Shown: one piece after another, positions 1 to 64,000 of the stretch | How positions within the stretch are numbered: the first letter of the stretch is position 1 | How the letters are laid out: each line of letters starts with the position of its first letter | Sequence record: LR756501.1 | DNA: 64,000 nucleotides | Reading direction: 5' to 3' (one strand) | Position numbers and translations under genes: made by a program | The notes under the pieces: generated by a model | Database searches by the model: none | The model's input: only the letters and a program-made list of their open reading frames with translations | Told to the model about the DNA's origin: nothing

Positions 1-2
1 AT

Positions 3-980
3 ACCATCGATCGCACAGATAAATCACAAGACGTAGTCCACGTTATGGAAGGGGACATGGTGAAGACTGATGGTAAAACAACACTAGGTGCTGATGATAA
101 AGCTGGTGTAGCGATCATGTTATATATGATTGAAAAACAAATACCTGGTTTTTATTTATTCACAGTAGGTGAAGAAAAAGGTTGTGTTGGTTCATCTAAG
201 TTATCTGCAGCCTTGCAGACAAAAATGGATGATAAGTACAAAGGTATAAAAAAAATCGTTGCCTTCGACCGTTCGGGATATGATTCTGTTATTACACACC
301 AGATGGAGCAAAGATGTTGCTCTGACGAATTTGCCATAGCCTTAATTGCAGAATTAGGTAAAGCTGGATTAAAATATCAAATTGATACTGGTGGTTATTA
401 TTGTGATTCAGCAGAATTTGCTGATATTGTTTCAGAATGTACAAATATATCTGTTGGTTATTTCGAGCAACACAATTTTATAGAAAGACAAGATTTGGCT
501 TTCCTTGAAAGATTAGCAGAGGCTTGTTGCCAAGTTAACTGGAACAAATTACCAGCAAAAAGAGACCCAAAGAAAGTAGAATATATTGATAGTTATTATT
601 TTAGCAAAAAGAAAAGAGTAAGAGAAGGGGAAGAAGAAACAGAATTTGACGATTACGATTTTCATCCATTTGCAGTTGAAGATAATAAAGACGTAGAAGT
701 ATTCTATTTTGAAGATAAAAAGTTTAACTATATATCTGATATATCATACCTTAATGGTCAAATTATAGATGTTACATTAAGTCAAAAAAGGGTTGAATAC
801 GAACTTGAACTTATAACTACAGCAATGGAAGCCAATCAGGTGGCTTACGATTACGCTGTATGGGACGGGTTAATTTTAACCATTGAACTTGATAAACACG
901 AAACGAAGTTAACAAGAAATGATTTGTTAGAATATTGCCCCGAACTTGATATAGACGCGATAAAAAAGCAAAAAAAGTAA
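3..980 (+). CDS. M28/M20-like zinc peptidase, 5'-truncated by window edge
   Basis: Frame is open from nt 3; motifs GADDKAG, GEEKGCVGS, FDR, YYCDSAEF, TNISVGYFEQH; paralog at 53179-54672. Confidence 0.8.
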   Translation, partial: TIDRTDKSQDVVHVMEGDMVKTDGKTTLGADDKAGVAIMLYMIEKQIPGFYLFTVGEEKGCVGSSKLSAALQTKMDDKYKGIKKIVAFDRSGYDSVITHQMEQRCCSDEFAIALIAELGKAGLKYQIDTGGYYCDSAEFADIVSECTNISVGYFEQHNFIERQDLAFLERLAEACCQVNWNKLPAKRDPKKVEYIDSYYFSKKKRVREGEEETEFDDYDFHPFAVEDNKDVEVFYFEDKKFNYISDISYLNGQIIDVTLSQKRVEYELELITTAMEANQVAYDYAVWDGLILTIELDKHETKLTRNDLLEYCPELDIDAIKKQKK

Positions 981-998
981 AACAAGCCTGACCTTCTT

Positions 999-1007
999 TA
1001 ATATATA
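999..1007 (+). promoter_or_regulatory. TAATATATA box (putative phage late-type promoter)
   Basis: Recurrent motif, 17 nt upstream of ATG 1025. Confidence 0.45.
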
Positions 1008-1024
1008 AAAGAAAAAAGGACGTC

Positions 1025-1486
1025 ATGCTTGTATATCAATTAACAAACGCAAAGAGAGCATTAGATAATGTATCTAATTATCAAGGTTTAGAATTCGCCT
1101 ACGCTGTTTTCAAAAACAAACAACTTATAGATAATAAATTAATGGAAGTAGATTTCATTAAAAATGTTACCCCTGAAGTCATTGAATACGAAGAAAAAAG
1201 AGTAAAACTCTGTGAAGAATTCGCTAATAAAGACGATAAAGGGATGCCTATAATTGAAAAAGATCTTTATATTATAACAGATAAAGATACATTCAAAACA
1301 AAGATGGACGAATTATTAACACAATATAAACCATTTGTGGAAGAAAGACAAAGACAAATAGAATTGTTCAACGATAAAATGAATAGTCAAGTTGATTTCC
1401 AATTCATTAAAATTAAAAAGGAACAAATACCAGCACAAGTACAAACAGCTAGAGAGTTAGAAGAAATATCATTTATGATAGAATAA
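1025..1486 (+). CDS. hypothetical phage protein
   Basis: 153-aa ORF between ATATATA box and terminator. Confidence 0.7.
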   Translation: MLVYQLTNAKRALDNVSNYQGLEFAYAVFKNKQLIDNKLMEVDFIKNVTPEVIEYEEKRVKLCEEFANKDDKGMPIIEKDLYIITDKDTFKTKMDELLTQYKPFVEERQRQIELFNDKMNSQVDFQFIKIKKEQIPAQVQTARELEEISFMIE

Positions 1487-1510
1487 TTGTTACCAGGATG
1501 AAGATCAAGA

Positions 1511-1536
1511 AAAAACCAGTCATTTGACTGGTTTTT
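1511..1536. terminator. bidirectional intrinsic terminator
   Basis: AAAAACCAGTC-attt-GACTGGTTTTT between convergent genes. Confidence 0.8.
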
Positions 1537-1539
1537 CTT

Positions 1540-1797
1540 TTATATAGATGGTGGTTTAAAACCAGTGAGCGATAACAAATAGGAAAGTAAAAAAACTTGG
1601 GCGAAAAAAGACACCATTACTACAAAGGTGATAATATTTTCACTTTTTTTATCCATATTTGAATTAGGAAGTGCTTTATCCAGTATTTCAGTACATTTTG
1701 GTATAAATGTTGATAATACAGCCAATACTACTCCCACTAACAACCCTGGCACTGAGAAACAAGCTAGTAAGGTTAAAATTTCTTTTTTCTTAAACAT
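1540..1797 (-). CDS. small membrane protein
   Basis: 85 aa, two hydrophobic segments. Confidence 0.55.
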   Translation of the reverse strand: MFKKKEILTLLACFSVPGLLVGVVLAVLSTFIPKCTEILDKALPNSNMDKKSENIITFVVMVSFFAQVFLLSYLLSLTGFKPPSI

Positions 1798-1807
1798 AAT
1801 CTTTTAT

Positions 1808-2089
1808 TTAATTCATGTTCAACTCTCTCAATAACTTACTTACAAATTCTGCTGCATCCAAAGTTTCCTTATTTAGAGAAGCTTCGTATTCAGCTTTCTG
1901 TACAGCGTGTAGTAAATCTGGATAAATCAAAGTTCTAGTTGCCAATTGAACCTCATCAGCCAAAAGTTTTTCGTTATCAGTATGAAGAGCAGCAATCACA
2001 GAATATAGAATAGCAGCGACCTGAATATTGTCCTTCTCACACTTGGCAGCTAACTTATCTAACTTATCAATCAATTTTTCTTTATTCAT
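1808..2089 (-). CDS. hypothetical protein
   Basis: 93-aa ORF, start overlaps upstream stop (TAATG). Confidence 0.65.
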   Translation of the reverse strand: MNKEKLIDKLDKLAAKCEKDNIQVAAILYSVIAALHTDNEKLLADEVQLATRTLIYPDLLHAVQKAEYEASLNKETLDAAEFVSKLLRELNMN

Positions 2090-2724
2090 TAGTGAGTATA
2101 GTTTTTAGTTGGTTTTCTACATTTTAACTGACTCTTGGTATTGTTCTTCTCAGTTACACCTGGCTCAAGTCCTGCGTCTTTTCTTTTAAGAACAAGTCCC
2201 TCAAGCATATCGATTGTAACAAATTTATCCCAAAGTTCACCAAATCCTTTGTAGAAAGTCTTGGTTAAGAAGATGTTATCAGTAAGTTTGAATGAATAAT
2301 CGTTTTCTTCTGAAATTTTGTTTCTGAATAATTCTACCAGTAAATCCATTCTTTCCTGAAAGGTTGCACCAATGAGGTGATCGTTACTGATAACAAGAAT
2401 ATCAAAAATCATAAATTTGTTATTGAACACTTTACCTAATTCGTTCTTTTTAGAAGTGTTCATATATTCGCCAACAATAAGATGAGTACCAGGTAAATGT
2501 CCAATGAGACCACCCATTTCATCTTTTGTGATTTTAAATTCTGTAAGATCTCTGTGTCTGTTGTAGATTTTCCAAATATCTTCACCGTAATATACCTCTG
2601 TGCATTTCCCATTGAATTTGGGTTGTGCCATATAAACGCCGTTATCGAAAGTGTCCATCCCTGTACGGGGGAAACAGTTTTCTGGGCGAGGCGGAAAGAT
2701 ATATTTTGAAGGTTTGTAAATCAT
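2089..2724 (-). CDS. ATP-dependent ligase-like adenylation (nucleotidyltransferase) domain protein
   Basis: Motif I QPKFNG, motif III IVGEY, IIIa FMIFDIL, IV LEGLVLKR; no C-terminal OB domain. Confidence 0.75.
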   Translation of the reverse strand: MIYKPSKYIFPPRPENCFPRTGMDTFDNGVYMAQPKFNGKCTEVYYGEDIWKIYNRHRDLTEFKITKDEMGGLIGHLPGTHLIVGEYMNTSKKNELGKVFNNKFMIFDILVISNDHLIGATFQERMDLLVELFRNKISEENDYSFKLTDNIFLTKTFYKGFGELWDKFVTIDMLEGLVLKRKDAGLEPGVTEKNNTKSQLKCRKPTKNYTH

Positions 2725-2837
2725 TTGGATCCTTTTGGAGCACTTTCAAAGTCTTTATATCCCTGAACCTGTGCTAGATTATCATTTTCTACTTTTTCTT
2801 TATCTTTATTGATTACGATAGTAGTTTCTGTTTTCAT
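2721..2837 (-). CDS. small hypothetical protein (38 aa, MKTETTIVINKDKEKV...)
   Basis: Translated by hand; stop overlaps next ATG (ATGA). Confidence 0.45.
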   Translation of the reverse strand: MKTETTIVINKDKEKVENDNLAQVQGYKDFESAPKGSK

Positions 2838-2854
2838 AGGTTTGGAAAAATTAA

Positions 2855-2904
2855 AAGGGGTGAGTGGAATTGCCAGCCTGACGGCTTTTCCACTCAGTGC
2901 CCTT
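2855..2904. other. intergenic stem-loop
   Basis: TGAGTGGAA/TTCCACTCA stem with inner GCC/GGC and outer AAGGG/CCCTT pairs. Confidence 0.45.
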
Positions 2905-2914
2905 GATTCAGAAA

Positions 2915-3535
2915 TTAACCCTGTACTTTTGCCCCTTTCATTGCGAAGATAGGCTGGATGTCCCTGATGAAGTCGGCTACTTTACCCTTACCCCATGTGA
3001 AAGCTTTTTCGATTGAACCTTTGCTTACAGAGTAAGCCACTTTAGCCTGGATGAGTTCACCTTTGTCGTCGTCTGCGATATCAGGGCAGTGCTCAATCAA
3101 ATCCGAAAGAACTTCACCGTATTTATCAATCAGAGCGGCGTTGAGAACGAATTCGGTTTTTTCGGTTACTACGTCGTCACCGTAAGCGTCTTTGAGTTCG
3201 TTGAAACGGTTCTCATCACATTTGATGTATTTATCCATAGGGACAAACATAATCGAAGACTGTGAATCAGAAGAGAGAATGAAAGAACCAGGATAACCAC
3301 CAGTTTTAGCGTAAACGTCATTGAAAGTTTTTACACCAATTTCTTTCACAATACCCTTAGCCATTTCCAATTCAGCGGTAAGCTGATCAATCTGAGCCTC
3401 GAGCTGAGCCATCTTGGTAAGATTCTGATCAAATTCTGCACCCTTTACGGTTACATTCATTTTATCATTTTTCTTTTCGGCTTTTGCAGCTCCTTTTTCT
3501 TTAGCTTTTGCGAAGAGATTTCCTTTGGTTGCCAT
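2915..3535 (-). CDS. hypothetical protein (start MATKGNL)
   Basis: Start reassigned to 3535 because a TAnnTTTG box lies inside the track's upstream extension. Confidence 0.7.
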   Translation of the reverse strand: MATKGNLFAKAKEKGAAKAEKKNDKMNVTVKGAEFDQNLTKMAQLEAQIDQLTAELEMAKGIVKEIGVKTFNDVYAKTGGYPGSFILSSDSQSSIMFVPMDKYIKCDENRFNELKDAYGDDVVTEKTEFVLNAALIDKYGEVLSDLIEHCPDIADDDKGELIQAKVAYSVSKGSIEKAFTWGKGKVADFIRDIQPIFAMKGAKVQG

Positions 3536-3595
3536 TTTGTTTGGTTTTTTAAATGGGTTTATATTTTGAATAGTTTTTGTCTTAATTTGATAACA

Positions 3596-3603
3596 CAAAG
3601 ATA
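3596..3603 (-). promoter_or_regulatory. Bacteroidota-type -7 box TATCTTTG
   Basis: Matches TAnnTTTG, upstream of 3535. Confidence 0.55.
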
Positions 3604-3676
3604 CGCCAATGCCAGGACATAAAAAAATTACGCCAAACATTTTTTAGCAAGCAAATCAATGAGTTACAAAATATTT

Positions 3677-4468
3677 TTACTTCTTATCATATTTTGCGTT
3701 AAAGTCTTTATAGATGTTTCGCATTTCTTTAGTCATTCTTGCTACTATTGGAAAAGCCAACCAGTCAGGTACATCCTTGTAAAAAGGTTCAGCAATACTA
3801 CCAGCAATAGCTGCCATTGTATCACTATCACCACCCATAGATACACATATACGAATACAATCTTCGAAATCTACACTATCAAAAAAACATATAATTGACT
3901 CTGGTACAGAACCTTGGCAAGTTACGTCAAATCCGTAACCAGGCCTAATATCGTCTGAATGTCTATTAAGATCATATCCAAATGTATTCTCTACAAATAT
4001 TTTCATATCTTGTTTAGAATAACCTTTTCTAGCCATGAAAACACAGGCTGCTGTTGCTTGTGCCCCCTTAATTCCTTCAGGGTGATTATGAGTAACCTCA
4101 GCACTTTTCTTTGCGTTTTCTAAAACTTCTTCCATTGTTTCGTAAGCGTATCCAACAGGTGAAACTCTCATAGCGGATCCGTTACCAAAACTATTATATG
4201 GTACTGGATGATCTAAATACATCCATTCGTGAAAAGCTCCACCAAATCCGCTCATTGGATATTTTACGGCCCAATTCTGGTAATACTTTGTATAATCCAA
4301 AGTTGGATCGTTAAGAATGCAATCAGCGGTAGCAATTGTAAGCACTGTATCATCAGTGAATATACAATCATCCGTGAGTATTTCGAAATCTTTTTCTTTT
4401 GTTCTGTTGCCACGCATTTCAAAACGCGAACCAACAGTATCTCCTATAACTGTTCCTAATATTGCCAT
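3677..4468 (-). CDS. ADP-ribosylglycohydrolase (ARH/DraG family)
   Basis: GDTVGSRFE, FTDDT, SFGNGSAMRVSP, THNHPEG, GGDSDTMAAIAGS. Confidence 0.92.
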   Translation of the reverse strand: MAILGTVIGDTVGSRFEMRGNRTKEKDFEILTDDCIFTDDTVLTIATADCILNDPTLDYTKYYQNWAVKYPMSGFGGAFHEWMYLDHPVPYNSFGNGSAMRVSPVGYAYETMEEVLENAKKSAEVTHNHPEGIKGAQATAACVFMARKGYSKQDMKIFVENTFGYDLNRHSDDIRPGYGFDVTCQGSVPESIICFFDSVDFEDCIRICVSMGGDSDTMAAIAGSIAEPFYKDVPDWLAFPIVARMTKEMRNIYKDFNAKYDKK

Positions 4469-4484
4469 TTTCTTTTATTTATTT

Positions 4485-4892
4485 TTAGTCGAAATTTGGT
4501 TCTTCGTAGACAACTTTAGCTTTGGCATCTTGTTTTACACCATTTTTAAAGTAATATCTATCAGTGCCACTTTCTTCCCATTCTATATCTAACTGAAACA
4601 TAAGAGTTGGATATTTTTTTGAGAACTTCTGAATATCATCAGCAACGTCGTAACCACTACCACATTCCCTACCTTTACCAGTGTCCTCAAGTACAAAAGA
4701 ACAATCTTCGCTCGTTTTCCTAAGCTCGGCTATGATCTCTTTCTTATCAACAGGTGCTTGAATTATATCCAGTGGTGTTCCGCAGTCTGGACAGAATTTA
4801 CCAGATATCTGTATTTTACACGTGGGGCAAAATGTTACTGGTTTTGTAACTTCACCCTGTACCTTTAAACTAAAATAATTATCGTATCCCAT
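4485..4892 (-). CDS. zinc-ribbon hypothetical protein
   Basis: CPTC...CPDC. Confidence 0.65.
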   Translation of the reverse strand: MGYDNYFSLKVQGEVTKPVTFCPTCKIQISGKFCPDCGTPLDIIQAPVDKKEIIAELRKTSEDCSFVLEDTGKGRECGSGYDVADDIQKFSKKYPTLMFQLDIEWEESGTDRYYFKNGVKQDAKAKVVYEEPNFD

Positions 4893-4911
4893 TTTTTTAA
4901 ATTTTTAATTA

Positions 4912-5448
4912 TTATTTATCCCAATCTTCTTCCCCGTAGGGGTCTATTTCTTTTCTTAATTTAAACAAATTTATATTCACAAATTTAACACTATAATTAT
5001 TAAACACGTGAATAATAAACAGTACCATAAATACAAATAAAGCTATTACGTTACCTATAAAAATAATACAACAAAATATCGTAATAATCTGGTACCCTGC
5101 ACTAATCATTCCCATATCTTGATAAGTCATATTAAATGTTACTCTTTGTCCAACTTTTACAGAAAAATAAGTATCAGCGGTAACAAGAATCTCTTTAGTT
5201 TTTTCTACACTATCGAATTTCACAATAAGTTTTTTCTGTATAGAGTAAACATCATTACCCTTATCTCTAAGTTCGTCCTGATATCTATATTTTACAACGC
5301 CACTATAATCTTTTTTACCAACTATTTTTTCACATCTTTTACCTGTGAACATTATTACAGGCAATATGGTCACTAATAATATAGTAAACCATATTTTATT
5401 GATTTCAGGGAATTTACTTCCTATGTGTTTTAATACTATCTTGTACAT
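4912..5448 (-). CDS. membrane protein with C-terminal DPYGEEDW tag
   Basis: Two hydrophobic segments; ends EIDPYGEEDWDK. Confidence 0.7.
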   Translation of the reverse strand: MYKIVLKHIGSKFPEINKIWFTILLVTILPVIMFTGKRCEKIVGKKDYSGVVKYRYQDELRDKGNDVYSIQKKLIVKFDSVEKTKEILVTADTYFSVKVGQRVTFNMTYQDMGMISAGYQIITIFCCIIFIGNVIALFVFMVLFIIHVFNNYSVKFVNINLFKLRKEIDPYGEEDWDK

Positions 5449-5450
5449 AA

Positions 5451-5822
5451 TTAACTAAAATTACTAAATACAAACAACTTAGGTTCGTATTGAAATTCTT
5501 TATCCAACATATCCATAACAGTATAACCACCAAAGAGTTCAACGAACTTCTCTTTCACTTCATCGAAATTAGATTCTTCGTAATTGATTTCTTTAAATTC
5601 AAAACCTGTGTCGTCGTAAGCTCTAGCCAGTACTTTTCCAAATACGGCGTAGTCGCCACACATTTGGTCAATTATAATTGAGAAAACAACTCCTTTTCTT
5701 CCTTCAACGTATGGTAAGAATGTATCATCGTGCCAGTCTATATCTTTACCACTGATCACGCCCTTAAATCTATAAGGTAATTTATAACCTATGATTACAT
5801 AGTCTGTTCTATCTACTCCCAT
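5451..5822 (-). CDS. hypothetical protein
   Basis: 123-aa ORF; GGAGG 6 nt before ATG. Confidence 0.65.
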   Translation of the reverse strand: MGVDRTDYVIIGYKLPYRFKGVISGKDIDWHDDTFLPYVEGRKGVVFSIIIDQMCGDYAVFGKVLARAYDDTGFEFKEINYEESNFDEVKEKFVELFGGYTVMDMLDKEFQYEPKLFVFSNFS

Positions 5823-6018
5823 TTTCTTCCTCCAATTTTCCTTTTTTATACCATTTAACTGCTACTGTTTTTTCTGTTTGAAACAATGGATTTTTTGTTC
5901 CGTATCTTGGACAAATTTTTATTTCACTTATTGGTGTAAATTTTCTATACGACTCACGATTAGGCCATTCACAACACCCGCCAATCTCTGTATAATACCA
6001 ACATCGTTTACAATTCAT
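5809..6018 (-). CDS. Cys-rich small protein with AVKWYKKGKLE C-terminal motif
   Basis: 69 aa, coupled to both neighbours. Confidence 0.6.
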   Translation of the reverse strand: MNCKRCWYYTEIGGCCEWPNRESYRKFTPISEIKICPRYGTKNPLFQTEKTVAVKWYKKGKLEEENGSR

Positions 6019-6067
6019 CTGATTCCAATTTTCCTTTCTTATACCATTTAACTGCTAATGTTTTTTC
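5831..6067 (-). repeat. 44-nt direct repeat pair (5831-5874, 6024-6067)
   Basis: 42/44 identical; encodes KT(V/L)AVKWYKKGKLE. Confidence 0.85.
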
Positions 6068-6403
6068 TTCTTTTTCCTTAATATTACTTAAAGTGGCGTC
6101 AGATAAATCACCGAAAAATTCTTCCATTTCCTTTTTAGTACAAGTTGGTTTTTTAAAATCCTCCGCTTTTGAATATTCTGGAGTAGTCCAGAATGCCATA
6201 TAATCAATCCAAATAGCTTCATCTTTATGGCACCACTTCTTATCCCACTCACACCATACCGCATCTTCGATTAGTAAAAGATCTCCTTTGTAATCAATAA
6301 CATCTCCTCGTTGAATAGGTTTAGAAACCACTTCAGCACAGGGGTTTTTAGTTTCTTTTATACCAGGGTACTGGTATAAATCGTACATATCACGATGATT
6401 CAT
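6008..6403 (-). CDS. hypothetical protein with AVKWYKKGKLE C-terminal motif
   Basis: 131-aa ORF. Confidence 0.65.
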   Translation of the reverse strand: MNHRDMYDLYQYPGIKETKNPCAEVVSKPIQRGDVIDYKGDLLLIEDAVWCEWDKKWCHKDEAIWIDYMAFWTTPEYSKAEDFKKPTCTKKEMEEFFGDLSDATLSNIKEKEEKTLAVKWYKKGKLESDEL

Positions 6404-6735
6404 TTCATTAAAGTTTTTCTCAATGAATCTAATTCATCCCTTACTCCTACAATAATAGAAGCAAGAAGTTTAAAAAAGACTAAAACACAAACAATAATAG
6501 ATGCGAAGAAAGAAAATATAGACCATCCTATCTCACCACCTAAAGAGTAAATTCCAATTGGAACGCCTATAAGTAACAACAACGATCCAATAGCGTACAG
6601 GAGAATGTAAATGAACATATCTTGATAAAGATCAATGCCTTTAACAACTGTATTTCCAACACCAAGTGCTTTGCTATCTGTCTTGTGATTTTCAAGATAA
6701 CTTTTTGCTATAATTTTAGATAAAAATTTAATCAT
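6400..6735 (-). CDS. membrane protein
   Basis: Two hydrophobic segments. Confidence 0.6.
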   Translation of the reverse strand: MIKFLSKIIAKSYLENHKTDSKALGVGNTVVKGIDLYQDMFIYILLYAIGSLLLLIGVPIGIYSLGGEIGWSIFSFFASIIVCVLVFFKLLASIIVGVRDELDSLRKTLMK

Positions 6736-7596
6736 TTATTTTTCGTTTAAAAGTTGTGTTTTATAAGTTGATAACATATCCGCTTTTTCCTTTGGTAATA
6801 CAGGGTACTGTAAATCCAGTTCCTTCATCTTCTCGATGAGTATCTGCGAAACCAAAAGTCTTGCTAATTTTTTATTATTACCTGGAACTACATACCAAGG
6901 AGCCCTTTTAGTAGATGTTCCGTTAATCATATCTTCGTAAGCTTCCATGTAATTATCCCAGTAAGCCCTTTCTTTTAAATCAGCGTCAGAAAATTTCCAA
7001 TTCTTGGCTTTATCATCAATCCTAGCCAAAAGTCTTTTCTTCTGTTCATCCTTTGAAATGTTAAGAAAAATCTTAACTACCTCAATACCGTTCCTTGTAA
7101 GATGATTTTCAAAACAATTAATATCTTTATATCTTTCTTCCCAAATATCTTTGGTCACGAGATATGGATGAATTTTCTGTTTTTCAACAAGATTATGTAC
7201 CTTAACTACAAGTACTTCTTCATAATAGGAACGATTGAAGATACCAATGTTACCACGTTCTGGTGTAAGTTTCTGTGCTTTCCACAACCATGTGTGATCA
7301 AGGTCTTCAGCGGTTGGCTGTTTAAATGGGTAAACATTAGTAGCTTGAGGATTAAGTCCACTCATAACATGTTTAATAATACCATCTTTACCAGCAGTGT
7401 CCATGGCTTGGATTACAACCAGAATTCCATATTTATCCTGAGCGTAAAGCATATCCTGCATAAGAGCAAGATCTGCAACGTGATCAGTTAATTTTTGTTC
7501 AATCTCTTCTTTTTGAAGATCAGATTTAAGTTCTGTTTCAAAATCCTTAATCCTAAATTTGTCTTCACCTGTAATCCGAAAGTCTTTAGTTTTCAT
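6736..7596 (-). CDS. ppk2: polyphosphate kinase 2 family protein
   Basis: QAMDTAGKDG (Walker A), FKQPT, FNRSYYEEVL, NWKFSDAD; start set at ATGA overlap 7596. Confidence 0.93.
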   Translation of the reverse strand: MKTKDFRITGEDKFRIKDFETELKSDLQKEEIEQKLTDHVADLALMQDMLYAQDKYGILVVIQAMDTAGKDGIIKHVMSGLNPQATNVYPFKQPTAEDLDHTWLWKAQKLTPERGNIGIFNRSYYEEVLVVKVHNLVEKQKIHPYLVTKDIWEERYKDINCFENHLTRNGIEVVKIFLNISKDEQKKRLLARIDDKAKNWKFSDADLKERAYWDNYMEAYEDMINGTSTKRAPWYVVPGNNKKLARLLVSQILIEKMKELDLQYPVLPKEKADMLSTYKTQLLNEK

Positions 7597-7847
7597 TTCC
7601 ACCCACATTGTTTAAATAATTTATAATATCTATTTCCATTCATAAAATTTATCTGAAGCCTACCTGGTTCAGTCTTAATACCAAATATTAAATTCTTCGG
7701 ATTCTTTATATTCGCTACCAGTATAGCGTCAAAGATTCTTCTTTGCACGACGTCTTCGTTCAGACGAACGTCAATGACTACTTTTTCTTCGCCATCATCG
7801 TTTACTTCAAAACGAACAAACTTGCCAGTAAATAAATTTATTTCCAT
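7593..7847 (-). CDS. hypothetical protein
   Basis: 84-aa ORF coupled to ppk2. Confidence 0.55.
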   Translation of the reverse strand: MEINLFTGKFVRFEVNDDGEEKVVIDVRLNEDVVQRRIFDAILVANIKNPKNLIFGIKTEPGRLQINFMNGNRYYKLFKQCGWK

Positions 7848-8083
7848 ATAAGAATTGCTAACATTAACAAGAAAGCTAATATAGATATAATTAAAGATAA
7901 TCTCGATGTTCTAAACGTTTTATAAGAACGTCCGCCTGGTCCCCATATTCCGTTATGTGTATAAGTGTACCAAAATTCCAACCATCTCCAATTGTTCCAG
8001 AACCACCTTATCTTTCTTTTTTCTTTAGGTGGTTTAAAAGTTTTGAATTTTATTTTTTCTATATCGTAATTCTTGATTGGCAT
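7838..8083 (-). CDS. small Trp-rich membrane protein
   Basis: C-terminal hydrophobic helix; TAATG overlap with prs. Confidence 0.55.
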   Translation of the reverse strand: MPIKNYDIEKIKFKTFKPPKEKRKIRWFWNNWRWLEFWYTYTHNGIWGPGGRSYKTFRTSRLSLIISILAFLLMLAILIWK

Positions 8084-9027
8084 TATTTCTTACCGTTTAA
8101 GAATAATTTGCTAATTGACCTGTAATCAACAATGTTCCTGATAGCTCTTGATAAAAGAGTACCTACTGAGATAACTGTAATCTTATCACATTTTTCTTTC
8201 AGAGCAATTGTATCAGTAACAATAAGTTCTGTTAAGGCAGACTTTGTTATGTTCTCATACGCGTGTCCACTCATAACTGGGTGAGTACAGACGGCTCTTA
8301 CACTTAAAGCTCCTTTTTCCATCATTAGAGCTGCACATCTACAAAGAGTACCACCAGTATCGATAATATCATCTACGATGATTACGTGTTTACCTTTAAC
8401 GTCACCGATAAGTAACATTTCATCTATCTCATTGGCTTTTGAGCGATGTTTATAACAGATAACCATTTCTGCACCAAGATGGTTGGCTAAATGTTTTGCT
8501 TTTTTAGTTCCACCAAGGTCTGGTGAAGCCACTACTATATTTTCTAAACCTAAACTTTTGAGATAAGGTACGAAAACGTATGAAGCGTATAATTGATCAA
8601 CTTTAATATCAAAGAATCCAACGATTTGGTCGGCGTGAAGGTCGATAGTTATAACTCTTGTTGCACCAGCGCTTTCGAGAAATTTTGCGATTAATTTAGC
8701 ACTGATACCAACTCTTGGCTGGTCTTTACGATCTTGTCTACCGTAACCATAGTAAGGGATAACAGCTACAATTTCTTTAGCTGATGCTTTCTTGGCTGCG
8801 TCTACCATTTGGAAGAGCTCCCAGTAGTTTTCAAATGGAGCTTGACCTGATTGAATCAGGAACACTTTTCTACCTCTAATGTTTTCTTTAAAGACTGGAA
8901 GAATTTCCCCATCAGAGAACTTCTGAAGTTCGTATTGTCCCAATCCTATTTTCAGGTTTCTAGCCACAATTTTGGCTAATTCAGTGCTACCACTACCCGC
9001 GAAAATCTTAACCTTTTTCTTATTCAT
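8083..9027 (-). CDS. prs: ribose-phosphate pyrophosphokinase
   Basis: FSDGE, YGRQDRK, DLHA, SPDLGG, DDIIDTGGT; start MNKKK. Confidence 0.95.
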   Translation of the reverse strand: MNKKKVKIFAGSGSTELAKIVARNLKIGLGQYELQKFSDGEILPVFKENIRGRKVFLIQSGQAPFENYWELFQMVDAAKKASAKEIVAVIPYYGYGRQDRKDQPRVGISAKLIAKFLESAGATRVITIDLHADQIVGFFDIKVDQLYASYVFVPYLKSLGLENIVVASPDLGGTKKAKHLANHLGAEMVICYKHRSKANEIDEMLLIGDVKGKHVIIVDDIIDTGGTLCRCAALMMEKGALSVRAVCTHPVMSGHAYENITKSALTELIVTDTIALKEKCDKITVISVGTLLSRAIRNIVDYRSISKLFLNGKK

Positions 9028-9077
9028 AAAGTGTGTTTTTGATTTATACTCAAAAAACTGAACTTTGTTTCCAAACA

Positions 9078-9085
9078 CAAAGATA
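9078..9085 (-). promoter_or_regulatory. Bacteroidota-type -7 box TATCTTTG
   Basis: TAnnTTTG upstream of prs. Confidence 0.55.
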
Positions 9086-9128
9086 AAAATAAATTTTAAT
9101 ATAAAAAATTAATTGAACTAGTATCTTT

Positions 9129-9137
9129 TAATATATA
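9129..9137 (+). promoter_or_regulatory. TAATATATA box
   Basis: 22 nt upstream of ATG 9160. Confidence 0.45.
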
Positions 9138-9159
9138 TCAATAAAATTACAAAGTAACA

Positions 9160-10332
9160 ATGGCCACACAACTTGAGCAATTACCCATAAACATTGAGAA
9201 GTTAATGGATAAAGTTTACAAATTAACGTCGAAAACTTTTTTAGTTCCACCTATGCCTTCAATAGATATAAAACCTTTTCTTATGACTGATAGGCAAATA
9301 GCTAAGAAAATTATTCTGGTTACATCTGGTTCTATAACAGCTGCAGGAGAAATGATACAATCTGGCGGCGCCGCAGCTAGCGGTACAATAGCTGGAGCTA
9401 ATTCTCTTGGTGCTGGTATTAATCCAAGTGGATTAAATAACACAATGAATAGCAACGAGATGGCTATGGCTATGAATGCTTCTATGATGCTTGGTCAATA
9501 TGTTACACCAGAATCTGCTCACTTTATAGTTTACGGTAAATTTAAAAGAGACGCAAATGGTAAGTTAATAGATAATGAGGTTCTAGATCCAGATTGTGTA
9601 CTAACAAAAATAGCAATGCCTTCAACACATCCAACAATGTCCAGTATCAAAGTGATGATTTCCCAAGTTACTAAAGTTTTGAAAATGATGGGTATAAAAC
9701 AAGCACAATTATTAGATGATATCGCACAATCAACCATAGCAATCGCTGCCTCAATTACATCAATAGCTTCAGCTGCAGCCATATTGCCACCAGGCGCAGG
9801 TATCCCTGTAGCCTTCGCTGCTTTTCAAGGATTAATGGCAAATATAATGGCTCTAGTGGCTAAAATACCTGGAGTAACACAGGATATGGAATACTTAAAT
9901 TATCTCCCTCTTTTAGTAGAGATAGAAAAAATAGATGCGGTTATAGGGTTAGTAAATGTTCAAATAATTGCACTTAATACTATATTAAGCACAATAGACG
10001 GATTAACTAAAATTTTACCTAGTGTTCCAACACCACCAGGAGTTGGTAACGAACCAGGTAATCCAGTTACAATAGAAGTTACTGCCACACCAAACTCAAT
10101 TACACGTGGTGTACCTATTGGTGGTCAAGACGTTACATTGAAAGCAACTGCTTCAAATGGGTCCTGGGAATTTGATTACAACTGGAGTGGTCCTAATGGA
10201 TTTAATTGGGACGAAAAAGAAGTAACCATACAAGGTGGACCATTTGAAACTAGCACATATACCTGTACTGCTACAGATAAAAAAGATAGTGCCAACAGTG
10301 CTTCTGGTAGTGTAACTGTTACAGTTAATTAA
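9160..10332 (+). CDS. hypothetical, possibly virion protein with C-terminal Ig/PKD-like domain
   Basis: Hydrophobic helical middle; C-terminal ..VTLKATAS..YNWSGPNGF..TYTCTATD..VTVTVN. Confidence 0.6.
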   Translation: MATQLEQLPINIEKLMDKVYKLTSKTFLVPPMPSIDIKPFLMTDRQIAKKIILVTSGSITAAGEMIQSGGAAASGTIAGANSLGAGINPSGLNNTMNSNEMAMAMNASMMLGQYVTPESAHFIVYGKFKRDANGKLIDNEVLDPDCVLTKIAMPSTHPTMSSIKVMISQVTKVLKMMGIKQAQLLDDIAQSTIAIAASITSIASAAAILPPGAGIPVAFAAFQGLMANIMALVAKIPGVTQDMEYLNYLPLLVEIEKIDAVIGLVNVQIIALNTILSTIDGLTKILPSVPTPPGVGNEPGNPVTIEVTATPNSITRGVPIGGQDVTLKATASNGSWEFDYNWSGPNGFNWDEKEVTIQGGPFETSTYTCTATDKKDSANSASGSVTVTVN

Positions 10333-11081
10333 AGATCAATCTTGTAGAAAGTATCACACACAGCGTTACAATCACAATAAGTGACTTTGGTGAGATCATA
10401 GAAATCATAGGTCTTAGGACAAGCTACTGGAGTATGTCCAACAATCTGATGATAACCAGCTAAAGGCTTGGTATAAGTTTCGATTTTATCAGCCCAAAGA
10501 GGTCCACCAACTTTATTATGTCCACCACGATGATGGCTAACCATAAAGATAGCAGGATGCCTGAAATCATACATCAAATTCAAAAGGTCTGCGATATTCT
10601 TACAGTCTCCAAGAAAATCCCTGAAACGAGTTTCCTCAGTTCCATTAAGAATTGGTTGAACATAATATTGATACCAACCTTTATGAATACCAGCGTGAGT
10701 CCAAATAGTATTCTTGTACTGGTAAGCGATTTTAAACAACTCACGATTTTCGTGAAAGATCTGGTAAAGATCTGGTCCCATCTCTGGACGATGTCCACTG
10801 ATAGCATTATCATTCATGATATAAGCAACATCGTGATTACCAAGAAGTAGCTCAACATTATCTGGATAGTCTTTCTTTAACTGGATGATTTCCTTTAAGT
10901 TATGGAGGATTTCAACGTTGGTTAAGTTCCAATCGTCAACGTAATCACCGAGGAAGATAACTTTATCAATTGTGGTTCCTAAATAGCAATACATGATCTC
11001 CCCAGTGTCCTCGTTGATACGATAGACAGCGGTTTTCCACTTGTCGTGACCATGAACATCGCCAATTGTTAAGAAACGCAT
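10329..11081 (-). CDS. calcineurin-like metallophosphoesterase
   Basis: GDVHG, GDYVD, GNHD, HAG, GHT. Confidence 0.9.
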   Translation of the reverse strand: MRFLTIGDVHGHDKWKTAVYRINEDTGEIMYCYLGTTIDKVIFLGDYVDDWNLTNVEILHNLKEIIQLKKDYPDNVELLLGNHDVAYIMNDNAISGHRPEMGPDLYQIFHENRELFKIAYQYKNTIWTHAGIHKGWYQYYVQPILNGTEETRFRDFLGDCKNIADLLNLMYDFRHPAIFMVSHHRGGHNKVGGPLWADKIETYTKPLAGYHQIVGHTPVACPKTYDFYDLTKVTYCDCNAVCDTFYKIDL

Positions 11082-11098
11082 AATTGTAATTATTTGTA

Positions 11099-11106
11099 CA
11101 AAGATA
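11099..11106 (-). promoter_or_regulatory. Bacteroidota-type -7 box TATCTTTG
   Basis: 17 nt upstream of ATG 11081. Confidence 0.55.
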
Positions 11107-11130
11107 AAGAAATAAAATTAATTAAAAAAA

Positions 11131-12645
11131 TTAACTGGTCTTTTTACGAAACCTTCCCATTTTATCCCTGTAATAAGTTGGATGATAATCTTCTTTATCC
11201 TGGTTTTCACCCCATTCATCAAGGTTTTCAACAGGTTTAATTCTTGGTTGTAATTGATCTTTTTCATCTGAAATTTTAGTGTTCTGAGCAATAACAACTT
11301 TTGGTTCTGGTTGAGCCACTGGTTGAACAACAGGTTGTTCAACTTTATCAGTTAGATTATTAAGATCTTCTTCTGTTAAATAAAAACTACCTCTTTCATC
11401 GTGAGGTGGCATTGTGCTTCTTTGTGCCATAATAAGTTTTCCGTCAGCGTCAATATTTTTAGCCCAAGTGTAATGTGGGAAATAATGGCACATTGCTTCG
11501 TATTCTTCATTTGTTAAAGGTCTTTTAAATGGTTGTTTTGGATTAACTGTCCCATTTGGAGATTTTCTTGGATCAATATCTATCTTAGGCGTATGAGACT
11601 TTTCTTCTTCTAATCTTTGTTTAACAAATTGTTTAGGACAAAAAGCGTGATAAGTGTTTACCCAACTATAATTGTTATAAGGTGGAGGTAAACTACTTGG
11701 GTTATCAGTTAATAGATTATGTTCAAAATTAACATACATTGAATCAAATGGGCAATAATAAGTGAATCTTGTTTCTAATGATATACACAATCCACTATAA
11801 TTAGGACCGCCCTGTTTTACTACAGCATTTGGATATTTCTTTCTTAAATAATCTAACATCATAACATCATATTTACCACTCACACCGTAATAATTTCCCC
11901 ACACAGTATGAAATTCGCCCTTCTTATATAATTTACTATCACATACCTGAATACCTTGTTGAAAAGATCTTCTAGCCATAATAACTCCGTTATCCCAAAC
12001 TACAACAACACCACATTGATCAGGATTTTTAGTATAAATATCGAATTCACTAACCTTAGGTTCTGTATATTTACCAAATTGATTCTCAGCCTGATGGAAA
12101 TTAGCACAACTATATCCAAAATTCTTTGATAATTCATTCTTATAGTTATAAGCTCTTAAAGAATCCATACCTCTGAATTCCTCAACTCTACAAGACGTAT
12201 CTTTTACACTTGCTAACTTGTTCACAAAAGCTTCAATATCAGTTTGTTTAATGTTGGTATTAATATATGATTCGTTGAAAATTTCCTTTAGAACTTTAGT
12301 TGCTTTCATTTTAACTCTTCTTGTGGAAGACCATTTATCTGGTGATTCGTCGAAATATCTTGATTTCAAAAAAGAAATATTACCTTCGTCGTCTATATCA
12401 AGATAGTTAACTGGATCTTTTGCTAAATATTTCCTAGTTACTCCGCCTTCTAATTTTGATAAAAGTTCGGCGACTTTATAACTGTCTTTCATAGAAGAAA
12501 TCAATTTCTTTAATTTTTCAGATATATGAAAATTGACTACTTCTTCTGGATCTATCGCAACAGGTTCAGGTCTAACAAATTCAGGTCTAGCACCTTGATC
12601 TAAACCTTCGTCTAAAAATTGTAAAAATTTTCTAATTCTAGTCAT
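11131..12645 (-). CDS. hypothetical protein, paralog of 12652-13983
   Basis: Shared LKSRYF, RAYNY, CANFHQ, RRSFQQG, YCPFDSM; leader MTRIRKFLQFLDE. Confidence 0.75.
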   Translation of the reverse strand: MTRIRKFLQFLDEGLDQGARPEFVRPEPVAIDPEEVVNFHISEKLKKLISSMKDSYKVAELLSKLEGGVTRKYLAKDPVNYLDIDDEGNISFLKSRYFDESPDKWSSTRRVKMKATKVLKEIFNESYINTNIKQTDIEAFVNKLASVKDTSCRVEEFRGMDSLRAYNYKNELSKNFGYSCANFHQAENQFGKYTEPKVSEFDIYTKNPDQCGVVVVWDNGVIMARRSFQQGIQVCDSKLYKKGEFHTVWGNYYGVSGKYDVMMLDYLRKKYPNAVVKQGGPNYSGLCISLETRFTYYCPFDSMYVNFEHNLLTDNPSSLPPPYNNYSWVNTYHAFCPKQFVKQRLEEEKSHTPKIDIDPRKSPNGTVNPKQPFKRPLTNEEYEAMCHYFPHYTWAKNIDADGKLIMAQRSTMPPHDERGSFYLTEEDLNNLTDKVEQPVVQPVAQPEPKVVIAQNTKISDEKDQLQPRIKPVENLDEWGENQDKEDYHPTYYRDKMGRFRKKTS

Positions 12646-12651
12646 ATATAA

Positions 12652-13983
12652 TTATTTCTTTTCTTCTTCAACGTGTTTAATATTTTTAGGATTACAAGCA
12701 AATAACTTACCTGTATCGTCCCATCTTATTCTATATTTACCGTCTTCACGTGTTTCAACAAAGACTGCTGTTTTACCAAAATAATCTGGCTTTTCAGCTA
12801 CAGCTATCACCTCTTCTTCTTTAGCTTTACCAGCCCTTGGAGCCTTTGGGGCCTTAGGTGCTTTAGGTTGTCTCACGTAAACAACTTTTTCACCAGGTAA
12901 GAATGGTCTTGGTGGTGGAGGTGGTGGTGGTACCTCGGGCATTGGTTCTGGCTCTAATTCACCCTTTTCTTCTCTTATTCTTCTATTTACTAAATCTTTA
13001 GGGCAATGAGCGTGGTATGTTCCCATCCATTTTAAATTTTTTGGGTACCCTTCTTTTTCTAATTCTTTGTTTGCACCACCATATCCATCAGATAATAAAT
13101 TGTATTCAAAACAAACACTCATACTATCAAACGGACAGTATTCAGCAAATCTTGTCTCCATCTTTATAACAAAATCACCGTGACCCATTGATACGGCGTT
13201 GTATTTATTTACAAGATAATCAGTTACTAATTTATCAAATTTTCCACCTCTGCCAGCTACACCGTAACCGTTACCATATACTGTAGCTAAATCTCCCTTT
13301 TTAAATCTTCCACTGGTTATTAAGTTAGCACCTTGTTGGAAAGAACGTCTGTACATAACTTTACCATTTTCCATAATTACAACAACACCACAATTCGCTG
13401 GATTTTTCACGTAAACATCGTATTGTGCTAGTGTTGGCTCAGCGTGACCACCAAAATTATTTTTTCTTTGATGAAAATTAGCACAAGTATAACCAAAATC
13501 CTTGGCACATTCTTCTGTGTAATTATAAGCTCTAAGTAAATCTTTTCCTCTCCATTCTAATATTTGAACACCTTTACTGGCTTTCATTGCGGCCAATTTA
13601 GCAAGATACGTTTCAACATCTGTGTCCTTAATATTGGCTTTTGAAAAAGCTTCACTATACGTATCTCTTAGTACTTTTCCTGTTTTTTGTTTTATTCTTC
13701 TTTTTGTAGCCCAAACATCACCATCGGCGAAATATCTGGACTTTAAATAACTAGTGTAATCACCGATATCTTCTATTTCAAAATAGTCCGCAGGGTCCTT
13801 TGATAAGTCTGTCCTATTCACACCTTCACCCAACTTTAAAAACAAATCAGCGATCTTATATTCTTTCCTTAGAGGAGTTAAAAACTTAATCATCTTATCA
13901 GACAAATGGAGTTTAACCACATCTGGTTCACCTACTCCGTCTTCAACTAGCTCATTCAAAAACTGACCGTATTTCTTTATCAT
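12652..13983 (-). CDS. hypothetical protein, paralog of 11131-12645
   Basis: Same motifs; leader MIKKYGQFLNE; Pro-rich linker and C-terminal SH3-like segment. Confidence 0.75.
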   Translation of the reverse strand: MIKKYGQFLNELVEDGVGEPDVVKLHLSDKMIKFLTPLRKEYKIADLFLKLGEGVNRTDLSKDPADYFEIEDIGDYTSYLKSRYFADGDVWATKRRIKQKTGKVLRDTYSEAFSKANIKDTDVETYLAKLAAMKASKGVQILEWRGKDLLRAYNYTEECAKDFGYTCANFHQRKNNFGGHAEPTLAQYDVYVKNPANCGVVVIMENGKVMYRRSFQQGANLITSGRFKKGDLATVYGNGYGVAGRGGKFDKLVTDYLVNKYNAVSMGHGDFVIKMETRFAEYCPFDSMSVCFEYNLLSDGYGGANKELEKEGYPKNLKWMGTYHAHCPKDLVNRRIREEKGELEPEPMPEVPPPPPPPRPFLPGEKVVYVRQPKAPKAPKAPRAGKAKEEEVIAVAEKPDYFGKTAVFVETREDGKYRIRWDDTGKLFACNPKNIKHVEEEKK

Positions 13984-13998
13984 AGCTTTTTTTATTTA

Positions 13999-14760
13999 TT
14001 ATCTAGCCATCTTAAACCAAGATGTCGTACTTTGTTCTTTTATGTATGTTTTTACTTCTTCCACCATTTCCTTACCCTGTGTTATAATATCATTAGCGTT
14101 ATATGTAAAGTTACCAGGCATATTGAAATTAAACCTACCCAACAATTCACCCATTCTCGCTCTACATGTTCCAATTATAAATCTTTTAAACATTTCAAAA
14201 TCAAAGAGTTCTTCTTCCTGAATTCTTACCCAACATTCTAACATGAGGTTAGATTGATCTTCAATTGCTGATAAGAAGTGTAATCTTTTATTAATATGGT
14301 TAAAGTTATGAGCAATAGTATTTTTAGTAAGTTTGTTTATTTCATCAGCGAAATAACTGATAGTTGAACGATATAAAGCTAAATCACCAGCAGTAGTTAC
14401 AAATGAAGTTAAGAATGGTTGGTTAGTTACACCTAGGTTTATTGAGAGGTTAGGTGCTTGAATACCTAATCTAAACAAGGATGTATCTTCCATTTTAACA
14501 ATTTTGGTGATGGCTTCTACTTCTTCAGGTAATTGGAAGTATTGGAAAGTCGCGTATGTTTCACGCATAAGGTGGTCGTATTTAACAAAATAGTAAAATT
14601 TTTGAACAGCGAATTGGTAATTCTTGTAGAACCATTCTAGAGTAATTTCTTTGATCATACGTTTGACTTCTTGATCTGGCAACACTTTTGGAAGAGCCCC
14701 AGAGAAAGTTAAATCTTGTTGAACTATATCTATTAATTGTTCTAAAGTAATTGAAGCCAT
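13999..14760 (-). CDS. neck/head-completion protein, T4 gp13-like
   Basis: C-terminal LLGRFNFNMPGNFTYNANDIITQG resembles the gp13 L-G-x-x-x-x-L-P-G-G-x-T pattern. Confidence 0.65.
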   Translation of the reverse strand: MASITLEQLIDIVQQDLTFSGALPKVLPDQEVKRMIKEITLEWFYKNYQFAVQKFYYFVKYDHLMRETYATFQYFQLPEEVEAITKIVKMEDTSLFRLGIQAPNLSINLGVTNQPFLTSFVTTAGDLALYRSTISYFADEINKLTKNTIAHNFNHINKRLHFLSAIEDQSNLMLECWVRIQEEELFDFEMFKRFIIGTCRARMGELLGRFNFNMPGNFTYNANDIITQGKEMVEEVKTYIKEQSTTSWFKMAR

Positions 14761-14779
14761 ATAGTAATGTCTTTTTTTC

Positions 14780-14866
14780 TATATATTAATTTATAATTAT
14801 CATTTTATAATTTTGCTTATAGCTTCTTTTATATATTAAAAAATGATTACGAACTTTTAATATATA
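14780..14866. promoter_or_regulatory. divergent TAATATATA boxes (14780-14788 -, 14830-14838 -, 14858-14866 +)
   Basis: Intergenic between divergent genes. Confidence 0.45.
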
Positions 14867-14882
14867 AAAATAAAAATCTGCA

Positions 14883-15479
14883 ATGAAGGTGATAAAGTTC
14901 TCTGACTACTTAAAAGAATCCCAGAACATAAGTCAAAACGACGGAATATTAGTCGTTGTTGACGTTCAAAAACAATTTGATAAATTCATCCCACAAAACT
15001 TCGAACAAAACATATCCAAGTACTGCGAAGAATTTCCTAAAGACGATAATACAGGTAAAGGAGTTTACCAAATATGGGACGCCAACAAAGCTCAGAACTT
15101 TAGTTATAACTTTCCTAACACTATACAGACAGTTAAGAAGAACTACGGAACTAAATTTGATAATGGTATTAAACAAATAGCAGATAACCTTCTTAAACAA
15201 AACCCGAAAGTGGGAGCCAAGTTCAAACTCAACAATAAAAATGCTTACCTTATCAGAGTTGATAATAACCATAAATGGTTCTATGTTAATGAAGATCTTT
15301 ATAGTCTTTATCTTAAATTGAAAGGAAAGAGTATTGTATTGGTTGGTGGAGCAGACGATGAATGTTTAGAAGATGTTTACGTATCTATGAAAGCGTTTGG
15401 AGTAAATCCAACATATAATCACGATTACATATATGACGCACAAAATAATGATAAACAGGTAGCCGCGCCAAAAAAATAG
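14883..15479 (+). CDS. isochorismatase/cysteine hydrolase-like protein
   Basis: ILVVVDVQKQF and IVLVGGADDECL; leader MKVIKFSDYLKE. Confidence 0.55.
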   Translation: MKVIKFSDYLKESQNISQNDGILVVVDVQKQFDKFIPQNFEQNISKYCEEFPKDDNTGKGVYQIWDANKAQNFSYNFPNTIQTVKKNYGTKFDNGIKQIADNLLKQNPKVGAKFKLNNKNAYLIRVDNNHKWFYVNEDLYSLYLKLKGKSIVLVGGADDECLEDVYVSMKAFGVNPTYNHDYIYDAQNNDKQVAAPKK

Positions 15480-15485
15480 ACATAA

Positions 15486-15513
15486 AAAAAGGGAACCAAT
15501 TGGTTCCCTTTTT
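15486..15513. terminator. bidirectional intrinsic terminator
   Basis: AAAAAGGGAACC-aatt-GGTTCCCTTTTT between convergent genes. Confidence 0.85.
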
Positions 15514-15529
15514 CATTTAGTAAGACTTC

Positions 15530-16609
15530 TTACTTTTTACCTGATAAAGCGTTGATGTCCATTAAGAACATATTTCCACCGCTTCCACCTTTATCACCAC
15601 CGCCCGTCATAAGAACGTTAGGTACCTGTGATCCACCAGCAGCCCAAGCATTAATCCATTCGAGGACAATAATCTTTGGGTTCTGATTGATAGCATTACC
15701 CTTGATTTTGAGGGCTTCTGCTTCACCCTGCGCACCCTGGATAACGATATCCTTGTCGATCTTAGCCTGAGTCAACAACTCATTCTTCTGCTTAGTTACT
15801 TCAATCAAAGTAAGAGCCTTCTGTTCCTGAACTTTTTTGTTCTTGATTTCAGCTTCGTACTGAGGATCGTAGTAAACTTCACGAATATCAATCTGATCAA
15901 GAATGATTCTCCAAGAAGCCAATTCGAACTTCATTTTCTTCAAAACTTTATCCTGAATTTCCTGACGTTTCATAGAATAAACCTGAATAGGTGTATATTC
16001 TGATACAACAAGAGCAAGACAAGATTTCAGTTTAGCTCTAATAACGTTCTCTTCAATCCAAAGATAACGAGAATTCTCATTACCATCCTGAGGAGTTACG
16101 TTCTGGTAAATCCAAGGAGCCTGATTTCCATCAATTTTCCAAGAAGCTGAAATATCGAAACCCATCTTGATACCTTCCGAAGTAGGTGCCCAAATAGCGT
16201 CATCGTCTACTTTCTGTCCTTCTTTAGCTGCCTTAGCACAAGTGTAAACCCAAACGGTTTTATCCATCATATGAATATCCCACCAAGGCATAACTACACG
16301 CCATCCTGTATGAACGGCTTCCTGTTTAACACCAGTAGGTGTAGTAATAACACCAACACTTTGTCCGTCTACTTTCACAACAAAAATCCAAAACAGGAAA
16401 AACAAAACAAACATTATTCCTGAAATAATACTAATTGGAAGAGTAAAAGGGAGATCAATTTGAGGAGGTGCGTTCTTTCCTCTGTTTCCCCCAGCGGCTT
16501 GTGTTTTTAAGAAATCTTCACGATTCATTTTTGAAACTTTGTTGGTAATCGCTCCACCAACACCATAAAGTAGCCCCAAAAAGGCTATAATCACTAATAT
16601 TGCTACCAT
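15530..16609 (-). CDS. SPFH/Band 7/prohibitin family membrane protein
   Basis: N-terminal hydrophobic segments, GWRVVMPWW, REIQDKV, AQGEAEA, WDG-like tail WAAGGSQVP. Confidence 0.85.
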   Translation of the reverse strand: MVAILVIIAFLGLLYGVGGAITNKVSKMNREDFLKTQAAGGNRGKNAPPQIDLPFTLPISIISGIMFVLFFLFWIFVVKVDGQSVGVITTPTGVKQEAVHTGWRVVMPWWDIHMMDKTVWVYTCAKAAKEGQKVDDDAIWAPTSEGIKMGFDISASWKIDGNQAPWIYQNVTPQDGNENSRYLWIEENVIRAKLKSCLALVVSEYTPIQVYSMKRQEIQDKVLKKMKFELASWRIILDQIDIREVYYDPQYEAEIKNKKVQEQKALTLIEVTKQKNELLTQAKIDKDIVIQGAQGEAEALKIKGNAINQNPKIIVLEWINAWAAGGSQVPNVLMTGGGDKGGSGGNMFLMDINALSGKK

Positions 16610-16676
16610 TTTTTTATTGGTATTAATAAATTGTCTACTCTGTTCACCATTTTCGACATCCTGGTTTTTGATAACA

Positions 16677-16684
16677 CAAATTTA
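16677..16684 (-). promoter_or_regulatory. Bacteroidota-type -7 box TAAATTTG
   Basis: TAnnTTTG; downstream TGTTATCAAA shared with the box at 3596. Confidence 0.5.
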
Positions 16685-16762
16685 AGACGATTTTTGATTA
16701 AAAAAAAATAATCGATGAAATTTATTTCACAACTCATTATACGACGAAAAAATTGTAAAGTT

Positions 16763-18397
16763 TTACTGACTATAAATTTTATCGTAAAACCTTGTTATTA
16801 CATCTATTATTTTCTTTATCTTACCTTCTTTCCTTAACTTCTTGAAAACTAAATTCTCAATAGAAAATTCTCCTTCTTCTGTAAGACCTTCTTTTCTAGA
16901 CTTCATAATCTTAGATTTTAACTCATTGGCGTTTTCGTAATATTCTTCTGCTTCTTCGGGTGATAAATCTTGTTTAGATAACTTTTCATATTTAAGTATA
17001 TCATATACCCTAGCGTCGTACTTCACATTCACGTCTTTAGTATCTACATTGGGTGGATTGTAAACAGGCTTTGTTATCCATTCGTCATTTAATAACGAAT
17101 ACAAACCTGTTGCGTTATGTTCTTCTGTTTCATCTTGAATATACAACTCTACATCGTGTCCTTTAATGACTATATTATGCCTAAGGTTCCATATAAATCT
17201 TTGACCGTCAATAGCTTTCTTAACAAGATCAGTATCTTCATTAATATCTTTAAAATCACATACTATATGAACATCAATATCTGATTCTTCTGTATAGTTA
17301 TAATTTGCCATAGAACCAGTAAGATGAATATCTTTTATTTCTGTTTCTAATTCAACGTCGTTAAAGAAATCTTTTGCTATTTTAATAAGTTTTTCTCTTA
17401 TTCTTTCTATGAGTTTATCATCTTCCCATAAATCTTGGCAAAGAGTTTTCTTATAAGGAATTTTTCTTTCTAGTACAGCTTCTTTTCTTTTACACATTAA
17501 ATCTATTGTTCTATAATTACGTGTTTGTCCACCATCGAATCTAACGTCCCATTCAAATGCTTCTGGCCATGTTCTCTTTTTTGGCTTATTTAAAATAACA
17601 CCAATTCTTCCAACTAGTCCCCCATTTATCCCTCTACCTCTAGCGTAAAAACCATCTGGTCTCAATCTTACTTCCTCTCCTTGTTCAAATTTATAATCAT
17701 TTGGTGCTTCCATCCAAATATCATCGTAATCCCATTCTTCTTCACCATAAGGATCGAAATCATTATTTTCCTTCACATCGCTCCATTCTTCTTCACCATA
17801 TGGATCTTCTTTTGTATAAACCCTTTTTGTTTTTTTGACTTTTGGTTTTATTGTAAAAGTATCACAACCTTTACTATCAACTAAACAATAACCGTCTTCT
17901 GATTGACCAGAAGCGTAATCTTCATAAGAACAAGAATCACCGTTAAAGAATTTACATTCATAATCTTTAGACTCTTTTAGCATATCATCCCATTCTTCTT
18001 CCCCGTAAGGATCAAATTGTTTCATATCATCTAAGAATTTTTGTTTTGCTTCAGCCTTCCTTATTTTTTCTTCATCTCTTTCTTTTCTATTATTATTAAA
18101 TTCATTCTTTTTATCTTTATATTCTTTCTCAGTAGAATAAAGATCTTCTCTATTTATCCATTTAATCTCTTTCCCACTTTTCTTGTTTCTTAAAGCGTAC
18201 CAAATTAACCCATTACCATCCTCATATGTATTAATAACTTCGTTTTCACCGTAATATTTAGATAACATTTGAAATTCAGCAACGTACCAAACGGTATCAC
18301 CTTTCTTAAATTTACTAGCTCTTAAAAGATTAGATAACCTCTTATCAAATTCACTAAGCTCAAATTCTTCTTTTATAAATGAATTGTATTTTAACAT
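16763..18397 (-). CDS. multidomain protein: SH3-like modules, 3x DPYGEEEW, C-terminal Pol-beta-superfamily nucleotidyltransferase
   Basis: LTGSMANYNY..SDIDVH..DVELY = GS/DxD/third acid pattern. Confidence 0.8.
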   Translation of the reverse strand: MLKYNSFIKEEFELSEFDKRLSNLLRASKFKKGDTVWYVAEFQMLSKYYGENEVINTYEDGNGLIWYALRNKKSGKEIKWINREDLYSTEKEYKDKKNEFNNNRKERDEEKIRKAEAKQKFLDDMKQFDPYGEEEWDDMLKESKDYECKFFNGDSCSYEDYASGQSEDGYCLVDSKGCDTFTIKPKVKKTKRVYTKEDPYGEEEWSDVKENNDFDPYGEEEWDYDDIWMEAPNDYKFEQGEEVRLRPDGFYARGRGINGGLVGRIGVILNKPKKRTWPEAFEWDVRFDGGQTRNYRTIDLMCKRKEAVLERKIPYKKTLCQDLWEDDKLIERIREKLIKIAKDFFNDVELETEIKDIHLTGSMANYNYTEESDIDVHIVCDFKDINEDTDLVKKAIDGQRFIWNLRHNIVIKGHDVELYIQDETEEHNATGLYSLLNDEWITKPVYNPPNVDTKDVNVKYDARVYDILKYEKLSKQDLSPEEAEEYYENANELKSKIMKSRKEGLTEEGEFSIENLVFKKLRKEGKIKKIIDVITRFYDKIYSQ

Positions 18398-18402
18398 GCG
18401 AC

Positions 18403-18460
18403 TATATATTAAAAAGAGAAACTAAAAAAATAAACCTACTAGTTTTATATCTATATATAA
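18403..18460. promoter_or_regulatory. divergent ATATATA boxes (18403-18411 -, 18452-18460 +)
   Basis: Directly upstream of ATG 18397 and ATG 18480. Confidence 0.45.
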
Positions 18461-18479
18461 AAGAAAAACTATTTACACT

Positions 18480-19760
18480 ATGGTAAGAAAGAAAGATGAA
18501 GACATTATTACAGCTCTAAGAAATGTGATGGATAATAGTTACTTCAGGGATATGACTTCTGCTCTCAAATCTAATGGGAAAAGTAAGCCAGTTGAAGACT
18601 TTAACATCCTTGATGAATACCAATCAACATTCAACGAGACACCAAGTTTATTAAAAATAACTCACGACGATTGTGATCTTTTCTTATACGAAAAACTAAA
18701 GAAAATGTTAAAAGAGGAATTTGGGGCATCCAGAGTTCTATTTAACGACACAGAATACAATTTAAAAAGAGAAAAATATATAGCCAATCGCGAAGTGTGG
18801 TACATCGCCGACGGCTACCTTCTTAACCTATGGACAAGCGAATCTAAAAATATATACGCTAACCCAGAATTAGACGTTAAACTAAATAAACACGACCAAC
18901 TTATAGAAGGTAACACTCTTCTCGTTCCACCACACGGTTCAAATAGAACAAATAAAGATATAGAAGAAAGAGTTATTAAAACTTTCAAAACCACAACCAT
19001 CAAAGAATACGAAAGAAACTCTATCGGTATGATGAGCGTTGAAGGATCTGGTGATCTTTATGTTAAAGAATTTACACTAGATAAAAAGTTTAAAATCAAC
19101 GATCTAGACCTACACTACGGAGACGAGTTTAAAACATTCCACGCAGAACTCTTTAAAAAACTTAAAGGTGATAAAAAAGGATTAGTACTATTACACGGCG
19201 ATCCAGGGACAGGTAAAACATTCTATATTAGATACTTACTTCAATGTTTGGCTAAAACGAAGAAGAAGGTTTTATATTTTCCACCAAGTATGGTAGAGGC
19301 TGTAACAGATCCAACGTTCTTTAATTTCATCACAAATTGGACTATGGATAACGGTAAGAATTCTATTCTTCTAATTGAAGACGCCGAACCACTTTTGGTA
19401 TCGAGAGAGGCTAATCGTAATATGGGTATAACAAACCTTCTTAATTTAACTGATGGTATATTGAATGATATATTATCTATTCAGATTATAGCCACATTTA
19501 ATACTAGTCTTGGTGAATTAGATAAGGCATTACTTAGACCAGAAAGGTTAATTGCTAGAAAAGAATTCAAGAAACTAACAGTTGATAATTCTAAAAAATT
19601 GGTAGAATTGTTGGGTATGGATCCAGCAACAGTAACAAAAGAAATGTCTTTGGCTGAAATTTATTCTGTGAAGAATGATAACGAAGTTTTACTTCACGGT
19701 GTGGATAAAAACAAGGCGGCTGGGGAAAGAACAGCGATAGGATTTGGTAATAAAAGATAA
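18480..19760 (+). CDS. AAA+ ATPase
   Basis: GDPGTGKT, LLIEDAE, ATFNT, DKALLRPERL. Confidence 0.9.
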   Translation: MVRKKDEDIITALRNVMDNSYFRDMTSALKSNGKSKPVEDFNILDEYQSTFNETPSLLKITHDDCDLFLYEKLKKMLKEEFGASRVLFNDTEYNLKREKYIANREVWYIADGYLLNLWTSESKNIYANPELDVKLNKHDQLIEGNTLLVPPHGSNRTNKDIEERVIKTFKTTTIKEYERNSIGMMSVEGSGDLYVKEFTLDKKFKINDLDLHYGDEFKTFHAELFKKLKGDKKGLVLLHGDPGTGKTFYIRYLLQCLAKTKKKVLYFPPSMVEAVTDPTFFNFITNWTMDNGKNSILLIEDAEPLLVSREANRNMGITNLLNLTDGILNDILSIQIIATFNTSLGELDKALLRPERLIARKEFKKLTVDNSKKLVELLGMDPATVTKEMSLAEIYSVKNDNEVLLHGVDKNKAAGERTAIGFGNKR

Positions 19761-19761
19761 C

Positions 19762-19790
19762 AAAAAAGGGGAACTAAGTTCCCCTTTTTT
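19762..19790. terminator. bidirectional intrinsic terminator
   Basis: AAAAAAGGGGAAC-taa-GTTCCCCTTTTTT. Confidence 0.85.
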
Positions 19791-20911
19791 TATAATGGTA
19801 TATCATTTTTCATTTCATCTGGCGTTTTACCAGTAGCTTTTCCAAGTATATCTCTTATTTGAATAAGTTCTGGTTTTTTATCTTCTGGAAGATTTGTAAT
19901 GCCTCTTAAAAGTTTAGCTACACTTTCTTTATTCTGGGTAACTTTAGTATTTTTAGTTACAGCAGTAAAAGCGTCTTCTTGTCCAACTTTAGAAGGTGGT
20001 TTCAGACCTTGTAATTTCTTTAAACTAGCACCCAATAATTGTTCGTTTACCCAGGCTGTTGCTGGGGCTGTTAAATTAGCTATAGTTCCTTTCGGTGGAG
20101 CATTAGGATCTGTTTTAGCTGGTGGAGTCGCAGCTGGTTTGGCCCCTTCGGCTGGTGTTGCAGCTGGTTTGGCTCCTTCGGCTGGTGGAGTTGCTGTTTT
20201 GTTTCTAGTTGAAACTGGATTTCCATTAGCGTCATATTCGTATTCTTCGTTTAAGTACCTAAATTTTTCAGGAACGTGATCACCCCCACTACTAGCTATT
20301 GTAGCATTTTTATCTTTTTGATTTGGTTCGGTTGGAGCTGGAGCAGCAGGTTGTTGAGGATCAACAGCGTCAATATTTGTTTGTTTTTCTAAATATGTTT
20401 TTAATTCATTTTCATCGTAAGCTGGTTGTTGACCGTTTTGACCTTTATTCATTTCTATGATTTTAGCGTTCAAAGAATTAGCCAAAGCTGCCTTAAAGTC
20501 CTTAGCTTTATCAAAAGCAAACATTTGAGCGTTAGGTGTTCCTTCGAAGATTTTTCTTGGAGTTGCTTCTTTTTGACCGTATCTATTAAACAAAACCATT
20601 AATTCAGTAAAAACTGTATCAGATACATCAACTAGAAGTTTTCTTAATCCTAGTGGACCTGTTACTGTTTTTAGTCCTTCCGTCATTTTGTTTTTCACGT
20701 CACCGTCTGCTTGTTCCATGAATTTTACTGCTTCTTCCCAAGTTTTAGTGCCGTCTATTTTCTTGGTGAAGTTATTTATAGAATCAGCAAATTTCTTATC
20801 CATTTTGCCAAATATAGTGCTAAGAAGGTTTTTTACGGCTCCCCATAATAACTCTTCATTCACAGCGTCTTTGAATTCTTCAAAGTGTCTAATATTTTTT
20901 AAATCTTCCAT
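19790..20911 (-). CDS. hypothetical protein with Pro/Ala-rich linker
   Basis: Leader MEDLKNIRHFEEF; PAEGAKPAAT repeats. Confidence 0.7.
   Translation of the reverse strand: MEDLKNIRHFEEFKDAVNEELLWGAVKNLLSTIFGKMDKKFADSINNFTKKIDGTKTWEEAVKFMEQADGDVKNKMTEGLKTVTGPLGLRKLLVDVSDTVFTELMVLFNRYGQKEATPRKIFEGTPNAQMFAFDKAKDFKAALANSLNAKIIEMNKGQNGQQPAYDENELKTYLEKQTNIDAVDPQQPAAPAPTEPNQKDKNATIASSGGDHVPEKFRYLNEEYEYDANGNPVSTRNKTATPPAEGAKPAATPAEGAKPAATPPAKTDPNAPPKGTIANLTAPATAWVNEQLLGASLKKLQGLKPPSKVGQEDAFTAVTKNTKVTQNKESVAKLLRGITNLPEDKKPELIQIRDILGKATGKTPDEMKNDIPL
20118..20194 (-). repeat. intragenic tandem repeat, ~30-33 nt unit, 2.5 copies
   Basis: gctggtggagtcgcagctggtttggccccttcg / gctggtgttgcagctggtttggctccttcg / gctggtggagttgc. 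Confidence 0.8.
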
Positions 20912-20931
20912 GTTTTTATTTTATTTTTATC

Positions 20932-21462
20932 TTATTCTTTACTTATGTCCCCGTGATAAATACCATGTTCACCACGTAACTTATCTAATCTGCCTTGAAA
21001 ATTAGATTTCTTACCTGTCTTTGTATTAAAAACAAAACCACCTCCTCTGTTCACTCCGCCAATATCTTCAAGAGCATCTTTAATTTCTTCTATTTTAGCT
21101 TTACCAGATTTCATCTTTGCTAATTTCAGAACGTCTTTTTCTTTAGAGATCTCTTCATTCATTAAATTTAAGAGATAATCTAAATCATCTATTATATCAG
21201 AACCATGTAATTTCTTATATTCGTCAAGATAGTTTCCTTCGTAATATGTGATCACATCTGGATTCTTTTTCATAGTTAATATAAAATCCATTAGATTTGA
21301 AGCTACAATGCCAACTTTATATGGTATTTTGCGATCACTACCTGTTAAGAAATTCTTAATTTTCCCAATAGTTATAGCTCCCCCTATGAGGACTTTGATG
21401 GCCCCTCTTAATAATTTACCTTCATTCAATGTGAAGTCTTCGAAATTGATCAGATTATTCAT
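20932..21462 (-). CDS. hypothetical protein
   Basis: Leader MNNLINFEDFTLNE. Confidence 0.7.
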   Translation of the reverse strand: MNNLINFEDFTLNEGKLLRGAIKVLIGGAITIGKIKNFLTGSDRKIPYKVGIVASNLMDFILTMKKNPDVITYYEGNYLDEYKKLHGSDIIDDLDYLLNLMNEEISKEKDVLKLAKMKSGKAKIEEIKDALEDIGGVNRGGGFVFNTKTGKKSNFQGRLDKLRGEHGIYHGDISKE

Positions 21463-21470
21463 GGTTTAAA

Positions 21471-21728
21471 TTATTTTTTTAAATGTCTTTTTGATGATTT
21501 ATATAAATCGAAAACCACATCAGCGGATTTCTTAATATTATTTGCTTGGATATGTTTAGAGAAGAATCCTGACAGGTACCTCAAAGTCATAGCAGCGGCG
21601 TATAGTTCATCTTGACTACTATTCAATCTATCGTCAAAGAAATTGACGCTGACCTCTGCTTTGTCTTCATCAGAAAAAGGAATATTAATTTCTTCGTTAA
21701 ATGGTTTTAAATGGTTTAACTTTTTCAT
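21471..21728 (-). CDS. hypothetical protein
   Basis: Leader MKKLNHLKPFNEE. Confidence 0.65.
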   Translation of the reverse strand: MKKLNHLKPFNEEINIPFSDEDKAEVSVNFFDDRLNSSQDELYAAAMTLRYLSGFFSKHIQANNIKKSADVVFDLYKSSKRHLKK

Positions 21729-21753
21729 CTAATTATTTCTTTTTATTTTGAAC

Positions 21754-21813
21754 TATATATTAATATTATTTTTTCATTTTCTTGAAAAAGAACGCTTGGG
21801 TTTTTTATATATA
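21754..21813. promoter_or_regulatory. divergent ATATATA boxes (21754-21762 -, 21805-21813 +)
   Basis: Upstream of ATG 21728 and ATG 21836. Confidence 0.45.
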
Positions 21814-21835
21814 CAGTTAAAAGAAATTAAAAAGT

Positions 21836-24800
21836 ATGGACTCCATAAATTCATTTGTTACATTAGCGGAAAAAATTACAATCCTTAACAAGAATTGTGT
21901 TGAAATATTAACAAAAGTGAACGATTTAGTATCCAGTCAAAGCGATAGTGTTAATATCGTTTACGACGACAACGGTGCAGTAAATTCATTCTCTCAGCCT
22001 ACTGTTGGATATTTGAAAAATCAAATAGACGTTCTCAATCAAAATATGAAAAGAATGGCGTCTATTGATGGATATACCTTTATTAGAGACGGTCAATCAT
22101 TCAAAAGAATTATGACTTCTGATCTTAATAGAGAGCCAGCACCTATTCAAGAAATTAATCAAGTTAATACATTTACACCAGTAAATAATCATTTCTTTGA
22201 ATCTCTTATGAACCCTATGTTAGCTGTAACTATTAATTTGAGAGATAAAGTGGAGCAAGTTGTTAATAAAATTGTTTCACGTAGGTACATTGTTAGATTC
22301 GAAAAGAATCTTGACGGAAGTCTTACTGAAGCTGGTCTCAGATCTTTTAATAGTTTCTCTACTCAATTTTTAAATAAAACTGGTATTAACATATCAGACT
22401 TCATCTCTTGGTACGATAATCCATCTAATGACGGTCTTATTGTAGATACAGTTAAACCGTACGACGAACAAATTTACGATATGGCTCTTAAAACTTTGAA
22501 CTATTACGGAGTGTTCTCTGTTATAAAAGTTGAAATAGATGATATTAACAATAAAATGTGGTACCACCTAAACGATATTAAATACTACGGTAACGACGGT
22601 ACAATTAAGAATTTAACTATTGGTGACGAACTTATTGTTAATAGATTAAACGCTGGAACAAGATATAAAATTAAAGAAGTAAATACTGATTCTTCAAATA
22701 CTAAAATCAGATTAGAAAATGTTGAAGGTTACGATCCTGTTGTGGTTGGCACAAACGTTTTAAAATATTATAGTGATATATCAGCAGATAAAAACGTACA
22801 AATCAACGTAGGTTTTGACGAATATATCGTACTCTTTGTTAAACCTATTAATACTGACGATAATATAGTAGGTACTCTTTGGAGTAAAGGTATATCATTT
22901 TATACAAACGATCTCATTCTTGATATTAATAACAATATTAATTTAGCAAATTATTACGTTGAGGCTGTTTACGATTACGGTACTTGGTTAAGGGATCAAT
23001 TAACAAAAAGTATTCCTACAATTTACGGAGCAACACCAAACCCTGTTACTCTAACATCCGAGAATTTTAAAGTTGTACAGATAAATAAACACTTAACAGA
23101 TAACGTAGATCAAAACGCCATTTTGAAAGCACACGCTGATAAATCAACTGTTAAAACACAAATATCACAATTAAATACTGCTATTACTCAAAAAACTGGA
23201 AAGTTAAATAGCGCAGGTTTAACAACAGTTGAAAAACAAGCTTATTTAACAGAAATTAATAAAATGAAGACTGATTTAAATATTTCAACAAATAATTTGT
23301 CTTCTTTGGTAACTGAAATTACAAATTTAAGTACGGGTCAAAATAATAACGTTGCTGCTAAATACAGAGTAAGAGGATTTTGGACAATGCCAGAACCTAT
23401 TCAAACAGGTAAAACTCCACCTCAACATGTTGTTCAATTTAGAGTTCAATATAGATACAGCTCAAGAAGTGGTAACTCTAATAACATTCAAACATTCAAT
23501 TATATCAATGTTCAACAACCATCTACTACAACTACACCAACAACTACAAGTGGAACAATTGTGAGAACTAACGTTAACACAACAGCTAGAACAGGTGGAG
23601 CAGCTTTAGCAGCCACCGCTTCAAATCAAAACAGAAACGCTGGTAATTCTAATTTAGGTAAAGCTACAACTTTACCGCCTGTTAATGTTGGTAAAACTGT
23701 ACCAGTTGCTTCTACTCAAGTATCTACTACAACTGAGAACCCACCAACTGCACCAAAATACGCTAACTTTTCTAACTGGGTGGAATTTTTATCAGATGTA
23801 AGAAAACGTTACTGGGACGAAAATAGTAAACAATGGTACTGGAAAATCGAAGACGTCTCTGACGCTGAGACACCAAATATCAATCAATTAGATATAGCAA
23901 TTCAACAAAATGAAAGAGTTGAAATTAGAGTCAAATCAATTTCAGAAGTTGGTTGGCCTGACTCACTTATAGAATCAGATTGGAGTAATGTATTAACTGT
24001 TGATTTTCCAAATGATTTAGGCGATGTTTTGGCTGATAATCAATTCATTTTAGCTGAAGCGACACAAGATAAAACTACTGTTGTATTAGAATCAACTTTA
24101 AGTAGTAAAGGTGTTAATCAACATGTACAAGATAGTTATGTTGCTGGACAAGATTATGTAGCACATAAAGATACTAGTATTCAAGTTGGAATTGGATTTA
24201 ATTCTATCAATAATCCAAATTTATTCCAATATTTAACGTATTTAACTGATAGAATAGCCAAGTTAGAACAAACTATAGCTGGGGCTAAAGGTACTCTTAA
24301 AATTACTTTATTTAAGAAATCTACAGAACTCAAGACTATTGCCAACAACACAACAACTATAATTAATGTAGAGTGTGAAGATTACGGTACAGTGGTAACA
24401 GGTAGAACATATGTAAATTCAATTAATATAATAGAGGACTACGTTTTATCTTTTGAAAATACAAATCAAAGTGGTAATTTGGGTTTCTTATCCAGTAGAC
24501 TCTATACAAGTGGAGGTACTAACGCTTTTTATTCAGCGGGAGGTGACGAAAATAAAGTATTATTAGTAGACTGGAACAGTAATCTATATAATCAAAATGA
24601 TAATCAATTTGTATGGTTTGCTGATAGAGATAATAATGATTGGATTTCAAGTGGGGCAACAAATCTGAATACTCCATATATTTTAAATTTACCAAGTTAT
24701 AATTTCGGTACAACTGGTACTTCAACTACTAGTACACCTCTGTGGAACGTGAATAGTATATTCACTACTGCCCCTTCAACTGACTTATTATGTGCTGTTT

Positions 24801-25120
24801 TCCCTTATTTACCAGACGTTAGTAATTTTATTGAGAACGGTCAAGATAAAACAAGAGTTATAAAACCACAAACTAAATTCAATATTGGTTTGAAAATTTT
24901 CTTTAAATTCGACGGAAGTATCGACACGTCAACCGAAAGTGTGCCAAAATATTATTACGCTGGCGCAGTTGGTGGACCTATTACTAAAAGTAGAAAAGTG
25001 AAACTTTGGTTCGAAACTACTGATAATACTACTTATCAATTTATCATTAATTTTAACTTAAATAGATACAGAAGTTTCTTAAAACCTAAAACTGATACAG
25101 GTGCAATCGATGTTGTTTAA
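21836..25120 (+). CDS. large putative virion structural protein (1094 aa)
   Basis: Size, Asn/Thr-rich beta-type composition, coiled-coil segment, ATATATA box upstream; no catalytic motif seen. Confidence 0.6.
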   Translation: MDSINSFVTLAEKITILNKNCVEILTKVNDLVSSQSDSVNIVYDDNGAVNSFSQPTVGYLKNQIDVLNQNMKRMASIDGYTFIRDGQSFKRIMTSDLNREPAPIQEINQVNTFTPVNNHFFESLMNPMLAVTINLRDKVEQVVNKIVSRRYIVRFEKNLDGSLTEAGLRSFNSFSTQFLNKTGINISDFISWYDNPSNDGLIVDTVKPYDEQIYDMALKTLNYYGVFSVIKVEIDDINNKMWYHLNDIKYYGNDGTIKNLTIGDELIVNRLNAGTRYKIKEVNTDSSNTKIRLENVEGYDPVVVGTNVLKYYSDISADKNVQINVGFDEYIVLFVKPINTDDNIVGTLWSKGISFYTNDLILDINNNINLANYYVEAVYDYGTWLRDQLTKSIPTIYGATPNPVTLTSENFKVVQINKHLTDNVDQNAILKAHADKSTVKTQISQLNTAITQKTGKLNSAGLTTVEKQAYLTEINKMKTDLNISTNNLSSLVTEITNLSTGQNNNVAAKYRVRGFWTMPEPIQTGKTPPQHVVQFRVQYRYSSRSGNSNNIQTFNYINVQQPSTTTTPTTTSGTIVRTNVNTTARTGGAALAATASNQNRNAGNSNLGKATTLPPVNVGKTVPVASTQVSTTTENPPTAPKYANFSNWVEFLSDVRKRYWDENSKQWYWKIEDVSDAETPNINQLDIAIQQNERVEIRVKSISEVGWPDSLIESDWSNVLTVDFPNDLGDVLADNQFILAEATQDKTTVVLESTLSSKGVNQHVQDSYVAGQDYVAHKDTSIQVGIGFNSINNPNLFQYLTYLTDRIAKLEQTIAGAKGTLKITLFKKSTELKTIANNTTTIINVECEDYGTVVTGRTYVNSINIIEDYVLSFENTNQSGNLGFLSSRLYTSGGTNAFYSAGGDENKVLLVDWNSNLYNQNDNQFVWFADRDNNDWISSGATNLNTPYILNLPSYNFGTTGTSTTSTPLWNVNSIFTTAPSTDLLCAVFPYLPDVSNFIENGQDKTRVIKPQTKFNIGLKIFFKFDGSIDTSTESVPKYYYAGAVGGPITKSRKVKLWFETTDNTTYQFIINFNLNRYRSFLKPKTDTGAIDVV

Positions 25121-25137
25121 AAAAATCAAATACGTAA

Positions 25138-28100
25138 ATGATAAATAAGAGTTTCCAATTACTTAGAACAAACCCTTTATTAACATCTAATTTTAAAGTT
25201 GTTGTTACTTCTGACTACAATTTATATTTGGAGAGTTTTAATACTAACGCCGAGCTTAGTAATATTAAGTACAAACATTTCTCTATGTATAAATCAGATT
25301 ATTTGGAAAATAAAATTCCATATTTCTACAATAAATTACCAATAGATACAGCTTTTGACGTTAGATATGATAAAGATAATACTACTGTACAAAATAGTTT
25401 CGATAAACAATTTGATACAAGTTATTACGCTGGTGGTGGTTACGTTGAGGATCAATGGTACACTGAGGAATTCGATTATTTGGCACCTCTTTATATTAGA
25501 AAGGATAATTTACCAAAAGGTTTTGTTGTATTAAGAGTAGATGATCCATCTGGTTATAATTTGAATGTTAGTAACAATTTCGAATTGAATAGTTTAAGCG
25601 CTGATAATTTTCACGAAATAGTAGATAATTGGAAATGTGTTAAATTTTTTGATATGACTTATACATCTAATTTAGGTGAATGGTTAAATACAAACTACGC
25701 AAATAACGATAGAGTTCCAAAAACTGCTTTTGAATATCATCCTGAGAGAGCAGAGTTTTCTAATTGGTACGGTATGGATTATAAAACAGGTATTTATACG
25801 TACAGACCTCTATTCATGGACGATAGAGATGAAATCGAAACTCCTCATTTTAGATGGGAAAAATTTATAACAGAAGGTTACAAGAGAAGTGGACTTATTT
25901 TTCCATATATTCTTAATTTAAAATTCTTATTCGACGATACACCAGCAACACCTAGCACACTTAGGAAATATTCTATGAATAGGTACTACGGATTCTACAT
26001 CGAGAATATGGACTTTGTGGGATCAGTTACATCTTATAGAACACCACCTATGATACCTAATACTTATCTTGTTAATAATATTATAGTATCAGGTAATACT
26101 GGAATGACTGCTGATCAATATTGTAAATTAGATTATTACGACGTGCCTTCACCAAATCCTTTCGTCGAAAAATGGGACGATAATAAAGAATATTACGTTT
26201 TTATAGATAACACAAGCGATTTCTATCGAACTAAAACTATATCAGGACTTTATCCTGTTCAAAGAGTTTTACAAAATAATAAATATATTTATAAAGTTGT
26301 AAGCGACGAAACACTTGATAGTTATTGGAACACAGGATATACTAACATCAAGACGGTTGATATAAACTACGGTACATATAATATTATTAGTGCGGTAACT
26401 AGCAACTTTTTTATTGATAAATATATTGATTGTGTAGGTGATGAAAAATATATGTACGGGGATTTATATTTAATAAGAATAGATGATAAATTTCACGTTC
26501 TTAAATATAGTTCTGGTATGACTACAGCTAATGATTTAACAGTAAATCCGTCAACTGGTGATTTAGATGATTATAAATATTATATACAAACAGATTACGC
26601 TATAAACTTAAATTCAAAATTTGTAGAATATTGGATATTAGGTAAAAGTTCACCTTATTATAGACAAGTGTCTATACAGAACACAGGCTACGCCCCTTTA
26701 TCATTTCCTATATACAGAGTGAAATTCTCTGATATAAAGGACTTTGATTTTGATAGAGTTAACACTGGATTTTCCGATTTTGATTACGAGAAAACTGAAT
26801 ATGTAGATACCAACGAGGAAAAACTATACGCTTTCGATTATAACGATCCTAGTATTCCACCAAGTAAAAGAGTAGAGAAACCTGGCACATCTGCACAATA
26901 TAAAGTTAGCAATATATCATCTGAATATATTGCTGGAGACGAATTATATGAAGTGTTTGATTTGGGACAGCAAAACACTTTTTCAAATACTTACGGCGAA
27001 GAGAATAAGTTATACGACTTAAACGATATTTGGAGAAAAAATCAATCTAATTGTAAATGGGGATTCATGGGATCAATGAGTCACTCTGATTACCCATATA
27101 AATTAAATAACAATTACGAAATTGGAGGGCCTTACAATAGGACTTCAGATCCTTTTTATACTATACCAGATGTAATATCTAAGAATATGGATTATTTTTA
27201 TAGACTTGGTAATTTCTACGATGGAACTACTGGTAATACAGTATATTATAAAAATCAAACTACTAATATTCAATATGATTTTATCAGTGGACAAATTGGT
27301 AACGGTTTTGATATTAAAGCTTATTTTACTTTAAATTTCGATTACTTCACCTTCTTCTTTAAGAATAAAATGTATTACGAAGATAAAGCACAAAGATATA
27401 CAAAGAGTTACGATAAATACGCCGTGTTCAACTACGGTGATAGCAATGTTCCTTCTGTAACCCTATTCAAAGGACTTAAAATTAAAGTAAGAGAAGTAAA
27501 GAATATCTACACAGATGAAAACAACGTTATAACAAAAGTTTTATACGGAAACAATACGTATAACAATTATAAAATGTCTATCATATTCAACGAAAATCAC
27601 GAAGGTGTTAATAACGGGTTGATGAACAATGATATAGGAACATATATTGATACTACTCAAAATGGTATTAGTGTTATATTAAATGAGAAATTTCAAAATA
27701 TATTAGTGATCATTAATGCTAAATTACCAAGTGGCACAACACTTAATGATGTTAGTGTTTTCGACGAAAAAGAAGGTTTATATTACGGTAAAAAATTAGA
27801 CGGCACTTATTTAAATAGTTATAACAATAGTAATATAACTGGTATAACTTCTACTTCGTTATTTACTGCATCTAATTTTATTAATACTATAAATGATTAT
27901 ACAAACAATTACGGTTTATCTGTGAAATATTATTATATCAGAGAGTCTAACGGGGAATTATATAACGGTAATGTTTTAATTAGTAGAGGTGTAAGTTTTA
28001 GTAACGTATCAACAATGAAGAATATACCAAATTGGAATTATTATTTCCAACCATTCTTGTTAAATATAGAAACACCTGTTAATATTGCATTAAGTAATAA

Positions 28101-29163
28101 TTGTTATACCACTTACCCATACTACGTGAACAGTGTACCCGATGATTACGTTGCAACTTTAGTAACATTCGACGAAAATAAGAGTTACAAGGTTCCAATT
28201 TACAGATTCCCAGGACCTTACGAACCAATATTTAAGGATATAAATTTATTTAAAGGCGGATATTTCTGTTATAACAATTTAACACCGTCAGGAGTCACCA
28301 CATCGGGTGTTACAATATCTAACTCTTCTATAGCATTTGAATATCCTAATAATGATTATAGTTGGTCAAATTTCCAAAATATATGTAGCACTAATTCAAA
28401 TAGTTACGTTGAAATAAATTTAGTACCCACTTTTAGTGAAATACCATCAAGATATTTATGTATAAGAGGATTTGATTTCTCTAATATTCCAGCAGATGCT
28501 ATTATCACTGGTATAACTCTAACAATAAATAGAAAAGCTTTTGTTAATAATACTAATACCTACGCTAGAGAATTAGGTGTTCAGTTAGCTAGAAATTGTT
28601 ACGATGTTTCTTTACTATCAGAAAATAAGGCGTTAGATTCAATGTTTGGTGATTATTACTGGTCGACAACTGAAAAAGAAATTGTTTACGGTGGTGTAGC
28701 TGATACTTGGGGTGAAATATACTCTGGACCTGGCGGATGGTCAGGTAGCACACTAAGAGGTAGTGATTTAAATAATCCATTATTCGGTGCAGTCATAAGA
28801 GTTATGATGATGAATAGTGGTATAACAAGTAGTTTGGTACCACAAGTGAAATGCGTCAGATTATCTGTTCAATATACATGGAACCAAACGATATATACCG
28901 CTGATAGAACTGTTTATTTCGATAACAATTACAAGTTCGATACAACCCTTAACGATTTTGGTAAGATAGATGAATTGATATATTCTAAGGTGAATGAAAC
29001 AACAAACATATTGAAAAATTCACCAGATGTTTATCATATCTATCCTAGTGTAGATGAATTTGGATACGAGTATAGTGATAGATTTATATTCAAATCTTCT
29101 TGGGATAAAGAATTCTTTACTAAAACTAATAGTAATCTGAAAACAGATTCAGGTATAGTTTAA
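25138..29163 (+). CDS. large putative virion (baseplate/tail) protein (1341 aa)
   Basis: Size, Tyr/Asn-rich; late module GFDFSNIPADAIITGI..GGVADTWG looks like a sugar-binding jelly-roll. Confidence 0.6.
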   Translation: MINKSFQLLRTNPLLTSNFKVVVTSDYNLYLESFNTNAELSNIKYKHFSMYKSDYLENKIPYFYNKLPIDTAFDVRYDKDNTTVQNSFDKQFDTSYYAGGGYVEDQWYTEEFDYLAPLYIRKDNLPKGFVVLRVDDPSGYNLNVSNNFELNSLSADNFHEIVDNWKCVKFFDMTYTSNLGEWLNTNYANNDRVPKTAFEYHPERAEFSNWYGMDYKTGIYTYRPLFMDDRDEIETPHFRWEKFITEGYKRSGLIFPYILNLKFLFDDTPATPSTLRKYSMNRYYGFYIENMDFVGSVTSYRTPPMIPNTYLVNNIIVSGNTGMTADQYCKLDYYDVPSPNPFVEKWDDNKEYYVFIDNTSDFYRTKTISGLYPVQRVLQNNKYIYKVVSDETLDSYWNTGYTNIKTVDINYGTYNIISAVTSNFFIDKYIDCVGDEKYMYGDLYLIRIDDKFHVLKYSSGMTTANDLTVNPSTGDLDDYKYYIQTDYAINLNSKFVEYWILGKSSPYYRQVSIQNTGYAPLSFPIYRVKFSDIKDFDFDRVNTGFSDFDYEKTEYVDTNEEKLYAFDYNDPSIPPSKRVEKPGTSAQYKVSNISSEYIAGDELYEVFDLGQQNTFSNTYGEENKLYDLNDIWRKNQSNCKWGFMGSMSHSDYPYKLNNNYEIGGPYNRTSDPFYTIPDVISKNMDYFYRLGNFYDGTTGNTVYYKNQTTNIQYDFISGQIGNGFDIKAYFTLNFDYFTFFFKNKMYYEDKAQRYTKSYDKYAVFNYGDSNVPSVTLFKGLKIKVREVKNIYTDENNVITKVLYGNNTYNNYKMSIIFNENHEGVNNGLMNNDIGTYIDTTQNGISVILNEKFQNILVIINAKLPSGTTLNDVSVFDEKEGLYYGKKLDGTYLNSYNNSNITGITSTSLFTASNFINTINDYTNNYGLSVKYYYIRESNGELYNGNVLISRGVSFSNVSTMKNIPNWNYYFQPFLLNIETPVNIALSNNCYTTYPYYVNSVPDDYVATLVTFDENKSYKVPIYRFPGPYEPIFKDINLFKGGYFCYNNLTPSGVTTSGVTISNSSIAFEYPNNDYSWSNFQNICSTNSNSYVEINLVPTFSEIPSRYLCIRGFDFSNIPADAIITGITLTINRKAFVNNTNTYARELGVQLARNCYDVSLLSENKALDSMFGDYYWSTTEKEIVYGGVADTWGEIYSGPGGWSGSTLRGSDLNNPLFGAVIRVMMMNSGITSSLVPQVKCVRLSVQYTWNQTIYTADRTVYFDNNYKFDTTLNDFGKIDELIYSKVNETTNILKNSPDVYHIYPSVDEFGYEYSDRFIFKSSWDKEFFTKTNSNLKTDSGIV

Positions 29164-29897
29164 TTCAAAGTGAATTTAACAGGAATGTTAAACTGAACTC
29201 TTACAGCGTTTCCTCTCTGTTTACCAGGACTCCATTTTGGCATAGACTGAACAACTCTGATAGCCTCTTCGTCACAACCTCCACCGATACCCCTAAGAAC
29301 TTTCACGTTTGAAATAGAACCATCTGCTTCAACTACAAAGGTTACAAAGACTTTACCCTGAATTCCAAGTTCTTTGGCTTCCTCTGGGTACCTGATGTTC
29401 TTACTGAGGAATTCATACATTCCATCAAGTACAGGCTGCTCTTCAACAACTGTGAAGATTTCCGCAGGTTTTGGCTGTTCGATAACAGGAGGAGTAGTTT
29501 CTTCCGTAATAACAACTTCACTTTCGTTGGAAGGTGGTGCGGAAGGGATGTTTGCTAATTCGTCCTGTGTTCCAAAGTTTGTTTCAACGTCATCTTCTAC
29601 AACAGTAGGGGCAACAAACTTTGGAGTGTTGATTGGAGCTGCTGGTGGAGGTGGTGGAGGAGTAAAGTCTTCCTTTGGAGCGTTTAACATTTCAATACCG
29701 ATCTCTCTTTTAAGATCTTTAGAAGTTTTAGTCTTATTCATATAAGAAGCAATAACAGGATAAGCAATAACTGTCCCTAAAAACAGAATACCGATGATAA
29801 GAGAAGTCATAAGGTGTTTACCGTACTTCTTTCTAAGAACATAAGAACCGTATTCTTTGTTCCTTTTCTCAAATAAGATTTCGTCGAAAGGTTTCAT
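29160..29897 (-). CDS. tonB: energy transducer TonB (Bacteroidota type)
   Basis: FDEILFEKRNKEYGSY N-terminus, TM helix, Pro-rich linker, YPEEAKELGIQGKVFVTFVVEADG..GCDEEAIRVV..WSPGKQRG. Confidence 0.92.
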   Translation of the reverse strand: MKPFDEILFEKRNKEYGSYVLRKKYGKHLMTSLIIGILFLGTVIAYPVIASYMNKTKTSKDLKREIGIEMLNAPKEDFTPPPPPPAAPINTPKFVAPTVVEDDVETNFGTQDELANIPSAPPSNESEVVITEETTPPVIEQPKPAEIFTVVEEQPVLDGMYEFLSKNIRYPEEAKELGIQGKVFVTFVVEADGSISNVKVLRGIGGGCDEEAIRVVQSMPKWSPGKQRGNAVRVQFNIPVKFTLN

Positions 29898-29952
29898 AGT
29901 TTTAATTTTATTTTTATAAATATAAGAATTTATTTTAGAAAATCCAAATTTT

Positions 29953-30411
29953 TTACTCAATATCCGTCATTTGATATAAAGCTATTTTATTCTTCACGGA
30001 ATAATTCATATTATCTATATCCTTCAAAGCTATTCTTAAAAATTCTATATGACCGTCAAGAATATCTTTTCTTTGTTCTAATTTAGCCACGTCCCACTCA
30101 ATCAATCTCATTCTTTCTGTGGCGTTGTTTGGATAAGGGGAAAGAGCACCAGCGTAATATTCAAATCTTTCCTTTTTAAAAGCCTTTATCTTTGGCATCA
30201 TTTTAGCCAACTCGTAAACCATATTCTTTATCTGTTCGTTCAATTGCTGGTAAAGACTTATAGTTTCAGCCTGTAAAGGAATAACGTCCTTCGCACTACA
30301 ATTAAGTCTCTTAGATATATCATCTATTGTTTTTGTCCAGTAATCTTCTCTCTCGCCTAATTTGGCAATCAATTTATCGATACCATTACCTTCTTCTTCT
30401 ATTTCGGGCAT
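29953..30411 (-). CDS. uvsY: UvsY-like recombination mediator
   Basis: KERFEYYAG and EFLRIALKDIDNMNYSVKNKI resemble T4 UvsY; near uvsW. Confidence 0.6.
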   Translation of the reverse strand: MPEIEEEGNGIDKLIAKLGEREDYWTKTIDDISKRLNCSAKDVIPLQAETISLYQQLNEQIKNMVYELAKMMPKIKAFKKERFEYYAGALSPYPNNATERMRLIEWDVAKLEQRKDILDGHIEFLRIALKDIDNMNYSVKNKIALYQMTDIE

Positions 30412-30453
30412 ATTAATTCTCTTTATTTTTATAGAATAAATTTATTGTGTTGT

Positions 30454-31200
30454 TTAGATTTTTTTATAAGATATTGTGAAGTAATAATCAAACTTGTATC
30501 TCCTATTATCTTTAATCTGATTGTATATAATCTTAACAGTATCAAGATTGTTCAAATAATCTGGTGTTATTATATTAACATTCTTTATTCTATTTTTCTC
30601 TGTGAAAACTGTTTTATTAAAATTTGGACCTTTTAAAACTTGACCCTTTGTGAATATTGTAGCGTCATTTATTACATCAAAATAATTTGTGTAAAATACT
30701 AACTCTGATATATTATATCTGTTTAATAAGTTGGCGTCGATATAATCATTAATATAAGTGTTTACGTTCCTTTCCACTAAATCTTCACTCTTAATCGTTT
30801 TAAATACCCTACTTTCTTTAAGACGTAAGAAAAGATATTCTCTTAATATATTCTTTGCGTTAATAACCATAATCCATTCAAAATTCTTATTCCTAGCATC
30901 CACACTTGGATCTATTTGACTATAAACATCTATGGAGTGATTTTCGTACTTAACGTCATCCAAACTCCTTAATATGTTTACCTCTGGGTGAAGTAAGTTT
31001 ATATCATAGTATTGATAATGATCATTTTGTATATTAACCTTATCAACAACTTCTGAATATTGTATAGATATATCGTTAACATAAATGTCGTCTTCAATAT
31101 CAATAAGTTTACTACCAAAGAAACTTTTTATCTCCTTGGCTGATCTAACACCTTTTGCTGTGGTTGTTTCGTATTTTCTTATTATTAAATTACTTTTCAT
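30454..31200 (-). CDS. hypothetical protein (start MKSNL)
   Basis: ATATATA box 5 nt upstream of ATG 31200. Confidence 0.65.
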   Translation of the reverse strand: MKSNLIIRKYETTTAKGVRSAKEIKSFFGSKLIDIEDDIYVNDISIQYSEVVDKVNIQNDHYQYYDINLLHPEVNILRSLDDVKYENHSIDVYSQIDPSVDARNKNFEWIMVINAKNILREYLFLRLKESRVFKTIKSEDLVERNVNTYINDYIDANLLNRYNISELVFYTNYFDVINDATIFTKGQVLKGPNFNKTVFTEKNRIKNVNIITPDYLNNLDTVKIIYNQIKDNRRYKFDYYFTISYKKI

Positions 31201-31205
31201 GTATC

Positions 31206-31249
31206 TATATATTAAAAAATTAAACATCGAAATTAAAAATCAATATATA
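31206..31249. promoter_or_regulatory. divergent ATATATA boxes (31206-31214 -, 31242-31249 +)
   Basis: Intergenic between divergent genes. Confidence 0.45.
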
Positions 31250-31359
31250 AAATATGAAAATTTCATTACAAGAGTTTAAAGATAGATGAATAAAGTACGA
31301 TATGAATCTGAACGATAAATTCAATGAAATTTTAAATTTCATAAAAAATAAAAAATTAT

Positions 31360-32922
31360 ATGAAATTTAAATTAAACGAAAGTAATACAAAATTGACCCT
31401 AGTGGAAGCCAATAAAGACGAATATGCCCAGTTGAAATTGAGCATGAGCAAGTACGTTAAGAATTATTTTTTTCAAGCTAAATATAAAATGACCAAATGG
31501 GACGGAAGAATTAGTTATATGTCTGAGGCTGGTGTAATTAATTTCGGCCTTTGGTACGAAGCGTATAAAGTATGTAAAGAATACGGTTATCCTTTTCAAA
31601 TAGTTAATAAAGAACAATTTCCAATTGATAGAACAATAGTAAAAGAAGACGTCGAGAAATTCTGTATAGATTTCCTTAAAGATCACAAGGACGAAAAAGA
31701 TCCTAACAAACCATTTACTGCCTACGAACACCAAATGGAAGCAGTATATAAAATCCTTAAACATAAATACGGTATTATTGAAGTCGCTACATCTGGTGGT
31801 AAATCATTAATATTTTGTCTTACTGTATTCTATTATCTAAAACACATAAACCCCAACGCTAAGATATTATTAGTTGTACCTAGTATTGGTTTAGTTACAC
31901 AGTTTTATAATGAAATTCATAATCTCAATCTTGGTTTCTATCAGGAAAATAAAAATCCATTAGAGATAAGAATAGATGAGATCATGAGTGATAAACCAAG
32001 AAAACATTTTGGAGGTGAACCCAATATTTATATTGGTGTATTCAATAGTCTTTTAAATTGGCCAGTAGAATGGTTCAGCCAATTTGATATAATATCAGTA
32101 GATGAAGGCCATTATATGAAAGCAAAGTCATTGATAGATATTATGGAAAGAACATTCGAAACATCTAAAATTAGATTTGGTATGAGTGGTAGTTATCCAG
32201 CAGAAGGATCAGCCGAACTCTTTACTATTGAATCACTTACAGGTCCAAAACTTATAAACATTAAAGCTAAAGATTTGATGGAGAAGGGTATTATATCTAA
32301 AGTGAAGATAAAGGGATTAATATTAAATCATAACGATAGAAGTTTTGCTGAGAACGTATTTGCTATTAAAAGAGGTGGCAACGGTAAAAAGGCGTGGGAA
32401 TTAGAAAGAAATTACGCTCAGGCTTCTTTACCAAGAAAAATATTCCTTAGTAAGTTAGTTGGTAAATTTAAACAGAATTCCATTGTGTTATTTCAGAATA
32501 TAGCTTACGGAACAGAATTGTATAATTATTTCAGAGATAATATACCAGGAAAAGATTTTTATTATATTGACGGTGGTACTTCAAAAGACAAAAGGGAAGC
32601 TATTAGAAAAGAATTAGAAAACACAGAAGGGAATGTTAAAATTCTTGTGGGTTCATTTGGCACAATGAGTACAGGTATCAACATTAAGGCCATTGTGAAT
32701 CTCGTGTTTGCTGACTCGTTCAAAAGCGACAGGGTAGTGAGACAAAGCATAGGTAGAGCACTTAGATTACATAAGGATAAGGACAAAGCTATTATTTTTG
32801 ATATAGTAGATCAATTTCACCCAGACTATAAGGGGACGTTGTTTCATCATTTCCAGTCTAGGAAAAATGAAATTTACATTCCACAATCTTATCCTTATGA
32901 AGAATTAAAATGCACAGTTTAG
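31360..32922 (+). CDS. uvsW: UvsW-like SF2 DNA helicase
   Basis: KWDGRI N-terminus, ATSGGKS, DEGH, GMSGS, STGINIK, QSIGRALR. Confidence 0.9.
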   Translation: MKFKLNESNTKLTLVEANKDEYAQLKLSMSKYVKNYFFQAKYKMTKWDGRISYMSEAGVINFGLWYEAYKVCKEYGYPFQIVNKEQFPIDRTIVKEDVEKFCIDFLKDHKDEKDPNKPFTAYEHQMEAVYKILKHKYGIIEVATSGGKSLIFCLTVFYYLKHINPNAKILLVVPSIGLVTQFYNEIHNLNLGFYQENKNPLEIRIDEIMSDKPRKHFGGEPNIYIGVFNSLLNWPVEWFSQFDIISVDEGHYMKAKSLIDIMERTFETSKIRFGMSGSYPAEGSAELFTIESLTGPKLINIKAKDLMEKGIISKVKIKGLILNHNDRSFAENVFAIKRGGNGKKAWELERNYAQASLPRKIFLSKLVGKFKQNSIVLFQNIAYGTELYNYFRDNIPGKDFYYIDGGTSKDKREAIRKELENTEGNVKILVGSFGTMSTGINIKAIVNLVFADSFKSDRVVRQSIGRALRLHKDKDKAIIFDIVDQFHPDYKGTLFHHFQSRKNEIYIPQSYPYEELKCTV

Positions 32923-32949
32923 ACCTCAAATCCGGAATATATATGTTAC

Positions 32950-33255
32950 ATGTCTTACATATATTTAATGGAATCCATAAGAGATTACGATACAGTTTAT
33001 AAAATAGGATATTCCAAGAGTCCTAATCAACGTCTTAATAACGTACAAACTGGGAATGACGGAAACGTTAAAGTATTGTACCAGTTTGAGAGCAAACACG
33101 GAAGAAAAGTTGAATCTGCTTTACATTCTTTTTACTCACACTACCATAAAAATATGGAATGGTTCGCCCTTGATTTAAAGGCTGTACAACAATTTATACC
33201 TCTGTGTAGAAAAACAGAGGATAATTTAGACCATTTAGAAAAGTTCAAATTTTAA
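32950..33255 (+). CDS. GIY-YIG / T5orf172-like nuclease domain protein
   Basis: YIYLM, YKIGYS, RLNNVQTGN, ESALH, EWF. Confidence 0.75.
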   Translation: MSYIYLMESIRDYDTVYKIGYSKSPNQRLNNVQTGNDGNVKVLYQFESKHGRKVESALHSFYSHYHKNMEWFALDLKAVQQFIPLCRKTEDNLDHLEKFKF

Positions 33256-33257
33256 TT

Positions 33258-33266
33258 TTATATATA
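33258..33266 (+). promoter_or_regulatory. TTATATATA box heading the five-gene tagged array
   Basis: 5 nt upstream of ATG 33272. Confidence 0.45.
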
Positions 33267-33271
33267 GGTTT

Positions 33272-33598
33272 ATGAAGAAAATTTCTAAACTTATAGAAGA
33301 GGAATATAAATTAACAGAAAGTGTTAATTCTAATGATCCATATGGTGAAGAAGACTGGGACGAAGATTACGATGTAATCTTTGAAAGACCTGGTTTTATC
33401 GCCAAACACAAGAAAGGCGGTAGTGTTGGCGAGTGGACTTGGAATGTTAATATTCCCAATTATTGGCTTCACGTGATAGAAAAAAATCCAGAATGGGCAA
33501 ATCATGCTGATAAAAAAGAATTTTATTGTGGTTTCTTGGCTGGGTTTACATTGGCTGACGAGTTTTACGAAAAAATAAAAGGGCAGTCGCGTGATTAA
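33272..33598 (+). CDS. hypothetical, N-terminal DPYGEEDW tag (array gene 1)
   Basis: MKKISKLIEEEYKLTESVNSNDPYGEEDWD. Confidence 0.75.
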   Translation: MKKISKLIEEEYKLTESVNSNDPYGEEDWDEDYDVIFERPGFIAKHKKGGSVGEWTWNVNIPNYWLHVIEKNPEWANHADKKEFYCGFLAGFTLADEFYEKIKGQSRD

Positions 33599-33872
33599 GA
33601 AATTCAAAATATTTGAGTTAAATACACCTGAAGATCCATATGGTGAAGAAGAATGGGAAGCACCAACTGGTTATTTCTATGTTTATAGACATAGAAACGA
33701 TGTGGATCAACAGTACGCTGAAGAATATTTTAAGAAGAAAAAACCTAGAATTTACGCTAGTTTTGAAGAAGCTGATAGAGCTTTAGATAGAGATTGTTTT
33801 GACGATTGTGGTGAGGCAATTTTCGCTTTACTTCCCGATGGTAAGATAAAAAGAGAAAGATTCAGAAGATGA
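33591..33872 (+). CDS. hypothetical, N-terminal leader + DPYGEEEW (array gene 2)
   Basis: GTG start; MIKKFKIFELNTPEDPYGEEEWE. Confidence 0.75.
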   Translation: MIKKFKIFELNTPEDPYGEEEWEAPTGYFYVYRHRNDVDQQYAEEYFKKKKPRIYASFEEADRALDRDCFDDCGEAIFALLPDGKIKRERFRR

Positions 33873-34339
33873 TAAGGAAATATAAATTATTTGAATTAAA
33901 AGGACACGAAGACGTCGATCCTTACGGTGAAGAAGACTGGGACGTTGGTGATGATGATATTATCAGAAAGATGAGAAAAGAGCTTCTTCATTATTTTAAT
34001 GAGTTATATGGTGATAAATACGATGATAAAATTAAAACAATGAAATTTGTTCCAAATAAAGAAGAATATATTTACGAGATAGTTAGTTATACAGATGAAG
34101 GTAGGAAAAATGGAACATTAGGATTCGTTGAGGCTAGATCCAAAACAGAAGCAAGAGTTATATATGTTCTTTGGGAAATGGTTAATAAAGTTAAACCGCG
34201 AGGAATTAGTGATATTCTATTTACAGGATTCTACGGGGCTGAAAGGATAACCAGAGCAGAGATTGAAAATAAAATAGCCTATCACTATCAAAAATTAAGT
34301 GAACTGGAAAACATAAAAGACTTTTCAGAATTTATGTAA
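33869..34339 (+). CDS. hypothetical, N-terminal leader + DPYGEEDW (array gene 3)
   Basis: MIRKYKLFELKGHEDVDPYGEEDWD. Confidence 0.75.
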   Translation: MIRKYKLFELKGHEDVDPYGEEDWDVGDDDIIRKMRKELLHYFNELYGDKYDDKIKTMKFVPNKEEYIYEIVSYTDEGRKNGTLGFVEARSKTEARVIYVLWEMVNKVKPRGISDILFTGFYGAERITRAEIENKIAYHYQKLSELENIKDFSEFM

Positions 34340-34794
34340 TGATAAAGAAATTCAGAATATTTGAAAACGATGAATTAGATCCTTACGGTGAAGAGATTTG
34401 GGATCAACCAAATCAAAGTGTTCTTCACGCTCTTAATTTATTAGGTGATTATCACAACGAAATAGCAGAAAACACATGGAACCAAAAGATTGAAATGACT
34501 GGTTCTGTTTGGCATATATTCGGTGATTCTGAATATGTGATAGTGACTGATAAAGGGGTTTACGCTTTTAGAATAACAGAAGACAATTGTGTTCCAGATT
34601 ACTTAGGCGCAGACGATAATGGACTAGATTTATTTATAGGGTACGATACTCTATATCATAATCACTATGGCGTTTCACCTGATGGTTTTTCAATTAAACC
34701 ATCTTTTAAAGAAATATTTGAAAAATCATTTAAAGATTTGAATGTAGATTTAACAATCACATCAGTATATAGAAAAAAATTAGTACTACAATGA
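34339..34794 (+). CDS. hypothetical, N-terminal leader + DPYGEEIW (array gene 4)
   Basis: MIKKFRIFENDELDPYGEEIWD. Confidence 0.75.
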   Translation: MIKKFRIFENDELDPYGEEIWDQPNQSVLHALNLLGDYHNEIAENTWNQKIEMTGSVWHIFGDSEYVIVTDKGVYAFRITEDNCVPDYLGADDNGLDLFIGYDTLYHNHYGVSPDGFSIKPSFKEIFEKSFKDLNVDLTITSVYRKKLVLQ

Positions 34795-35279
34795 TAAAGA
34801 AATTTAGATTATTCGAAGCATCCCACGACGACGTTGATCCATATGGTGAAGAGATATGGGATGATATTATGGGATTTGAAATTAAGAAAGTTGGACTAAA
34901 AGACGGTGGTTATTACTATTTTGCCTCTTTCCACGATCAAGAACCTGTTAACAGACCAGGTAGTATATTTCAATTTCAAGGTGTAATGGAAAATAACTAT
35001 CTCCTAGCCATTGGTGATATGTTCAATAATGGATATTCTTTTAGATTTTATCCGATGCCAGATTGGGAATGGGTGGAATTAACACAAGAAGAAAAGGACG
35101 CATTCTTCAATGATGAATTGGAAGTTAAAGTCTTCCATCTTTTTGCTAGAAAAGGTTTCATGGGTAGAAGAGGAGATCCAGATGAAAATGAAGGAGAGAT
35201 GAAAGATTTAAAGTTTTCTGAAATTCTTAAAATATTTAATATCACCAAGGAAGAATTCATAATGGCTAAAAATCAATAA
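34791..35279 (+). CDS. hypothetical, N-terminal leader + DPYGEEIW (array gene 5)
   Basis: MIKKFRLFEASHDDVDPYGEEIWD. Confidence 0.75.
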   Translation: MIKKFRLFEASHDDVDPYGEEIWDDIMGFEIKKVGLKDGGYYYFASFHDQEPVNRPGSIFQFQGVMENNYLLAIGDMFNNGYSFRFYPMPDWEWVELTQEEKDAFFNDELEVKVFHLFARKGFMGRRGDPDENEGEMKDLKFSEILKIFNITKEEFIMAKNQ

Positions 35280-35310
35280 TCTTTTTTACCATTTTAGCAT
35301 ATATAGTTTC

Positions 35311-35655
35311 ATGGAATATAAACTAGAACCAAAACGTAAAAGCGAAGTTCAATTTAACGGTCGTGTGGAAAGTGACGCCAACTGGGCTGTTCCATATGTA
35401 TCAAACGTTAAACAAGAATTTGATCAAAGATTCAACGAACTTAAAGAACAGTACGAACAATTAATGGATGAAGTTCATTGGAATAATATAGTCTACGGTG
35501 TTAATATTAAATTCAAACCAGTTATAGGTAAAACATACTACTTATACAAAAATGATAATGATTTTACTCTATCTATGATAGCCCCTTGGGAATGGAGCAA
35601 AGAACATCTTGGTACATTTAGATTTGATCACACAGGTAAATGGGTTAAGCTATAA
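35311..35655 (+). CDS. DUF2452-like protein
   Basis: FKPVIGKTYYLY..LSMIAPWEW..FRFDHTGKW; CATATATA box at 35298-35305. Confidence 0.65.
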   Translation: MEYKLEPKRKSEVQFNGRVESDANWAVPYVSNVKQEFDQRFNELKEQYEQLMDEVHWNNIVYGVNIKFKPVIGKTYYLYKNDNDFTLSMIAPWEWSKEHLGTFRFDHTGKWVKL

Positions 35656-36283
35656 TTGTAATTGACGTACCACCGTCTTTTAAAGTGGCTTTGATTTCGT
35701 CGTTACTCATAATATCTTTAAATATCGCGTCCTTATTCTGAACATTCTGTAAATTCCAATCATTACCAGCGTTAGATGTTTTAAAAATATAATTCTTTCC
35801 ACCTCTCTTTATTTCTATCGTCTTACTGGATAACTTATCGTAGAAATTTCTTATATTCTCATTTACCTTATACATCTTTATAGCTTCCCATTTATTCGAC
35901 CCCCTTGCTCTTGATTGAAATACAATGTACTCGGGTTTTGGTTCAAGCTCAGAATCTTCCTTCTTAAATATTAAAAAGAATTTTATATCAAGAGTCTTAT
36001 CAAGGAAAGTTTCACAATCTTTAGAATATTCTATGTTATTCTTTTTGAACCCTTTAGCGTCTAATTTTTTGAGGAATTCTGGATCTTTTGAGAGAACATC
36101 AATATCATTTATATTTTCAGAGTTAAAATCAATTACGTCACCAATGAGAACTTGTTCGGCGTTAATAGATTTTAAAAGGGTTTCAGAGTCAGTAACAATA
36201 CTTTCCAACACGTTGGCGTCGTTAACAATCTCTTTCATTTCTAAATCTTCTTTAACAAATTTATTATACCCTTTGATTCTCAT
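35645..36283 (-). CDS. hypothetical protein (start MRIKGYNKFVKE)
   Basis: Start placed at leader-like Met overlapping end of upstream gene. Confidence 0.65.
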   Translation of the reverse strand: MRIKGYNKFVKEDLEMKEIVNDANVLESIVTDSETLLKSINAEQVLIGDVIDFNSENINDIDVLSKDPEFLKKLDAKGFKKNNIEYSKDCETFLDKTLDIKFFLIFKKEDSELEPKPEYIVFQSRARGSNKWEAIKMYKVNENIRNFYDKLSSKTIEIKRGGKNYIFKTSNAGNDWNLQNVQNKDAIFKDIMSNDEIKATLKDGGTSITIIA

Positions 36284-37469
36284 ATCTGTAATTTTTTTTA
36301 TCGTAGGTCTGTTGATCCTGACCGTATTCGTCTCTTTCAAATATCTGAATATCAATCTTCCTGGCTAAAGTTAATAGGATTTGAGACTCTTTGTAGTGTT
36401 TAATTATAATCATATTATCGTCTGCTGGGGTAGTAGTATCTGCTGTTATTTTATTTCTATGAAAATATATAATCATTTCCCATTTATCTGCTGGTCTTTT
36501 AACGTCTATTCTCAAATAAGATTTTGGTGGTTGGTTGAGATTAATTTTAGTTCTAAACCATTCTTCGTTCTTTGGGTAAGGTCTGTACCAAGTAAGTTTA
36601 TTTTCTTTAGTTTCCTTGTAAATTTTCATTTTCAATTGTACTTCAGATTTTTCTTTTCCTTTTTCGTCTTCTTCTGATGTGGAAGTGGACGCAGGCATGT
36701 CGTCATTCAACATTTTCAATCTTTCGTACTGTTCCTCAGATATGAAATCACTTTCGGGACAAACGTCTCCTAGAATTTTCATAAGTCCTGTAAGAGGATT
36801 ATAAAATTCTATTTTATAAGGAGTATCTTTCTTTAGTCTTTTAATTCTATCACCAACGTAATAAACAGTATCACCAGACTTAAATTTTTTAACAAATGAG
36901 TCGTAATTACTAACTGTTGGTTTATTTGAAGCCGACCTAGACACGTCGCCAGATTTTTTCNNNNNNNNNNNNNNNNNNNNNGATATAAAATCTCTATTAA
37001 TTACACTAACTGGTATTTGTCCCCATTCATTGTTAGCGAAAATATCAAATACGTTTGTGTTTCTATTAGCCCATAATCTGAAAGCGTGGTCGTGATCGAA
37101 CTGGTCGTCGTCACCATTATAGTAAACAACGTCACCATTTCTAAAATCATTTTTCTTTACGGGGGTAGCTATTCCAGATTCTTTCCAAGATTGTCTTCTT
37201 TTTTCTTCGTTATATTCCATTTCCGAAATGAAATCATCTACTGAGAAATATGGAGCTCTACCATCTGGTAATCTAATAGAAAGACCGTAATACGATTCAG
37301 ATTTTGGACGACACTCAACGACCTTATAAGGAGTATCGTGTTTTACTACAGCCACGGGTCCAGATCCCTTACCACCACCAGTTGTTCCAGTGTAATATAT
37401 AGTATCACCACGTTTAAATTTAGCTTTATAAAGTGGAGTTTTATTAGGTCTATTAGCTACAGTAGTCAT
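36264..37469 (-). CDS. hypothetical with three F-x-x-G-D-x-[IV]-YY modules; spans assembly gap
   Basis: KFKRGDTIYY, DFRNGDVVYY, KFKSGDTVYY; frame across Ns unverified. Confidence 0.6.
   Translation of the reverse strand: MTTVANRPNKTPLYKAKFKRGDTIYYTGTTGGGKGSGPVAVVKHDTPYKVVECRPKSESYYGLSIRLPDGRAPYFSVDDFISEMEYNEEKRRQSWKESGIATPVKKNDFRNGDVVYYNGDDDQFDHDHAFRLWANRNTNVFDIFANNEWGQIPVSVINRDFIXXXXXXXXKKSGDVSRSASNKPTVSNYDSFVKKFKSGDTVYYVGDRIKRLKKDTPYKIEFYNPLTGLMKILGDVCPESDFISEEQYERLKMLNDDMPASTSTSEEDEKGKEKSEVQLKMKIYKETKENKLTWYRPYPKNEEWFRTKINLNQPPKSYLRIDVKRPADKWEMIIYFHRNKITADTTTPADDNMIIIKHYKESQILLTLARKIDIQIFERDEYGQDQQTYDKKNYRYENQRV
36961..36981. other. assembly gap (21 N)
   Basis: Run of n. Confidence 1.
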
Positions 37470-37873
37470 TTCTTATCTTGTTTTTTTTCAAGATTAGGTA
37501 ATATAATTTCAAGAAGATTGGATAATTTTAATTGTCCTGTCGATATTCTTCTACAAAAGATTTCTTTCTTGTTATTTTTACGCATATAAATATCCAACGT
37601 AATTACATTTGAAAACATATCCTGAAATTCATAACCAAACATTTCGTTCTCGTATTCATCCTCAATTAGTTGATCAGATATTTTAAAAATTGTATCGACT
37701 GCTGTTTCACCGTATTTTTCAACTACATTTGTATATATCATATCGTCTTCACCGAACCAATGAAGTCTGCCTTTCTTAGTATCTTCCATTAAAAGGTCAA
37801 TAATATCGATATCAGATTTTTTGAATCTTTGTAAATCTGAACCGTTTTTAATTAATTCGGCAATTCTTGGCAT
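37466..37873 (-). CDS. hypothetical protein
   Basis: 135 aa; TAATATATA box at 37896-37904. Confidence 0.65.
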   Translation of the reverse strand: MPRIAELIKNGSDLQRFKKSDIDIIDLLMEDTKKGRLHWFGEDDMIYTNVVEKYGETAVDTIFKISDQLIEDEYENEMFGYEFQDMFSNVITLDIYMRKNNKKEIFCRRISTGQLKLSNLLEIILPNLEKKQDKK

Positions 37874-37907
37874 GAAATTTCAATTTAGTTTAAACTATAT
37901 ATTAAAA

Positions 37908-38702
37908 CTAAATTTCAATAAAATTTATAGGAATCTCCTGGTGACAGGATATGTTTTCAAATCCTTCAAATGGAGTCAAATCTATTTTTTTACCTGATAA
38001 AAATTGTTCATTCAAATACTCAGCAGTTACGTTACCGTGAACATTATCATTCCAATCTTGTACTTTATTTACAGGATTATTTACTATAACAGATTTATCG
38101 TAACAAATAAGTTTAGGATGATATAACGGATTCATAGCCATCTGAGACTCTAAAGAGTTTGGACCGTCATATCTTATATTTAAAATATAATAATAAATAT
38201 CTCTACTCCTAAAGAAGTGTCCGTCTAAAGACATAGGATAACCGTAATCACCAGTTTGACCTTTCCATAAGAATACATTCTCATTAAATTGAGGCGGTAT
38301 TTGTTTTAAATTGGCTGAATAACAATATGTTAATCTTGGGTGAAGTCTTAGAGATAAAGCCAAAACGTCGCCGTGAGTATCAAAGTATTTAAATTTATCA
38401 TCTTTAATAGAAAATGGTTCTTTAAATACTATATCGTCTACAAAGAAAACTGTATATTTTTCTTTTTTATCGAAAATGTTTATGAGACAATTTTGAAATC
38501 CAACGTCATTTTGCCAAATCAGATTTTTATCTGGGTGAATTTCTTTTAATTTTTCGTAACCTTTATCGAATTCGTAACCAACACTTTTATATAATATTTT
38601 AATTTGAAACTCTTCGAACTCCTTGAAATATTTTTTCATAGAACGAATCAATAATTCAAGTTGAGAAGCCCTATTTTTCGAGAATAATATGATATTTAGC
38701 AT
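37908..38702 (-). CDS. glycosyltransferase-like (GT-A) protein
   Basis: IILFSKNRASQL N-terminal strand, FFVDD acidic motif. Confidence 0.6.
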   Translation of the reverse strand: MLNIILFSKNRASQLELLIRSMKKYFKEFEEFQIKILYKSVGYEFDKGYEKLKEIHPDKNLIWQNDVGFQNCLINIFDKKEKYTVFFVDDIVFKEPFSIKDDKFKYFDTHGDVLALSLRLHPRLTYCYSANLKQIPPQFNENVFLWKGQTGDYGYPMSLDGHFFRSRDIYYYILNIRYDGPNSLESQMAMNPLYHPKLICYDKSVIVNNPVNKVQDWNDNVHGNVTAEYLNEQFLSGKKIDLTPFEGFENISCHQEIPINFIEI

Positions 38703-39282
38703 TTTGTTTTTCGCTTATTTTATTACATAGTTCTATAAACTTATCTTCATTTAATGTGTTCTTCATATAATTAATTTCTTTAATAACCCATTGTACATTG
38801 CCTTTAATATATCCTTTACTATTATCGATTCTATCTAAAGAAGCTATATACTTATCTTTTTTTCTAATTTTTCTGGTTTCAAATTCTATTGGCAAACCAG
38901 ATAAACTACATTTTTTATTCTGTTCTTCAAATATAGACCAAGCATATTCTATGCTTATTTTGAAATCTATACTTCTTTTTTCAGCCCCCTTTAATAAAGA
39001 TTTCCAATAACCTCCAGAAATATCCTTATACCCTGTCCAATTATGATTTTTTGCTGTATCTTTCAGATAACACCCACAACTTTTAGTAATTCCTTTTATT
39101 ACTGTGTAATAATCATAATTTTTAATCTTTCCACAATCACATCTACACTTCCAAAATCTTTTATTGGATCTAGATTCTACTTCTTCAATAAATTCCAATC
39201 TATTAAATTTTTGATTTTTTTCTGGTTTAAAATAAACTTTCTTTGTTTTTAATTCAATATTATATTGAAATAAAAATATCAT
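38671..39282 (-). CDS. HNH/His-Me finger homing endonuclease-like protein
   Basis: WKCRCDCG, KSCGC, SLDRIDNSKGYIKGNVQWV..N. Confidence 0.75.
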   Translation of the reverse strand: MIFLFQYNIELKTKKVYFKPEKNQKFNRLEFIEEVESRSNKRFWKCRCDCGKIKNYDYYTVIKGITKSCGCYLKDTAKNHNWTGYKDISGGYWKSLLKGAEKRSIDFKISIEYAWSIFEEQNKKCSLSGLPIEFETRKIRKKDKYIASLDRIDNSKGYIKGNVQWVIKEINYMKNTLNEDKFIELCNKISEKQNAKYHIILEK

Positions 39283-39316
39283 ATTTTACTAAATACTATT
39301 ATGTTCATTTTTTAAT

Positions 39317-40027
39317 TTATTTTTGCCATATTTCCATTTTTTTCACTATCATTCTTTGTCCTGATTCGCTATCAGTATATAGATGTGTAAATGGTGGACC
39401 ATATCCTGCTTGAATATTCATCACCCAGAATATAGGCACATTTGGTATATGATTTGTTGTTGTATAGAAAGGTAATTTATCAACGTACCACGTTAATCTA
39501 TCAGTATCCCATAAAACAGAAAATTCGTGAAATCCTTCGTCAAAATTAGTTTTTTGCCAAGTAAGATTGATTCCTTCTGAATTATCATTACCGTTATTAT
39601 CCCAGTGATGAGTAAACCAAAGTTGATTTGATTGTCCACCAGCTAGTTCAACTATATCAATTTCAGGTTGCCAACCAAGTTTATTATATCCCCATAAAGC
39701 TGGAAAATATAATAACCCTTTCGGGGGCATTTTAGCTGTAAAACTTATATAACCGTAAAGTGTTTCTAAGAATTGAAACGAGCATAATTGTCCACAAAGA
39801 TCAACTCCATCACCTTTCTTAGCTATAAGATGAACACCGTCATCGTGTTGCTCAATAGATTCTTTTACCCATTTAACATTTACCTTTTGATCTTGTCCAC
39901 CTGGATAAAGCCATGTCCATTTATTCCAATCAATAGGATTCAAGAAATCTTCTACGAAGACTTGATTATATCCATTTAGATTTACAGATGGACCAATTGG
40001 TTTAGGATTACGTTTAAATATACACAT
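39317..40027 (-). CDS. glycoside hydrolase family 16
   Basis: FPALW, PEIDIVE catalytic ExDxxE, FHEFSVLW, WYVD. Confidence 0.85.
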   Translation of the reverse strand: MCIFKRNPKPIGPSVNLNGYNQVFVEDFLNPIDWNKWTWLYPGGQDQKVNVKWVKESIEQHDDGVHLIAKKGDGVDLCGQLCSFQFLETLYGYISFTAKMPPKGLLYFPALWGYNKLGWQPEIDIVELAGGQSNQLWFTHHWDNNGNDNSEGINLTWQKTNFDEGFHEFSVLWDTDRLTWYVDKLPFYTTTNHIPNVPIFWVMNIQAGYGPPFTHLYTDSESGQRMIVKKMEIWQK

Positions 40028-40075
40028 TTAGTTTTTTTGAATTATATCACACTAAATTGTATAAGTTTATTGTGA

Positions 40076-40417
40076 TCACGAAAAAGGTAAAGCCCCACCC
40101 ATAAGATGATACAATAACCATGAACCGTATATTATAAAAGCTAAAGCGTTAATTCCTCCCCAAGCCAAGGTACTAAAATCTGGAATAAAATCATCATTAC
40201 CGCTCCATAAAGTGTACTCCCAAAATGAAGGACCTTCTTTTATAGTTGGATAACCAAAATTATATTTAGGTCTTTTAACAAACCATATAATTGATCTAAC
40301 TGTAAATATACCTAAGCATACTAAATTCAGTACAATTAGCATAGCTAAATAAGCCATTGGATCAGACGGACCAGATCCTGAGTCCACCATAATCGGCATA
40401 AACATTTGTCCTAACAT
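40076..40417 (-). CDS. membrane protein
   Basis: Two hydrophobic segments. Confidence 0.6.
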   Translation of the reverse strand: MLGQMFMPIMVDSGSGPSDPMAYLAMLIVLNLVCLGIFTVRSIIWFVKRPKYNFGYPTIKEGPSFWEYTLWSGNDDFIPDFSTLAWGGINALAFIIYGSWLLYHLMGGALPFS

Positions 40418-40418
40418 A

Positions 40419-40673
40419 TTAATTTTCGTTTTCTATTATTAATTTTCCTAATTCTCTTTCAGGAATAAATTTCAAATGCTTAACGTTGAAATACTTATCA
40501 AGATAAGATAAAACTGAATTAATTTCGTTGGTATCAGCGAACGATATCTGTACGTAATCCTGTGTCTTAAAATATACTGTTATATAACCGCCTCCAGCCT
40601 TTTGATTGTAAAAAGTTGGAACGTAACGGTGAATATTATCAGGATCTATCCTGTGATTATTAATATTTATCAT
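40419..40673 (-). CDS. hypothetical protein
   Basis: 84-aa ORF in operon. Confidence 0.6.
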   Translation of the reverse strand: MININNHRIDPDNIHRYVPTFYNQKAGGGYITVYFKTQDYVQISFADTNEINSVLSYLDKYFNVKHLKFIPERELGKLIIENEN

Positions 40674-40681
40674 TGCTTTTT

Positions 40682-40981
40682 TTATTTAAGATTTTGTAAC
40701 ATTCCCAACATATCTGACTGATTAAAACCAAGATATTCATTAGTCTTCTTCATGTCTTCATCTAGCTCACGACCGAACTTATCTTTATAATCAGTTTTTA
40801 AGTTCTCACTAAATTCCTTGGCAATCTTGAACATTTTCATCATACCTGGTTTTTCAGTTGCTAGTCTTTCTTGAAGTTCTTTAAACTTTGGCATCATCCA
40901 CTCATTGAGTTCGTCAATGATTTTCTTTACCTCAGGATCTTCAATGTTTTCAAATTTTGCTTTAATTTCTTCTGGATTCAT
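40682..40981 (-). CDS. hypothetical protein
   Basis: 99-aa helical ORF. Confidence 0.6.
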   Translation of the reverse strand: MNPEEIKAKFENIEDPEVKKIIDELNEWMMPKFKELQERLATEKPGMMKMFKIAKEFSENLKTDYKDKFGRELDEDMKKTNEYLGFNQSDMLGMLQNLK

Positions 40982-40993
40982 TTTGTTTTATTT

Positions 40994-41428
40994 TTATTTG
41001 TTTATAATTCCGTTTGTTGTTTTAAAAAATCTATCCTTTTTAATATATTTAAAAAATAATGTATCTCCTACTTTTCTACTGTAATAAAAACTATCCCATT
41101 TATTATCTATATTGAGTTCTGGTAAACCTCCAGCAACTAACTCTGCGTAATAAGTGGTATCGATCATTCTCTGTATGATGATCAATTTATTTTGTGGGTC
41201 TTTATGTTTTATAATACAATATTCTTTCCAATATAGAGATTCTATTCTATTTTTCTTATTTAATTCATCTAAAGCTCTTATACCTGATATAACCACTATA
41301 GCAATAGTAACCCCGAATAAGAATTTTAATACCCATTTTATCTTAGGCCACCAAATAAATTTAAATTTATGTTCGTCTTCCCACTGCTCTTCACCGTAGG
41401 GGTCCACATTTTTTCTTATTTTTTTCAT
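40994..41428 (-). CDS. membrane-anchored protein with N-terminal DPYGEEQW tag
   Basis: MKKIRKNVDPYGEEQWED then one TM helix. Confidence 0.7.
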   Translation of the reverse strand: MKKIRKNVDPYGEEQWEDEHKFKFIWWPKIKWVLKFLFGVTIAIVVISGIRALDELNKKNRIESLYWKEYCIIKHKDPQNKLIIIQRMIDTTYYAELVAGGLPELNIDNKWDSFYYSRKVGDTLFFKYIKKDRFFKTTNGIINK

Positions 41429-42462
41429 CTTATAACTGGATTATATATTCCGTCATTATGTTTAATGGTATCGTCTTCCCATCGCTCTTCCCCGTAAGGA
41501 TCTAATTCTGTTATTTTTCTGTTCCTTTTAATAGCTACACAAAACAAATGATTTTCCTGTTGTACCTTAAAAGTCTCTATTTCAAATCCAATTCTTTCTA
41601 ATTCTTTTTTCAATTCATCATCGTAATCCACCTCTGTTGGTTGATTAAAGAAGTGGCAATATCCTCTACCCTTATCGTCCTTTAATCCCCATACCCAACT
41701 ATCCTTATTTTCTTCCGTCATTATGAAAGACGAAAATACCATTATACCATTATCATTCAACCTCTTAAAAGCCTTCTTTAAATAATTAAACCTTTGTTTT
41801 TGCGATAAATGTTGAAATACATTCATAGAATAGACTATATCTAAATCCCTGGGTATTTCCTTTGGAATTTTCCAACCGTCGTTCTCATATAGATTGGCGA
41901 ATCTGTCTATTCTTTTATCAATATCTATGCCAAAATATTCTATTCGTGGCATCACTTTAGCACAATTATTATGTAACCATTCAGCGAAAGCACCAAACCC
42001 GTAACCTATTTCTAATATCTTTATATTTTTACCACTATTTAAAGTGTCTTGAATTTTGGTAGCCACAGCAGTTAAAGCCCCCTGTGTGTAAGCAAAACTA
42101 TTATTCGCAATGTTGGCTGTGTGCTCGTCTTTAACTTTTGCTCCTGTTACCGCAAGAAGTTTATATCCGTCATCTAATGTTTTCCAAAATCCTTGATTAT
42201 CAATATTTTCAGGAAATAATTTCTTTAATACTTTTTTAGGAACTATAGTTCTTCCAAATTGTTTAACTGACGGCTGTCCTATTTTTTTTGCTATTTCAGC
42301 CTTTTGTTCGTCAGTCATTTCTATTGTGACGACTTTTGCTTTATCGCACATATCGTCCCAAAACTGTTTGCTAGCTGGTAATATTTTATCTTTGATTTTC
42401 AGAGTGTAACCATCGTTATAATATTTATAATAAGGCCACAAAAAGTTCTTCCATTTCTTCAT
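41425..42462 (-). CDS. class I SAM-dependent methyltransferase with C-terminal DPYGEERW tag
   Basis: ILEIGYGFG, GIDID, DIVYSMNVFQHL. Confidence 0.8.
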   Translation of the reverse strand: MKKWKNFLWPYYKYYNDGYTLKIKDKILPASKQFWDDMCDKAKVVTIEMTDEQKAEIAKKIGQPSVKQFGRTIVPKKVLKKLFPENIDNQGFWKTLDDGYKLLAVTGAKVKDEHTANIANNSFAYTQGALTAVATKIQDTLNSGKNIKILEIGYGFGAFAEWLHNNCAKVMPRIEYFGIDIDKRIDRFANLYENDGWKIPKEIPRDLDIVYSMNVFQHLSQKQRFNYLKKAFKRLNDNGIMVFSSFIMTEENKDSWVWGLKDDKGRGYCHFFNQPTEVDYDDELKKELERIGFEIETFKVQQENHLFCVAIKRNRKITELDPYGEERWEDDTIKHNDGIYNPVIR

Positions 42463-42854
42463 TTTATTTGTTTTAGTAAATCAATTCTATCTTGTATATC
42501 ATCAAGGCAGCGATTAGCAGTGAACGTAATTTTATTCATACAATCCCACCATTTCTTGTATTCCTTATCAATTATATCTTTAGGGGCTTTCTTTATAAAA
42601 CTTTCGTTATCTAGTCTCGCCTCTGTTTTTTCTAAGAAATCTCTTAGACTTTCTAATTCCTTTTTCTTTTCGTTGTATTTTTCCCAAAAGTTTTCTTCAA
42701 TATCTTCTCTTTTATCGTGAATTACGGCCATAGATCTACCACCACTCTGAAACTTTATAGTATTAGCGGTTGGAAGAGCATCGTACTCTTCTTCTGTACA
42801 GTAAATGATTTTACAGTTACAGAATTTTTCTATCATAAAATCAAACCTATTCAC
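42459..42854 (-). CDS. hypothetical with ValRS C-terminal coiled-coil-like segment
   Basis: ARLDNESFIKKAPKDIIDKE. Confidence 0.6.
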   Translation of the reverse strand: MNRFDFMIEKFCNCKIIYCTEEEYDALPTANTIKFQSGGRSMAVIHDKREDIEENFWEKYNEKKKELESLRDFLEKTEARLDNESFIKKAPKDIIDKEYKKWWDCMNKITFTANRCLDDIQDRIDLLKQIK

Positions 42855-43866
42855 CGTACTTTTTCTTAAAAGTGTCGAAAAAATTAAGTATATCTTTATT
42901 AATAGTGTCCTGTGAAGAATTTATAATGTATTCACTAAATGGTTGTCTAGCAGTTCTAAAAGAGTCAATGAAAAATTGAAAGTCCTCCTTCTTCAGTTCA
43001 GGACAAAGTTTCTTAATAACGTTACCGTTAAACTTATCCTTAATGCTTACTCTATCTTTCTGTATAGCATCAAGTTTCTCCTTGAAATGTGCTTCTGGGA
43101 AGAACTTATCTACTCTATCATATATTTCTTGTAGATTACCGTCTTCCCTAAATTTATAATTATCTTCACCTGTCTTTAATGGCTTCACATACTCTAACCA
43201 TTCTTGATAAGTCTTTCTCTTTGTGTTCCTCTCCCTATTCATCTTATTAATACGATAAAGAGCAACACCAGCGTCACTATAACCATATGGTTCAAGATCA
43301 GATACATATGGATTGAAATATTTTGATTTAACGATATAATCAAAAACTTCTTTAAGAGTATCGAAACCTTGATGGAATTTGGCTGGGCTTAAATCTAGGA
43401 ACGAAAGTATTTTATCTATGTTTTTTGATATTAATATATTGCCAAGTTTTTGTCCTTTGATATAGTGATTATATGTAAGTCCGTCAAATCCAAATTTAAG
43501 ATGGTTATATTTAGCTAGTTGACCAATAAGATTTCCAAGATCGTTATAACTATAATAGTGATAAGCTATATTAAAATCTTCTGGTTTTATTTTTATAAAG
43601 TCTATTTGAAAATCCTTGTAGTTGAATGATATAACAGATTCACCGTTATTATTACATTCACATCTAGCAAAAATTCTCATTAGAGTTTCAGTAGGCACAG
43701 TATCTTTGATAAGGACGTCCAAATCTCCAAAGTCCTTTTTATCTTTATAATAAAGAGGAATTTTATATTCTATCTCGTAGAATTTCATTATAGATTCGAT
43801 GTTCGCTCTATATTTATTAAATTCTATCAAAGGTAATCTTGATGTGCCAAAAAGTAATCCACCCAT
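42847..43866 (-). CDS. Pol-beta/PolX-like nucleotidyltransferase
   Basis: KKDFGDLDVLI, FQIDFI, YYSYNDLGNLIG. Confidence 0.7.
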   Translation of the reverse strand: MGGLLFGTSRLPLIEFNKYRANIESIMKFYEIEYKIPLYYKDKKDFGDLDVLIKDTVPTETLMRIFARCECNNNGESVISFNYKDFQIDFIKIKPEDFNIAYHYYSYNDLGNLIGQLAKYNHLKFGFDGLTYNHYIKGQKLGNILISKNIDKILSFLDLSPAKFHQGFDTLKEVFDYIVKSKYFNPYVSDLEPYGYSDAGVALYRINKMNRERNTKRKTYQEWLEYVKPLKTGEDNYKFREDGNLQEIYDRVDKFFPEAHFKEKLDAIQKDRVSIKDKFNGNVIKKLCPELKKEDFQFFIDSFRTARQPFSEYIINSSQDTINKDILNFFDTFKKKYGE

Positions 43867-43882
43867 TTTATTTATTTATTTT

Positions 43883-44272
43883 TTAAGGGTTATCTGTGAA
43901 ACAAATTCTTCCGTCTTCTGTTAAGAAAACCCAAGCTTCAAATCTATATTTATCCGAATCAAAATAGAATTCGTAACATTCTTCCCCGCCTAATTCTTTA
44001 ATACTTACTCCACCACCGTCGTGCTTCAATTTCTCAGGATTAATAGTAGCTGTAAAAGGGTCATCAGGATTGTTTTTCTTACTATATACAATTGGGAGTT
44101 TCCAATTTAAATATTTTACAACAATCTCAAATAAATCCATTCTTGGAAAAGTGTCCCAGTACCAATCCTTACGGGGTACATGTCTAGCGTGATAAAATTT
44201 CATCAAACTATTATCTTCCTTGAATTCAGTTGTTCCGATGAACTCTTTAAATTCTCTTATCAAATTATCCAT
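43883..44272 (-). CDS. hypothetical protein
   Basis: 129 aa; TAATATATA box at 44288-44296. Confidence 0.65.
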   Translation of the reverse strand: MDNLIREFKEFIGTTEFKEDNSLMKFYHARHVPRKDWYWDTFPRMDLFEIVVKYLNWKLPIVYSKKNNPDDPFTATINPEKLKHDGGGVSIKELGGEECYEFYFDSDKYRFEAWVFLTEDGRICFTDNP

Positions 44273-44293
44273 ATCTTTTTTTTATTCTATATA

Positions 44294-45694
44294 TTAATCT
44301 ATCCACCAGTGATCTGATCCATAATCGTAATGTTCCACGTGTTCCTGTCTACTTAATTCATCAGCCATAACTTGTTCCAATTCTCTCAAAATTTCTTGTG
44401 ATGTAGTAGGAACTATTACTGGTGTATCTTCCCCAGCTTCACCTGATACACCTGTGGCTTCACCTATACCGACATCTCTTATACCTGGTGTTCCAACAAC
44501 TCCATAATCATCCCAACCACTCCCAGAACTTGATCTTAGACCAGATTTGAGCTCTTCGCCTTTCTTTCTCTTCTCTGCGTATTCTTTTTTTTTAGCTTCG
44601 ATTATATCTTTATTATTAAGATGATCATATTTTTCATTGAAAATATAATCTCTTATTTCGTCACAAAGAACAGCGTGATCCTTCCAAATCCATGTATCTA
44701 ATGTGTAAGACCTCATTGCGTTACCACTATATACATTCATATTCATATAATCTATATAGATTATCTCACTGGACGTGTGAACGTCGTGTTCCATATCACA
44801 GAAAACAAAGTAATTATACATAAGATGACCGCCCCTGTGATCACTAACGCAAATCACGTTAGTATTATCCTTTGGTGTATAATTACTTATTTTCCTTGTT
44901 TCTAAATCTAACCACTTAAAAGTATCAAGATAAGGGTAATATTCAAAATGTGACTTATCTAATATAATATCAAATTCTTTTATAACATCTTCGTCATTGA
45001 AAACCAAATGTTTAGGAGTTGACCAGTTATTAAATTTCTTGTAATAACAATTATTTTCTTTAGCCCACTGGTAAAAGTAATTGGTATATAAATCGTTACA
45101 TACGTAGATTCTATCCATTAATTTGAAATCTGTTCCGTTCCAAAGAACAGCTCTACCCATTACTTTATCGTGTTGGTCTAACATGACTAACATGTTAATT
45201 TGATTAGGGTTTTCAACGTAGATTTGGAAGAAATTGGATGGTACGCAAGCCATGCAAGAATTACCTAGTGACCCTCTTCTTTCAAAATAATTAGCTTGAG
45301 CGTAATATTTAGAAATATCCTCACCCTTAACGACTTCCATACGGAAGACGGGTGGATCCACAATAGATAGAAATTGAGTGGTAAAATTTTCGAGTTCCCA
45401 ATCGTGTATTTTAAAAAGTTTTTTAATAACACTACCAGGTCTAGCGTGATAGCGTTTTTTAGGTTCCCAATAGTTTTTATCTTCTGCTTCAATCTTATCA
45501 ATTCTATCTTTAGTAAGATAGCTTAAATGTCCTTTACTCGTATGAGAAAGATCGAAGTAATTGAAATTCTTATCAGGGTGGGATAGTGTAGTTTCATCTA
45601 TCTCGTCTTGTAAGAGAAGTCTAGCGATATCACTATTGATCTTTACTAATACGTTTTTTAATTCTGGTGTAATTATTATCTTTCTACTCGACAT
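44294..45694 (-). CDS. hypothetical phage protein (GNSCM / GRAVLW / MDRIY / YPYLDTF family)
   Basis: Collinear motifs shared with 11131 and 12652 proteins. Confidence 0.7.
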   Translation of the reverse strand: MSSRKIIITPELKNVLVKINSDIARLLLQDEIDETTLSHPDKNFNYFDLSHTSKGHLSYLTKDRIDKIEAEDKNYWEPKKRYHARPGSVIKKLFKIHDWELENFTTQFLSIVDPPVFRMEVVKGEDISKYYAQANYFERRGSLGNSCMACVPSNFFQIYVENPNQINMLVMLDQHDKVMGRAVLWNGTDFKLMDRIYVCNDLYTNYFYQWAKENNCYYKKFNNWSTPKHLVFNDEDVIKEFDIILDKSHFEYYPYLDTFKWLDLETRKISNYTPKDNTNVICVSDHRGGHLMYNYFVFCDMEHDVHTSSEIIYIDYMNMNVYSGNAMRSYTLDTWIWKDHAVLCDEIRDYIFNEKYDHLNNKDIIEAKKKEYAEKRKKGEELKSGLRSSSGSGWDDYGVVGTPGIRDVGIGEATGVSGEAGEDTPVIVPTTSQEILRELEQVMADELSRQEHVEHYDYGSDHWWID

Positions 45695-45697
45695 ATT

Positions 45698-45997
45698 TTA
45701 GTTTATTGAAAATGCAAATGTTACTTTTATTTTAAAATGTATTCTTATACCATACGTTCTAGGCTCAATAACAGCAGTATATGGGTAATTATCGTAAAAG
45801 AATTTCTTAATCTCTACAAATTTTGATTTTGGATATGTACCATATAAATCTACTTTATTTTCGTTATATGAATACGTTTGTATCTCACAACCAAAATCTC
45901 TTAACTTCTCAAACAAAAAACCACCAGATAACTCCATACTGTTATCCCACAAGGAATAAACCCTTTTGCCATTGTCGTAGTTACAAGTGTAATTCAT
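45698..45997 (-). CDS. hypothetical protein
   Basis: 99-aa ORF. Confidence 0.55.
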   Translation of the reverse strand: MNYTCNYDNGKRVYSLWDNSMELSGGFLFEKLRDFGCEIQTYSYNENKVDLYGTYPKSKFVEIKKFFYDNYPYTAVIEPRTYGIRIHFKIKVTFAFSIN

Positions 45998-46045
45998 TAA
46001 ATTGGTATTTTAACAAAATTAACGATAATATTTCGATAATACAAA

Positions 46046-46699
46046 TTATTTTTCACTTTTTATAAATCCACCTTTCTTCCATATAAGATAGGCATTAAAG
46101 GCGGTTATAAACAAAGCTATTACTAACCATACATACATCCACATACCTGGCGCTCCACCTACTGCTGCAGAATACTGCTGTAAATCGCTTTGAGGATGAA
46201 CATTGAAATTCATCAAAGCGTCAATGAGAGACATTGATCCAAGTGCTATTAGAACATAATTACTAATTATAGCCAACTTCCAACTTACAATTAAAAAGAA
46301 AGCCGCGTAAATTAATAAAATCAAAGAGGACCCAACTGAATTAAATAACATAACAGCGAAGAAAGCACACAATAAGAATAACATAAAAGATATTATCCTT
46401 GATACTTTATAACTAGTAAATCCAAAGAATATGAATAAGTTGGCAAATATAATACTACCAAGATAACCAGCCATTGTTACAATAGCCATATTCCCTCCAC
46501 CAGTTTGAGTAAAACCACCTCCTTCCGGTGAAATTTCTAAAAGAGACACGTGTCCACCTGTTAACCAAGCTCCTACAGCGTGTCCGCCTTCGTGTATAAT
46601 AGTAACAAGATATTCAACTGGAACCATAATAATTCCAAGACCAATAGTGTTCATAAACAGAAACAACACTGCTGATAATAATAAAACTATAAATTTCAT
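46046..46699 (-). CDS. M50B-like membrane metallopeptidase
   Basis: IIHEGGHA, AGYLG, distal SDL, multiple TM helices. Confidence 0.8.
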   Translation of the reverse strand: MKFIVLLLSAVLFLFMNTIGLGIIMVPVEYLVTIIHEGGHAVGAWLTGGHVSLLEISPEGGGFTQTGGGNMAIVTMAGYLGSIIFANLFIFFGFTSYKVSRIISFMLFLLCAFFAVMLFNSVGSSLILLIYAAFFLIVSWKLAIISNYVLIALGSMSLIDALMNFNVHPQSDLQQYSAAVGGAPGMWMYVWLVIALFITAFNAYLIWKKGGFIKSEK

Positions 46700-46703
46700 G
46701 TTT

Positions 46704-46979
46704 TTAATCGTTAGGACGTAAATAAAATCTTTTCATATCACATAGTACTTGTACAAATGAACTTATATCACCAATACACATCTTCTCATTAATCTTAACC
46801 ATTGGCTGTTCACTTATACTTTGAATGAAGTCATACATTTCTCCAGGTGTATGTTCCTTCTCATTAAATCTAATACAATTATCTTTAATGTGTTTCTCCA
46901 CCTGTGACTCAGGAGCTTTACACAAGACTTTGATGATTTCTTCCATCAACCCAACCGATGCTTCTCGTTTCTCTTTCAT
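46704..46979 (-). CDS. hypothetical protein
   Basis: 91-aa ORF. Confidence 0.55.
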   Translation of the reverse strand: MKEKREASVGLMEEIIKVLCKAPESQVEKHIKDNCIRFNEKEHTPGEMYDFIQSISEQPMVKINEKMCIGDISSFVQVLCDMKRFYLRPND

Positions 46980-46981
46980 AA

Positions 46982-47866
46982 TCAGTAAATTACATTAGTA
47001 CTACTAAATCCGTTAGTTAAATTCTCACCATCAAAATTCAAATTAATATTTATACACTCTGGTTTGTAAGTGTTCTTGTAATAAACTTTTATTATTCTCT
47101 CATAATTCTTTGGAATATAAACATAATTGTTACACTTACAAATATCTTCATAAGTCCACTCTGTCGTCATTCTGAAATTCTCATCTAATAAATCCAACCC
47201 ATTAAAATCAATAAAATTGTCTTTACAAAAATCATTAATAGGCATTAGAGATACAAATCCTACACTCTTAATTTTCATATAGTTAGAGTACTCCAAGAAC
47301 TTAAATATTTCTTCTTTACTATCTATATAACCTTTAACTAAATTGCAGGACAAGTGGAATATACTTTTCTTTCTAATGTTCTTTCTAAGTTTCCTTAGGT
47401 CTTCACTTGATATTGTTTTAGTTCCAAAGATTTCGTTATTTTTATCATCGTCGTAATGGTGGCGACTGATTGAGAAATTATCAATAATTCCTATTAAACT
47501 TTTATCTTTAAAAACTTCTTTAAGGTTGACTCCGTTGGTATTAACTACAATGTAAGCGCCAGGGAGAACAGTTCTAGTTTTCTTTATGATTCTGCTTAAT
47601 TTATCTAAGTGGAGTGTAGGTTCACCACCGCTAAATGCCACCTTTTTAACTCTTACTTTATCTTCGAGTTCTTCTAGAATTTTATAGAATTTATCTTCGT
47701 TGAATGTTTGTGCGTCGTCTTGGTATTCACAGAATAGACATTTAGCGTTACAACCTTTTTGTCTAACATAAAGGAGGGCATATGGTTCTTCTACTTCTTG
47801 AGCGTCGTTTTCGAAATATTTACAGTAATGGGTACGGAGATTGATTTCTTTTCCGAATAGTTCCAT
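46982..47866 (-). CDS. radical SAM protein
   Basis: CNAKCLFC, SGGEPTLH, NTNG, ISRHHY; start at TAATG overlap. Confidence 0.88.
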   Translation of the reverse strand: MELFGKEINLRTHYCKYFENDAQEVEEPYALLYVRQKGCNAKCLFCEYQDDAQTFNEDKFYKILEELEDKVRVKKVAFSGGEPTLHLDKLSRIIKKTRTVLPGAYIVVNTNGVNLKEVFKDKSLIGIIDNFSISRHHYDDDKNNEIFGTKTISSEDLRKLRKNIRKKSIFHLSCNLVKGYIDSKEEIFKFLEYSNYMKIKSVGFVSLMPINDFCKDNFIDFNGLDLLDENFRMTTEWTYEDICKCNNYVYIPKNYERIIKVYYKNTYKPECININLNFDGENLTNGFSSTNVIY

Positions 47867-48129
47867 TAGTTCCTCCAAAATTTCTTTATTATTATTCTAG
47901 CGAGAAAAATACCAAATATTGTAAATGCCATCCAACTAATGATAGCTAGATCACGATAAGGTTCGTTGTTAAAAATAAATACAGGTATAACTCCTATACC
48001 AGATAGACAAGTGGATAGAATGAACATTTTCTTGTTCCATCTATCTTCTTGTTTACTATAAGAAGCGTTAAATGGTTTTCTTAAATCGTGCCCAAAGGCG
48101 TTATAATTGTTGTTGCTTAATTTTTCCAT
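47866..48129 (-). CDS. small membrane protein
   Basis: Two hydrophobic segments. Confidence 0.6.
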   Translation of the reverse strand: MEKLSNNNYNAFGHDLRKPFNASYSKQEDRWNKKMFILSTCLSGIGVIPVFIFNNEPYRDLAIISWMAFTIFGIFLARIIIKKFWRN

Positions 48130-48464
48130 TATTCAAATAATTTAAATTCAATATCGTCTTTTTCTGAGTTATCTTTAATAGATAGAATAAGATTATCTCC
48201 AAAATCGTTTGAAGTACCAAAAAATTTACTGATGGAACAATATTCATCGGGTGATATTTCCTGGAAAGATATTTCATCTAACAACTCCTTTCCATTATCG
48301 TATTCGACGTAATCACCGAAACCGAGACTGACTGATATTGGTGTTTTATATTTTCTTAAAAATGTGGAAAGATAAGTCATTTCCCTTTTGTTCATAATAA
48401 CAAAACCATCAACATCAATTTCTTCGTTCCAATTACCCGAGTAAACCATCATAAAATTCTTCAT
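48129..48464 (-). CDS. hypothetical protein
   Basis: Start at ATGA overlap (MKNFMMVY). Confidence 0.6.
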   Translation of the reverse strand: MKNFMMVYSGNWNEEIDVDGFVIMNKREMTYLSTFLRKYKTPISVSLGFGDYVEYDNGKELLDEISFQEISPDEYCSISKFFGTSNDFGDNLILSIKDNSEKDDIEFKLFE

Positions 48465-48718
48465 ACCATTACTTCCTCCTTTTTTATATATTTCCAAAAC
48501 ATGGACCTCTTTACCAATTCTTTGATTATAATATCATCACTTATGATTTTCCCTTTATTGATAAGACTTTCTTTAGTTTTTTCAAGATATTTTTTACAAC
48601 TTAAATAAGACTGAACTATAAAGTGGTTTCTCTCTTCTAAGAGAGATGTATTTCCTATTCTTTTAATAAAAGAATCAACGTACTCTGTACATTTTTTTAT
48701 GATTTCGTCATCAGTCAT
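48461..48718 (-). CDS. hypothetical protein
   Basis: Start at ATGA overlap (MTDDE). Confidence 0.55.
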   Translation of the reverse strand: MTDDEIIKKCTEYVDSFIKRIGNTSLLEERNHFIVQSYLSCKKYLEKTKESLINKGKIISDDIIIKELVKRSMFWKYIKKEEVMV

Positions 48719-48942
48719 ACCTGTTCTATCCATTTATCACCAATTAGTTTGTACATCACAAAATATTTCTTGTAGTACGGAAACGTTGGTCCCCACCTTC
48801 TTTCCTCGTTGAAATAAAGATCTCCTTCAACAGGTTCTTTATCTATCCACTCTTTAGTAGCAATGTTATCACCGTTAGTATCTTTATGATAAGTGGTTTT
48901 ATCTACCAAAAAACCAAATTTACTTTTTTCGAATTCTTTCAT
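48715..48942 (-). CDS. hypothetical protein
   Basis: 75-aa ORF. Confidence 0.55.
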   Translation of the reverse strand: MKEFEKSKFGFLVDKTTYHKDTNGDNIATKEWIDKEPVEGDLYFNEERRWGPTFPYYKKYFVMYKLIGDKWIEQV

Positions 48943-48944
48943 AA

Positions 48945-49154
48945 TTAAAAGGGTAAATAATAGTACAAACTAAAATTATTAAAATCAACTATTATTTCTT
49001 TTTTTGTTTTTATTTTAACATACTCTTGCCAAGACATACCTATATATTCGATATAGTCCAAAAACATACTTCTCAAGATATCGTAATTCAAAGCGAAATT
49101 ATCAATCTCTTTGATTATATCACCAAACTCCAATACTTGTTTGTTCTTTTCCAT
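48945..49154 (-). CDS. hypothetical protein
   Basis: 69-aa ORF, TAATG overlap. Confidence 0.5.
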   Translation of the reverse strand: MEKNKQVLEFGDIIKEIDNFALNYDILRSMFLDYIEYIGMSWQEYVKIKTKKEIIVDFNNFSLYYYLPF

Positions 49155-49711
49155 TATCTTAGATCAAAAGATATTAACTGATTTCCGTTGTTAGGGTCAA
49201 TTATAAATAGATTTAAATCATCGTGTCTAAATGGTCTTAACCCAACGTTATTATCAGGTGTAGCCAACATTCTGAGTTCCACTACTGTATTACCTATATT
49301 CAAAGGTGCAATCTTATTATAGAAATTGGTTGTGGCCCAATCAATTAAATCTTGGTCCACATTACGGTCTCTAAATACTTCAATTATGATAGTTCTTAAC
49401 GTTCCACGTAAATTTGCACCTTCAAATTGACCTCTCGCACTTACTTGTCTTAACTCGTTTGCTGGTACACCGTACGGAGCGTTACCTGGGGCGATACCAT
49501 ATCTATTAGGATTAAAACCGTATGGGTTTTTCTTTTTATCTTGAATGCCACATCTTTCTTCAAAATAATTTTTTGATTTTGTATCTAATGTTATGGCTCC
49601 TTCTTTTATTAATTTCTGAATATAATTAGGATCACCTTTGATCAAATCAGAAACCCTAGCACCTTTATGCTTACCAAACCACAATTTATCGTTAAATCTT
49701 ACTTCTTTCAT
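49154..49711 (-). CDS. FGKxxG-domain protein (ExoX C-terminal/DUF3820-like)
   Basis: MKEVRFNDKLWFGKHKG. Confidence 0.6.
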   Translation of the reverse strand: MKEVRFNDKLWFGKHKGARVSDLIKGDPNYIQKLIKEGAITLDTKSKNYFEERCGIQDKKKNPYGFNPNRYGIAPGNAPYGVPANELRQVSARGQFEGANLRGTLRTIIIEVFRDRNVDQDLIDWATTNFYNKIAPLNIGNTVVELRMLATPDNNVGLRPFRHDDLNLFIIDPNNGNQLISFDLR

Positions 49712-50100
49712 TCCGCGTCATTATTTGATACGTTCTGGTCAACTTCCACTGGTTGAACATCCATATTTGTAAAATCCATATTCATTGTAATAGTTGTTCT
49801 TCCAATATTTCCACCGACACTTGATACATCGTTAAAAATTGGTTCCCAATTATTATCACTCCAATCAGAATATCTTTGTGAAGATGATGTGTAACCACCA
49901 CCACTACTACCGTAACCTGAAAAACCAGAATTAGATTTTGGTTTAATTAAAAAATCTAATACGTTTTTATGATATGTTATCTTACCTTTGTCCAAAAGAG
50001 TATCGAGGAAGCATCTATCATAGTCTAATATGTCTTTGATAGTCCTTCCTCGATATTTACCGAACCATATCTTATCATTAAGTCTTACTTCTTTGGGCAT
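49708..50100 (-). CDS. FGKxxG-domain protein, paralog of 49154-49711
   Basis: MPKEVRLNDKIWFGKYRG. Confidence 0.6.
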   Translation of the reverse strand: MPKEVRLNDKIWFGKYRGRTIKDILDYDRCFLDTLLDKGKITYHKNVLDFLIKPKSNSGFSGYGSSGGGYTSSSQRYSDWSDNNWEPIFNDVSSVGGNIGRTTITMNMDFTNMDVQPVEVDQNVSNNDAE

Positions 50101-50118
50101 TTTTTACATTTTAAGAAG

Positions 50119-50126
50119 CAAATATA
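50119..50126 (-). promoter_or_regulatory. Bacteroidota-type -7 box TATATTTG
   Basis: 18 nt upstream of ATG 50100. Confidence 0.5.
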
Positions 50127-50140
50127 AGAATTTTTTCTCT

Positions 50141-51010
50141 TTAAGAAAAATTTCTCACACCGTTTTCATTGATATTGTCGAACTTTTTCTTTACTTTCTT
50201 CTGTATTAATTCTCTACCTTTCTTAATCTGAGATTTTATAGTAGATAAATTAGTTGTTGTTATATACAACCCTTGTGTAGCAGTCAACGTACTATCTACA
50301 ACAAAACTATCATTCATACCTCTTTCCCATTCTATATCATCACGAGTGATAGTCACGTTGTCTTGTGGAGATATGATTCTCTCATACTTGTTCTCACCGT
50401 CTTCTGATACAAAATTGATTTTAATATCACCAGATCCAATATTCTCCAAATCCAAACTAAAAAAATCTTCTGGATTTTCTAACATCATATTGTCTTCATT
50501 GATGTCCAGTCTTATTTCTTTCTTAATAGAATCTGCTATGTCCTTATACGCCATGTGATTAAGTTCTCTCATTACCATTACTTTTTTATACTTATCTGGT
50601 AAGTTCTCAATCACTTCGTAGACTATTTCACATTTCTTTTTGTTCTCTTCTTCCTGTATAGAAAAATCTCCACCGTCATCAGATTTAAGTATGTTCAATA
50701 TACTTGGAGCTTCCGCTGTATCTCTTTCTAATGATATGAAATTATATCTATGATTATCTTTCCATTCTTTAATTACAAGATTTATGGCAATCTTGGTCAA
50801 CCACGTTTTAAATAAACTCTTTTCTTTATTATATGTTTCTATTTTCTCCAGAGACTGCATAAATGCCTGGTTAGCAAAATCTTCAGCTCTATCCATATCT
50901 TTAGTGTAACACTTAGCAATATACCAAGTTAGTGAGGGCTTGTTTTCGTTGTAGTAACTTTCAAAATCATGCCCTGTAATGTCTTTAAATAATTTTTCAT
51001 ATTTATTCAT
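50141..51010 (-). CDS. ECF-type RNA polymerase sigma factor with insertion in region 4
   Basis: Region 2 AEDFANQAF..FKTWLTKIAINL; region 4 LPDKYKKVMVMRE..YKDIA / NLSTIKSQIKKGR. Confidence 0.88.
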   Translation of the reverse strand: MNKYEKLFKDITGHDFESYYNENKPSLTWYIAKCYTKDMDRAEDFANQAFMQSLEKIETYNKEKSLFKTWLTKIAINLVIKEWKDNHRYNFISLERDTAEAPSILNILKSDDGGDFSIQEEENKKKCEIVYEVIENLPDKYKKVMVMRELNHMAYKDIADSIKKEIRLDINEDNMMLENPEDFFSLDLENIGSGDIKINFVSEDGENKYERIISPQDNVTITRDDIEWERGMNDSFVVDSTLTATQGLYITTTNLSTIKSQIKKGRELIQKKVKKKFDNINENGVRNFS

Positions 51011-51093
51011 ATTAAATATTTTATTTTTGATTCAATTTATAGAATTGAATTCCAACACATGACGTAAATCATGCAAAATCATGATATAATAAC

Positions 51094-51519
51094 TTATAAT
51101 TTACTAATTAAATCTTTTTGTGTTTCTTTTATTCGCTCAATTTTTTTCTTATTTCCTTGACCTTGATATAAATCGTCCGGTATATTCTCATTAAGCACTT
51201 TATTAATATTCATTGCGTATTCAAACAATATAGAATTAGTTTCATCCATTTCAATATAATCATATTTCAGTTGTTGTAATGGAGTTGTCAAATCTACATC
51301 GTGTTTATAAAGCCATGATATTAGCTCTGGATTACTGAATGAAACCAAACACTTCTCGTTGTGACACGGTGTTACATCATCCTTAGCATTGTATTCTATT
51401 CCACAGCTCTCAATTTCATCTGCTTCATATATTGTCTTAGTGTACTCTACACTATTATCAAACATCTCATTTAGAAATTCTTGACAGTCTTCTCTTGTTA
51501 AATCTTCTATTCGCTTCAT
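51094..51519 (-). CDS. hypothetical protein
   Basis: 141-aa ORF. Confidence 0.6.
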   Translation of the reverse strand: MKRIEDLTREDCQEFLNEMFDNSVEYTKTIYEADEIESCGIEYNAKDDVTPCHNEKCLVSFSNPELISWLYKHDVDLTTPLQQLKYDYIEMDETNSILFEYAMNINKVLNENIPDDLYQGQGNKKKIERIKETQKDLISKL

Positions 51520-51552
51520 ACTGTTAGTTTTATAGTAAATGTTATATATTAA

Positions 51553-51816
51553 TTATTTATTGTCATTTTTATCATTTCTGACATTATCTATCCATTCTTC
51601 AAATGATTCGTATTTTTGTACTTTTGATAAGAAGTAACCACCAACGATATCAGTCTCTTTAGCTGCTTCAAATGAGTTTTTAGCAAATATCATCATGACT
51701 TCTATTGTGTATTCTAGTTGGCATTTTTCGTGTGTATCGTACATTAATTCGTACCAAGATTCGTATGAATGTTCGTTAGCAAATTCCTTTAAAATTTCTT
51801 CTGGTGTTTTACTCAT
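51553..51816 (-). CDS. hypothetical protein
   Basis: 87-aa ORF. Confidence 0.6.
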   Translation of the reverse strand: MSKTPEEILKEFANEHSYESWYELMYDTHEKCQLEYTIEVMMIFAKNSFEAAKETDIVGGYFLSKVQKYESFEEWIDNVRNDKNDNK

Positions 51817-52277
51817 ACTAATTCAGTTAGTAGGGTTAGTTCTCTTTTTTTAATTTTGATTAAGTCATCTAGCGATTCTATTGTGAACAATCTGTCAGTT
51901 TTATCGAATACCCACAAATTAACGTCACTCACGTGCGCAACAAAAGACCACCCTTCCTTGATCTTTATTATATCATCTGGGTAGTCTTTCAATTCGTAGT
52001 ACCTGATAAACTCGTCAATAATTTTATCACTTAATTTTTTAATGTAAACTAGATGGCAATAGGTAGTATGGCCAAAGTTAAGTCCATATTCTTCTGGATC
52101 TATATGTCTCAATTTAAACTTCTTTTCGAAGTAAGACAAAAAGTCCAGTTGTTCGTCGTGTTTTAAACACTCTTCTTCTGTATCAAAAATTGTGCCGTCT
52201 TTTGATACGAAGATGTCCATTTCGACTTCTTCTTCAATCGTTTTAACGATTACTCTTCGTGTAGTTATTTTTTCCAT
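51813..52277 (-). CDS. hypothetical protein
   Basis: FVSKDGTIFDTEEECLKHD, a common small phage-protein pattern. Confidence 0.65.
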   Translation of the reverse strand: MEKITTRRVIVKTIEEEVEMDIFVSKDGTIFDTEEECLKHDEQLDFLSYFEKKFKLRHIDPEEYGLNFGHTTYCHLVYIKKLSDKIIDEFIRYYELKDYPDDIIKIKEGWSFVAHVSDVNLWVFDKTDRLFTIESLDDLIKIKKRELTLLTELV

Positions 52278-52278
52278 A

Positions 52279-52509
52279 TTAATATTGTTCTATTTTTCCT
52301 TTTCTTGGTCCTGATATATGATTCATCAATCTTCTATCAGAGTCAACATATAAAACAATCATTGAATTTTTGACTTGTTCTGATAATTTATCAATGTTCA
52401 CACCTGGTTTGAGGAACATTTTGATATTAACATCTTTTGGGTGTATTTCACGAAGATCTGGCACGAGATCCTTTTTAAAGAAGAAAAGACAGTTATTTTC
52501 GAAAATCAT
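52279..52509 (-). CDS. hypothetical protein
   Basis: 76-aa ORF. Confidence 0.55.
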   Translation of the reverse strand: MIFENNCLFFFKKDLVPDLREIHPKDVNIKMFLKPGVNIDKLSEQVKNSMIVLYVDSDRRLMNHISGPRKGKIEQY

Positions 52510-52544
52510 AAATATTAGTTTTTGGATGTTTATGTAATCATTTA

Positions 52545-52575
52545 CAAATGTAACAAAATATATCGGTCTGGCAAA
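52545..52575 (-). promoter_or_regulatory. Bacteroidota-type promoter TTTG-N19-TACATTTG
   Basis: Both -33 TTTG and -7 TAnnTTTG at canonical spacing, upstream of 52509. Confidence 0.6.
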
Positions 52576-52633
52576 ATTAATTTTGAAATTTTAACATTTA
52601 AATTTTTATATATAAGAATAAATACAGTTCTGG

Positions 52634-53188
52634 ATGGTTCAAATTTCAAAATATGAAGATTTTAAGAAAATGAATTCTTTGTTTTCCAGAGAACACGATA
52701 GAATAGTTAAAAAATATAACATTGAGTTTATTTCGTTAAAGGGCGTAAAAATCCCTCTTATATGTTTATATGAAATTGTTTCCACTTTGTTTGAAAATAA
52801 CTCAATAAATCTTAAAATTTCTGACGTAATATTATTAACACTTTCGGCTATAGGTCTACTCTCAAAGGAGAACAAAGACCAAGTTAGAATTTTACTAGAT
52901 TTATGTAAAGATAAAAAAATTTTAGGACATTTCATATTAGTTAAAAATACAATTAAATCTTTAAAAAATTTATTAAATATTATCTTCAAAAAAGAAGGTG
53001 TTGTTATTCAAAACATTGAACAAGCTTTAAAATATAGATATTCGGTAGATGCTTTAAGTTTAGCTTGTTCGTACATTAGAATAGATAAGATTAAGATAAA
53101 AGATTTTTGTTACTGGTACATAGTAGATAAACGTGGCAAAGAGTCAAAAGAATTAATTGACTACATTAACATTAACTATTATATTTGA
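52634..53188 (+). CDS. hypothetical protein
   Basis: Leader MVQISKYEDF; TTATATATA at 52606-52614. Confidence 0.65.
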   Translation: MVQISKYEDFKKMNSLFSREHDRIVKKYNIEFISLKGVKIPLICLYEIVSTLFENNSINLKISDVILLTLSAIGLLSKENKDQVRILLDLCKDKKILGHFILVKNTIKSLKNLLNIIFKKEGVVIQNIEQALKYRYSVDALSLACSYIRIDKIKIKDFCYWYIVDKRGKESKELIDYININYYI

Positions 53189-54672
53189 ATTCCTAATTCA
53201 TCGAAATTTGAACCACCAAACCCCCCACTGGATTTTATCACTTTGAATTTAAAATCATCGTCATCAAATAAATCATCGTAAGCACCATATAAATCAGAAA
53301 TAGTATAATTTCCGTATTTGGATAATATTTTTTCAACAGCGCTTCTTTTTATGGTGAATGTTTTATTGTTCATACTATATTCTTTTAAGTCAGCTATAAA
53401 TTCATCTACGTATTTATAAAATTTAGCGGCAAACCCGATTCCTTTTAATTTTTCAAATTCATTAATATCAGTATAAGTAACACCATCCATTTTAATTTTT
53501 TCACCCTCTACTTTAATAGAAATGTTATCTTTAAGTGCAAACGGTGTTCCTCTATTATTCAACACTGGTTTTGGTTCAGCTATTAAACCTCTAACTTTTT
53601 CAAATTCACCTATGACTAATTTATCGTTGAATGAAGAGTTAATGTATGTCTTCTTGTAACCAAAATATTCCATATAATCCTCAACAACTTCAAATAATTC
53701 TTTCCCTCTTTTTTTAACAAAAGATTTATAATTAAATAGTCCAAGATTGGGTTTACTTTTTTGTTGTTCTTTTCTAGATAATTTATCTTTAATTCTTTGA
53801 ATTTCAGCACCTATTTCGTCTTTTGTTTGGGGTATAGGTTTACTACTAACATTAAAATCTTTATAAGTTTTAGTGGCTCTTACCGCTGAAGAACCCCACA
53901 ATCTACCAGTTTGTTTTTTAACAACTGGTTTTTCTTTAGCTGGTACTCTCACTACTGGTAAACCTTCCCAATTTATCTTAACTGTGGCATTAGCCACTCT
54001 TTCAAGATAGTTTAAATTTTGAAATTCATCAGTATTATGTTCTCTGAATCCACCACAAGATAAGTTAGTAACTTCAGGAATAACTGGCATAAATACAGCA
54101 GAATCAGTATAATAACCACCTGGGTCTGATTTGTATTCCATATCGTTAGATTTAAATTCAGACGCTAACGCTTCTACGAATTCTCTAGAACAACATTGTC
54201 CAGTATTCATACGGGATATAATTGATCCGTAACCTCTTCTATCAAAAGCTATACATCTATCGAATTGTTTGAACCAATCTGGTTTTTTAGCAAATATAGA
54301 CCTAGATCCTTTACAACCACCTGATAATATTGGTTCTTCACCAATGAAGAAATAATAACACCCTGGCACTTTGTGTTCTATCATGTTTAACATAATAACT
54401 ACACCAGCTTTATCATCTGAACCTAAAACTGTCTTACCATCAGTCTTAACATATTTACCGTCTTCATAGAATACGTGATTCACTTTACCAACTTTTTTAC
54501 AATAATTATCAAGATGTGAGGTGAACATTGTTTTTGTCTCACCTATTATGATATAATAATTCCCAACCTCGTCTTTTTGAATGTTGTTTGGTAAGTATGG
54601 TTCCAGCATATCTTCTTGTTTATACGGGGTAAGATATTCTGTAATTTCTATGAAAATTTTTCTAACATCCAT
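53179..54672 (-). CDS. M28/M20-like zinc peptidase with C-terminal extension
   Basis: SHLD, GSDDKAG, GEE, FDRRG, YYTDSA, TNLSCGGFREHNTDE. Confidence 0.85.
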   Translation of the reverse strand: MDVRKIFIEITEYLTPYKQEDMLEPYLPNNIQKDEVGNYYIIIGETKTMFTSHLDNYCKKVGKVNHVFYEDGKYVKTDGKTVLGSDDKAGVVIMLNMIEHKVPGCYYFFIGEEPILSGGCKGSRSIFAKKPDWFKQFDRCIAFDRRGYGSIISRMNTGQCCSREFVEALASEFKSNDMEYKSDPGGYYTDSAVFMPVIPEVTNLSCGGFREHNTDEFQNLNYLERVANATVKINWEGLPVVRVPAKEKPVVKKQTGRLWGSSAVRATKTYKDFNVSSKPIPQTKDEIGAEIQRIKDKLSRKEQQKSKPNLGLFNYKSFVKKRGKELFEVVEDYMEYFGYKKTYINSSFNDKLVIGEFEKVRGLIAEPKPVLNNRGTPFALKDNISIKVEGEKIKMDGVTYTDINEFEKLKGIGFAAKFYKYVDEFIADLKEYSMNNKTFTIKRSAVEKILSKYGNYTISDLYGAYDDLFDDDDFKFKVIKSSGGFGGSNFDELGIQI

Positions 54673-54695
54673 TAAAGTGTGGAATTATTTTTCTT

Positions 54696-54753
54696 TATAT
54701 ATTAATATACAAAAATAGAATTAAATAAACTTAATCTATAATGATCATATATA
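54696..54753. promoter_or_regulatory. divergent ATATATA boxes (54696-54704 -, 54746-54753 +)
   Basis: Upstream of ATG 54672 and ATG 54763. Confidence 0.45.
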
Positions 54754-54762
54754 ATAAGTTGT

Positions 54763-55662
54763 ATGATCAATTACTACGAACAATTCATTAAACCAAAGGA
54801 AATAGTCAAAGATATTAACTATTTCTACGATCAAATAAGAGATCTTATTTGTAACGATTTGTTTGGACAACACTTATATAATAAACGTAAAAAATTGAAA
54901 GTCGATAATTACGTTGTTAATAATTATCTATCAGGAATAAATAATACTAGACTCAGATTTATTAACGATACAATAATTGTGACTTTCAAAGTTAGTAAAT
55001 TTGAAAAAGGTAAAGCATCTATCACAAAACCCATATATAACAAGTATAATATAGATGGAATCACTTTTAATATAGATATTATAATAACTCCTCAAGAAGA
55101 AAGAAACAAAATAATACATTCTGAAAATTCAGCTCTTAAAGAATTAAGAAAGAACATTCACATTATAAACGAATATTACGTTAAGAATTTTAGAGAAGAC
55201 GAAGAATCTAAATATAAAATTATATATGATAGATTAATAAAGTTAGATAAAAGTTATTACAACGATTGGAATAGATTGATAAGCTTATTAAAAGAATGCA
55301 CTAATCCCACATTTAATGAAACATTATACAAGTTTAGAGAAATAATAGAAGGTACAAATTTTGATGTAATGATGACTGTATATAAGATGATACATCAAAC
55401 ACAATTTTTTCTAAAATACGCACATCATAGACAAATAAGATTTAAGAAATTCATAATATCTTTAAGAAAAGATTGTCTTGATGAAAATGAAATATTATAT
55501 TTAGGAAACAATCTATCCAAGTGTTTCGGACATACAATTAAAGATTATAATGATTGCGTATCATTTGTTGAGAATGTTATAAACCATTTCAACACAATAT
55601 GTTATGTAAAGGAGACGAAAATTAATACTTTTGCGTCTAAAGTTTGGGAAAGAGATCTATAA
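54763..55662 (+). CDS. hypothetical protein
   Basis: 299 aa; leader MINYYEQF. Confidence 0.7.
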   Translation: MINYYEQFIKPKEIVKDINYFYDQIRDLICNDLFGQHLYNKRKKLKVDNYVVNNYLSGINNTRLRFINDTIIVTFKVSKFEKGKASITKPIYNKYNIDGITFNIDIIITPQEERNKIIHSENSALKELRKNIHIINEYYVKNFREDEESKYKIIYDRLIKLDKSYYNDWNRLISLLKECTNPTFNETLYKFREIIEGTNFDVMMTVYKMIHQTQFFLKYAHHRQIRFKKFIISLRKDCLDENEILYLGNNLSKCFGHTIKDYNDCVSFVENVINHFNTICYVKETKINTFASKVWERDL

Positions 55663-55777
55663 AATCTTTTTTAATTTTATTAATTACTCTTTCAAAATGA
55701 ATCTTTGTAAGTTCACTCTCTTCGAATTCTAGTGTCTTTTCGCTTTCAACGTAGACACCTTCTTTCTTAACTTTCAT
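55637..55777 (-). CDS. possible small protein (46 aa, MKVKKEGVYVESEK...)
   Basis: Translated by hand; fills gap in minus-strand operon. Confidence 0.35.
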   Translation of the reverse strand: MKVKKEGVYVESEKTLEFEESELTKIHFERVINKIKKDFIDLFPKL

Positions 55778-55784
55778 TTTTGAT

Positions 55785-56123
55785 TTATTCTTCATCAGTC
55801 CACATATTTTTTAATATCTTGTAAGATTCTGTTAAAAACTTTTTTGGTAATAATATTTTATTATCAATCTTTTTTGAATATATCCTGTAATAATCTGGAT
55901 TGTCTTTAATAGTAAAATCTTTAAAATCTTGTTCAATTAATTTCTGGCAATTTATCAGATCTCTTATGGTTGGGAAATCCATTACCATATCAGATATAAC
56001 ACACATATTGCTTTCTTGTTTTATCATATGTGTGAAACACACTTGATCTTCGTCATTTATTGAACAATCATATATGAAGTCAACTTCATTCTTGCTGGTT
56101 ACTTGTGAAAATATACTTATCAT
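55785..56123 (-). CDS. hypothetical protein
   Basis: Start reassigned to MISIF just after upstream stop. Confidence 0.55.
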   Translation of the reverse strand: MISIFSQVTSKNEVDFIYDCSINDEDQVCFTHMIKQESNMCVISDMVMDFPTIRDLINCQKLIEQDFKDFTIKDNPDYYRIYSKKIDNKILLPKKFLTESYKILKNMWTDEE

Positions 56124-56136
56124 AATTTTTTTATTT

Positions 56137-57507
56137 TTATTCTTCAAATAATCCTTGAAATAAATCACTTAAATCGTCATCCATTTCTTTTTGTGTTGGT
56201 TTACATTTAGAAGCTATGTAACCAGGTTTACCTTTCTTTGGTTGATCAGAATCTGGTCTGCAATGAAAGTTCTCGTCTCCATTACCCCATACTGGTGTCG
56301 AAGTCATAGTTTTAGTTGGTTTTTCATATGATTTAACATATTTAACTTCATCTATTCCATCTTTACCACGTGTAACAACTGTATCATATTTACTTGGATC
56401 AAAATCAATTACATTTGAAGTAGGTGGTTTTACTTTAACTAAATCTAAACCAATAGTCTGAGCTGCAATTTTCATTGATACAGGTACAGGATTATCAATT
56501 GGATTATAAGATAAACCATCTATGGTGTGAGTTGGATATAGTTCAGAATTATCTATTTCTGTGACGAAAATGCCGGGACTCTTATATTTTCCTAATCCTG
56601 TCTTTCTGGTTTTATCGAAATCTTCTATCCTGGTTTTGTTGAATTCATCCCTTCTTTTTTGCAATCTTTCATTTTGCTCTCTAAGATTTGAAATAATATT
56701 ATGGCATCCGTGCACTTTAATTTCGTGTTCGGTGGTAATATAATCTTTTTTATTAAAAGGAATGAAATAAGCGTGAAAATCTATATCAAACTGAATACCA
56801 ATTTCAAATATTTTATTCTCCAATTGATTTCTTATTTCATCAAAAGCTGAGAAAAAAATAGTGTCGTAATCAACACAAATAACGTGTTCTGGGAATTCTT
56901 CTAAAATTGATTGTAAAATATTTCTTCCTGTTTCAGCCACAGCGTCCGTGTTCCAACAAGTAAATAAAGAATGCTTAGAATTAACTGCTCCCCAAGTAAA
57001 ATTGAGAAGTCTATTTATTAATAAATTAACTCTTTCATTATTATATTTTTTAAATTCTTCTTTATTATCTAATAAGAATCTATATAAAATTGGAAACTTA
57101 TCTGTGTTCCATTGAAGTTCTTGTTTGAAAAAACTCTTCTCTTCCCAATTCTCTTCACCGTAAGGATCTATATCTTTATGTGGTTTTTCAATTAAAGACA
57201 ATTTTGATATAATCATAGGGTAAAAATCTTTGAAAGATAGTTCTGTAACCCCTTTAAATATTCTATTTTTATGTATTTCTTTTAATACACAGAGCCCACC
57301 TATGGTTGGTTCCTTTTCATTTTTGAATTTTTTAATTTTGTAACCAGGCCACATTGTATCAAGAATGAGTTTCATTGTGTCTGTCCAGTCTTCTAAAGAA
57401 AATTTAGGAGGGTTGTTGAAGGATTGCAATTTCTCGGGAGTGAGAAATTCGATTGAGTATTCGTTGCTATCCAGCAAGCGATATACATTTTCTATTGTTA
57501 ATTCCAT
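56137..57507 (-). CDS. degenerate family-B DNA polymerase-like fragment with internal DPYGEENW tag
   Basis: IGGLC..SFKDFYPMII (region II-like), LLNFTWG (region III-like), VDYDTIFF (region I-like); no exonuclease domain. Confidence 0.6.
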   Translation of the reverse strand: MELTIENVYRLLDSNEYSIEFLTPEKLQSFNNPPKFSLEDWTDTMKLILDTMWPGYKIKKFKNEKEPTIGGLCVLKEIHKNRIFKGVTELSFKDFYPMIISKLSLIEKPHKDIDPYGEENWEEKSFFKQELQWNTDKFPILYRFLLDNKEEFKKYNNERVNLLINRLLNFTWGAVNSKHSLFTCWNTDAVAETGRNILQSILEEFPEHVICVDYDTIFFSAFDEIRNQLENKIFEIGIQFDIDFHAYFIPFNKKDYITTEHEIKVHGCHNIISNLREQNERLQKRRDEFNKTRIEDFDKTRKTGLGKYKSPGIFVTEIDNSELYPTHTIDGLSYNPIDNPVPVSMKIAAQTIGLDLVKVKPPTSNVIDFDPSKYDTVVTRGKDGIDEVKYVKSYEKPTKTMTSTPVWGNGDENFHCRPDSDQPKKGKPGYIASKCKPTQKEMDDDLSDLFQGLFEE

Positions 57508-57571
57508 AGTTTGAAGTTATCTTTTAATTGTTATTGAAGTTATCTCTTAAAACTTATAGGTATAAAAAGAA

Positions 57572-57601
57572 AAAAAGTTGAAGATTTCTCTCCAACTTTT
57601 T
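57572..57601 (-). terminator. intrinsic terminator with GAAA loop
   Basis: AAAAAGTTGGAGA-GAAA-TCTTCAACTTTTT then T-run. Confidence 0.75.
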
Positions 57602-57651
57602 ATCGTCATGGGTTGCCTAAAAGTAACATTTGAAGTTATATATCATAAAAA

Positions 57652-57751
57652 GACAAAAGTTGATAATTTCTTATCAACTTTCGACCGGCCCGTTACGTCT
57701 ACCACCCTGTTTAGTTTAACATGAAACAGGGAAAAATGTTTCTGACTTTCG
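57652..57751 (-). ncRNA. candidate small RNA
   Basis: TAATATATA box at 57752-57760, internal stem CCCTGTTT/AAACAGGG, ends in hairpin; no ORF. Confidence 0.3.
57656..57681 (-). terminator. intrinsic terminator-like hairpin with GAAA loop
   Basis: AAAGTTGATAA-GAAA-TTATCAACTTT. Confidence 0.7.
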
Positions 57752-57772
57752 TATATATTAAAAATATAAGGC

Positions 57773-58165
57773 CTAATCTTCTAAAAATTCAGGCTTCACT
57801 ATCATATCTAAAAAAGGTAATTTCTCTTCCATCGTTGTGTATATCATCATTTTATAATTAGATTGTACACACGGATAATCTAATCCTTCTTTTTTTATTT
57901 TACTTTCAGCTCTATCTAAATCAAATTGATCTATATTTGTAAAGGCGTCTTCACCCATCATTTCCCACATTTCTTCGGGTGTTAATAAAACTGCTTTGTA
58001 AATATATTCATCGGGTGAGTGATAAAAATCATCAAGAAACATAGTTGCTATGTCTTTTTTGAGTTTCTTTGGTAGATCTTCGTATTCGTATTCTTTACCT
58101 GCCTCAAAATCAAATTTATTACATTTCTGTAAATCTACGTCGTTAACTCTTCTAATTCTTGGCAT
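57773..58165 (-). CDS. hypothetical protein
   Basis: 130-aa ORF. Confidence 0.6.
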   Translation of the reverse strand: MPRIRRVNDVDLQKCNKFDFEAGKEYEYEDLPKKLKKDIATMFLDDFYHSPDEYIYKAVLLTPEEMWEMMGEDAFTNIDQFDLDRAESKIKKEGLDYPCVQSNYKMMIYTTMEEKLPFLDMIVKPEFLED

Positions 58166-58166
58166 A

Positions 58167-58568
58167 TTAGTATTTTGTTTTAATTCTTATTCTTGTTTCA
58201 TCTATACTTAATTTATTAGCGTTAACGTAATCAAGATCAACCTTATTCATTGTTTCATTTTCTAAATCTATTTCGTAACCATCGTGGCCTTTTTCCATAA
58301 CTTCTTTAACCTCAAACCAAGCACCTGCTCCAATCTTCTTGTCTCTAAAAGGTAAGTAAACTATAACATCACATCTACTAACGAGTTCTTTAAAAAAATC
58401 CATATATGTATCAGGATGTTCGGCTCTATATTCTAAAAATTTACCTTGTAAAAAATCATCACCCGGATTCATAACTCTACCATCTAGATTCTGATTAATG
58501 ATATCAAGACAATTTTTCTCAACTTCTGTTTTATATGTGTTTACTGGGTGTGCAAAGTATATGTTCAT
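58167..58568 (-). CDS. nucleoside 2-deoxyribosyltransferase-like (flavodoxin fold) protein
   Basis: IYFAHP, CDVIVYL, GAGAWFEV. Confidence 0.55.
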   Translation of the reverse strand: MNIYFAHPVNTYKTEVEKNCLDIINQNLDGRVMNPGDDFLQGKFLEYRAEHPDTYMDFFKELVSRCDVIVYLPFRDKKIGAGAWFEVKEVMEKGHDGYEIDLENETMNKVDLDYVNANKLSIDETRIRIKTKY

Positions 58569-58581
58569 ATTAAATATTATT

Positions 58582-59280
58582 TTATACGTATTCCCAATCT
58601 TCTTCACCGTAAGGATCTTCGGCTGTTATTGTTCTATGTATTTCCCTTTTAATTTCACAATTAATTAATCCATCATATGTTAAGCGATAGATTTTTTCGT
58701 TTTCGTCTCGAAATACAAAATGTGAAAATCTATGGTTTCTATCGTAAAGAACACCAGTTGCTATTAATTTGATTATATTAACTCTATTAAGATAATCTGT
58801 GAATCTAATAGTTTTACCTACAACGTTATCACCAAAATATCTAAGTGAAGCGGAAATAATGTCTTGTTGAAAATCTGAAAATACGATTTCATCGTTCGCG
58901 CTTTCACTAATATCTTCTTCACCGTAGGGGTCTAATTCATTAACATTTCTGTTAATTTTTCTAGACCAAGTTATTGTTGATTTTTCAGGGATAAGAAAAT
59001 CCTCTTCGTGACCGTTACTAACTCTACCAATAAAATGAAACTCATATCTCCTTTCATCTAGCACAACTTCACTAACTTTTATAGTTGCCCTGGCGTGCCA
59101 CGTTCTAAGAGGCATTTTAAGATACTCAGAAACATTAACTGTTCTACCTACCATTTCTTTTTTTAAATATTCAAATATATTATCGTAAGTTAAAAACTCA
59201 TCTCCCATCTCCCAAATAGATCTTGATATGGTTATATTTTCAACTGATTCTTTAACATAAGATGAAAAATTAATGATCAT
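58582..59280 (-). CDS. two-module hypothetical, each module ending in DPYGEE
   Basis: Leader MIINFSSYVKES; internal DPYGEEDI, terminal DPYGEEDWEYV. Confidence 0.75.
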   Translation of the reverse strand: MIINFSSYVKESVENITISRSIWEMGDEFLTYDNIFEYLKKEMVGRTVNVSEYLKMPLRTWHARATIKVSEVVLDERRYEFHFIGRVSNGHEEDFLIPEKSTITWSRKINRNVNELDPYGEEDISESANDEIVFSDFQQDIISASLRYFGDNVVGKTIRFTDYLNRVNIIKLIATGVLYDRNHRFSHFVFRDENEKIYRLTYDGLINCEIKREIHRTITAEDPYGEEDWEYV

Positions 59281-59746
59281 CCCAATCCTCCTCTCCGTAA
59301 GGATCGTGCTTAGATACTATGACTTTTGGTTGAATAAACGTGAATTCATACATTTCTTTAGTTGATAAAATGAAAAGAGAGTCATCAGCTTTTACGTTGA
59401 TAACGATAGAATCATCTATTACCTCAACACCGTGATTTTTACCAATGGTAATTTTATGACCACCCTTTGCTCCAAATACTAAGAAAGGTTCGTTTTGACT
59501 AATTAAAACTGTACTAGTGCCAATATGTCTCAATCTAATGTATCTACCACCAGACTCACATATCGCTTTAATTCTATTACCGCAAGCAATTATATCTTTA
59601 TGATCCAAATTGTACAATTCTTTCAAAGACATAACCATAGGTTTGCTTTTCCTATCATCTTCTGATTCGTGTGCTGGAAGAGCTAACGGCGCTTTCTTGA
59701 AAAGACTAGCATCAGATTGATCGAATTGTTCGTAAGTTCTTATCAT
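59270..59746 (-). CDS. hypothetical, leader + C-terminal DPYGEEDW
   Basis: MIRTYEQF...KHDPYGEEDWDDH; TTATATATA at 59752-59760. Confidence 0.75.
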   Translation of the reverse strand: MIRTYEQFDQSDASLFKKAPLALPAHESEDDRKSKPMVMSLKELYNLDHKDIIACGNRIKAICESGGRYIRLRHIGTSTVLISQNEPFLVFGAKGGHKITIGKNHGVEVIDDSIVINVKADDSLFILSTKEMYEFTFIQPKVIVSKHDPYGEEDWDDH

Positions 59747-59774
59747 AACCCTATATATAAAATTTTAATTTTAA

Positions 59775-60200
59775 TTAATCGTCCCACTCCTCTTCACCGT
59801 ATGGATCTTCTATTGTATATATTCTTTCGACTATTGCAACTTTAACAGGATATTCTAGGTTAACCATTATTTCAGCGTTTCTAATATCAAACCATATTTT
59901 ATAATTAGTTTTATTAGTGTGTCTATCATACTTTTCATGAAATTTTATTCCATCAACTATTACAGTCATTGGATCTACAACTTTAACTATTTCTCTTTGT
60001 ACAGCGTCTCCGTCTCTTTTTAAATTTTCATACATCCAATGAAATTGTACTCTCTTATTTAAAAACAATTTATCCAGATGTCTTGTGAGAAGTCCGTTAT
60101 CATTGAGTTCCCACATCTCAATAGTATCAATATAATCGTCACATATTTTTAGAAGATCGTAAGATTTATAACTGGAGAAATTAGCAAACTCTTTAATCAT
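59775..60200 (-). CDS. hypothetical, leader + C-terminal DPYGEEEW
   Basis: Start MIKEFANF inside upstream tag; ends IEDPYGEEEWDD. Confidence 0.72.
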   Translation of the reverse strand: MIKEFANFSSYKSYDLLKICDDYIDTIEMWELNDNGLLTRHLDKLFLNKRVQFHWMYENLKRDGDAVQREIVKVVDPMTVIVDGIKFHEKYDRHTNKTNYKIWFDIRNAEIMVNLEYPVKVAIVERIYTIEDPYGEEEWDD

Positions 60201-60639
60201 CCCATTCCTCCTCTCCATATGGATCTAATGTTTTATCTACTTGTACTTTTTTCCTTTCTTCCTTTAAATGTACAATTATAGGTTCTAATGGGTAAACTTC
60301 ATATGTATCAATATGACCAGATACCATAAAACTTATTGTTACATCGAGATCAAAGAATGATGTTACATCTACACTCAATATAACACCAGTAATCTTCATT
60401 CCCCTTTTTTTATCTATGTTTCCTTGTGGGTTTACATACTCTTCATCTTTATAAAATGCACAAAGTTTATTTAACACTTTCCTTTTTAATCTCTCTTCAA
60501 ATTCTATACAATCAACAAAGTTATCATCTGGATTACAACATCTTTCACCTATATCAGTAATACTAACTTCTTCTGTGAATGGATATTCTAACAGGAGATC
60601 ATCTATTTTATTTTCAAATATTTCAAATTTAGTTATCAT
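60193..60639 (-). CDS. hypothetical, leader + C-terminal DPYGEEEW
   Basis: MITKFEIFE...TLDPYGEEEWDD. Confidence 0.75.
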   Translation of the reverse strand: MITKFEIFENKIDDLLLEYPFTEEVSITDIGERCCNPDDNFVDCIEFEERLKRKVLNKLCAFYKDEEYVNPQGNIDKKRGMKITGVILSVDVTSFFDLDVTISFMVSGHIDTYEVYPLEPIIVHLKEERKKVQVDKTLDPYGEEEWDD

Positions 60640-61181
60640 AAATAAGCTTTCATCGTACTTGAAAAGAGTCTTGTCCTCACTCTATCAAGCACTATTTCTT
60701 TTTCTAAAATCCAACCCCAAGTGTCTTTTATATAAGGACGTTTATGTGGACCTATAACTAATAGATTATCAGTCGATTCCCCCAACGAAAACAAGAATGG
60801 TGGAAGTTTACTTTCATCTAATAGATGTAGAGCGTAACTACATATTACTAAAGAGTAAGAACGATTACGTAGTGACCCTTTCATAATATCTTCAAATTTC
60901 ATACTTAAACAAGGTCTACCAGTCTCTTTAGTATATTCAGTTGATAGAAAACCATCTATCGCTTCTATATTATGTACTCCTAACTCTTCAAGTATTTTAG
61001 TTACCTCGCCTTTACCAGCAGCTAAATCAAGCACACTGGTGAAATCTAAATCCCAATAATTATAAATATAGTTTATTGATTTTTTAATGGCCTCTTCGTG
61101 TGGGTTTTGATAATCCCCCGCGTGAAAAGCGTAAAAGTTTTTAACTCCGAATTTTTGATATTGACTTCTTATTGAATCCAT
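60636..61181 (-). CDS. class I SAM-dependent methyltransferase
   Basis: VLDLAAGKGE, YSLVICSYALHL; TTATATATA at 61187-61195. Confidence 0.8.
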   Translation of the reverse strand: MDSIRSQYQKFGVKNFYAFHAGDYQNPHEEAIKKSINYIYNYWDLDFTSVLDLAAGKGEVTKILEELGVHNIEAIDGFLSTEYTKETGRPCLSMKFEDIMKGSLRNRSYSLVICSYALHLLDESKLPPFLFSLGESTDNLLVIGPHKRPYIKDTWGWILEKEIVLDRVRTRLFSSTMKAYL

Positions 61182-61205
61182 AAACCTATATATAATTTTT
61201 TATAT

Positions 61206-61457
61206 TTAGGTTTCTTCCCAAGTCTCCTCGCCGTATGGATCGTTATCGTTAAAAACTCTTTTATATTTAATCCAATTATTACTAAATGTTTCTACTGCGT
61301 ATCTAAAGAATAGAGATCCGTATTCAGGTTTTGGATATATTTCCACATACCCACCGTCTAAATAATTCACATTTAGTTCGTAGCACATGTTACGGAAAAA
61401 TCCAAACCCTTCTTTACCCACGTAAAGATAATTATTAGTCCCAGTTTTCTTCTCCAT
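61206..61457 (-). CDS. small hypothetical, C-terminal DPYGEETW
   Basis: Ends KRVFNDNDPYGEETWEET; start uncertain (61457 or 61472). Confidence 0.65.
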   Translation of the reverse strand: MEKKTGTNNYLYVGKEGFGFFRNMCYELNVNYLDGGYVEIYPKPEYGSLFFRYAVETFSNNWIKYKRVFNDNDPYGEETWEET

Positions 61458-61680
61458 AAGGGTCAGCCTCACTAAAAATTCTTTTATACTTGTATGTTCT
61501 TATCCAGTTTTCTTCAAACTTTTCTTTGGAATCGTAAGCACATTGGTTTGCCCCAGAACTTCTCTGTGGATATACCATGTAAGGCCAAAATCCACCTATT
61601 TCTATTTCAAGGTCATATTCTCTTCCATGTACATATCCCATAGAACCATCTTGACCTTTGAATGTGAATTTACTCCTCAT
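61435..61680 (-). CDS. small hypothetical, C-terminal DPYGEENW
   Basis: Start MRSKF inside upstream tag; ends KRIFSEADPYGEENWD. Confidence 0.68.
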   Translation of the reverse strand: MRSKFTFKGQDGSMGYVHGREYDLEIEIGGFWPYMVYPQRSSGANQCAYDSKEKFEENWIRTYKYKRIFSEADPYGEENWD

Positions 61681-62374
61681 CCCAATCCTCCTCACCGTAG
61701 GGGTCTGCTTCACTAAATATAATCTTAGGCTCTTTATGACGTCTAAAACTATTATTATCGGTTGTTACTCCAGCAATATCACCAGTTAATCTATAAAAAA
61801 CATCAGTATCATCATCGTAAGTGAAAGCTTCAGCAACGCTAGAAACCCTACCAGTTCTTGTACCTCTCCAATCAACGAAATCTAAAAGTTCTCCAATTTT
61901 AAATTTAGCGTCATCAACATTCTTCCTTGTTGTTTTTAAATAACGTTCTCTAACGACATTTCTACCCCCTTGCATATTCTCAACATGGTACTCTATTGTG
62001 TTGAGATCTTCCATGCTTATGTTAGATCTCTTAATAACTAAGGGTTCGTGGGACATAAAACCGTTTCCGTATATACTATATACTATATCACCAGTTTTAA
62101 ATTTTCCTATATTTAAATCACCACAATAATCACCTTTCTTAATTTTCTTAATTTTCTTTTCTGTGGTCCATAATAGAAGTCCACCACCCATATCAAGTTG
62201 ATATTCAAACGTGGTTTTACTCCAACCTAAATCCCTTATTTGGAAGATTTTAGCTTTTACAAATTCAAAATTGCGATAGAATTCAGTGCCAGTGGTATTA
62301 TAAGCGACAAATTCACCAACTTTGAATCTCCCACCTCTTCCCACAAATCTGCTTTGATTTTGATAATGTTTCAT
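61670..62374 (-). CDS. hypothetical with three F-K-x-G-[DE] modules, C-terminal DPYGEEDW
   Basis: RFKVGEFV, KFKTGDIV, KFKIGELL; start at ATGA overlap. Confidence 0.72.
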   Translation of the reverse strand: MKHYQNQSRFVGRGGRFKVGEFVAYNTTGTEFYRNFEFVKAKIFQIRDLGWSKTTFEYQLDMGGGLLLWTTEKKIKKIKKGDYCGDLNIGKFKTGDIVYSIYGNGFMSHEPLVIKRSNISMEDLNTIEYHVENMQGGRNVVRERYLKTTRKNVDDAKFKIGELLDFVDWRGTRTGRVSSVAEAFTYDDDTDVFYRLTGDIAGVTTDNNSFRRHKEPKIIFSEADPYGEEDWDEE

Positions 62375-62640
62375 TTTTGTTTTTTTATCCAAACAACGTA
62401 TTCTCTAAATTTCTTGTTCTCTAATAACCTTTTCAATGTATTATAATAGTTACCTAATTCTTTCTCTGTCCAAAAGACGTGAATAGTTTTGTGACAAGTT
62501 TTACATAATCTGATACCATGAGTTTTAAGATATTCTTTTTCGTAAAGCTTTTTGAATTTTTTATTTGAATGTAAGGTTACAGGAATATAGTGATGAAAAG
62601 TTAATTCCATCTCTCTGCCACATATTTCACATATCTCCAT
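62371..62640 (-). CDS. HNH endonuclease-like protein
   Basis: CEICG..TFHHYIP..LCKTCHKTIH. Confidence 0.75.
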   Translation of the reverse strand: MEICEICGREMELTFHHYIPVTLHSNKKFKKLYEKEYLKTHGIRLCKTCHKTIHVFWTEKELGNYYNTLKRLLENKKFREYVVWIKKQK

Positions 62641-63562
62641 AATTATATTCATTTATTAGTCCAACAGTCTTACTCAAGATATATCTATTCCTACGTCTCA
62701 TTTGATTCATAAGAGCACCAACTTTTTTCAACGGTTTTTTATCTTCTTGTTTTAAATTTCTAAGGAATTGCTTAGTCCTTTCAGTACCCATATCCCTTAG
62801 ATTTATAGTATCTGATAAAGTTAAACACCTTCTATAAAGTTCTTCCCTTTCTTTATAAACGTCACTAATTAATATTTCGTCTTTTAACGTCTGGTAATCA
62901 GGATCATCTATTTGAATTATATCTTCTTTTAATTTTTTTAATTTTAATAAGTAACCATCATCCATAGTCTTTAATAGAATATCTAAAAATCTATCCCATT
63001 CGAAGAATGTATTGTCCTCTTTAAGAGTCTCTACGTGATTTTTTATTTTGAGAAACTCGTAACCCATTATATACATTATCTCGTCAAAATAATATCTATG
63101 AACCTTGTTGAACTCGTTGGTTAAATTTTCGAATAACGGAGATTCTGTTAAAAACTTATCACCTGTTTCTGAAAGAGGTGAGGTTCGCGATATGATTACA
63201 ATTAATCTATAATTCTTTAATTTACCATCGTCACCAAGTATTACATTACCGTGTGTATCTAACCATTCTGATGTTGTTAGTATATCTCTATCATCTATAT
63301 TGGATATGATACAATCATCGTAATTCATTCTTTTGGTAGATAGTAATATGGAGTCGTTAGAAAAAATTCCACTTTCTCTAACAAACCCTTTAGCGTTCCT
63401 ACATCTACCAAGAATATTTTTATAATGAAATTCAAAATTCTTATTCTCTTTAAATTTTTTAATGAAATATTTATTTAAGTAGTTTCTAAGCACAAAAGTA
63501 TATTCAGTTGGTTTATATGCCAATCCAACATCACTTCTGTTACAGGCTTCCCAGAAATTCAT
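62627..63562 (-). CDS. hypothetical protein
   Basis: 311-aa ORF. Confidence 0.7.
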   Translation of the reverse strand: MNFWEACNRSDVGLAYKPTEYTFVLRNYLNKYFIKKFKENKNFEFHYKNILGRCRNAKGFVRESGIFSNDSILLSTKRMNYDDCIISNIDDRDILTTSEWLDTHGNVILGDDGKLKNYRLIVIISRTSPLSETGDKFLTESPLFENLTNEFNKVHRYYFDEIMYIMGYEFLKIKNHVETLKEDNTFFEWDRFLDILLKTMDDGYLLKLKKLKEDIIQIDDPDYQTLKDEILISDVYKEREELYRRCLTLSDTINLRDMGTERTKQFLRNLKQEDKKPLKKVGALMNQMRRRNRYILSKTVGLINEYNYGDM

Positions 63563-63837
63563 CGTCCAACAAAATTAATCAAACAATATTCTTCCTCTAT
63601 GTTATTTTCTATTACAAATGATATAACATCAGAAACTTCTTGCTCCTCTAAATATCTATCACACGCTACTACCCAAGTACAATCTGACTCAAAATCGTCC
63701 CACGTACTAAATATAACTCTATCGGGAAGTACTCCTCTATCTAATAGATTTTCATGGATTTCTTTCATGTCTATTTCTGAAAATTCATCTATAAACGAAA
63801 ATCCAAAAATCATTGCGTCATCAGGTAATTCGGCCAT
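63559..63837 (-). CDS. hypothetical acidic protein
   Basis: 92-aa ORF. Confidence 0.6.
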   Translation of the reverse strand: MAELPDDAMIFGFSFIDEFSEIDMKEIHENLLDRGVLPDRVIFSTWDDFESDCTWVVACDRYLEEQEVSDVISFVIENNIEEEYCLINFVGR

Positions 63838-63998
63838 TATTTCAGTCTTAAATATTTAACCCAAGCGTAGGGTTTTCGTTTTTTCAAATAATTCAATTCG
63901 TACTGATTTTTGTAAGCCTCTCTTTCGAAAGACATACACGTGTAAGCAGTATCTTTATCTTTTATAGTTTTTATTATCAATTCAACTATGTACCAAAT
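63837..63998 (-). CDS. hypothetical protein, 5'-truncated by window edge
   Basis: ...MSFEREAYKNQYELNYLKKRKPYAWVKYLRLK*, TAATG overlap. Confidence 0.6.
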   Translation of the reverse strand: MWYIVELIIKTIKDKDTAYTCMSFEREAYKNQYELNYLKKRKPYAWVKYLRLK

Positions 63999-64000
63999 AT

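What the first reader, a model, noticed from the sequence alone, without database searches (positions are those of the whole stretch)
11131..60639. T4 capsid-targeting-like N-terminal leader on about 18 proteins
Seen: N-termini with K/R-rich start, two aromatics 3 apart and a Glu: MTRIRKFLQFLDE, MIKKYGQFLNE, MKVIKFSDYLKE, MLKYNSFIKE, MEDLKNIRHFEEF, MNNLINFEDFTLNE, MKKLNHLKPFNE, MIKKFKIFE, MIRKYKLFE, MIKKFRIFE, MIKKFRLFE, MRIKGYNKFVKE, MVQISKYEDF, MINYYEQF, MIINFSSYVKE, MIRTYEQF, MIKEFANF, MITKFEIFE. Most are at or in operons behind ATATATA boxes. Established: the T4 internal-protein capsid targeting sequence is MKTYQEFIAE, removed by prohead protease gp21 after Glu. Inference: a large set of head-packaged proteins; leader and DPYGEE tag overlap only partly, so they are probably two separate signals.
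Basis: partly seen in the sequence, partly recalled or inferred. Interest (0 to 1): 0.65.

Follow-up and report, generated by a model that had tools for sequence, protein, structure and literature searches.

The report
Capsid-targeting leader on ~90 huge-phage proteins
About one in eleven proteins of the 735-kb phage begins with an 11-residue leader that matches the phage T4 signal for loading proteins into the capsid, so this phage probably delivers a very large set of proteins into its host along with its DNA.

Summary
The window is part of LR756501.1, the 735-kb "Mahaphage" genome.

**Observation.** All 18 quoted N-termini are real ORF starts:
- 11 fit a strict leader.
- 1 fits partly.
- 5 have only the aromatic pair.
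- 1 has nothing.

**Enrichment.** Genome-wide, [FYW]xx[FYW][ILVM]x[ED] opens 57 proteins against 4.5±2.1 in shuffles. A second subtype, [FYW]x[ILVM][FYW]E, opens 21 against 2.8. Together these are 86 proteins in 76 unrelated families.

**Specificity.** Shifting the aromatic spacing by one residue abolishes the signal (48 gene starts against 0 and 4). Synonymous codons vary freely, so the peptide is what is selected.

**Link to T4.** The conserved positions are aromatic P7 and P4, Ile/Leu P3 and Glu P1. Mutagenesis of the T4 capsid targeting sequence MKTYQEFIAE showed that these same positions direct targeting and cleavage.

**Machinery.** The genome has a T4-like portal, protease–scaffold and capsid gene module. 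The protease keeps His85 and Ser140. Its scaffold half is about 13 copies of a 14-residue repeat (KSIKYSEYIAENVD) that resembles the leader.

**Spread.** The leader recurs in related huge phages and in 54 IMG/VR loci, against 0 for a spacing control.

**Limit.** Virion location is inferred, not shown.

The parts
12652..13983 (-). 443-aa protein with type 1 leader MIKKYGQFLNE|L. Member of a 20-paralog family (fam1) with a weakly GNAT-like body.
   Evidence: Leader profile 25.6 bits. 19 homologues at 37-92% identity keep the leader, E11 is invariant, and the linker varies from 0 to 45 aa. In the AF2 model the leader is helix 5-14 at low pLDDT, detached from a body at about pLDDT 90. Fold hits are GNATs at E~0.01 only.
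11131..12645 (-). 504-aa fam1 paralog with type 1 leader MTRIRKFLQFLDE|G
   Evidence: 20.6 bits; aligned in A3
14883..15479 (+). 198-aa ORFan with type 1 leader MKVIKFSDYLKE|S
   Evidence: 19.4 bits; no Pfam match
16763..18397 (-). 544-aa protein with type 1 leader MLKYNSFIKE|E and a pol-beta-type nucleotidyltransferase domain at residues 326-392
   Evidence: 19.8 bits; PF22600/PF01909
33591..35279 (+). Four tandem small paralogs (33591-33872, 33869-34339, 34339-34794, 34791-35279). Each has a type 2 leader MI[KR]K[FY][KR][IL]FE followed within 5-12 residues by DPYGEE.
   Evidence: no Pfam match. In type 2 the Ile/Leu is at P3 and the Glu at P1, so the [IL]-x-E rule holds in a shifted register.
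35645..36283 (-). 212-aa ORFan with type 1 leader MRIKGYNKFVKE|D
   Evidence: 14.9 bits; no Pfam match
58582..59280 (-). 232-aa ORFan with type 1 leader MIINFSSYVKE|S
   Evidence: 21.9 bits
60193..60639 (-). 148-aa ORFan with type 2 leader MITKFEIFE|N and a C-terminal DPYGEEEWDD tail
20932..21462 (-). 176-aa protein MNNLINFEDFTLNE|G: a partial leader with one extra residue between the second aromatic and L-N-E
   Evidence: class 'partial'
19790..20911 (-). The same grade applies to 52634-53188(+), 54763-55662(+), 59270-59746(-) and 59775-60200(-). 21471-21728(-) has no aromatic pair.
   Evidence: The bare aromatic pair is still in excess genome-wide (245 vs 132), so some of these may be uncleaved variants and others chance.
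29160..29897 (-). 245-aa TonB_C-domain protein starting MKPFDEILFE.
   Evidence: 15.7 bits; PF03544 4.7e-22
6736..7608 (-). PPK2 paralog WITHOUT a leader. It serves as an internal control: the genome's other PPK2 (record 152222-153436) carries a strict leader plus about 165 extra N-terminal residues.
36264..37469 (-). Gene that holds the assembly gap (N at 36961-36981). It has no leader and is not part of the system.

Best explanation
The leader is a T4-type capsid targeting sequence, that is, a short N-terminal propeptide.

Proposed mechanism:
1. Its two aromatic residues (P7, P4), on one face of a short helix, dock the protein onto the scaffolding core of the assembling prohead.
2. In this phage the core is the C-terminal half of a protease-scaffold fusion protein. 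That half is built of about 13 copies of a 14-residue unit (K-S-I-K-Y-S-E-Y-I-A-E-N-V-D) that the leader imitates.
3. Once the shell has closed, the gp21-family serine protease cuts after the Glu of [ILV]-x-E. It cuts in every scaffold repeat, in the capsid protein's propeptide and at the end of each leader.
4. The scaffold is thereby dissolved, and the cargo proteins are left free inside the head, to be ejected into the next host with the DNA.

What is shown here:
- The motif, its position, its spacing specificity and its independence of paralogy.
- Selection at the peptide level.
- Conservation of the leader in homologues and in related phages.
- The T4-like head module, with the catalytic His and Ser conserved.
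- The shared motif in the protease-scaffold and the capsid protein.

What is inferred:
- Binding of the leader to the scaffold.
- Cleavage of the leader.
- Residence of the cargo in the virion and its delivery into the host.
For: (1) Motif and statistics:
-.
- Spacing control: [YF]xx[YF][ILV][NK]E at 48 gene starts against 0 (+1 residue) and 4 (-1 residue).

(2) Match to T4:
- The T4 CTS is MKTYQEFIAE (PMC8442874).
- Targeting depends on residues 4 and 7, and processing on residues 8 and 10 (PMC9026906).
- Here P7 is Y/F in 96%, P4 is F/Y in 94%, P3 is I/L/V in 95%, and P1 is E in 91% or D in 8%.
- The T4 CTS scores 11.3 bits on the profile built from this genome.

(3) Head module:
- Portal: phrog_213, 1.7e-66.
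- Protease: phrog_207, 4.9e-27; PF03420, 24 bits.
- Capsid: Gp23 PF07068, 6e-24.
- T4 gp21 H85 and S140 are conserved.

(4) Shared cleavage-type motif:
- The protease-scaffold has 5 [ILVM]NE[AGS] sites against about 0.23 expected, the most of any protein in the proteome.
- It has 34 [ILVM]xE sites against 14.5 expected.
- The same ranking holds in LR756504 and in the cultured phage PTm1.
- The capsid proteins of four genomes share [MIL]-x-E|N at about residue 43-45.

(5) Scaffold repeat:
- The 14-residue scaffold repeat resembles the leader consensus.
- The leader profile, built from N-termini only, gives 21 internal windows of 10 bits or more among 193,875. Six of these lie in the protease-scaffold (0.085 expected), and no other protein has more than one.

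(6) Leader proteins carry 3-6 times more internal [ILVM]NE[AGS] sites than other proteins.

(7) Synonymous codon use in the leader equals that of gene bodies.

(8) Conservation and spread:
- The leader is conserved in homologues while the linker is not.
- LR756504 has 27 leaders vs 3.3 expected, and LR756500 has 27 vs 2.8.
- IMG/VR has 54 exact matches against 0 for the spacing control. Of these, 42 are ORF starts, and neighbouring ORFs hold 30 further leaders against 6 in shuffles.

(9) Other support:
- PPK2 exists in two copies, one with and one without the leader.
- Leader genes cluster: 20 adjacent pairs vs 7.4±2.5 expected.
Against: - There is no proteomic or structural evidence that any of these proteins is in a virion or is cleaved.
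- The set is very large, at about 9% of the proteome. It includes ordinary-looking enzymes that are not classic head cargo: PPK2, a DeoC aldolase, a radical-SAM protein, a methyltransferase and a nucleotidyltransferase.
- The cargo is not basic, unlike the T4 internal proteins: median pI is 5.7, the same as the rest of the proteome.
- Promoter analysis gives no evidence of co-expression with head genes.
- The similarity between leader and scaffold repeat is strong in this genome and modest in LR756504 (3 windows vs 0.18 expected). It is absent in LR756500, which nevertheless has the leader.
- The leader profile was trained and counted on the same genome. The regex and shuffle tests are the independent ones.
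Confidence: 0.7

Rival explanations
1. The leader is a protease-removed propeptide, but its bearers are core or scaffold accessory proteins or zymogens. They are degraded or expelled at maturation, or merely kept inactive until late, and are not cargo delivered to the next host.
For: Leader proteins are enriched in internal cleavage-type sites, as degraded core proteins would be. Many are enzymes for which an inhibitory propeptide would make sense. The leader resembles a scaffold unit.
Against: - Most leader proteins have no internal site at all: 15 sites in 102 proteins.
- In T4, any protein fused to the CTS stays in the head after a single cut (PMC8442874).
- 76 unrelated families is too many for structural core components.
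Confidence: 0.13
2. The leader is an N-terminal amphipathic helix that targets proteins to some other hub, such as a membrane, a phage-made compartment, a chaperone or an oligomerisation partner. Its likeness to the T4 CTS and to the scaffold repeat is then convergent.
For: - It is predicted as a short free helix.
- The cargo is diverse and acidic to neutral.
- There is no evidence of co-expression with head genes.
- LR756500 has the leader but hardly any aromatic-pair scaffold repeat.
Against: This reading would not explain the near-invariant Glu at P1 and Ile/Leu at P3, which are the determinants for a gp21-type protease. It would also not explain why the same tail motif peaks in the protease-scaffold protein in three genomes. 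The leader has no hydrophobic stretch that could act as a membrane signal.
Confidence: 0.12
3. The pattern is a nucleotide-level or translation-initiation feature of an AT-rich genome without Shine-Dalgarno sites, in which A/U-rich early codons give Lys, Ile, Phe, Tyr, Asn and Glu. Alternatively it is the product of paralogy or chance.
For: There is no SD motif and the region upstream of starts is A-rich. The leader residues are all encoded by AT-rich codons.
Against: - Shuffles that keep each N-terminus's composition give 4.5 against 57 observed.
- A one-residue change of spacing abolishes the signal (IMG/VR 54 vs 0).
- Synonymous codon choice in the leader is no more uniform than in gene bodies.
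- The 86 leader proteins fall in 76 families.
- The Glu is invariant across 20 diverged homologues.
Confidence: 0.03

Closest known systems
[quoted passage not shown]
   Same: - It sits at the extreme N-terminus and is about 10 residues long.
- It has aromatic residues three apart at about positions 4 and 7, Ile/Leu then x then Glu, and a small residue after the Glu.
- It is attached to unrelated proteins whose genes cluster.
- The genome encodes a gp21-family protease next to a Gp23-type capsid gene.
- The scaffold is full of [IL]-A-E sites, in T4 gp22 as well.
   Different: - Scale: about 90 proteins (9% of the proteome) against a handful in T4.
- P2 is Asn/Lys rather than Ala.
- There is a second register (MIKKFK[IL]FE) in which the second aromatic is at P2.
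- The cargo is not basic and includes enzymes.
- Protease and scaffold are one polypeptide.
- The scaffold repeat itself contains the aromatic pair, so the leader looks like one scaffold unit. In T4 gp22 the aromatic pair is missing.
- The host is in Bacteroidota, and the phage is uncultivated.
Propeptides of head, inner-body and ejection proteins of phiKZ, 201phi2-1 and SPN3US, cleaved by gp175 or gp245 (PMC5694885, PMC9026906)
   Same: These are giant phages with many head-internal proteins processed after Glu by a gp21 homologue. They have paralogous cargo families, and SPN3US also has a diverged second protease paralog. Here the counterpart is record 11317-11850, in which His85 is Tyr and Ser140 is Arg.
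   Different: - Their propeptides are mostly longer than 100 residues.
- Their cleavage motif is [SAG]-x-E, with no aromatic pair.
- Only 8-19 proteins are processed.
- No repeat-built scaffold has been identified in them.
Protease-scaffold fusion of Tenacibaculum phage PTm1 (ORF-300, 'prohead core scaffolding protein and protease') and Lak megaphages
   Same: They belong to the same capsid and protease lineage (capsid 28-29% identical). The gene order is the same. In PTm1 the fusion protein is also the proteome's richest in [ILVM]NE[AGS], with 6 sites.
   Different: PTm1 has no N-terminal leader enrichment (2 vs 1.0) and no aromatic-pair scaffold repeat. Lak-B5 was examined only around its head module.

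Membership tests
T4-type capsid targeting sequence (CTS) propeptide | Located at the very N-terminus, about 10-20 residues long | tested here: met
   The second aromatic is at residue 7 or 8 in 41 of 66 type 1 leaders, and the Glu is at residue 10-11. At internal Met positions the motif occurs in 0.8% against 5.8% at starts.
T4-type capsid targeting sequence (CTS) propeptide | Two aromatic residues three apart (T4 residues 4 and 7), the targeting determinants (PMC9026906) | tested here: met
   P7 is Y/F in 96% and P4 is F/Y in 94%. Spacing of +1 or -1 residue gives 0 and 4 gene starts against 48.
T4-type capsid targeting sequence (CTS) propeptide | Ile/Leu at P3 and Glu at P1 (T4 residues 8 and 10), the processing determinants | tested here: met
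   P3 is I/L/V in 95%. P1 is E in 91% and D in 8%. Type 2 keeps [IL]-x-E in a shifted register.
T4-type capsid targeting sequence (CTS) propeptide | The same genome encodes a gp21-family (Peptidase S77) prohead protease with catalytic His and Ser, in a T4-like head module | tested here: met
   phrog_207 at 4.9e-27 and PF03420 at 24.1 bits, which is just under the 27-bit cut-off. T4 H85 and S140 align with His and Ser; that these are the catalytic residues is from my own knowledge. The portal and Gp23 capsid genes flank it.
T4-type capsid targeting sequence (CTS) propeptide | The same cleavage motif is present in the obligate protease substrates (scaffold, capsid propeptide) | tested here: met
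   The capsid proteins have [MIL]-x-E|N at about residue 43-45 in four genomes.
T4-type capsid targeting sequence (CTS) propeptide | Carried by otherwise unrelated proteins | tested here: met
   86 proteins in 76 blastp families. About 85% of strict-leader proteins have no Pfam match.
T4-type capsid targeting sequence (CTS) propeptide | Cargo found inside virions with the leader removed; leader sufficient to package a foreign protein | not testable with these tools
   The phage is uncultivated. No homologue of the window family exists in 50,697 phage records other than this genome.
T4 internal proteins (IPI-III) as a protein class | Small, highly basic, DNA-associated proteins | tested here: not met
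   Median pI is 5.7, the same as the rest of the proteome. Median length is 230 aa. This fails for the cargo class, not for the signal.
phiKZ-type head protein propeptides | Long propeptides (over 100 aa) ending in [SAG]-x-E | tested here: not met
   The leader is 9-14 residues and P3 is I/L/V.
Sec, Tat or lipoprotein signal peptides | Hydrophobic core of at least 7 residues after a basic n-region | tested here: not met
   The consensus M-I-K-K-Y-N-E-F-I-N-E-A-V-E has no hydrophobic stretch and is interrupted by acidic residues. This was judged by inspection; no predictor was run.

The most novel reading that the evidence does not exclude
The capsid targeting sequence works by mimicry. It is a single copy of the scaffold's own 14-residue repeat, so any protein that acquires it co-assembles into the scaffold core as an extra 'repeat'. 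The same cuts that dissolve the scaffold then release it.

The largest known phages have exploited this to build an injectable proteome of about 90 different proteins. It includes nucleotide-, RNA- and protein-modifying enzymes, and it is delivered ahead of any gene expression.

If true, the motif would allow virion cargo to be read directly from the sequence of uncultivated phages.
Probability: 0.4. Interest if true: 0.85.

Novelty: new variant of a known kind. Interest (0 to 1): 0.72.

Why it matters
How huge phages take over their hosts is unknown, and none of the largest has been cultured. If the leader is a capsid targeting signal, several things follow.
- About 9% of the proteome of the largest curated phage genome can be read from sequence alone as proteins shipped inside the head. 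That is an order of magnitude more kinds of cargo than in T4. The list gives concrete candidates for host-takeover and anti-defence effectors.
- It would show that the T4 CTS, used as a biotechnology tool for packaging foreign proteins, is an ancient and widespread device. It occurs in Bacteroidota-infecting phages only distantly related to T4.
- The likeness between leader and scaffold repeat offers a simple, testable physical explanation of how a 10-residue peptide can target anything into a prohead.
- The motif is short and specific enough (54 vs 0 in IMG/VR) to serve as an annotation rule for metagenomic phages.

Tried and rejected
- **Protease with leader complex.** I asked for a complex prediction of the protease domain with the first 40 residues of the window protein 12655-13983(-). 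It was not run and I did not try another route, so there is no verdict.
- **Promoter association.**
  - Part of that k-mer signal came from DPYGEE-coding 3' ends of upstream genes.
  - Restricted to genes with real spacers, the box is general (53% vs 40%, p=0.16).
  - No second, host-like promoter class was found that leader genes avoid.
- **Basic-cargo idea.** Rejected, because pI is the same as in the rest of the proteome.
- **PDB sequence search with the protease domain.** No hit at E of 1 or better.
- **Fold of the fam1 body.** Only weak GNAT similarity (E~0.01), so its function is left open.
- **Cross-validation of the leader-equals-scaffold-repeat idea in relatives.** Modest in LR756504 and negative in LR756500.
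- **PTm1 as a cultured model.** It lacks the leader. No cultured phage has a homologue of the window family.
- **DNA-level counting in relatives.** The excess was too small to interpret without gene starts, so I fetched and analysed whole genomes instead.
- **Pfam bridging of the assembly gap.** Nothing found.

Full report
**Identity of the window.**
- Window 40000-52000 is 100% identical to LR756501.1 (and the identical LR756503.1), an uncultured phage record of 735,411 bp. The window corresponds to record positions 441061-505060, plus strand.
- This is the 735-kb genome of Al-Shayeb et al. 2020, in the 'Mahaphage' clade, predicted to infect Bacteroidetes (PMC7162821). That paper says nothing about N-terminal leaders, internal proteins or proheads.
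- I fetched the rest of the record. I deliberately did not fetch the window's own stretch, so the letters under the N run at 36961-36981 were never read.
- The record carries no annotation, so I called 979 genes with a simple codon-usage ORF caller (93% coding). The start was the first ATG, a rule that does not look at the motif.
- Starts have no Shine-Dalgarno motif and have an A-rich tract at -18 to -10, as in Bacteroidota.

**Assembly gap.**
- The gap lies in ORF 36264-37469(-). If it is exactly 21 nt the frame runs through, and both sides carry the same FK.GD.VYY...DTPYK repeat. A single gene is therefore likely, but the gap length cannot be verified and no Pfam family bridges it.
- This gene has no leader. 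The nearest leader start (36283) is 678 nt away, so the finding does not depend on the gap.

**The observation.**
- All 18 peptides are at ORF starts.
- Against explicit definitions, 11 are strict (7 type 1, 4 type 2), 1 is partial, 5 have only the aromatic pair and 1 has none.
- In the finding's range, all four motif definitions exceed every one of 500 shuffles that keep each N-terminus's composition.
- Genome-wide, the strict pattern [FYW]xx[FYW][ILVM]x[ED] within the first 18 residues occurs in 57 proteins. Shuffles give 4.5±2.1, and the rate at internal Met positions is 0.8%.
- An iterated profile finds 66 proteins with M-[IVL]-K-[KN]-[YF]-x-x-[FY]-[ILV]-[NK]-E-[ANS]-[VL].
- A second register, [FYW]x[ILVM][FYW]E (MIKKFKLFE), occurs 21 times against 2.8±1.8.
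- The union is 86 proteins in 76 blastp families, computed after removing the first 25 residues. About 7 more are hidden behind miscalled upstream starts.
- Changing the aromatic spacing by one residue drops the count at gene starts from 48 to 0 or 4.
- Synonymous codon use inside the leader equals that of gene bodies, so the peptide is selected and not an RNA or DNA element.

**Comparison with the T4 CTS.**
- The T4 sequence MKTYQEFIAE is confirmed in PMC8442874.
- PMC9026906 reports the suppressor mutagenesis of Mullaney and Black. Targeting depends mainly on residues 4 and 7, and processing on residues 8 and 10. Asp at position 10 blocks processing but not targeting.
- Those residues are Tyr4, Phe7, Ile8 and Glu10, which are the four positions conserved in the leader here: P7, P4, P3 and P1.
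- The T4 CTS scores 11.3 bits on the profile built from this genome.

**The machinery.**
- Record 72-78 kb holds a portal gene (phrog_213, 1.7e-66), an 807-aa protein whose first 250 residues are a head-maturation protease, and a Gp23-type major capsid protein (PF07068, 6e-24).
- The protease matches phrog_207 at 4.9e-27 and Peptidase_S77 at 24 bits, just under the family cut-off.
- Aligned with T4 gp21 (fetched), the protease keeps His85 and Ser140. That these are the catalytic pair is from my own knowledge.
- PTm1, a cultured relative, has the same fused 'prohead core scaffolding protein and protease' between portal and capsid genes.

**Link between leader and protease.**
- The leader's tail, written [ILVM]NE[AGS], occurs internally at 0.17 per 1000 residues in non-leader proteins. 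The protease-scaffold protein has 5 (about 0.23 expected), the most in the proteome. Two of these are INEAV, at residue 18 and at the protease/scaffold boundary, residue 229.
- The same protein ranks first in LR756504 (4 sites) and in PTm1 (6 sites).
- Leader proteins themselves carry 3-6 times more internal sites than other proteins.
- The capsid proteins of LR756501, LR756504, LR756500 and PTm1 share [MIL]-x-E followed by Asn at about residue 43-45, just before the conserved mature N-terminal region. This parallels LTE|A at residue 65 of T4 gp23.

**The scaffold repeat.**
- Residues 315-482 of the protease-scaffold are about 13 tandem copies of a 14-residue unit with consensus K-S-I-K-Y-S-E-Y-I-A-E-N-V-D.
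- Set against the leader consensus M-I-K-K-Y-N-E-F-I-N-E-A-V-E, the two share Lys P8, aromatic P7, Glu P5, aromatic P4, Ile P3, Glu P1, Val/Leu P2' and an acidic P3'. The core Y-S-E-Y-I-A-E is also close to the T4 Y-Q-E-F-I-A-E.
- As an objective test, I scanned 193,875 internal windows of the proteome with the leader profile, which was built from N-termini only. There are 21 windows of 10 bits or more. Six are in this protein (0.085 expected), and no other protein has more than one.
- The repeat is present with 11 copies each in LR756502 and LR756504. It is nearly absent from LR756500 (2 copies) and absent from PTm1 and Lak-B5.
- Cross-validation with each relative's own leaders is modest in LR756504 (3 windows vs 0.18) and negative in LR756500. 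The mimicry idea is therefore well supported in this genome but not universal.
- T4 gp22 is likewise rich in [IL]-A-E sites and begins MLKEQLIAEA, but it lacks the aromatic pair.

**Conservation and spread.**
- Twenty homologues of window protein 12655-13983(-) from other metagenomes (37-92% identity) all begin with a leader. The leader Glu is one of 22 invariant columns, whereas the following linker varies from 0 to 45 residues and cannot be aligned.
- In the AF2 model the leader is a short, low-confidence helix (residues 5-14), free of a confident body.
- LR756504 (636 kb) has 27 strict leaders against 3.3 expected, and LR756500 (462 kb) has 27 against 2.8. Each has its own consensus: MK.[IL]KKFN.F[LI]NES in LR756504 and MKYIKEYEEF[IL][NL]E in LR756500. 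PTm1 has none.
- In IMG/VR, the coding pattern for M-I-K-K-[YF]-x-x-[YF]-I-N-E has 54 exact matches, many on contigs of 100-476 kb. With one extra codon between the aromatics there are 0.
- Of the 54 matches, 42 are the first ATG of an ORF. Neighbouring ORFs hold 30 further leaders of both registers against 6 in shuffles.

**What the cargo is.**
- About 85% of strict-leader proteins have no Pfam match.
- The rest include PPK2, a class I methyltransferase, a DeoC-type aldolase, a radical-SAM protein, a nucleotidyltransferase, DUF7919 and an Ig domain.
- The largest family (fam1) has 20 paralogs, 8 of them with type 1 leaders. Four sit just upstream of the head module and two are in the window. 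It has a weakly GNAT-like fold and structural relatives in other large phages.
- PPK2 exists twice. One copy has the leader plus about 165 extra N-terminal residues. The other, in the window at 6736-7608(-), has no leader. This is what one would expect if one copy is for the virion and one for the cytoplasm.
- Leader genes cluster: 20 adjacent pairs against 7.4±2.5. This recalls the variable internal-protein loci of T4-like phages (PMC9026906).

**Weak points.**
- Nothing here shows that these proteins are in particles or are cleaved.
- The cargo is not basic.
- The set is very large.
- Promoter analysis does not tie the leader genes to the head genes.
- The complex prediction could not be run.
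- No cultured relative with the leader was found.
- Searches of the held literature found no paper that links a capsid targeting sequence to huge phages or megaphages. That is absence from this library only.

**Verdict.**
- The best reading is a T4-type capsid targeting and processing propeptide, expanded to about 90 proteins in the largest phages (confidence 0.7).
- It is a new variant of a known kind. New here are the scale, the lineage, the second register, and the finding that the leader copies the repeat unit of a protease-scaffold fusion.

Noticed in passing
Genome-wide in LR756501. In the window, e.g. 33591-35279(+) just after the leaders, and the C-termini of 59775-60200(-) and 60193-60639(-): - The motif DPYGEExW occurs 109 times in 94 of 979 proteins, with Trp at +7 in 103 of 109.
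- 41 occurrences are the extreme C-terminus (..R-V-F-S-E-L-DPYGEE[ND]W[ED][DE]*), 22 lie just after an N-terminal leader, and 46 are internal.
- Up to 5 occur per protein, like linkers between modules (record 44452-46983 and 154863-158564).
- Codons vary, so the peptide is what is selected.
- It co-occurs with the leader (odds ratio 5, p=5e-9).
- It is absent from LR756504, LR756500 and PTm1.
- Its function is unknown.
   Followed up: partly
Record 11317-11850(-), 48028-48549(+), 145582-146127(+), 619760-620383(+) and others (outside the window): Small ORFs that are fragments or copies of head genes, several ending in the DPYGEENW tail:
- a protease-domain copy, 46% identical to the real one but with His85 changed to Tyr and Ser140 to Arg;
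- pieces of the portal;
- a piece of the Gp23-type capsid protein;
- a 207-aa protein with 3-4 scaffold repeats.

SPN3US also has a diverged protease paralog (PMC5694885). The purpose is unknown.
   Followed up: partly
Record 84154-86163(-), residues about 250-262 of a 669-aa protein; also record 338-339 kb: A perfect leader (IKKYKGFLNENLG, 21 bits) lies in the middle of a long ORF, and another is at residue 167 of a 273-aa ORF. These could be gene fusions, internal starts, or internal processing sites of polyproteins.
   Followed up: no
Upstream of about 40-50% of genes that have a spacer, e.g. record 71.9, 73.9 and 76.4 kb (portal, protease, capsid): A T-rich tract followed by TATATA, then an A-rich tract, with the box starting about 25-35 nt before the ATG. 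It is the dominant promoter-like element of the genome. No Shine-Dalgarno motif is present.
   Followed up: partly
Window 36264-37469(-): The gene with the assembly gap is built of repeats of an SH3- or Tudor-like motif, FK.GD.VYY.G...DTPYK. The same K.GD.V motif recurs after the leader or linker in many other proteins of the genome.
   Followed up: no
Record 71969-73795(+), C-terminus of the portal protein: The portal ends in a tail of about 90 residues made of Gly-rich repeats (GGAQ and GGGF units).
   Followed up: no
Window 31360-32922(+), 18480-19760(+), 21836-29163(+): Context genes without leaders: a UvsW-like DEAD-box helicase, an AAA ATPase, and two very large ORFans of 1094 and 1341 aa with no Pfam match.
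   Followed up: no
Window 29160-29897(-): A phage-encoded TonB C-terminal domain protein (PF03544, 4.7e-22) that starts MKPFDEILFE, a modest match to the leader profile.
   Followed up: partly

What the first reader, a model, noticed from the sequence alone, without database searches (positions are those of the whole stretch)
16763..18397. Nucleotidyltransferase carrying three copies of the tag between accessory modules
Seen: leader MLKYNSFIKEE, SH3-like segment (KFKKGDTVWY), tag, Cys-rich segment (CKFFNGDSCSY..YCLVDSKGC), tag, tag, second SH3-like segment, then a Pol-beta-type NTase (GS..DID..DVELY). Tags are followed by LKES/VKEN, resembling the E-ending leader. Established: Pol-beta-superfamily enzymes include protein Tyr nucleotidylators (GlnE, GlnD), tRNA/RNA tailing enzymes and cyclic-nucleotide synthases. 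Inference: either a heavily tagged cargo/polyprotein or the writer that modifies the tag Tyr.
Basis: partly seen in the sequence, partly recalled or inferred. Interest (0 to 1): 0.65.

Follow-up and report, generated by a model that had tools for sequence, protein, structure and literature searches.

The report
Modular tagged phage nucleotidyltransferase, probable capsid cargo
A 544-residue protein of the 735-kb "Mahaphage" joins an uncharacterised phage nucleotidyltransferase to three small add-on modules through a 10-residue motif (DPYGEExW) found in about 9% of this phage's proteins; it is most likely an enzyme packed into the capsid, not the enzyme that modifies the motif.

Summary
ORF 16763-18397 (-) encodes 544 aa with three DPYGEEEW copies, a leader ending in Glu, a 4-Cys segment and a Pol-beta NTase with intact catalytic residues.

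- **Source:** the window is 100% identical to LR756501.1, the 735-kb uncultured phage.
- **The tag:** about 106-109 copies lie in 91 of ~1017 crude ORFs, against 0 in a reversed-pattern control. Four sister huge phages and one smaller phage that carry the same NTase family have no exact copy.
- **The NTase core:** it belongs to a large family of ~244-aa stand-alone phage proteins (phrog_36119). This argues against the "tag writer" reading.
- **Module shuffling:** orthologues at the same locus differ by whole modules. At least one breakpoint lies inside the tag-coding repeats. One strain variant has the gene split just after a tag.
- **The leader:** it resembles the T4 capsid-targeting sequence. 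The phage's protease-scaffold protein has 12 tandem copies of that motif. Hydrophobic-x-Glu sites sit at four of the five junctions.
- **Virion evidence:** a 34%-identical homologue was detected by mass spectrometry in cyanophage S-CREM2 virions.

Best reading: a capsid-targeted, probably processed, modular cargo enzyme. The tag is a disordered junction or docking motif with no known partner. The NTase substrate is unknown.

The parts
16763..18397 (-). Whole ORF, 544 aa plus stop (P0001): modular NTase
   Evidence: 100% identical to LR756501.1 457823-459457
18365..18397 (-). Leader, aa 1-11 (MLKYNSFIKEE). T4-CTS-like, with an I-K-E putative protease site
   Evidence: Strict CTS-like N-termini occur in 32 of 1017 ORFs, against 0.2% of internal Met positions
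18017..18310 (-). Module A, aa 30-127: small beta-barrel of Tudor/PWWP/chromo (SH3-fold) type followed by a ~38-residue charged helix
   Evidence: AF2 pLDDT ~90. Foldseek probability ~1.0, rmsd 2.5 A over 79 columns to NSD3 PWWP1, E 0.02-0.08. Conserved in P0003, P0010, P0012 and P0085
17984..18013 (-). Tag 1, aa 129-138 (DPYGEEEWDD), followed by MLKE
   Evidence: pLDDT <50
17846..17968 (-). Cys-rich module, aa 144-184, with C148, C156, C171 and C178. Possible zinc knuckle, seen only in this protein
   Evidence: absent from P0003, P0004 and L191; no Pfam hit and no homologue; pLDDT <35
17777..17806 (-). Tag 2, aa 198-207 (DPYGEEEWSD), followed by VKE
17726..17755 (-). Tag 3, aa 215-224 (DPYGEEEWDY). 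It corresponds to the N-terminal leader-plus-tag unit of orthologue P0004
17483..17701 (-). Module C, aa 233-305: second putative small beta-barrel. Fold not verified
   Evidence: shared with P0004 and P0002; four short strands at low pLDDT; no Pfam hit
17468..17476 (-). V308-L-E310, a putative protease site directly before the NTase core. E310 is invariant in alignment A2
16766..17467 (-). NTase core, aa 311-544: Pol-beta fold plus a C-terminal four-helix bundle. Carries G361-S362, D373, D375 and E417
   Evidence: phrog_36119 at E 1.3e-39. Pfam NTP_transf_2, Polbeta and MTPAP-like at E 5e-5 to 3e-4. AF2 pLDDT 88. Invariant residues
15530..16609 (-). Downstream neighbour: SPFH/Band_7 membrane protein. 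Synteny is conserved in close relatives
18480..19760 (+). Divergent neighbour: AAA+ ATPase. Synteny is conserved in close relatives
13999..14760 (-). T4 gp13-like neck / head-completion protein. It places the locus near virion genes
   Evidence: phrog_211 at 9e-16; Phage_T4_gp13 in the orthologous loci

Best explanation
The gene encodes a composite protein of the 735-kb Mahaphage.

Shown:
- The last 234 residues are a catalytically intact member of a large, uncharacterised phage family of Pol-beta-fold nucleotidyltransferases. The family is usually a ~244-aa stand-alone protein.
- The first 310 residues are a lineage-specific pile-up of three small modules: a Tudor/PWWP-like barrel with a long helix, a 4-Cys knuckle, and a second putative barrel.
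- The modules are joined by disordered linkers, and each linker carries the motif [ILV]-D-P-Y-G-E-E-x-W-[DE]-[DE].
- The motif marks junctions and termini in about 9% of this phage's proteins.
- Orthologues gain or lose whole modules at these junctions. In one aligned case the breakpoints lie inside the tag-coding repeats. The gene can also split just after a tag.

Inferred:
- The N-terminal leader is a T4-type capsid-targeting sequence that docks onto the CTS-like repeats of the phage's protease-scaffold.
- The protein is therefore loaded into the prohead.
- The gp21-like protease trims it after hydrophobic-x-Glu sites: after the leader, after tags 1 and 2, and just before the NTase core.
- The NTase and its accessory modules are then delivered into the host with the DNA.
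- There the enzyme transfers a nucleotide to a substrate that is still unknown.

The tag is best read as a flexible docking or junction peptide with an unidentified partner. It is not the NTase's substrate.
For: Anatomy:
- ORF, tags and catalytic residues.
- Family: phrog_36119 at 1.3e-39; 1,574 relatives, most of the best 120 about 244 aa.
- Fold: AF2 pLDDT 88 with an NTase domain plus helical bundle.

Tag statistics:
- 109 versus 0 in the control.
- 91 of 1017 ORFs: 40 C-terminal, 21 N-terminal and 45 internal copies.
- Motif profile from 163 instances, with W kept in 155.
- Tags are disordered in AF2.

Shuffling at tags:
- P0003 is module A-tag-NTase. P0004 is leader-tag-module C-NTase. P0001 has both plus the Cys module. 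All sit at the same AAA / NTase / Band_7 / gp13 locus.
- The DNA alignment shows the Cys-module indel bounded by the tag 1 and tag 3 repeats.
- L191 has a TAC-to-TAG stop right after the tag. A new start lies in the GATGAT codons.

Capsid targeting:
- The T4 CTS is MKTYQEFIAE. P0034 starts MKKYNDFVAE.
- Leader consensus of 32 ORFs: M-I-K-K-Y-N-x-F-I-N-E. Scaffold: 12 tandem repeats with consensus SIKYSEYIAENLD.
- T4-like head genes are present: portal, phrog_207 protease, MCP and gp13.
- [LIV]-x-E sites lie at four junctions, and E310 is conserved.
- Leader-like N-termini are enriched among tagged ORFs: odds ratio 4.9, p 2e-9.
- Family member S-CREM2 ORF156 (34% identity, E 1e-29) gave 6 unique peptides in CsCl-purified virions.
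Against: - There are no proteomic or expression data for this uncultured phage.
- The virion-detected homologue is only 34% identical and belongs to a distant T4-like cyanophage.
- The cleavage rule (L/I-x-E) is taken from T4, partly from memory, and is not shown for this protease.
- [LIV]-x-E is common: about 19% of random 12-aa windows contain one.
- Lys-rich N-termini are common in AT-rich genomes.
- Several tagged proteins are membrane proteins (window 4912-5448 and 40994-41428; several small N-terminal TM proteins). Many tagged proteins lack the leader. The tag itself is therefore unlikely to be simply a capsid-loading signal.
- In two other huge phages the stand-alone NTase lies near RNA and DNA ligase-like genes. 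That fits a cytoplasmic RNA-repair role at least as well.
- The structural matches of the NTase are weak: best Foldseek E 3e-3, TM 0.2-0.3.
Confidence: 0.55

Rival explanations
1. Writer hypothesis: the NTase nucleotidylates (AMPylates or UMPylates) the Tyr of the DPYGEExW tag, on itself and on the ~90 other tagged proteins.
For: - Some Pol-beta-fold enzymes do modify Tyr: GlnE, DrrA and MntA (established knowledge).
- Very weak profile matches, limited to the G-S...D-x-D stretch, reach DrrA (E 0.16-0.4) and a minimal NTase (E 0.11), and MntA (14 bits against a cut-off of 60).
- The tag has an invariant Tyr, and three tags sit in cis.
Against: - The family is overwhelmingly tag-free.
- It occurs in LR756504, LR745206, LR756502, Lak-C1 and Molly_1. 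Their complete records contain zero exact DPYGEE patterns.
- Close orthologues carry one, two or three tags with a 98%-identical core.
- AF2 does not dock any tag into the active site.
- The tags come with the accessory modules, not with the core.
- A complex prediction could not be run.
Confidence: 0.05
2. Cytoplasmic polyprotein or linker hypothesis: the tag is the recognition element of a phage protease, or simply a flexible inter-domain linker. It lets fused enzymes be separated or tethered in the cytoplasm, with no role in capsid packaging.
For: - Tags lie between unrelated enzyme domains. One example is a 1179-aa deaminase plus CCA-adding/HD fusion with four tags. GNAT, methyltransferase and PRTase proteins are others.
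- C-terminal tags end at a fixed W+2 position, like the P-side remnant of a cleaved site.
- 22 of 60 non-terminal tags are followed within 12 aa by [LIVM]-x-E, against a 19% background.
- The L191 variant shows that the parts can exist as separate polypeptides.
Against: - Forty stand-alone proteins keep a C-terminal tag that would need no cleavage.
- Membrane proteins carry it.
- The only tagged protease-like protein appears to lack its catalytic His and Ser (residue identities recalled from T4 gp21).
- No cleavage data exist.
Confidence: 0.15
3. Recombination-junction hypothesis: the tag persists mainly because its coding sequence acts as a short repeat. Through it, small gene cassettes are duplicated, inserted, deleted, fused and split. 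The peptide only has to be a harmless disordered acidic linker.
For: - Indel breakpoints lie inside the tag repeats, and a fission occurs at a tag.
- Tag codons are skewed relative to the genome. CCT is 67% versus 34%, TAC 75% versus 35% and GGT 67% versus 51%. This suggests shared descent or gene conversion.
- Tags cluster in arrays of small genes.
- The GATGAT codons for the Asp-Asp after Trp contain an out-of-frame ATG that serves as the next gene's start.
Against: - All synonymous codons are used, while the residues D-P-Y-G-E-E-x-W stay fixed. W is kept in 155 of 163 instances. This indicates selection on the peptide.
- An 18-30-nt repeat with several variable third positions is poor recombination homology.
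- The fixed C-terminal end and the conservation across diverged IMG/VR relatives point to a protein-level function.
Confidence: 0.15
4. The NTase is a cytoplasmic RNA-end modifying or repair enzyme, for example one that tails tRNA or RNA 3' ends. The N-terminal barrels are nucleic-acid-binding accessory domains, and the leader is not a targeting signal.
For: - Stand-alone homologues in 400-kb and 531-kb phage contigs lie within ~2-8 kb of RNA_ligase, RLIG1-like and DNA_ligase_A_M genes.
- Tudor/PWWP-like barrels can bind nucleic acids. One Foldseek match is a PWWP domain bound to ssDNA.
- Weak Pfam similarity to the MTPAP-like poly(A) polymerase palm.
Against: - The neighbourhood is not conserved in this phage, Cr30, S-CRM01 or Molly.
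- The phage already encodes a bona fide class II CCA-adding enzyme.
- The S-CREM2 homologue is virion-associated. Packaging and RNA modification are not mutually exclusive, however.
Confidence: 0.2

Closest known systems
phrog_36119: ~244-aa stand-alone phage 'predicted nucleotidyltransferase' family (e.g. Synechococcus phage S-CREM2 ORF156, Caulobacter phage Cr30 gp180, Maribacter phage Molly_1 gp26)
   Same: Full-length match of aa 309-542 (E 1.3e-39). 55-98% identity to metagenomic huge-phage members and 30-42% to isolated phages. Same G-S / D-x-D / E motifs and C-terminal helical bundle. The S-CREM2 member is virion-associated.
   Different: The family is normally a single domain preceded by a ~10-aa leader. 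This member has a 310-aa N-terminal extension of three modules and three tags. No family member has a known substrate.
T4 internal proteins (IPI/II/III) and other CTS-bearing capsid cargo
   Same: The N-terminal ~10-aa leader has the pattern M-K-x-Y-x-x-F-I-x-E, ending in a hydrophobic-x-Glu site. The phage has T4-like head genes. A diverse set of unrelated proteins shares only the leader, as in the T-even IP loci (PMC3012670).
   Different: No sequence homology beyond the leader. Here 32 ORFs (strict pattern) to ~119 ORFs (loose pattern) carry it. The scaffold itself is built of 12 leader-like repeats. Packaging and cleavage are untested.
ANT(9)/AadA/KNTase/LinB-type nucleotidyltransferases (NTase domain plus C-terminal helical domain)
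   Same: Same two-domain layout and size (~250 aa). These are the top Foldseek rows: AAD(9) 6xz0 at E 2.7e-3, plus LinB, ANT(4') and AadA.
   Different: TM-scores are only 0.2-0.3 and identity 10-13%. There is no significant sequence match, and a phage has no obvious reason to modify antibiotics.
Minimal NTases (MNT/MntA antitoxins of HEPN-MNT systems; Sulfolobus 2rff)
   Same: The N-terminal NTase half superposes (2rff Z 7.0, 103 residues; MNT 8xeo/8xeh probability 0.84-0.87). Weak HMM hits to MntA and PADLOC PDC-S09. MntA AMPylates a Tyr of its toxin (established knowledge).
   Different: Scores are far below cut-offs (14 versus 60 bits). There is no HEPN partner gene, and the C-terminal bundle has no R-x4-6-H motif. 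The protein is twice the size.
Terminal cargo-loading peptides (encapsulin targeting peptides; C-terminal capsid-targeting tail of HK97-type proteases): an analogy for the tag only, recalled from memory
   Same: A short, conserved, disordered peptide at a terminus or linker of otherwise unrelated proteins. A paralogue of the head maturation protease carries the tag at its C-terminus.
   Different: No sequence similarity. The tag also sits on membrane proteins and on many ORFs without a leader. No receptor is identified and nothing has been tested.

Membership tests
Pol-beta superfamily nucleotidyltransferases | h-G-[GS] motif followed by [DE]-h-[DE] on the next strand | tested here: met
   G361-S362 and D373-I-D375 are invariant in 35- and 49-sequence alignments. 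Pfam NTP_transf_2 scores 21.8 bits against a cut-off of 21; Polbeta and MTPAP-like fall just below their cut-offs.
Pol-beta superfamily nucleotidyltransferases | Third acidic residue on a neighbouring strand, and the alpha-beta-alpha-beta-alpha-beta core fold | tested here: met
   E417 is invariant. The AF2 model at pLDDT 88 has helix-strand-strand-helix-strand topology. It superposes on the minimal NTase 2rff.
phrog_36119 (phage NTase of unknown function) | Full-length HMM match | tested here: met
   E 1.3e-39, aa 309-542 against profile positions 15-245 of 247.
Aminoglycoside/lincosamide NTases (ANT, KNTase, LinB) | Significant sequence or structure similarity over both domains | tested here: inconclusive
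   Top Foldseek rows, but E 3e-3 to 0.1, TM 0.2-0.3 and rmsd 12-15 A. No Pfam or NCBIfam ANT hit.
MntA/MNT antitoxin NTases | Score above the family cut-off and an adjacent HEPN toxin gene | tested here: not met
   NF047752 scores 14.1 bits against a cut-off of 60. The neighbours are Band_7 and AAA.
CD-NTases (cGAS/DncV-like, CBASS) | CD-NTase fold match with effector or Cap genes nearby | tested here: not met
   CdnE/CdnD rows at E 3e-3 to 0.1 with TM ~0.2. No PADLOC CD-NTase hit. No effector gene nearby.
GlnE/DrrA-type protein adenylyltransferases | Homology beyond the G-x11-D-x-D loop; a protein Tyr substrate | tested here: not met
   DrrA matches at E 0.16-0.4 over ~55 residues only. The substrate is not testable here.
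Class II CCA-adding / poly(A) polymerase (PF01743) | PolyA_pol head domain | tested here: not met
   No hit in P0001. The phage has a separate true member in a 1179-aa tagged fusion.
T4-type CTS-bearing capsid cargo | N-terminal ~10-aa leader M-K-x-[YF]-x-x-[FY]-[ILV]-x-E | tested here: met
   MLKYNSFIKEE against the T4 leader MKTYQEFIAE. N-terminal rate 3.1%, against 0.2% at internal Met.
T4-type CTS-bearing capsid cargo | A T4-like prohead protease and scaffold encoded by the phage | tested here: met
   The 807-aa protein matches phrog_207 at 4.9e-27 and PF03420 at 24 bits (below the cut-off of 27). It lies between the portal and MCP genes and has 12 CTS-like repeats.
T4-type CTS-bearing capsid cargo | Presence in the virion and removal of the leader by the prohead protease | not testable with these tools
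   Only indirect evidence: homologue S-CREM2 ORF156 was detected in virions.
SH3-fold 'Royal family' barrels (Tudor/PWWP/chromo), module A | Five-stranded barrel superposing on known members; an aromatic cage | tested here: inconclusive
   Foldseek probability ~1.0, rmsd 2.5-2.6 A over ~80 columns, but E 0.02-0.08. The aromatic cage was not examined. No Pfam hit.

The most novel reading that the evidence does not exclude
DPYGEExW is a lineage-specific addressing code. It would be a short docking peptide, placed at termini and linkers of ~90 otherwise unrelated proteins of the largest known phage: enzymes, small barrels, membrane anchors and a pseudo-protease. It would bring them to one common partner or compartment, such as an assembly site, a phage-built compartment or a host hub. 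Because its coding sequence is repeated, it would also drive the rapid shuffling, fusion and fission of the tagged modules. Together with ~30-120 T4-CTS-like leaders and a scaffold made of CTS repeats, this would mean the phage packages or co-localises an unusually large and fast-evolving arsenal of proteins.
Probability: 0.3. Interest if true: 0.8.

Novelty: new variant of a known kind. Interest (0 to 1): 0.62.

Why it matters
- The NTase family is widespread in large phages (Mahaphages, Lak, T4-like cyanophages, flavobacterial phages) and has no known function. Linking it to virion packaging gives a concrete hypothesis: an enzyme injected with the DNA.
- I found no other report of one 10-residue motif in ~9% of a phage's proteins. 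The only check was a single literature search for the motif. If the motif is a sorting or docking signal, it would be a simple handle for finding a hub protein or compartment in an uncultured 735-kb phage. It could also serve as a possible loading tag.
- The orthologue series (one, two or three modules, and a split gene) is a clear natural example of domain accretion at a repeated junction.

Tried and rejected
Searches that found nothing useful:
- Literature search for the motif found no phage paper.
- ESM Atlas on aa 1-300 gave no usable hit.
- Pfam on each accessory module alone gave nothing.
- Word search with Cys module plus module C (aa 139-310) gave no hit.
- In-genome BLAST found no paralogue of any module.
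- VIA-align wide search was dominated by generic helical bundles and said little about the NTase.
- No tRNA genes in the window.

Checks that ruled ideas out:
- A scan of 185,579 prokaryote genomes for the tag gave 72 single hits, roughly the number I estimated for chance. So there is no cellular proteome-wide counterpart and no host protein to point to as the mimicked partner.
- Is the tag's fixed C-terminal end forced by one type of gene overlap? No. Downstream starts lie anywhere from -11 to +41 nt.
- Does a sister Mahaphage have its own equivalent tag? No. The top 6-mers occur in at most 5 ORFs in the first 400 kb of LR745206.

Not run:
- Whole-record tag counts for the ENA contigs that hold stand-alone NTases were not possible. 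Their 16.7-kb loci have no tags.
I did not send it to any other tool.
No complex result exists either way.
- The big representative search was not used. The family is already well populated, and that library carries no names.
Full report
**Source and observation.**
- The window is 100% identical to LR756501.1, an unannotated 735,411-bp 'uncultured phage' record. Window position 1 is record position 441,061.
- This is the 735-kb Mahaphage-clade genome of Al-Shayeb et al. 2020, predicted to infect Bacteroidetes (PMC7162821).
- ORF 16763-18397 (-) is open, starts with ATG and encodes 544 aa.
The leader is MLKYNSFIKEE.
- The three tags are at aa 129-138, 198-207 and 215-224 (window 17984-18013, 17777-17806 and 17726-17755). 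Each has a different codon spelling.
- The other elements are four Cys (148, 156, 171, 178), G361-S362, D373-I-D375 and E417 in HDVELY.

**The NTase core.**
- Pfam gives only borderline hits: NTP_transf_2 at 21.8 bits (cut-off 21), plus Polbeta and MTPAP-like.
- PHROGs matches aa 309-542 end to end to phrog_36119, of unknown function (E 1.3e-39).
- A word search with aa 300-544 found 1,574 relatives. Most of the best-scoring 120 are 244-251 aa, and several lie on contigs of 250-530 kb.
- tblastn places the family in the other three Mahaphages, the Lak phages, Maribacter phages Molly and Colly, Caulobacter phage Cr30 and T4-like cyanophages.
- A 35-sequence alignment keeps G361, S362, D373, D375, H377, W403, N404, H407, E417, Y419, R501 and R522 invariant. 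The enzyme is expected to be active.
- AF2 (pLDDT 88) gives a Pol-beta-type alpha/beta domain plus a four-helix bundle.
- Foldseek's best rows are ANT(9), CdnE/CdnD, LinB, KNTase and minimal NTases. All are weak: E at least 2.7e-3 and TM 0.2-0.3.
- VIA-align gives Z 7.0 to the minimal NTase 2rff. Its list is otherwise filled with generic helical bundles.
- PDB profile search, NCBIfam and PADLOC give only sub-threshold matches to MNT and DrrA over the catalytic loop.
- The fold class is therefore certain, the subfamily is new and uncharacterised, and the substrate is unknown.

**The tag is a proteome-wide feature of this lineage.**
- The degenerate pattern for DPYGEE occurs 109 times in the record and never in the reversed control. 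It occurs 20 times in the window.
- With a crude ORF call (1017 ORFs, 93% coding), 91 ORFs carry 106 copies. Forty are C-terminal, 21 lie within 30 aa of the start and 45 are internal.
- DPYGEE is the top 6-mer of the proteome. The next unrelated one is in 11 ORFs.
- A scan of IMG/VR with one codon spelling found 45 loci on large phage contigs. Most of these loci hold further copies.
- From 163 distinct instances the motif is [ILV]-D-P-Y-G-E-E-[DNE]-W-[ED]-[DE], with W kept in 155. When it is terminal, the stop usually follows two residues after W.
- All synonymous codons are used, so the peptide is under selection. CCT, TAC and GGT are over-used relative to the genome, which suggests shared descent of the copies.
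- Three other Mahaphages, Lak-C1 and Molly_1 have no exact copy in their whole genomes.
- The first 400 kb of LR745206 has no analogous over-represented peptide.
- A scan of 185,579 prokaryote genomes gave 72 single hits, roughly the number I estimated for chance. They include the enolase of lactobacilli and a few short, probably mis-binned phage contigs.
- Tagged proteins are heterogeneous:
  - this NTase;
  - a 1179-aa deaminase plus CCA-adding/HD fusion with four tags;
  - a GNAT, a methyltransferase and a PRTase-like protein;
  - many small proteins in tandem arrays;
  - several membrane proteins;
  - a 178-aa paralogue of the head maturation protease.

**The N-terminal 310 residues are an accretion of modules at tags.**
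- Full-length AF2 predicts aa 30-127 confidently: a barrel plus a 38-residue helix at pLDDT ~90. It leaves aa 128-233, which contain all three tags, below pLDDT 50. Nothing docks onto the barrel or the NTase.
- Foldseek relates the barrel to PWWP, Tudor and chromo domains: probability ~1.0, rmsd 2.5 A, E 0.02-0.08.
- The Cys module and the second putative barrel have no Pfam hit. They have no paralogue in the genome and no stand-alone homologue.
- Close relatives hold the gene at the same locus, AAA / NTase / Band_7 / ... / T4 gp13-like. Their N-termini differ:
  - P0003 (98% identical core) is leader, barrel A, tag, DDMLKE, core.
  - P0004 is leader, tag, module C, core.
  - Others (P0009, P0025, P0068, P0028) have different modules, always separated by tags.
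- The DNA alignment shows that the segment holding the Cys module and tag 2 is bounded by the near-identical tag 1 and tag 3 repeats.
- In variant L191 a TAC-to-TAG change ends module A right after the tag (137 aa, P0122). A new ORF (P0002) then starts from an ATG inside the GATGAT (Asp-Asp) codons, and a 1-nt insertion restores the frame.
- Internal tags, C-terminal tags and leader-adjacent tags are therefore states that convert into one another. The three tags of P0001 are explained as follows. Tag 1 is the C-terminal tag of module A. Tag 2 is the C-terminal tag of the Cys module. Tag 3 is the N-terminal tag of a P0004-like gene.

**Evidence for capsid targeting.**
- The T4 capsid-targeting sequence is MKTYQEFIAE. 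It is cleaved off after the Glu (PMC8442874; PMC3012670).
- The stand-alone family member P0034 begins MKKYNDFVAE, and P0001 begins MLKYNSFIKEE.
- A strict version of this pattern starts 32 of the 1017 ORFs. It occurs at only 0.2% of internal Met positions, and most of those are alternative starts.
- A looser version is 4.9-fold enriched among tagged ORFs (p 2e-9).
- The phage has a T4-like head module: portal, an 807-aa phrog_207 maturation protease, MCP, and a gp13-like neck protein in the window.
- Residues 316-482 of that protease-scaffold protein are 12 tandem 14-aa repeats, consensus SIKYSEYIAENLD. This is the same Y-x-x-Y-I-A-E core as the leaders and the T4 CTS. A plausible docking surface for the leaders exists, and the repeats also carry many I-A-E sites.
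- In the first 320 aa of P0001 there are six [LIV]-x-E sites. Four lie at junctions: after the leader (8-10), after tag 1 (140-142), after tag 2 (208-210), and directly before the core (308-310). E310 is invariant in alignment A2 and at least 90% conserved in the wider family.
- Genome-wide, 22 of 60 non-terminal tags are followed within 12 aa by [LIVM]-x-E, against a 19% background. This enrichment is modest and the region is Glu-rich.
- S-CREM2 ORF156 is the family member found: 34% identity, E 1e-29, catalytic motifs kept. It is listed in the mass-spectrometric proteome of CsCl-purified virions with 6 unique peptides. Its two upstream neighbours are listed there too (PMC10665884).
- The packaging and processing of P0001 itself remain inferences.

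**What the tag does.**
- The data fit a short linear motif in a disordered context that works at either end or in linkers. That points to docking with a common partner. No partner could be identified.
- A purely capsid-loading role is unlikely. Membrane proteins and many ORFs without a leader carry the tag.
- A protease-site role and a recombination-junction role remain open (see rival explanations).
- The writer idea is the weakest. The enzyme family is older and far broader than the tag, and it occurs in tag-free genomes.

**Limits.**
- The ORF set is a crude call of my own.
- L191 is a 2.3-kb Logan contig, and its two changes were not checked against reads.
- The T4 protease specificity and the catalytic residues of gp21 are recalled knowledge, not tested here.
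- The two complex predictions could not be run.
- The masked N run at window 36961-36981 was left alone.

Noticed in passing
LR756501.1 73913-76336 (outside the window; loci L061/L002): The 807-aa head maturation protease carries a scaffold-like extension. Twelve perfect-period 14-aa tandem repeats (consensus SIKYSEYIAENLD) each resemble the T4 capsid-targeting sequence and contain an I-A-E site.
   Followed up: partly
LR756501.1 11314-11850 (outside the window; L058:11317-11850:-): A 178-aa paralogue of the head maturation protease (45% identical to the canonical one; phrog_207 at 3e-19) ends in a DPYGEENWSE tag. It appears to have lost the catalytic His and Ser: GYP in place of DHP, and RPRAAG in place of SSRAAG. 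The catalytic assignment is recalled from T4 gp21. The same tagged gene occurs on IMG/VR locus L014.
   Followed up: partly
LR756501.1 154863-158402 (outside the window; L065:14866-18402:-): A 1179-aa fusion of a cytidine/deoxycytidylate-type deaminase domain with a class II CCA-adding enzyme plus HD domain. Four DPYGEE tags at aa 40, 430, 508 and 583 lie between the parts.
   Followed up: partly
window 33272-35279 (+) and 58582-62374 (-): Tandem arrays of small genes (81-234 aa) that each carry the tag. In the first array it follows an MIKKF-type leader. In the second it is at the extreme C-terminus, with the next gene starting within or just after the Asp-Asp-stop codons. The 234-aa ORF at 61670-62374 contains three SH3-like 'FK.G' repeats before its tag.
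   Followed up: partly
window 4912-5448 (-), 40994-41428 (-); several more in the record: Membrane proteins with the tag on a short tail next to a transmembrane helix, at the C-terminus or right after the start. The flanking basic residues suggest the cytoplasmic side. This is hard to reconcile with a purely capsid-interior role for the tag.
   Followed up: no
window 41425-42462 (-): A class I SAM-dependent methyltransferase (Methyltransf_23/12/11) with a tag 24 residues before its C-terminus. It overlaps the start of a tagged membrane protein gene.
   Followed up: partly
Genome-contig loci L120, L133-L135, L139 and others: A ~440-aa protein of many Lactobacillaceae, which I take to be enolase (identified from memory, not checked), contains SIEDPYGEEDW. 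It matches the phage tag together with its upstream [IV]-[FY]-S-x-[ILV] context. This is probably coincidence, but it hints that the unit can form a strand, turn and helix start.
   Followed up: no
L056 (Prevotella phage Lak-C1, MK250029.1 ~488.9 kb): The Lak homologue of the NTase has four in-frame stop codons under table 11. This is consistent with the stop-codon recoding I recall being reported for Lak phages. The codon identity was not checked.
   Followed up: no
L117 674-1960 (-) (JGI 3300028283 contig, orthologous locus): An IS605 OrfB / TnpB (Cas12f-like) gene lies ~3 kb from the NTase orthologue in a close relative, on the far side of the AAA ATPase gene. The window has no such gene in the stretch examined beyond the AAA gene.
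   Followed up: no
LR756501.1, 8 ORFs (e.g. 573490-573855): A second, rarer shared peptide (WYKKGKL and variants) appears in several ORFs. In the three looked at (573490, 510586, 288595) a related form such as RWYEKGKL follows the CTS-like leader.
   Followed up: no
L049 and L052 (400-kb and 531-kb ENA phage contigs): The stand-alone NTase sits in a conserved block with SprT-like, rubrerythrin and a 209-aa DNA_ligase_A_M gene. In L049 the block also has RNA_ligase, an RLIG1-like gene and two radical SAM genes. This may be an RNA-repair neighbourhood.
   Followed up: partly
window 36961-36981: A run of 21 N, masked or an assembly gap.
   Followed up: no

What the first reader, a model, noticed from the sequence alone, without database searches (positions are those of the whole stretch)
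33272..35279. Five-gene cassette array: constant leader+tag header fused to variable payloads
Seen: five consecutive, translationally coupled ORFs (overlaps incl. ATGA/TAATG) behind one ATATATA box. Genes 2-5 begin MI[KR]K[FY][KR][IL]FE and gene 1 has a looser version; all reach DPYGEExW[DE] within about 22 residues. After that the 70-140-aa bodies share no visible similarity. Established: T4-like phages carry variable internal-protein loci whose products share an N-terminal capsid-targeting leader and are injected with the DNA (e.g. IPI* anti-restriction). Inference: a hypervariable locus of packaged effectors such as anti-defence proteins, with the header acting as an address label.
Basis: partly seen in the sequence, partly recalled or inferred. 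Interest (0 to 1): 0.8.

Follow-up and report, generated by a model that had tools for sequence, protein, structure and literature searches.

The report
Portable peptide tags across a megaphage proteome
The five small genes do share a constant header, but it is two portable peptide labels that mark about 90 otherwise unrelated proteins of a 735-kb phage, at either end or between domains; this looks like an undescribed protein address or processing code in giant phages.

Summary
Five overlapping + strand ORFs (33272-35279) share a header and have unrelated ORFan bodies.

The header is not specific to the array, and it is two separable elements:
- An N-terminal leader, MI[KR]K[FY][KR][IL]FE, sits on 20 genes of the genome.
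- An invariant octapeptide, DPYGEExW, occurs 103 times in 89 ORFs of the source genome (LR756501.1, 735,411 bp). Of these, 19 are N-terminal, 41 are at the extreme C-terminus and 43 are internal.

DPYGEE is written by 46 different 18-mers, so selection acts on the peptide. In relatives the motif separates unrelated modules of about 100-130 aa, with up to 10-12 copies per protein. In an AlphaFold model it lies in low-confidence linkers.

Sister lineages carry other tags: DDPWGEE in one, and MKYLKTYNE plus a C-terminal NK[LM]GLL on 10.6% of genes in another.

The array itself turns over. In one relative gene 4 is gone and genes 2-3 are broken. In another the whole array is absent.

My best reading is portable sorting or docking tags, most likely directing proteins to the T4-like prohead core (confidence about 0.4). 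The main rivals are a protease or polyprotein junction, a hub outside the virion, or a degron.

I found no paper that describes this.

The parts
33260..33267 (+). Promoter-like box ATATATAG, 4 nt before the start of gene 1. A second copy lies at 35299-35306, before the next gene.
   Evidence: The same box (TTTAATATATAG) precedes about 20% of all genes of the genome; in 36 genes it sits exactly 4 nt before the start.
33272..33598 (+). Array gene 1 (108 aa). Loose leader (MKKISKLIEEEYKL...); DPYGEEDW at 33335-33358.
   Evidence: The orthologue in L055 is 91% identical, dN/dS 0.08.
33591..33872 (+). Array gene 2 (93 aa, GTG start). Leader MIKKFKIFE at 33591-33617; DPYGEEEW at 33633-33656.
   Evidence: In L055 a 1-nt deletion changes its 3' end.
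33869..34339 (+). Array gene 3 (156 aa). Leader MIRKYKLFE at 33869-33895; DPYGEEDW at 33917-33940.
   Evidence: In L055 it is broken by a 26-nt insertion that carries a stop. Its motif there differs by 4 synonymous and 0 non-synonymous changes.
34339..34794 (+). Array gene 4 (151 aa). Leader MIKKFRIFE at 34339-34365; DPYGEEIW at 34378-34401.
   Evidence: No homologue among 5.8 billion proteins. Absent from L055 except for its last 18 nt or so. Present in lake metagenome contigs.
34791..35279 (+). Array gene 5 (162 aa). Leader MIKKFRLFE at 34791-34817; DPYGEEIW at 34836-34859.
   Evidence: Three homologues at 68-94% identity, all keeping the header. dN/dS 0.09. The AF2 model is unusable (pLDDT 45.6; header about 26-31).
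31360..33255 (+). Conserved left flank: UvsW/SF2-type helicase (31360-32922) and a T5orf172-type gene (32950-33255).
   Evidence: phrog_16 at 5e-66; T5orf172 hits include homing-endonuclease PHROGs. The helicase is used as the synteny anchor.
35311..35655 (+). 114-aa gene after the array, with its own ATATATAG box. It is absent together with the array in L160.
58582..62392 (-). Second cluster of carriers in the window. Seven ORFs end in DPYGEExW plus 1-3 residues: 58582-59280, 59270-59746, 59775-60218, 60193-60639, 61206-61472, 61435-61713 and 61670-62392.
16763..18397 (-). 544-aa carrier with three internal motif copies, upstream of a phrog_36119 domain.
40994..42462 (-). Two carriers: a 144-aa ORF with an N-terminal motif (40994-41428), and a 345-aa methyltransferase-like ORF with the motif 17 residues from its end (41425-42462).
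56137..57507 (-). 456-aa carrier with an internal motif. Residues 302-387 resemble residues 77-157 of the major capsid protein (MCP).
4912..5448 (-). 178-aa carrier with a C-terminal motif.

Best explanation
**Shown**
- The five-gene array is one local cluster of a proteome-wide tagging system in a 735-kb megaphage.
- Two short, separable peptide elements are attached to about 90 otherwise unrelated, mostly ORFan proteins, about 9% of the genes.
- One is an N-terminal leader, MI[KT]x[FY]x[IL][FY]E.
- The other is the invariant octapeptide DPYGEExW, often preceded by [KR][KR][VI][FY][ST].
- The octapeptide occurs at the N-terminus, at the extreme C-terminus, or between modules.
- It is conserved at the peptide level and sits in predicted flexible linkers.
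- Sister lineages replace it with different tags.

**Inferred**
- The tags are portable sorting or docking signals read by a common phage-encoded partner.
- The most likely destination is the T4-like prohead core, made of the gp21-type protease fused to a scaffold, plus the major capsid protein (MCP).
- Tagged proteins would then be packaged and delivered with the DNA, as with the T4 capsid-targeting sequence (CTS) and internal proteins.
- The leader's [IL]-F-E and the motif's Y-G-E may also be cleavage sites for the prohead protease.
- The array is then a fast-turnover set of such cargo genes, sitting in a variable spot next to a T5orf172-type gene.
For: **A peptide-level tag (my confidence in this layer alone is about 0.85)**
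- 103 perfect copies in 89 ORFs, against 0 for the reversed control and only about 10 degenerate copies.
- 46 different 18-mers encode DPYGEE.
- In gene 3 against L055 the motif has 4 synonymous and 0 non-synonymous changes, at a dS of about 0.6.
- With the motif masked, 84 of 89 bodies are singletons. Across relatives, 287 carriers fall into 158 families.
- The motif flanks a confidently folded SH3-like module (pLDDT 79-91) but itself scores below 52.

**Two associated elements**
- 14 of the 20 genes with the strict leader also carry the motif, against an 8.5% background. Six have the leader alone.
- In G003, 12 of the 28 leader genes also carry that lineage's C-terminal tag, against 10.6%.

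**Lineage-specific code**
- G002 uses MKHLKLYEQF plus DDPWGEE.
- G003 uses MKYLKTYNE plus E[GAS]NK[LM]GLL at the C-terminus, on 52 of 489 genes.

**Link to the prohead**
- The head module is portal, then a gp21-like protease fused to a scaffold with about 13 YxEYIAE repeats, then the MCP with a conserved EYAE.
- The leader ends in [IL]FE and the motif contains YGE. Both resemble these inferred sites.
- Carriers include a paralogue of the protease domain and a protein with scaffold repeats.
- 8 of the 21 small ORFs that are fragments of MCP, portal, scaffold or sheath carry the motif, against 8.5% overall.
- Precedents: T4 CTS and internal proteins, with N- and C-terminal propeptides on Alt and gp21 (PMC9026906, PMC3012670). 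SPN3US has N- and C-terminal targeting propeptides and about 50 head proteins (PMC7411985).

**Accessory character of the array:**
Against: - There is no direct evidence of binding, packaging or cleavage.
- Tagging 9-10% of the proteome is a lot for virion cargo.
- Carriers include enzymes that could act in the cytoplasm instead: a CCA-adding enzyme fusion, a RimI-like acetyltransferase and a methyltransferase.
- Regular internal copies every 100-130 aa suit a processing junction at least as well as an address.
- The tag is strongly acidic and the scaffold region is also net negative.
- The head proteins are 52-64% identical between lineages that use unrelated second tags. This weakens a head protein as the receptor.
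- The codons CCT and TAC are over-used in the motif. This hints at some spread by DNA copying.
Confidence: 0.4

Rival explanations
1. The motif is a processing junction. DPYGEExW would be the recognition site of a specific phage endoprotease, which cuts polyproteins made of about 100-130-aa modules into separate small proteins. Stand-alone genes with the motif at one end would then be split versions of such polyproteins. The site need not have anything to do with the virion.
For: - Relatives have proteins with 10-12 motif copies at a spacing of about 100-130 aa, separating modules of 44 different families in shuffled orders.
- The motif lies in flexible linkers between folded modules.
- Stand-alone C-terminal carriers nearly always stop 2 residues after the W, like a uniform processed end.
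- Y-G-E resembles the inferred prohead-protease sites Y-I-A-E and E-Y-A-E.
- Long, specific recognition sites are known for viral polyprotein proteases (my own knowledge).
Against: - 41 of the 103 copies are followed by only 0-4 residues, so cleavage there would achieve nothing.
- The counterpart tag in G003 sits at the very C-terminus with nothing after it.
- No dedicated endoprotease was identified. The window's peptidase is M20/PepT-like, which is an exopeptidase type.
- Seven invariant residues are more than the T4, SPN3US or phiKZ-type prohead proteases are known to need.
Confidence: 0.2
2. The tags dock onto a hub that is not part of the virion. This could be a phage replication or translation factory, a condensate scaffold, or a host hub protein. 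Multi-motif proteins would act as multivalent scaffolds and single-tag proteins as their clients.
For: - The motif behaves like a typical short linear motif. It is short, invariant, sits in disordered termini or linkers, is independent of position, and is multivalent in some proteins.
- Carriers include tRNA and translation-related enzymes.
- Lineage-specific tags could track different receptors or hosts.
- The G003 tag x[LM]GL[LF] at the C-terminus resembles bacterial sliding-clamp-binding motifs (my own knowledge; untested).
Against: - No candidate hub was identified.
- Motif carriers are enriched among fragments of head and tail proteins, and one carrier is a protease paralogue. Both point toward the virion.
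- The associated N-terminal leader resembles the T4 CTS in length and ends in [IL]xE.
Confidence: 0.2
3. The tags are degrons. Terminal peptides would mark early accessory proteins for timed destruction by a host or phage protease or adaptor.
For: - Most tags are terminal. The G003 tag is a hydrophobic extreme C-terminus (...GLL), as in C-terminal degrons (my own knowledge).
- Carriers are small, fast-evolving ORFans of the kind typical of early genes.
Against: - 43 internal copies, and multi-copy proteins, are hard to explain as degrons.
- A strongly acidic octapeptide is unlike any known bacterial degron.
- No adaptor was found.
Confidence: 0.07
4. The conserved sequence works at the DNA or RNA level, as a recombination junction for shuffling cassettes or as a translational signal. 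The peptide would be a by-product.
For: - Metagenome assemblies break at the motif copies.
- CCT (66% against 37%) and TAC (74% against 36%) are over-used in the motif.
- Modules are shuffled between proteins.
- The array sits in a variable spot.
Against: - 46 distinct 18-mers use every synonymous codon.
- There are synonymous-only differences between orthologues.
- The W, two codons downstream, is invariant, and the G002 variant keeps the peptide logic (DPWGEE).
- There are no attC-like inverted repeats between the ORFs.
- The gene 4 deletion in L055 is not a header-to-header crossover. About 18 nt of the gene's 3' end remain.
Confidence: 0.05
5. The array is an ordinary tandem paralogous family whose bodies have diverged beyond recognition.
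For: - The ORFs are adjacent, co-oriented and share a header.
- Some motif-flanked modules elsewhere share an SH3-like fold despite weak sequence similarity.
Against: - No body pair is better than E about 1.
- The same header sits on about 90 proteins, including enzymes of known and unrelated folds.
- The motif's position varies between N-terminal, C-terminal and internal.
Confidence: 0.03

Closest known systems
T4-type capsid targeting sequence (CTS) and hypervariable internal-protein loci (IPI/II/III, Alt)
   Same: - A short conserved N-terminal leader sits on otherwise unrelated, fast-evolving proteins.
- The leader is about 9-10 residues and ends in [IL]-x-E.
- A gp21-family prohead protease is present.
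- Locus content varies between relatives.
- Both termini can carry targeting propeptides, as in Alt and gp21 (PMC9026906, PMC3012670).
   Different: - The host genome is a 735-kb megaphage.
- About 90 proteins are tagged, not 4.
- A second, invariant octapeptide is used at the N-terminus, the C-terminus or internally, in up to 12 copies.
- The tags differ between sister lineages.
- Packaging and cleavage have not been shown.
Propeptide-targeted head and ejection proteins of giant phages (SPN3US, phiKZ-like)
   Same: - Many head proteins, about 50 in SPN3US.
- N- and C-terminal propeptides are thought to target proteins into the prohead core.
- Cleavage follows a small motif ending in Glu (AXE) (PMC7411985).
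   Different: - Those propeptides are long (64-130 residues) and are not one shared invariant motif.
- No position-independent octapeptide is known there.
Cargo-loading peptides of encapsulins and encapsulation peptides of bacterial microcompartments (my own knowledge, not checked here)
   Same: - Short peptides at either terminus of unrelated cargo proteins, joined by flexible linkers.
- They bind the inside of a protein shell. Encapsulin shells have the HK97 capsid fold.
   Different: - Those systems have a few cargo types.
- The peptides are not internal or multi-copy.
- Binding to this phage's capsid protein could not be tested.
Specific protease sites in viral polyproteins, such as potyvirus NIa/TEV-type 7-residue sites (my own knowledge)
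   Same: - A long, nearly invariant recognition sequence lies between independently folding modules.
- Fused and split gene arrangements both occur.
   Different: - Most copies here are at the extreme ends of proteins.
- No cognate endoprotease was identified.
- Nothing like this is known in tailed phages.
Polyvalent proteins of phages and conjugative elements (Iyer et al. 2017; my own knowledge)
   Same: - Large mosaic proteins made of many unrelated conflict-related modules.
- They are thought to be delivered with the DNA and processed.
   Different: - Those are defined by known enzymatic domains and MuF-type packaging domains, not by a repeated linker motif.
- The modules here are about 100-130-aa ORFan domains.

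Membership tests
T4-type CTS / internal-protein locus | A short conserved N-terminal leader shared by otherwise unrelated proteins | tested here: met
   Genes 2-5 begin MI[KR]K[FY][KR][IL]FE, and the bodies are unrelated. The leader is on 20 genes genome-wide, against 5 matches at 4,677 internal Met.
T4-type CTS / internal-protein locus | The leader ends in a prohead-protease site ((L/I)-x-E) and is removed by a gp21-type protease | tested here: inconclusive
   [IL]-F-E is at residues 7-9. A gp21-like protease is present (phrog_207). The scaffold and MCP carry YIAE and EYAE. Cleavage itself cannot be tested here.
T4-type CTS / internal-protein locus | The products are packaged in the head and ejected with the DNA | not testable with these tools
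   There is no isolate and no proteome.
T4-type CTS / internal-protein locus | Locus content varies among related phages | tested here: met
   L055 has gene 4 deleted and genes 2-3 broken. L160 lacks the whole array and the 114-aa gene.
T4-type CTS / internal-protein locus | The signal is an N-terminal propeptide only | tested here: not met
   DPYGEExW is N-terminal in 19 cases, C-terminal in 41 and internal in 43.
T4-type CTS / internal-protein locus | The genome is a T4-like phage | tested here: not met
   The window is 100% identical to LR756501.1, an uncultured phage of 735,411 bp. Only the head-module families resemble T4.
Tandem paralogous gene family | The bodies are homologous | tested here: not met
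   The best body pair scores E about 1. With the motif masked, 84 of the 89 carriers are singletons.
Integron-like gene cassette array | Recombination sites (attC-like inverted repeats) lie between the ORFs | tested here: not met
   The only recurring DNA is the coding sequence of the leader and the motif, plus the promoter box. The ORFs overlap.
Integron-like gene cassette array | An adjacent integrase | not tested
   The neighbours are a helicase and a T5orf172-type gene. I ran no integrase search.
Viral polyprotein with specific protease sites | The motif lies at junctions between independently folding modules | tested here: met
   Up to 12 copies at a spacing of about 100-130 aa; 72 modules fall into 44 families. 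The motif sits in low-pLDDT linkers beside a confident SH3-like module.
Viral polyprotein with specific protease sites | A cognate endoprotease and cleaved products | not testable with these tools
   Only the prohead protease and an M20-like peptidase were found. There are no protein-level data.
Shell cargo-loading peptide (encapsulin / microcompartment type) | A short terminal peptide on unrelated cargo, joined by a flexible linker | tested here: met
Shell cargo-loading peptide (encapsulin / microcompartment type) | The peptide binds the inner face of the shell protein | not testable with these tools

The most novel reading that the evidence does not exclude
Megaphages use a lineage-specific peptide 'postcode'. 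It would consist of a conserved-type N-terminal leader plus a second tag that can be swapped: DPYGEExW here, DDPWGEE in one sister lineage, and NK[LM]GLL at the C-terminus in another. The postcode would sort about 10% of the proteome into one destination, either the virion interior or another phage-built compartment. These proteins are mostly ORFan modules of 100-130 aa, and they include fragments of the phage's own structural proteins. The tag and its receptor would co-evolve. Fused multi-tag proteins would be scaffolds or polyprotein precursors of the same cargo.
Probability: 0.35. Interest if true: 0.85.

Novelty: new variant of a known kind. Interest (0 to 1): 0.78.

Why it matters
- Most genes of huge phages are ORFans with no handle for study. 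One invariant peptide shared by about 9% of the proteins of the largest known phage genome gives such a handle.
- It defines a testable protein set with a presumably shared destination or processing step.
- It predicts a receptor or protease that can be fished out with a synthetic peptide.
- If the destination is the capsid, it would extend the T4 CTS principle to a proteome-wide cargo system. It would also provide a natural tag for loading proteins into large capsids.
- The replacement of tags between sister lineages would be a rare case of an evolving sorting code in viruses.

Tried and rejected
**Steps that led nowhere**
- **Whole genome as G000:** not held. I fetched the record in 20-kb pieces instead.
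- **Families:** PHROGs and NCBIfam give nothing for the five bodies.
- **ESM Atlas** look-alikes of the header: nothing useful (best score 0.76).
- **AF2 of gene 5** with its 4-sequence alignment: pLDDT 45.6, unusable for a fold search.
No window protein is a credible receptor, so the job went unused.
- **Window peptidase (53179-54672)** as a processing enzyme: it is M20/PepT-like, an exopeptidase type, so I set it aside.
- **Reads:** only fragmented contigs were available.
  - The two 'joints' have sides of 26-29 nt at motif copies. I take them to be cross-matches to other motif genes, not deletions.
  - No RNA run holds the locus.
- **Tag swapping between orthologues:** I looked for bodies tagged DPYGEE here and KMGLL in G003 and found none. 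Tagged bodies are lineage-specific.
- **T4-like YxE[FY]IAE elsewhere:** I searched the proteome for a T4-like YxE[FY]IAE targeting sequence. It occurs only in the scaffold and in one carrier.
- **Literature:** no paper mentions DPYGEE in a phage, or megaphage capsid targeting, or short linear motifs in jumbo phages.

**Ideas considered and rejected**
- **The box as an array-specific promoter:** carriers have it in 23% of cases and other genes in 20%.
- **Basic, DNA-binding bodies like the T4 internal proteins:** the pI distribution of carriers matches that of other genes.
- **Shine-Dalgarno or RNA-signal reading of the motif:** rejected on its codon variability.
Full report
**1. The observation**

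Window 33272-35279 holds five + strand ORFs of 108, 93 (GTG start), 156, 151 and 162 aa. They overlap by 8, 4 (ATGA), 1 (TAATG) and 4 (ATGA) nt.

- Genes 2-5 start MI[KR]K[FY][KR][IL]FE. Gene 1 has a looser version. All five reach DPYGEExW[DE] within 14-22 residues.
- An ATATATAG box ends 4 nt before the first ATG.
- After the motif the bodies show no similarity. The best pair scores E about 1 in a five-sequence BLAST.
- None hits PHROGs or NCBIfam.
- Among 5.8 billion proteins, gene 5 has three close homologues, gene 3 only a broken copy, and gene 4 none.

**2. Where the window comes from**

The region is 100% identical to LR756501.1, an unannotated uncultured-phage record of 735,411 bp. The window starts at genome position 441061. 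A paper citing this accession calls a 735-kb genome the largest known phage genome (PMC9723777). This is therefore a megaphage, not a T4-like phage.

Two independent freshwater or lake studies hold the locus as DNA. No RNA run does.

**3. The header is not a property of the array**

*Counts*
- The peptide DPYGEE occurs 20 times in the window. Nineteen copies carry the W. Most are at the C-termini of minus-strand ORFs.
- In the whole genome the degenerate DNA pattern for DPYGEExW matches 103 times. The reversed control matches 0 times.
- The copies lie in 89 ORFs, about 9% of roughly 994 genes.
- 19 copies are within 35 residues of the start. 41 are at the extreme C-terminus, where W is followed by 0-4 residues, usually 2. 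43 are internal.
- Only about 10 degenerate copies exist.

*Extended consensus and carriers*
- Upstream the consensus extends to [KR][KR][VI][FY][ST]-x-[LE].
- Carriers cluster, including two runs of five adjacent genes.
- The window holds a second cluster of seven C-terminally tagged genes at 58582-62392.

*Unrelated bodies*
- With the motif masked, 84 of the 89 carriers are BLAST singletons.

**4. Selection acts on the peptide**

- DPYGEE is written by 46 different 18-mers that use every synonymous codon.
- Between the window and its relative L055 the synonymous divergence is large (dS 0.46-0.87). Even so, the gene 3 motif shows four synonymous changes and no replacement.
- CCT and TAC are over-used relative to the genome. 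Some copies may therefore have spread by DNA copying.
- The only repeated DNA in the array is the coding sequence of the leader and motif, plus the promoter box. There are no attC-like repeats.

**5. Two separable elements**

- A strict form of the N-terminal leader is found on 20 genes. The same pattern matches only 5 of 4,677 internal Met positions.
- 14 of those 20 genes also carry DPYGEExW: 7 N-terminal, 3 C-terminal and 4 internal. Six carry the leader alone.
- Most motif carriers lack the leader.

**6. What the motif looks like in other phages**

- The DNA pattern hits at least 120 stretches of IMG/VR contigs, several per contig.
- A profile of the window's six N-terminal headers finds 325 proteins at E <= 1e-3 among 1.84 billion cluster representatives. 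This is a lower bound, since single C-terminal copies score too low.
- Some of these proteins carry 10-12 copies spaced about 100-130 aa apart.
- The 72 modules between copies fall into 44 families, arranged in different orders.
- One such module, folded with a 30-sequence alignment, is a confident five-stranded SH3/KOW-like barrel (pLDDT 79-91). Both flanking motif copies have pLDDT below 52.
- The motif therefore behaves as a short linear motif in flexible termini and linkers, not as part of a fold.

**7. Sister lineages use other tags**

I used the neighbouring helicase as the anchor. The exact motif is present in a contig with an 81% identical helicase. It is absent from contigs at 68%, 57% and 40% identity.

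| Lineage | Helicase identity | N-terminal leader | Second tag |
|---|---|---|---|
| G002 (118 kb) | 68% | MKHLKLYEQF, 11 of 159 genes | DDPWGEE(x)W, 11 copies; N-terminal, internal or C-terminal |
| G003 (344 kb) | 57% | MK[YH]LKTYNE, 28 of 489 genes | E[GAS]NK[LM]GLL at the extreme C-terminus, 52 of 489 genes (10.6%) |

The G003 tag carriers are mostly 100-130 aa. They fall into 39 body families and form runs of up to eight genes. Twelve genes carry both tags.

The tagged fraction, the protein size and the leader-tag association are thus the same across lineages, while the second tag itself is replaced. I found no orthologous bodies that swapped tags. Tagged bodies are lineage-specific.

**8. 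What the carriers are**

Most are ORFans. The recognisable ones are:
- a 1,233-aa protein with four motifs ahead of a CCA tRNA nucleotidyltransferase domain;
- a RimI-like acetyltransferase and a methyltransferase-like protein;
- a small paralogue of the head-maturation protease domain, with a C-terminal tag;
- a tagged protein containing three scaffold repeats.

The genome also holds about 21 small ORFs that are diverged fragments (30-45% identity) of its own MCP, portal, protease-scaffold or sheath. Eight of them are tagged, against 8.5% of genes overall.

**9. The head module**

- The order is portal (genome 71969-73795), then a gp21-family protease fused to a scaffold (73913-76336, 807 aa), then the MCP (76340-78166).
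- The scaffold part carries about 13 tandem 14-residue repeats containing YxEYIAE.
- The MCP N-terminal region carries a conserved EYAE in both lineages.
- T4 gp21 cuts after (L/I)-x-E and SPN3US gp245 after A-x-E (PMC9026906, PMC7411985). By analogy, these are the likely cleavage sites here.
- The leader's [IL]-F-E and the motif's Y-G-E resemble them. This is inference only.

**10. The array is accessory and turns over**

- **L055 (152-kb contig).** Its flanking genes are 99-100% identical in protein, with dN/dS 0.01. Gene 1 and gene 5 are intact. Gene 2 has a 1-nt deletion near its end. Gene 3 carries a 26-nt insertion with a stop. Gene 4 is gone except for its last 18 nt or so. The array genes evolve at dN/dS 0.08-0.23.
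- **L160.** The T5orf172-type gene directly abuts the conserved minus-strand neighbour. The five genes and the following 114-aa gene are all absent.
- **Lake metagenomes.** Contigs contain gene 4.

**11. The promoter box**

TTTAATATATAG-like boxes precede about 20% of all genes, and carriers and non-carriers have them equally often (23% against 20%). In 36 genes the box ends exactly 4 nt before the start codon. It is the genome's general promoter-like element.

**12. Interpretation**

*Shown.* A portable, peptide-level, position-independent tag system marks about 9% of the proteome. A second element, the N-terminal leader, is associated with it. Tags are replaced between lineages. The array sits in a variable locus.

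*Inferred.* The tags are read by a common partner. I rank the prohead core first, at about 0.4, for these reasons:
- the T4 and SPN3US precedents, in which short or terminal propeptides target unrelated proteins to the core;
- the leader's resemblance to a CTS;
- the resemblance of both elements to the inferred protease sites;
- the presence of a protease paralogue, a scaffold-repeat protein and structural-protein fragments among the carriers.

*Against this reading.*
- The number of carriers is large.
- Some carriers look like cytoplasmic enzymes.
- The regular internal copies suit a processing junction.
- The tag is acidic and so is the scaffold.
- Head proteins are 52-64% identical between lineages that use unrelated tags.

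*Rivals.* A polyprotein or protease junction (0.2), a hub outside the virion or in the host (0.2), a degron (0.07), a nucleic-acid-level element (0.05), and diverged paralogy (0.03).

The body folds could not be predicted because the alignments are too shallow.

**13. Novelty**

No paper in the library mentions the motif in phages, or tags of this kind in jumbo phages or megaphages. The nearest known system is the T4 CTS and internal-protein system. This differs in four ways: scale, position independence, multi-copy use, and lineage-specific replacement of the tag.

Noticed in passing
L170-L187 (G003, IMGVR_UViG_3300022868_000009, 344,634 bp), e.g. 299879-306050 and 329320-339986: This related megaphage fragment has its own tags. 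E[GAS]NK[LM]GLL sits at the extreme C-terminus of 52 of 489 genes, mostly 100-130 aa, in runs of up to 8. MK[YH]LKTYNE sits at the N-terminus of 28 genes, and 12 genes carry both. The C-terminal tag resembles bacterial sliding-clamp-binding motifs (my own knowledge; untested).
   Followed up: partly
L188-L193 (G002, IMGVR_UViG_3300025715_000014, 118,399 bp): A third lineage uses MKHLKLYEQF at the N-terminus of 11 of 159 genes, and a DDPWGEE(x)W variant of the motif. Some leader genes follow the leader with F[ED]DLS[DE]EELFG.
   Followed up: partly
Source genome LR756501.1, e.g. 276342-276932, 542326-542892, 142020-143048 and 48028-48549 (outside the window); window 56137-57507: About 21 small intact ORFs are diverged fragments or mosaics (30-45% identity) of the phage's own major capsid protein, portal, protease-scaffold and tail sheath. 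One 196-aa ORF joins three separate capsid-protein segments. Their role is unknown; they could be assembly modulators, decoys against competing phages, or raw material for new genes.
   Followed up: partly
Source genome 73913-76336 (outside the window): The head-maturation protease is fused to a scaffold-like region. That region has about 13 tandem 14-residue repeats containing YxEYIAE, followed by a Q/A-rich acidic stretch. The same architecture is found in G003.
   Followed up: partly
Window 33260-33271 and 35299-35310; genome-wide: The promoter-like box TTTAATATATAG precedes about 200 of 994 genes in two spacing classes. In 36 genes it ends exactly 4 nt before the start codon, which suggests leaderless or near-leaderless mRNAs. 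In the others it ends 14-22 nt upstream.
   Followed up: partly
Window 50141-51010 (-): An ECF-type sigma-70 family factor (NCBIfam TIGR02937, above its cut-off). It may be the factor that reads the phage's own promoter box.
   Followed up: no
Window 46982-47878 (-) and 53179-54672 (-): A radical-SAM protein with weak hits to MoaA, viperin and activase families, and an M20/PepT-like peptidase (phrog_4191, 1e-61).
   Followed up: no
Window 36264-37469 (-), containing the N run 36961-36981: A 401-aa protein with three SH3-like 'F[KR]xGDxVYY' repeats, two genes downstream of the array. It is conserved in L055 and shorter in L160. The masked stretch was left as it is.
   Followed up: no
L160 7641-8632: In the relative that lacks the array, a 96-aa ORF and a minus-strand metallophosphoesterase-like gene lie between the helicase and the T5orf172-type gene. 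The whole helicase-T5orf172 neighbourhood is therefore a variable spot.
   Followed up: no
Source genome 154863-158564 (outside the window): A 1,233-aa fusion protein: the N-terminal leader, four motif copies and unknown modules, followed by a complete CCA tRNA nucleotidyltransferase with an HDIG domain.
   Followed up: partly
Window 33624-33658 and 34367-34404, in lake metagenome runs: Short-read assemblies of the source-type lakes break at the motif copies. Chimeric 'joints' appear there. This is a practical caveat for assemblies of these phages.
   Followed up: partly
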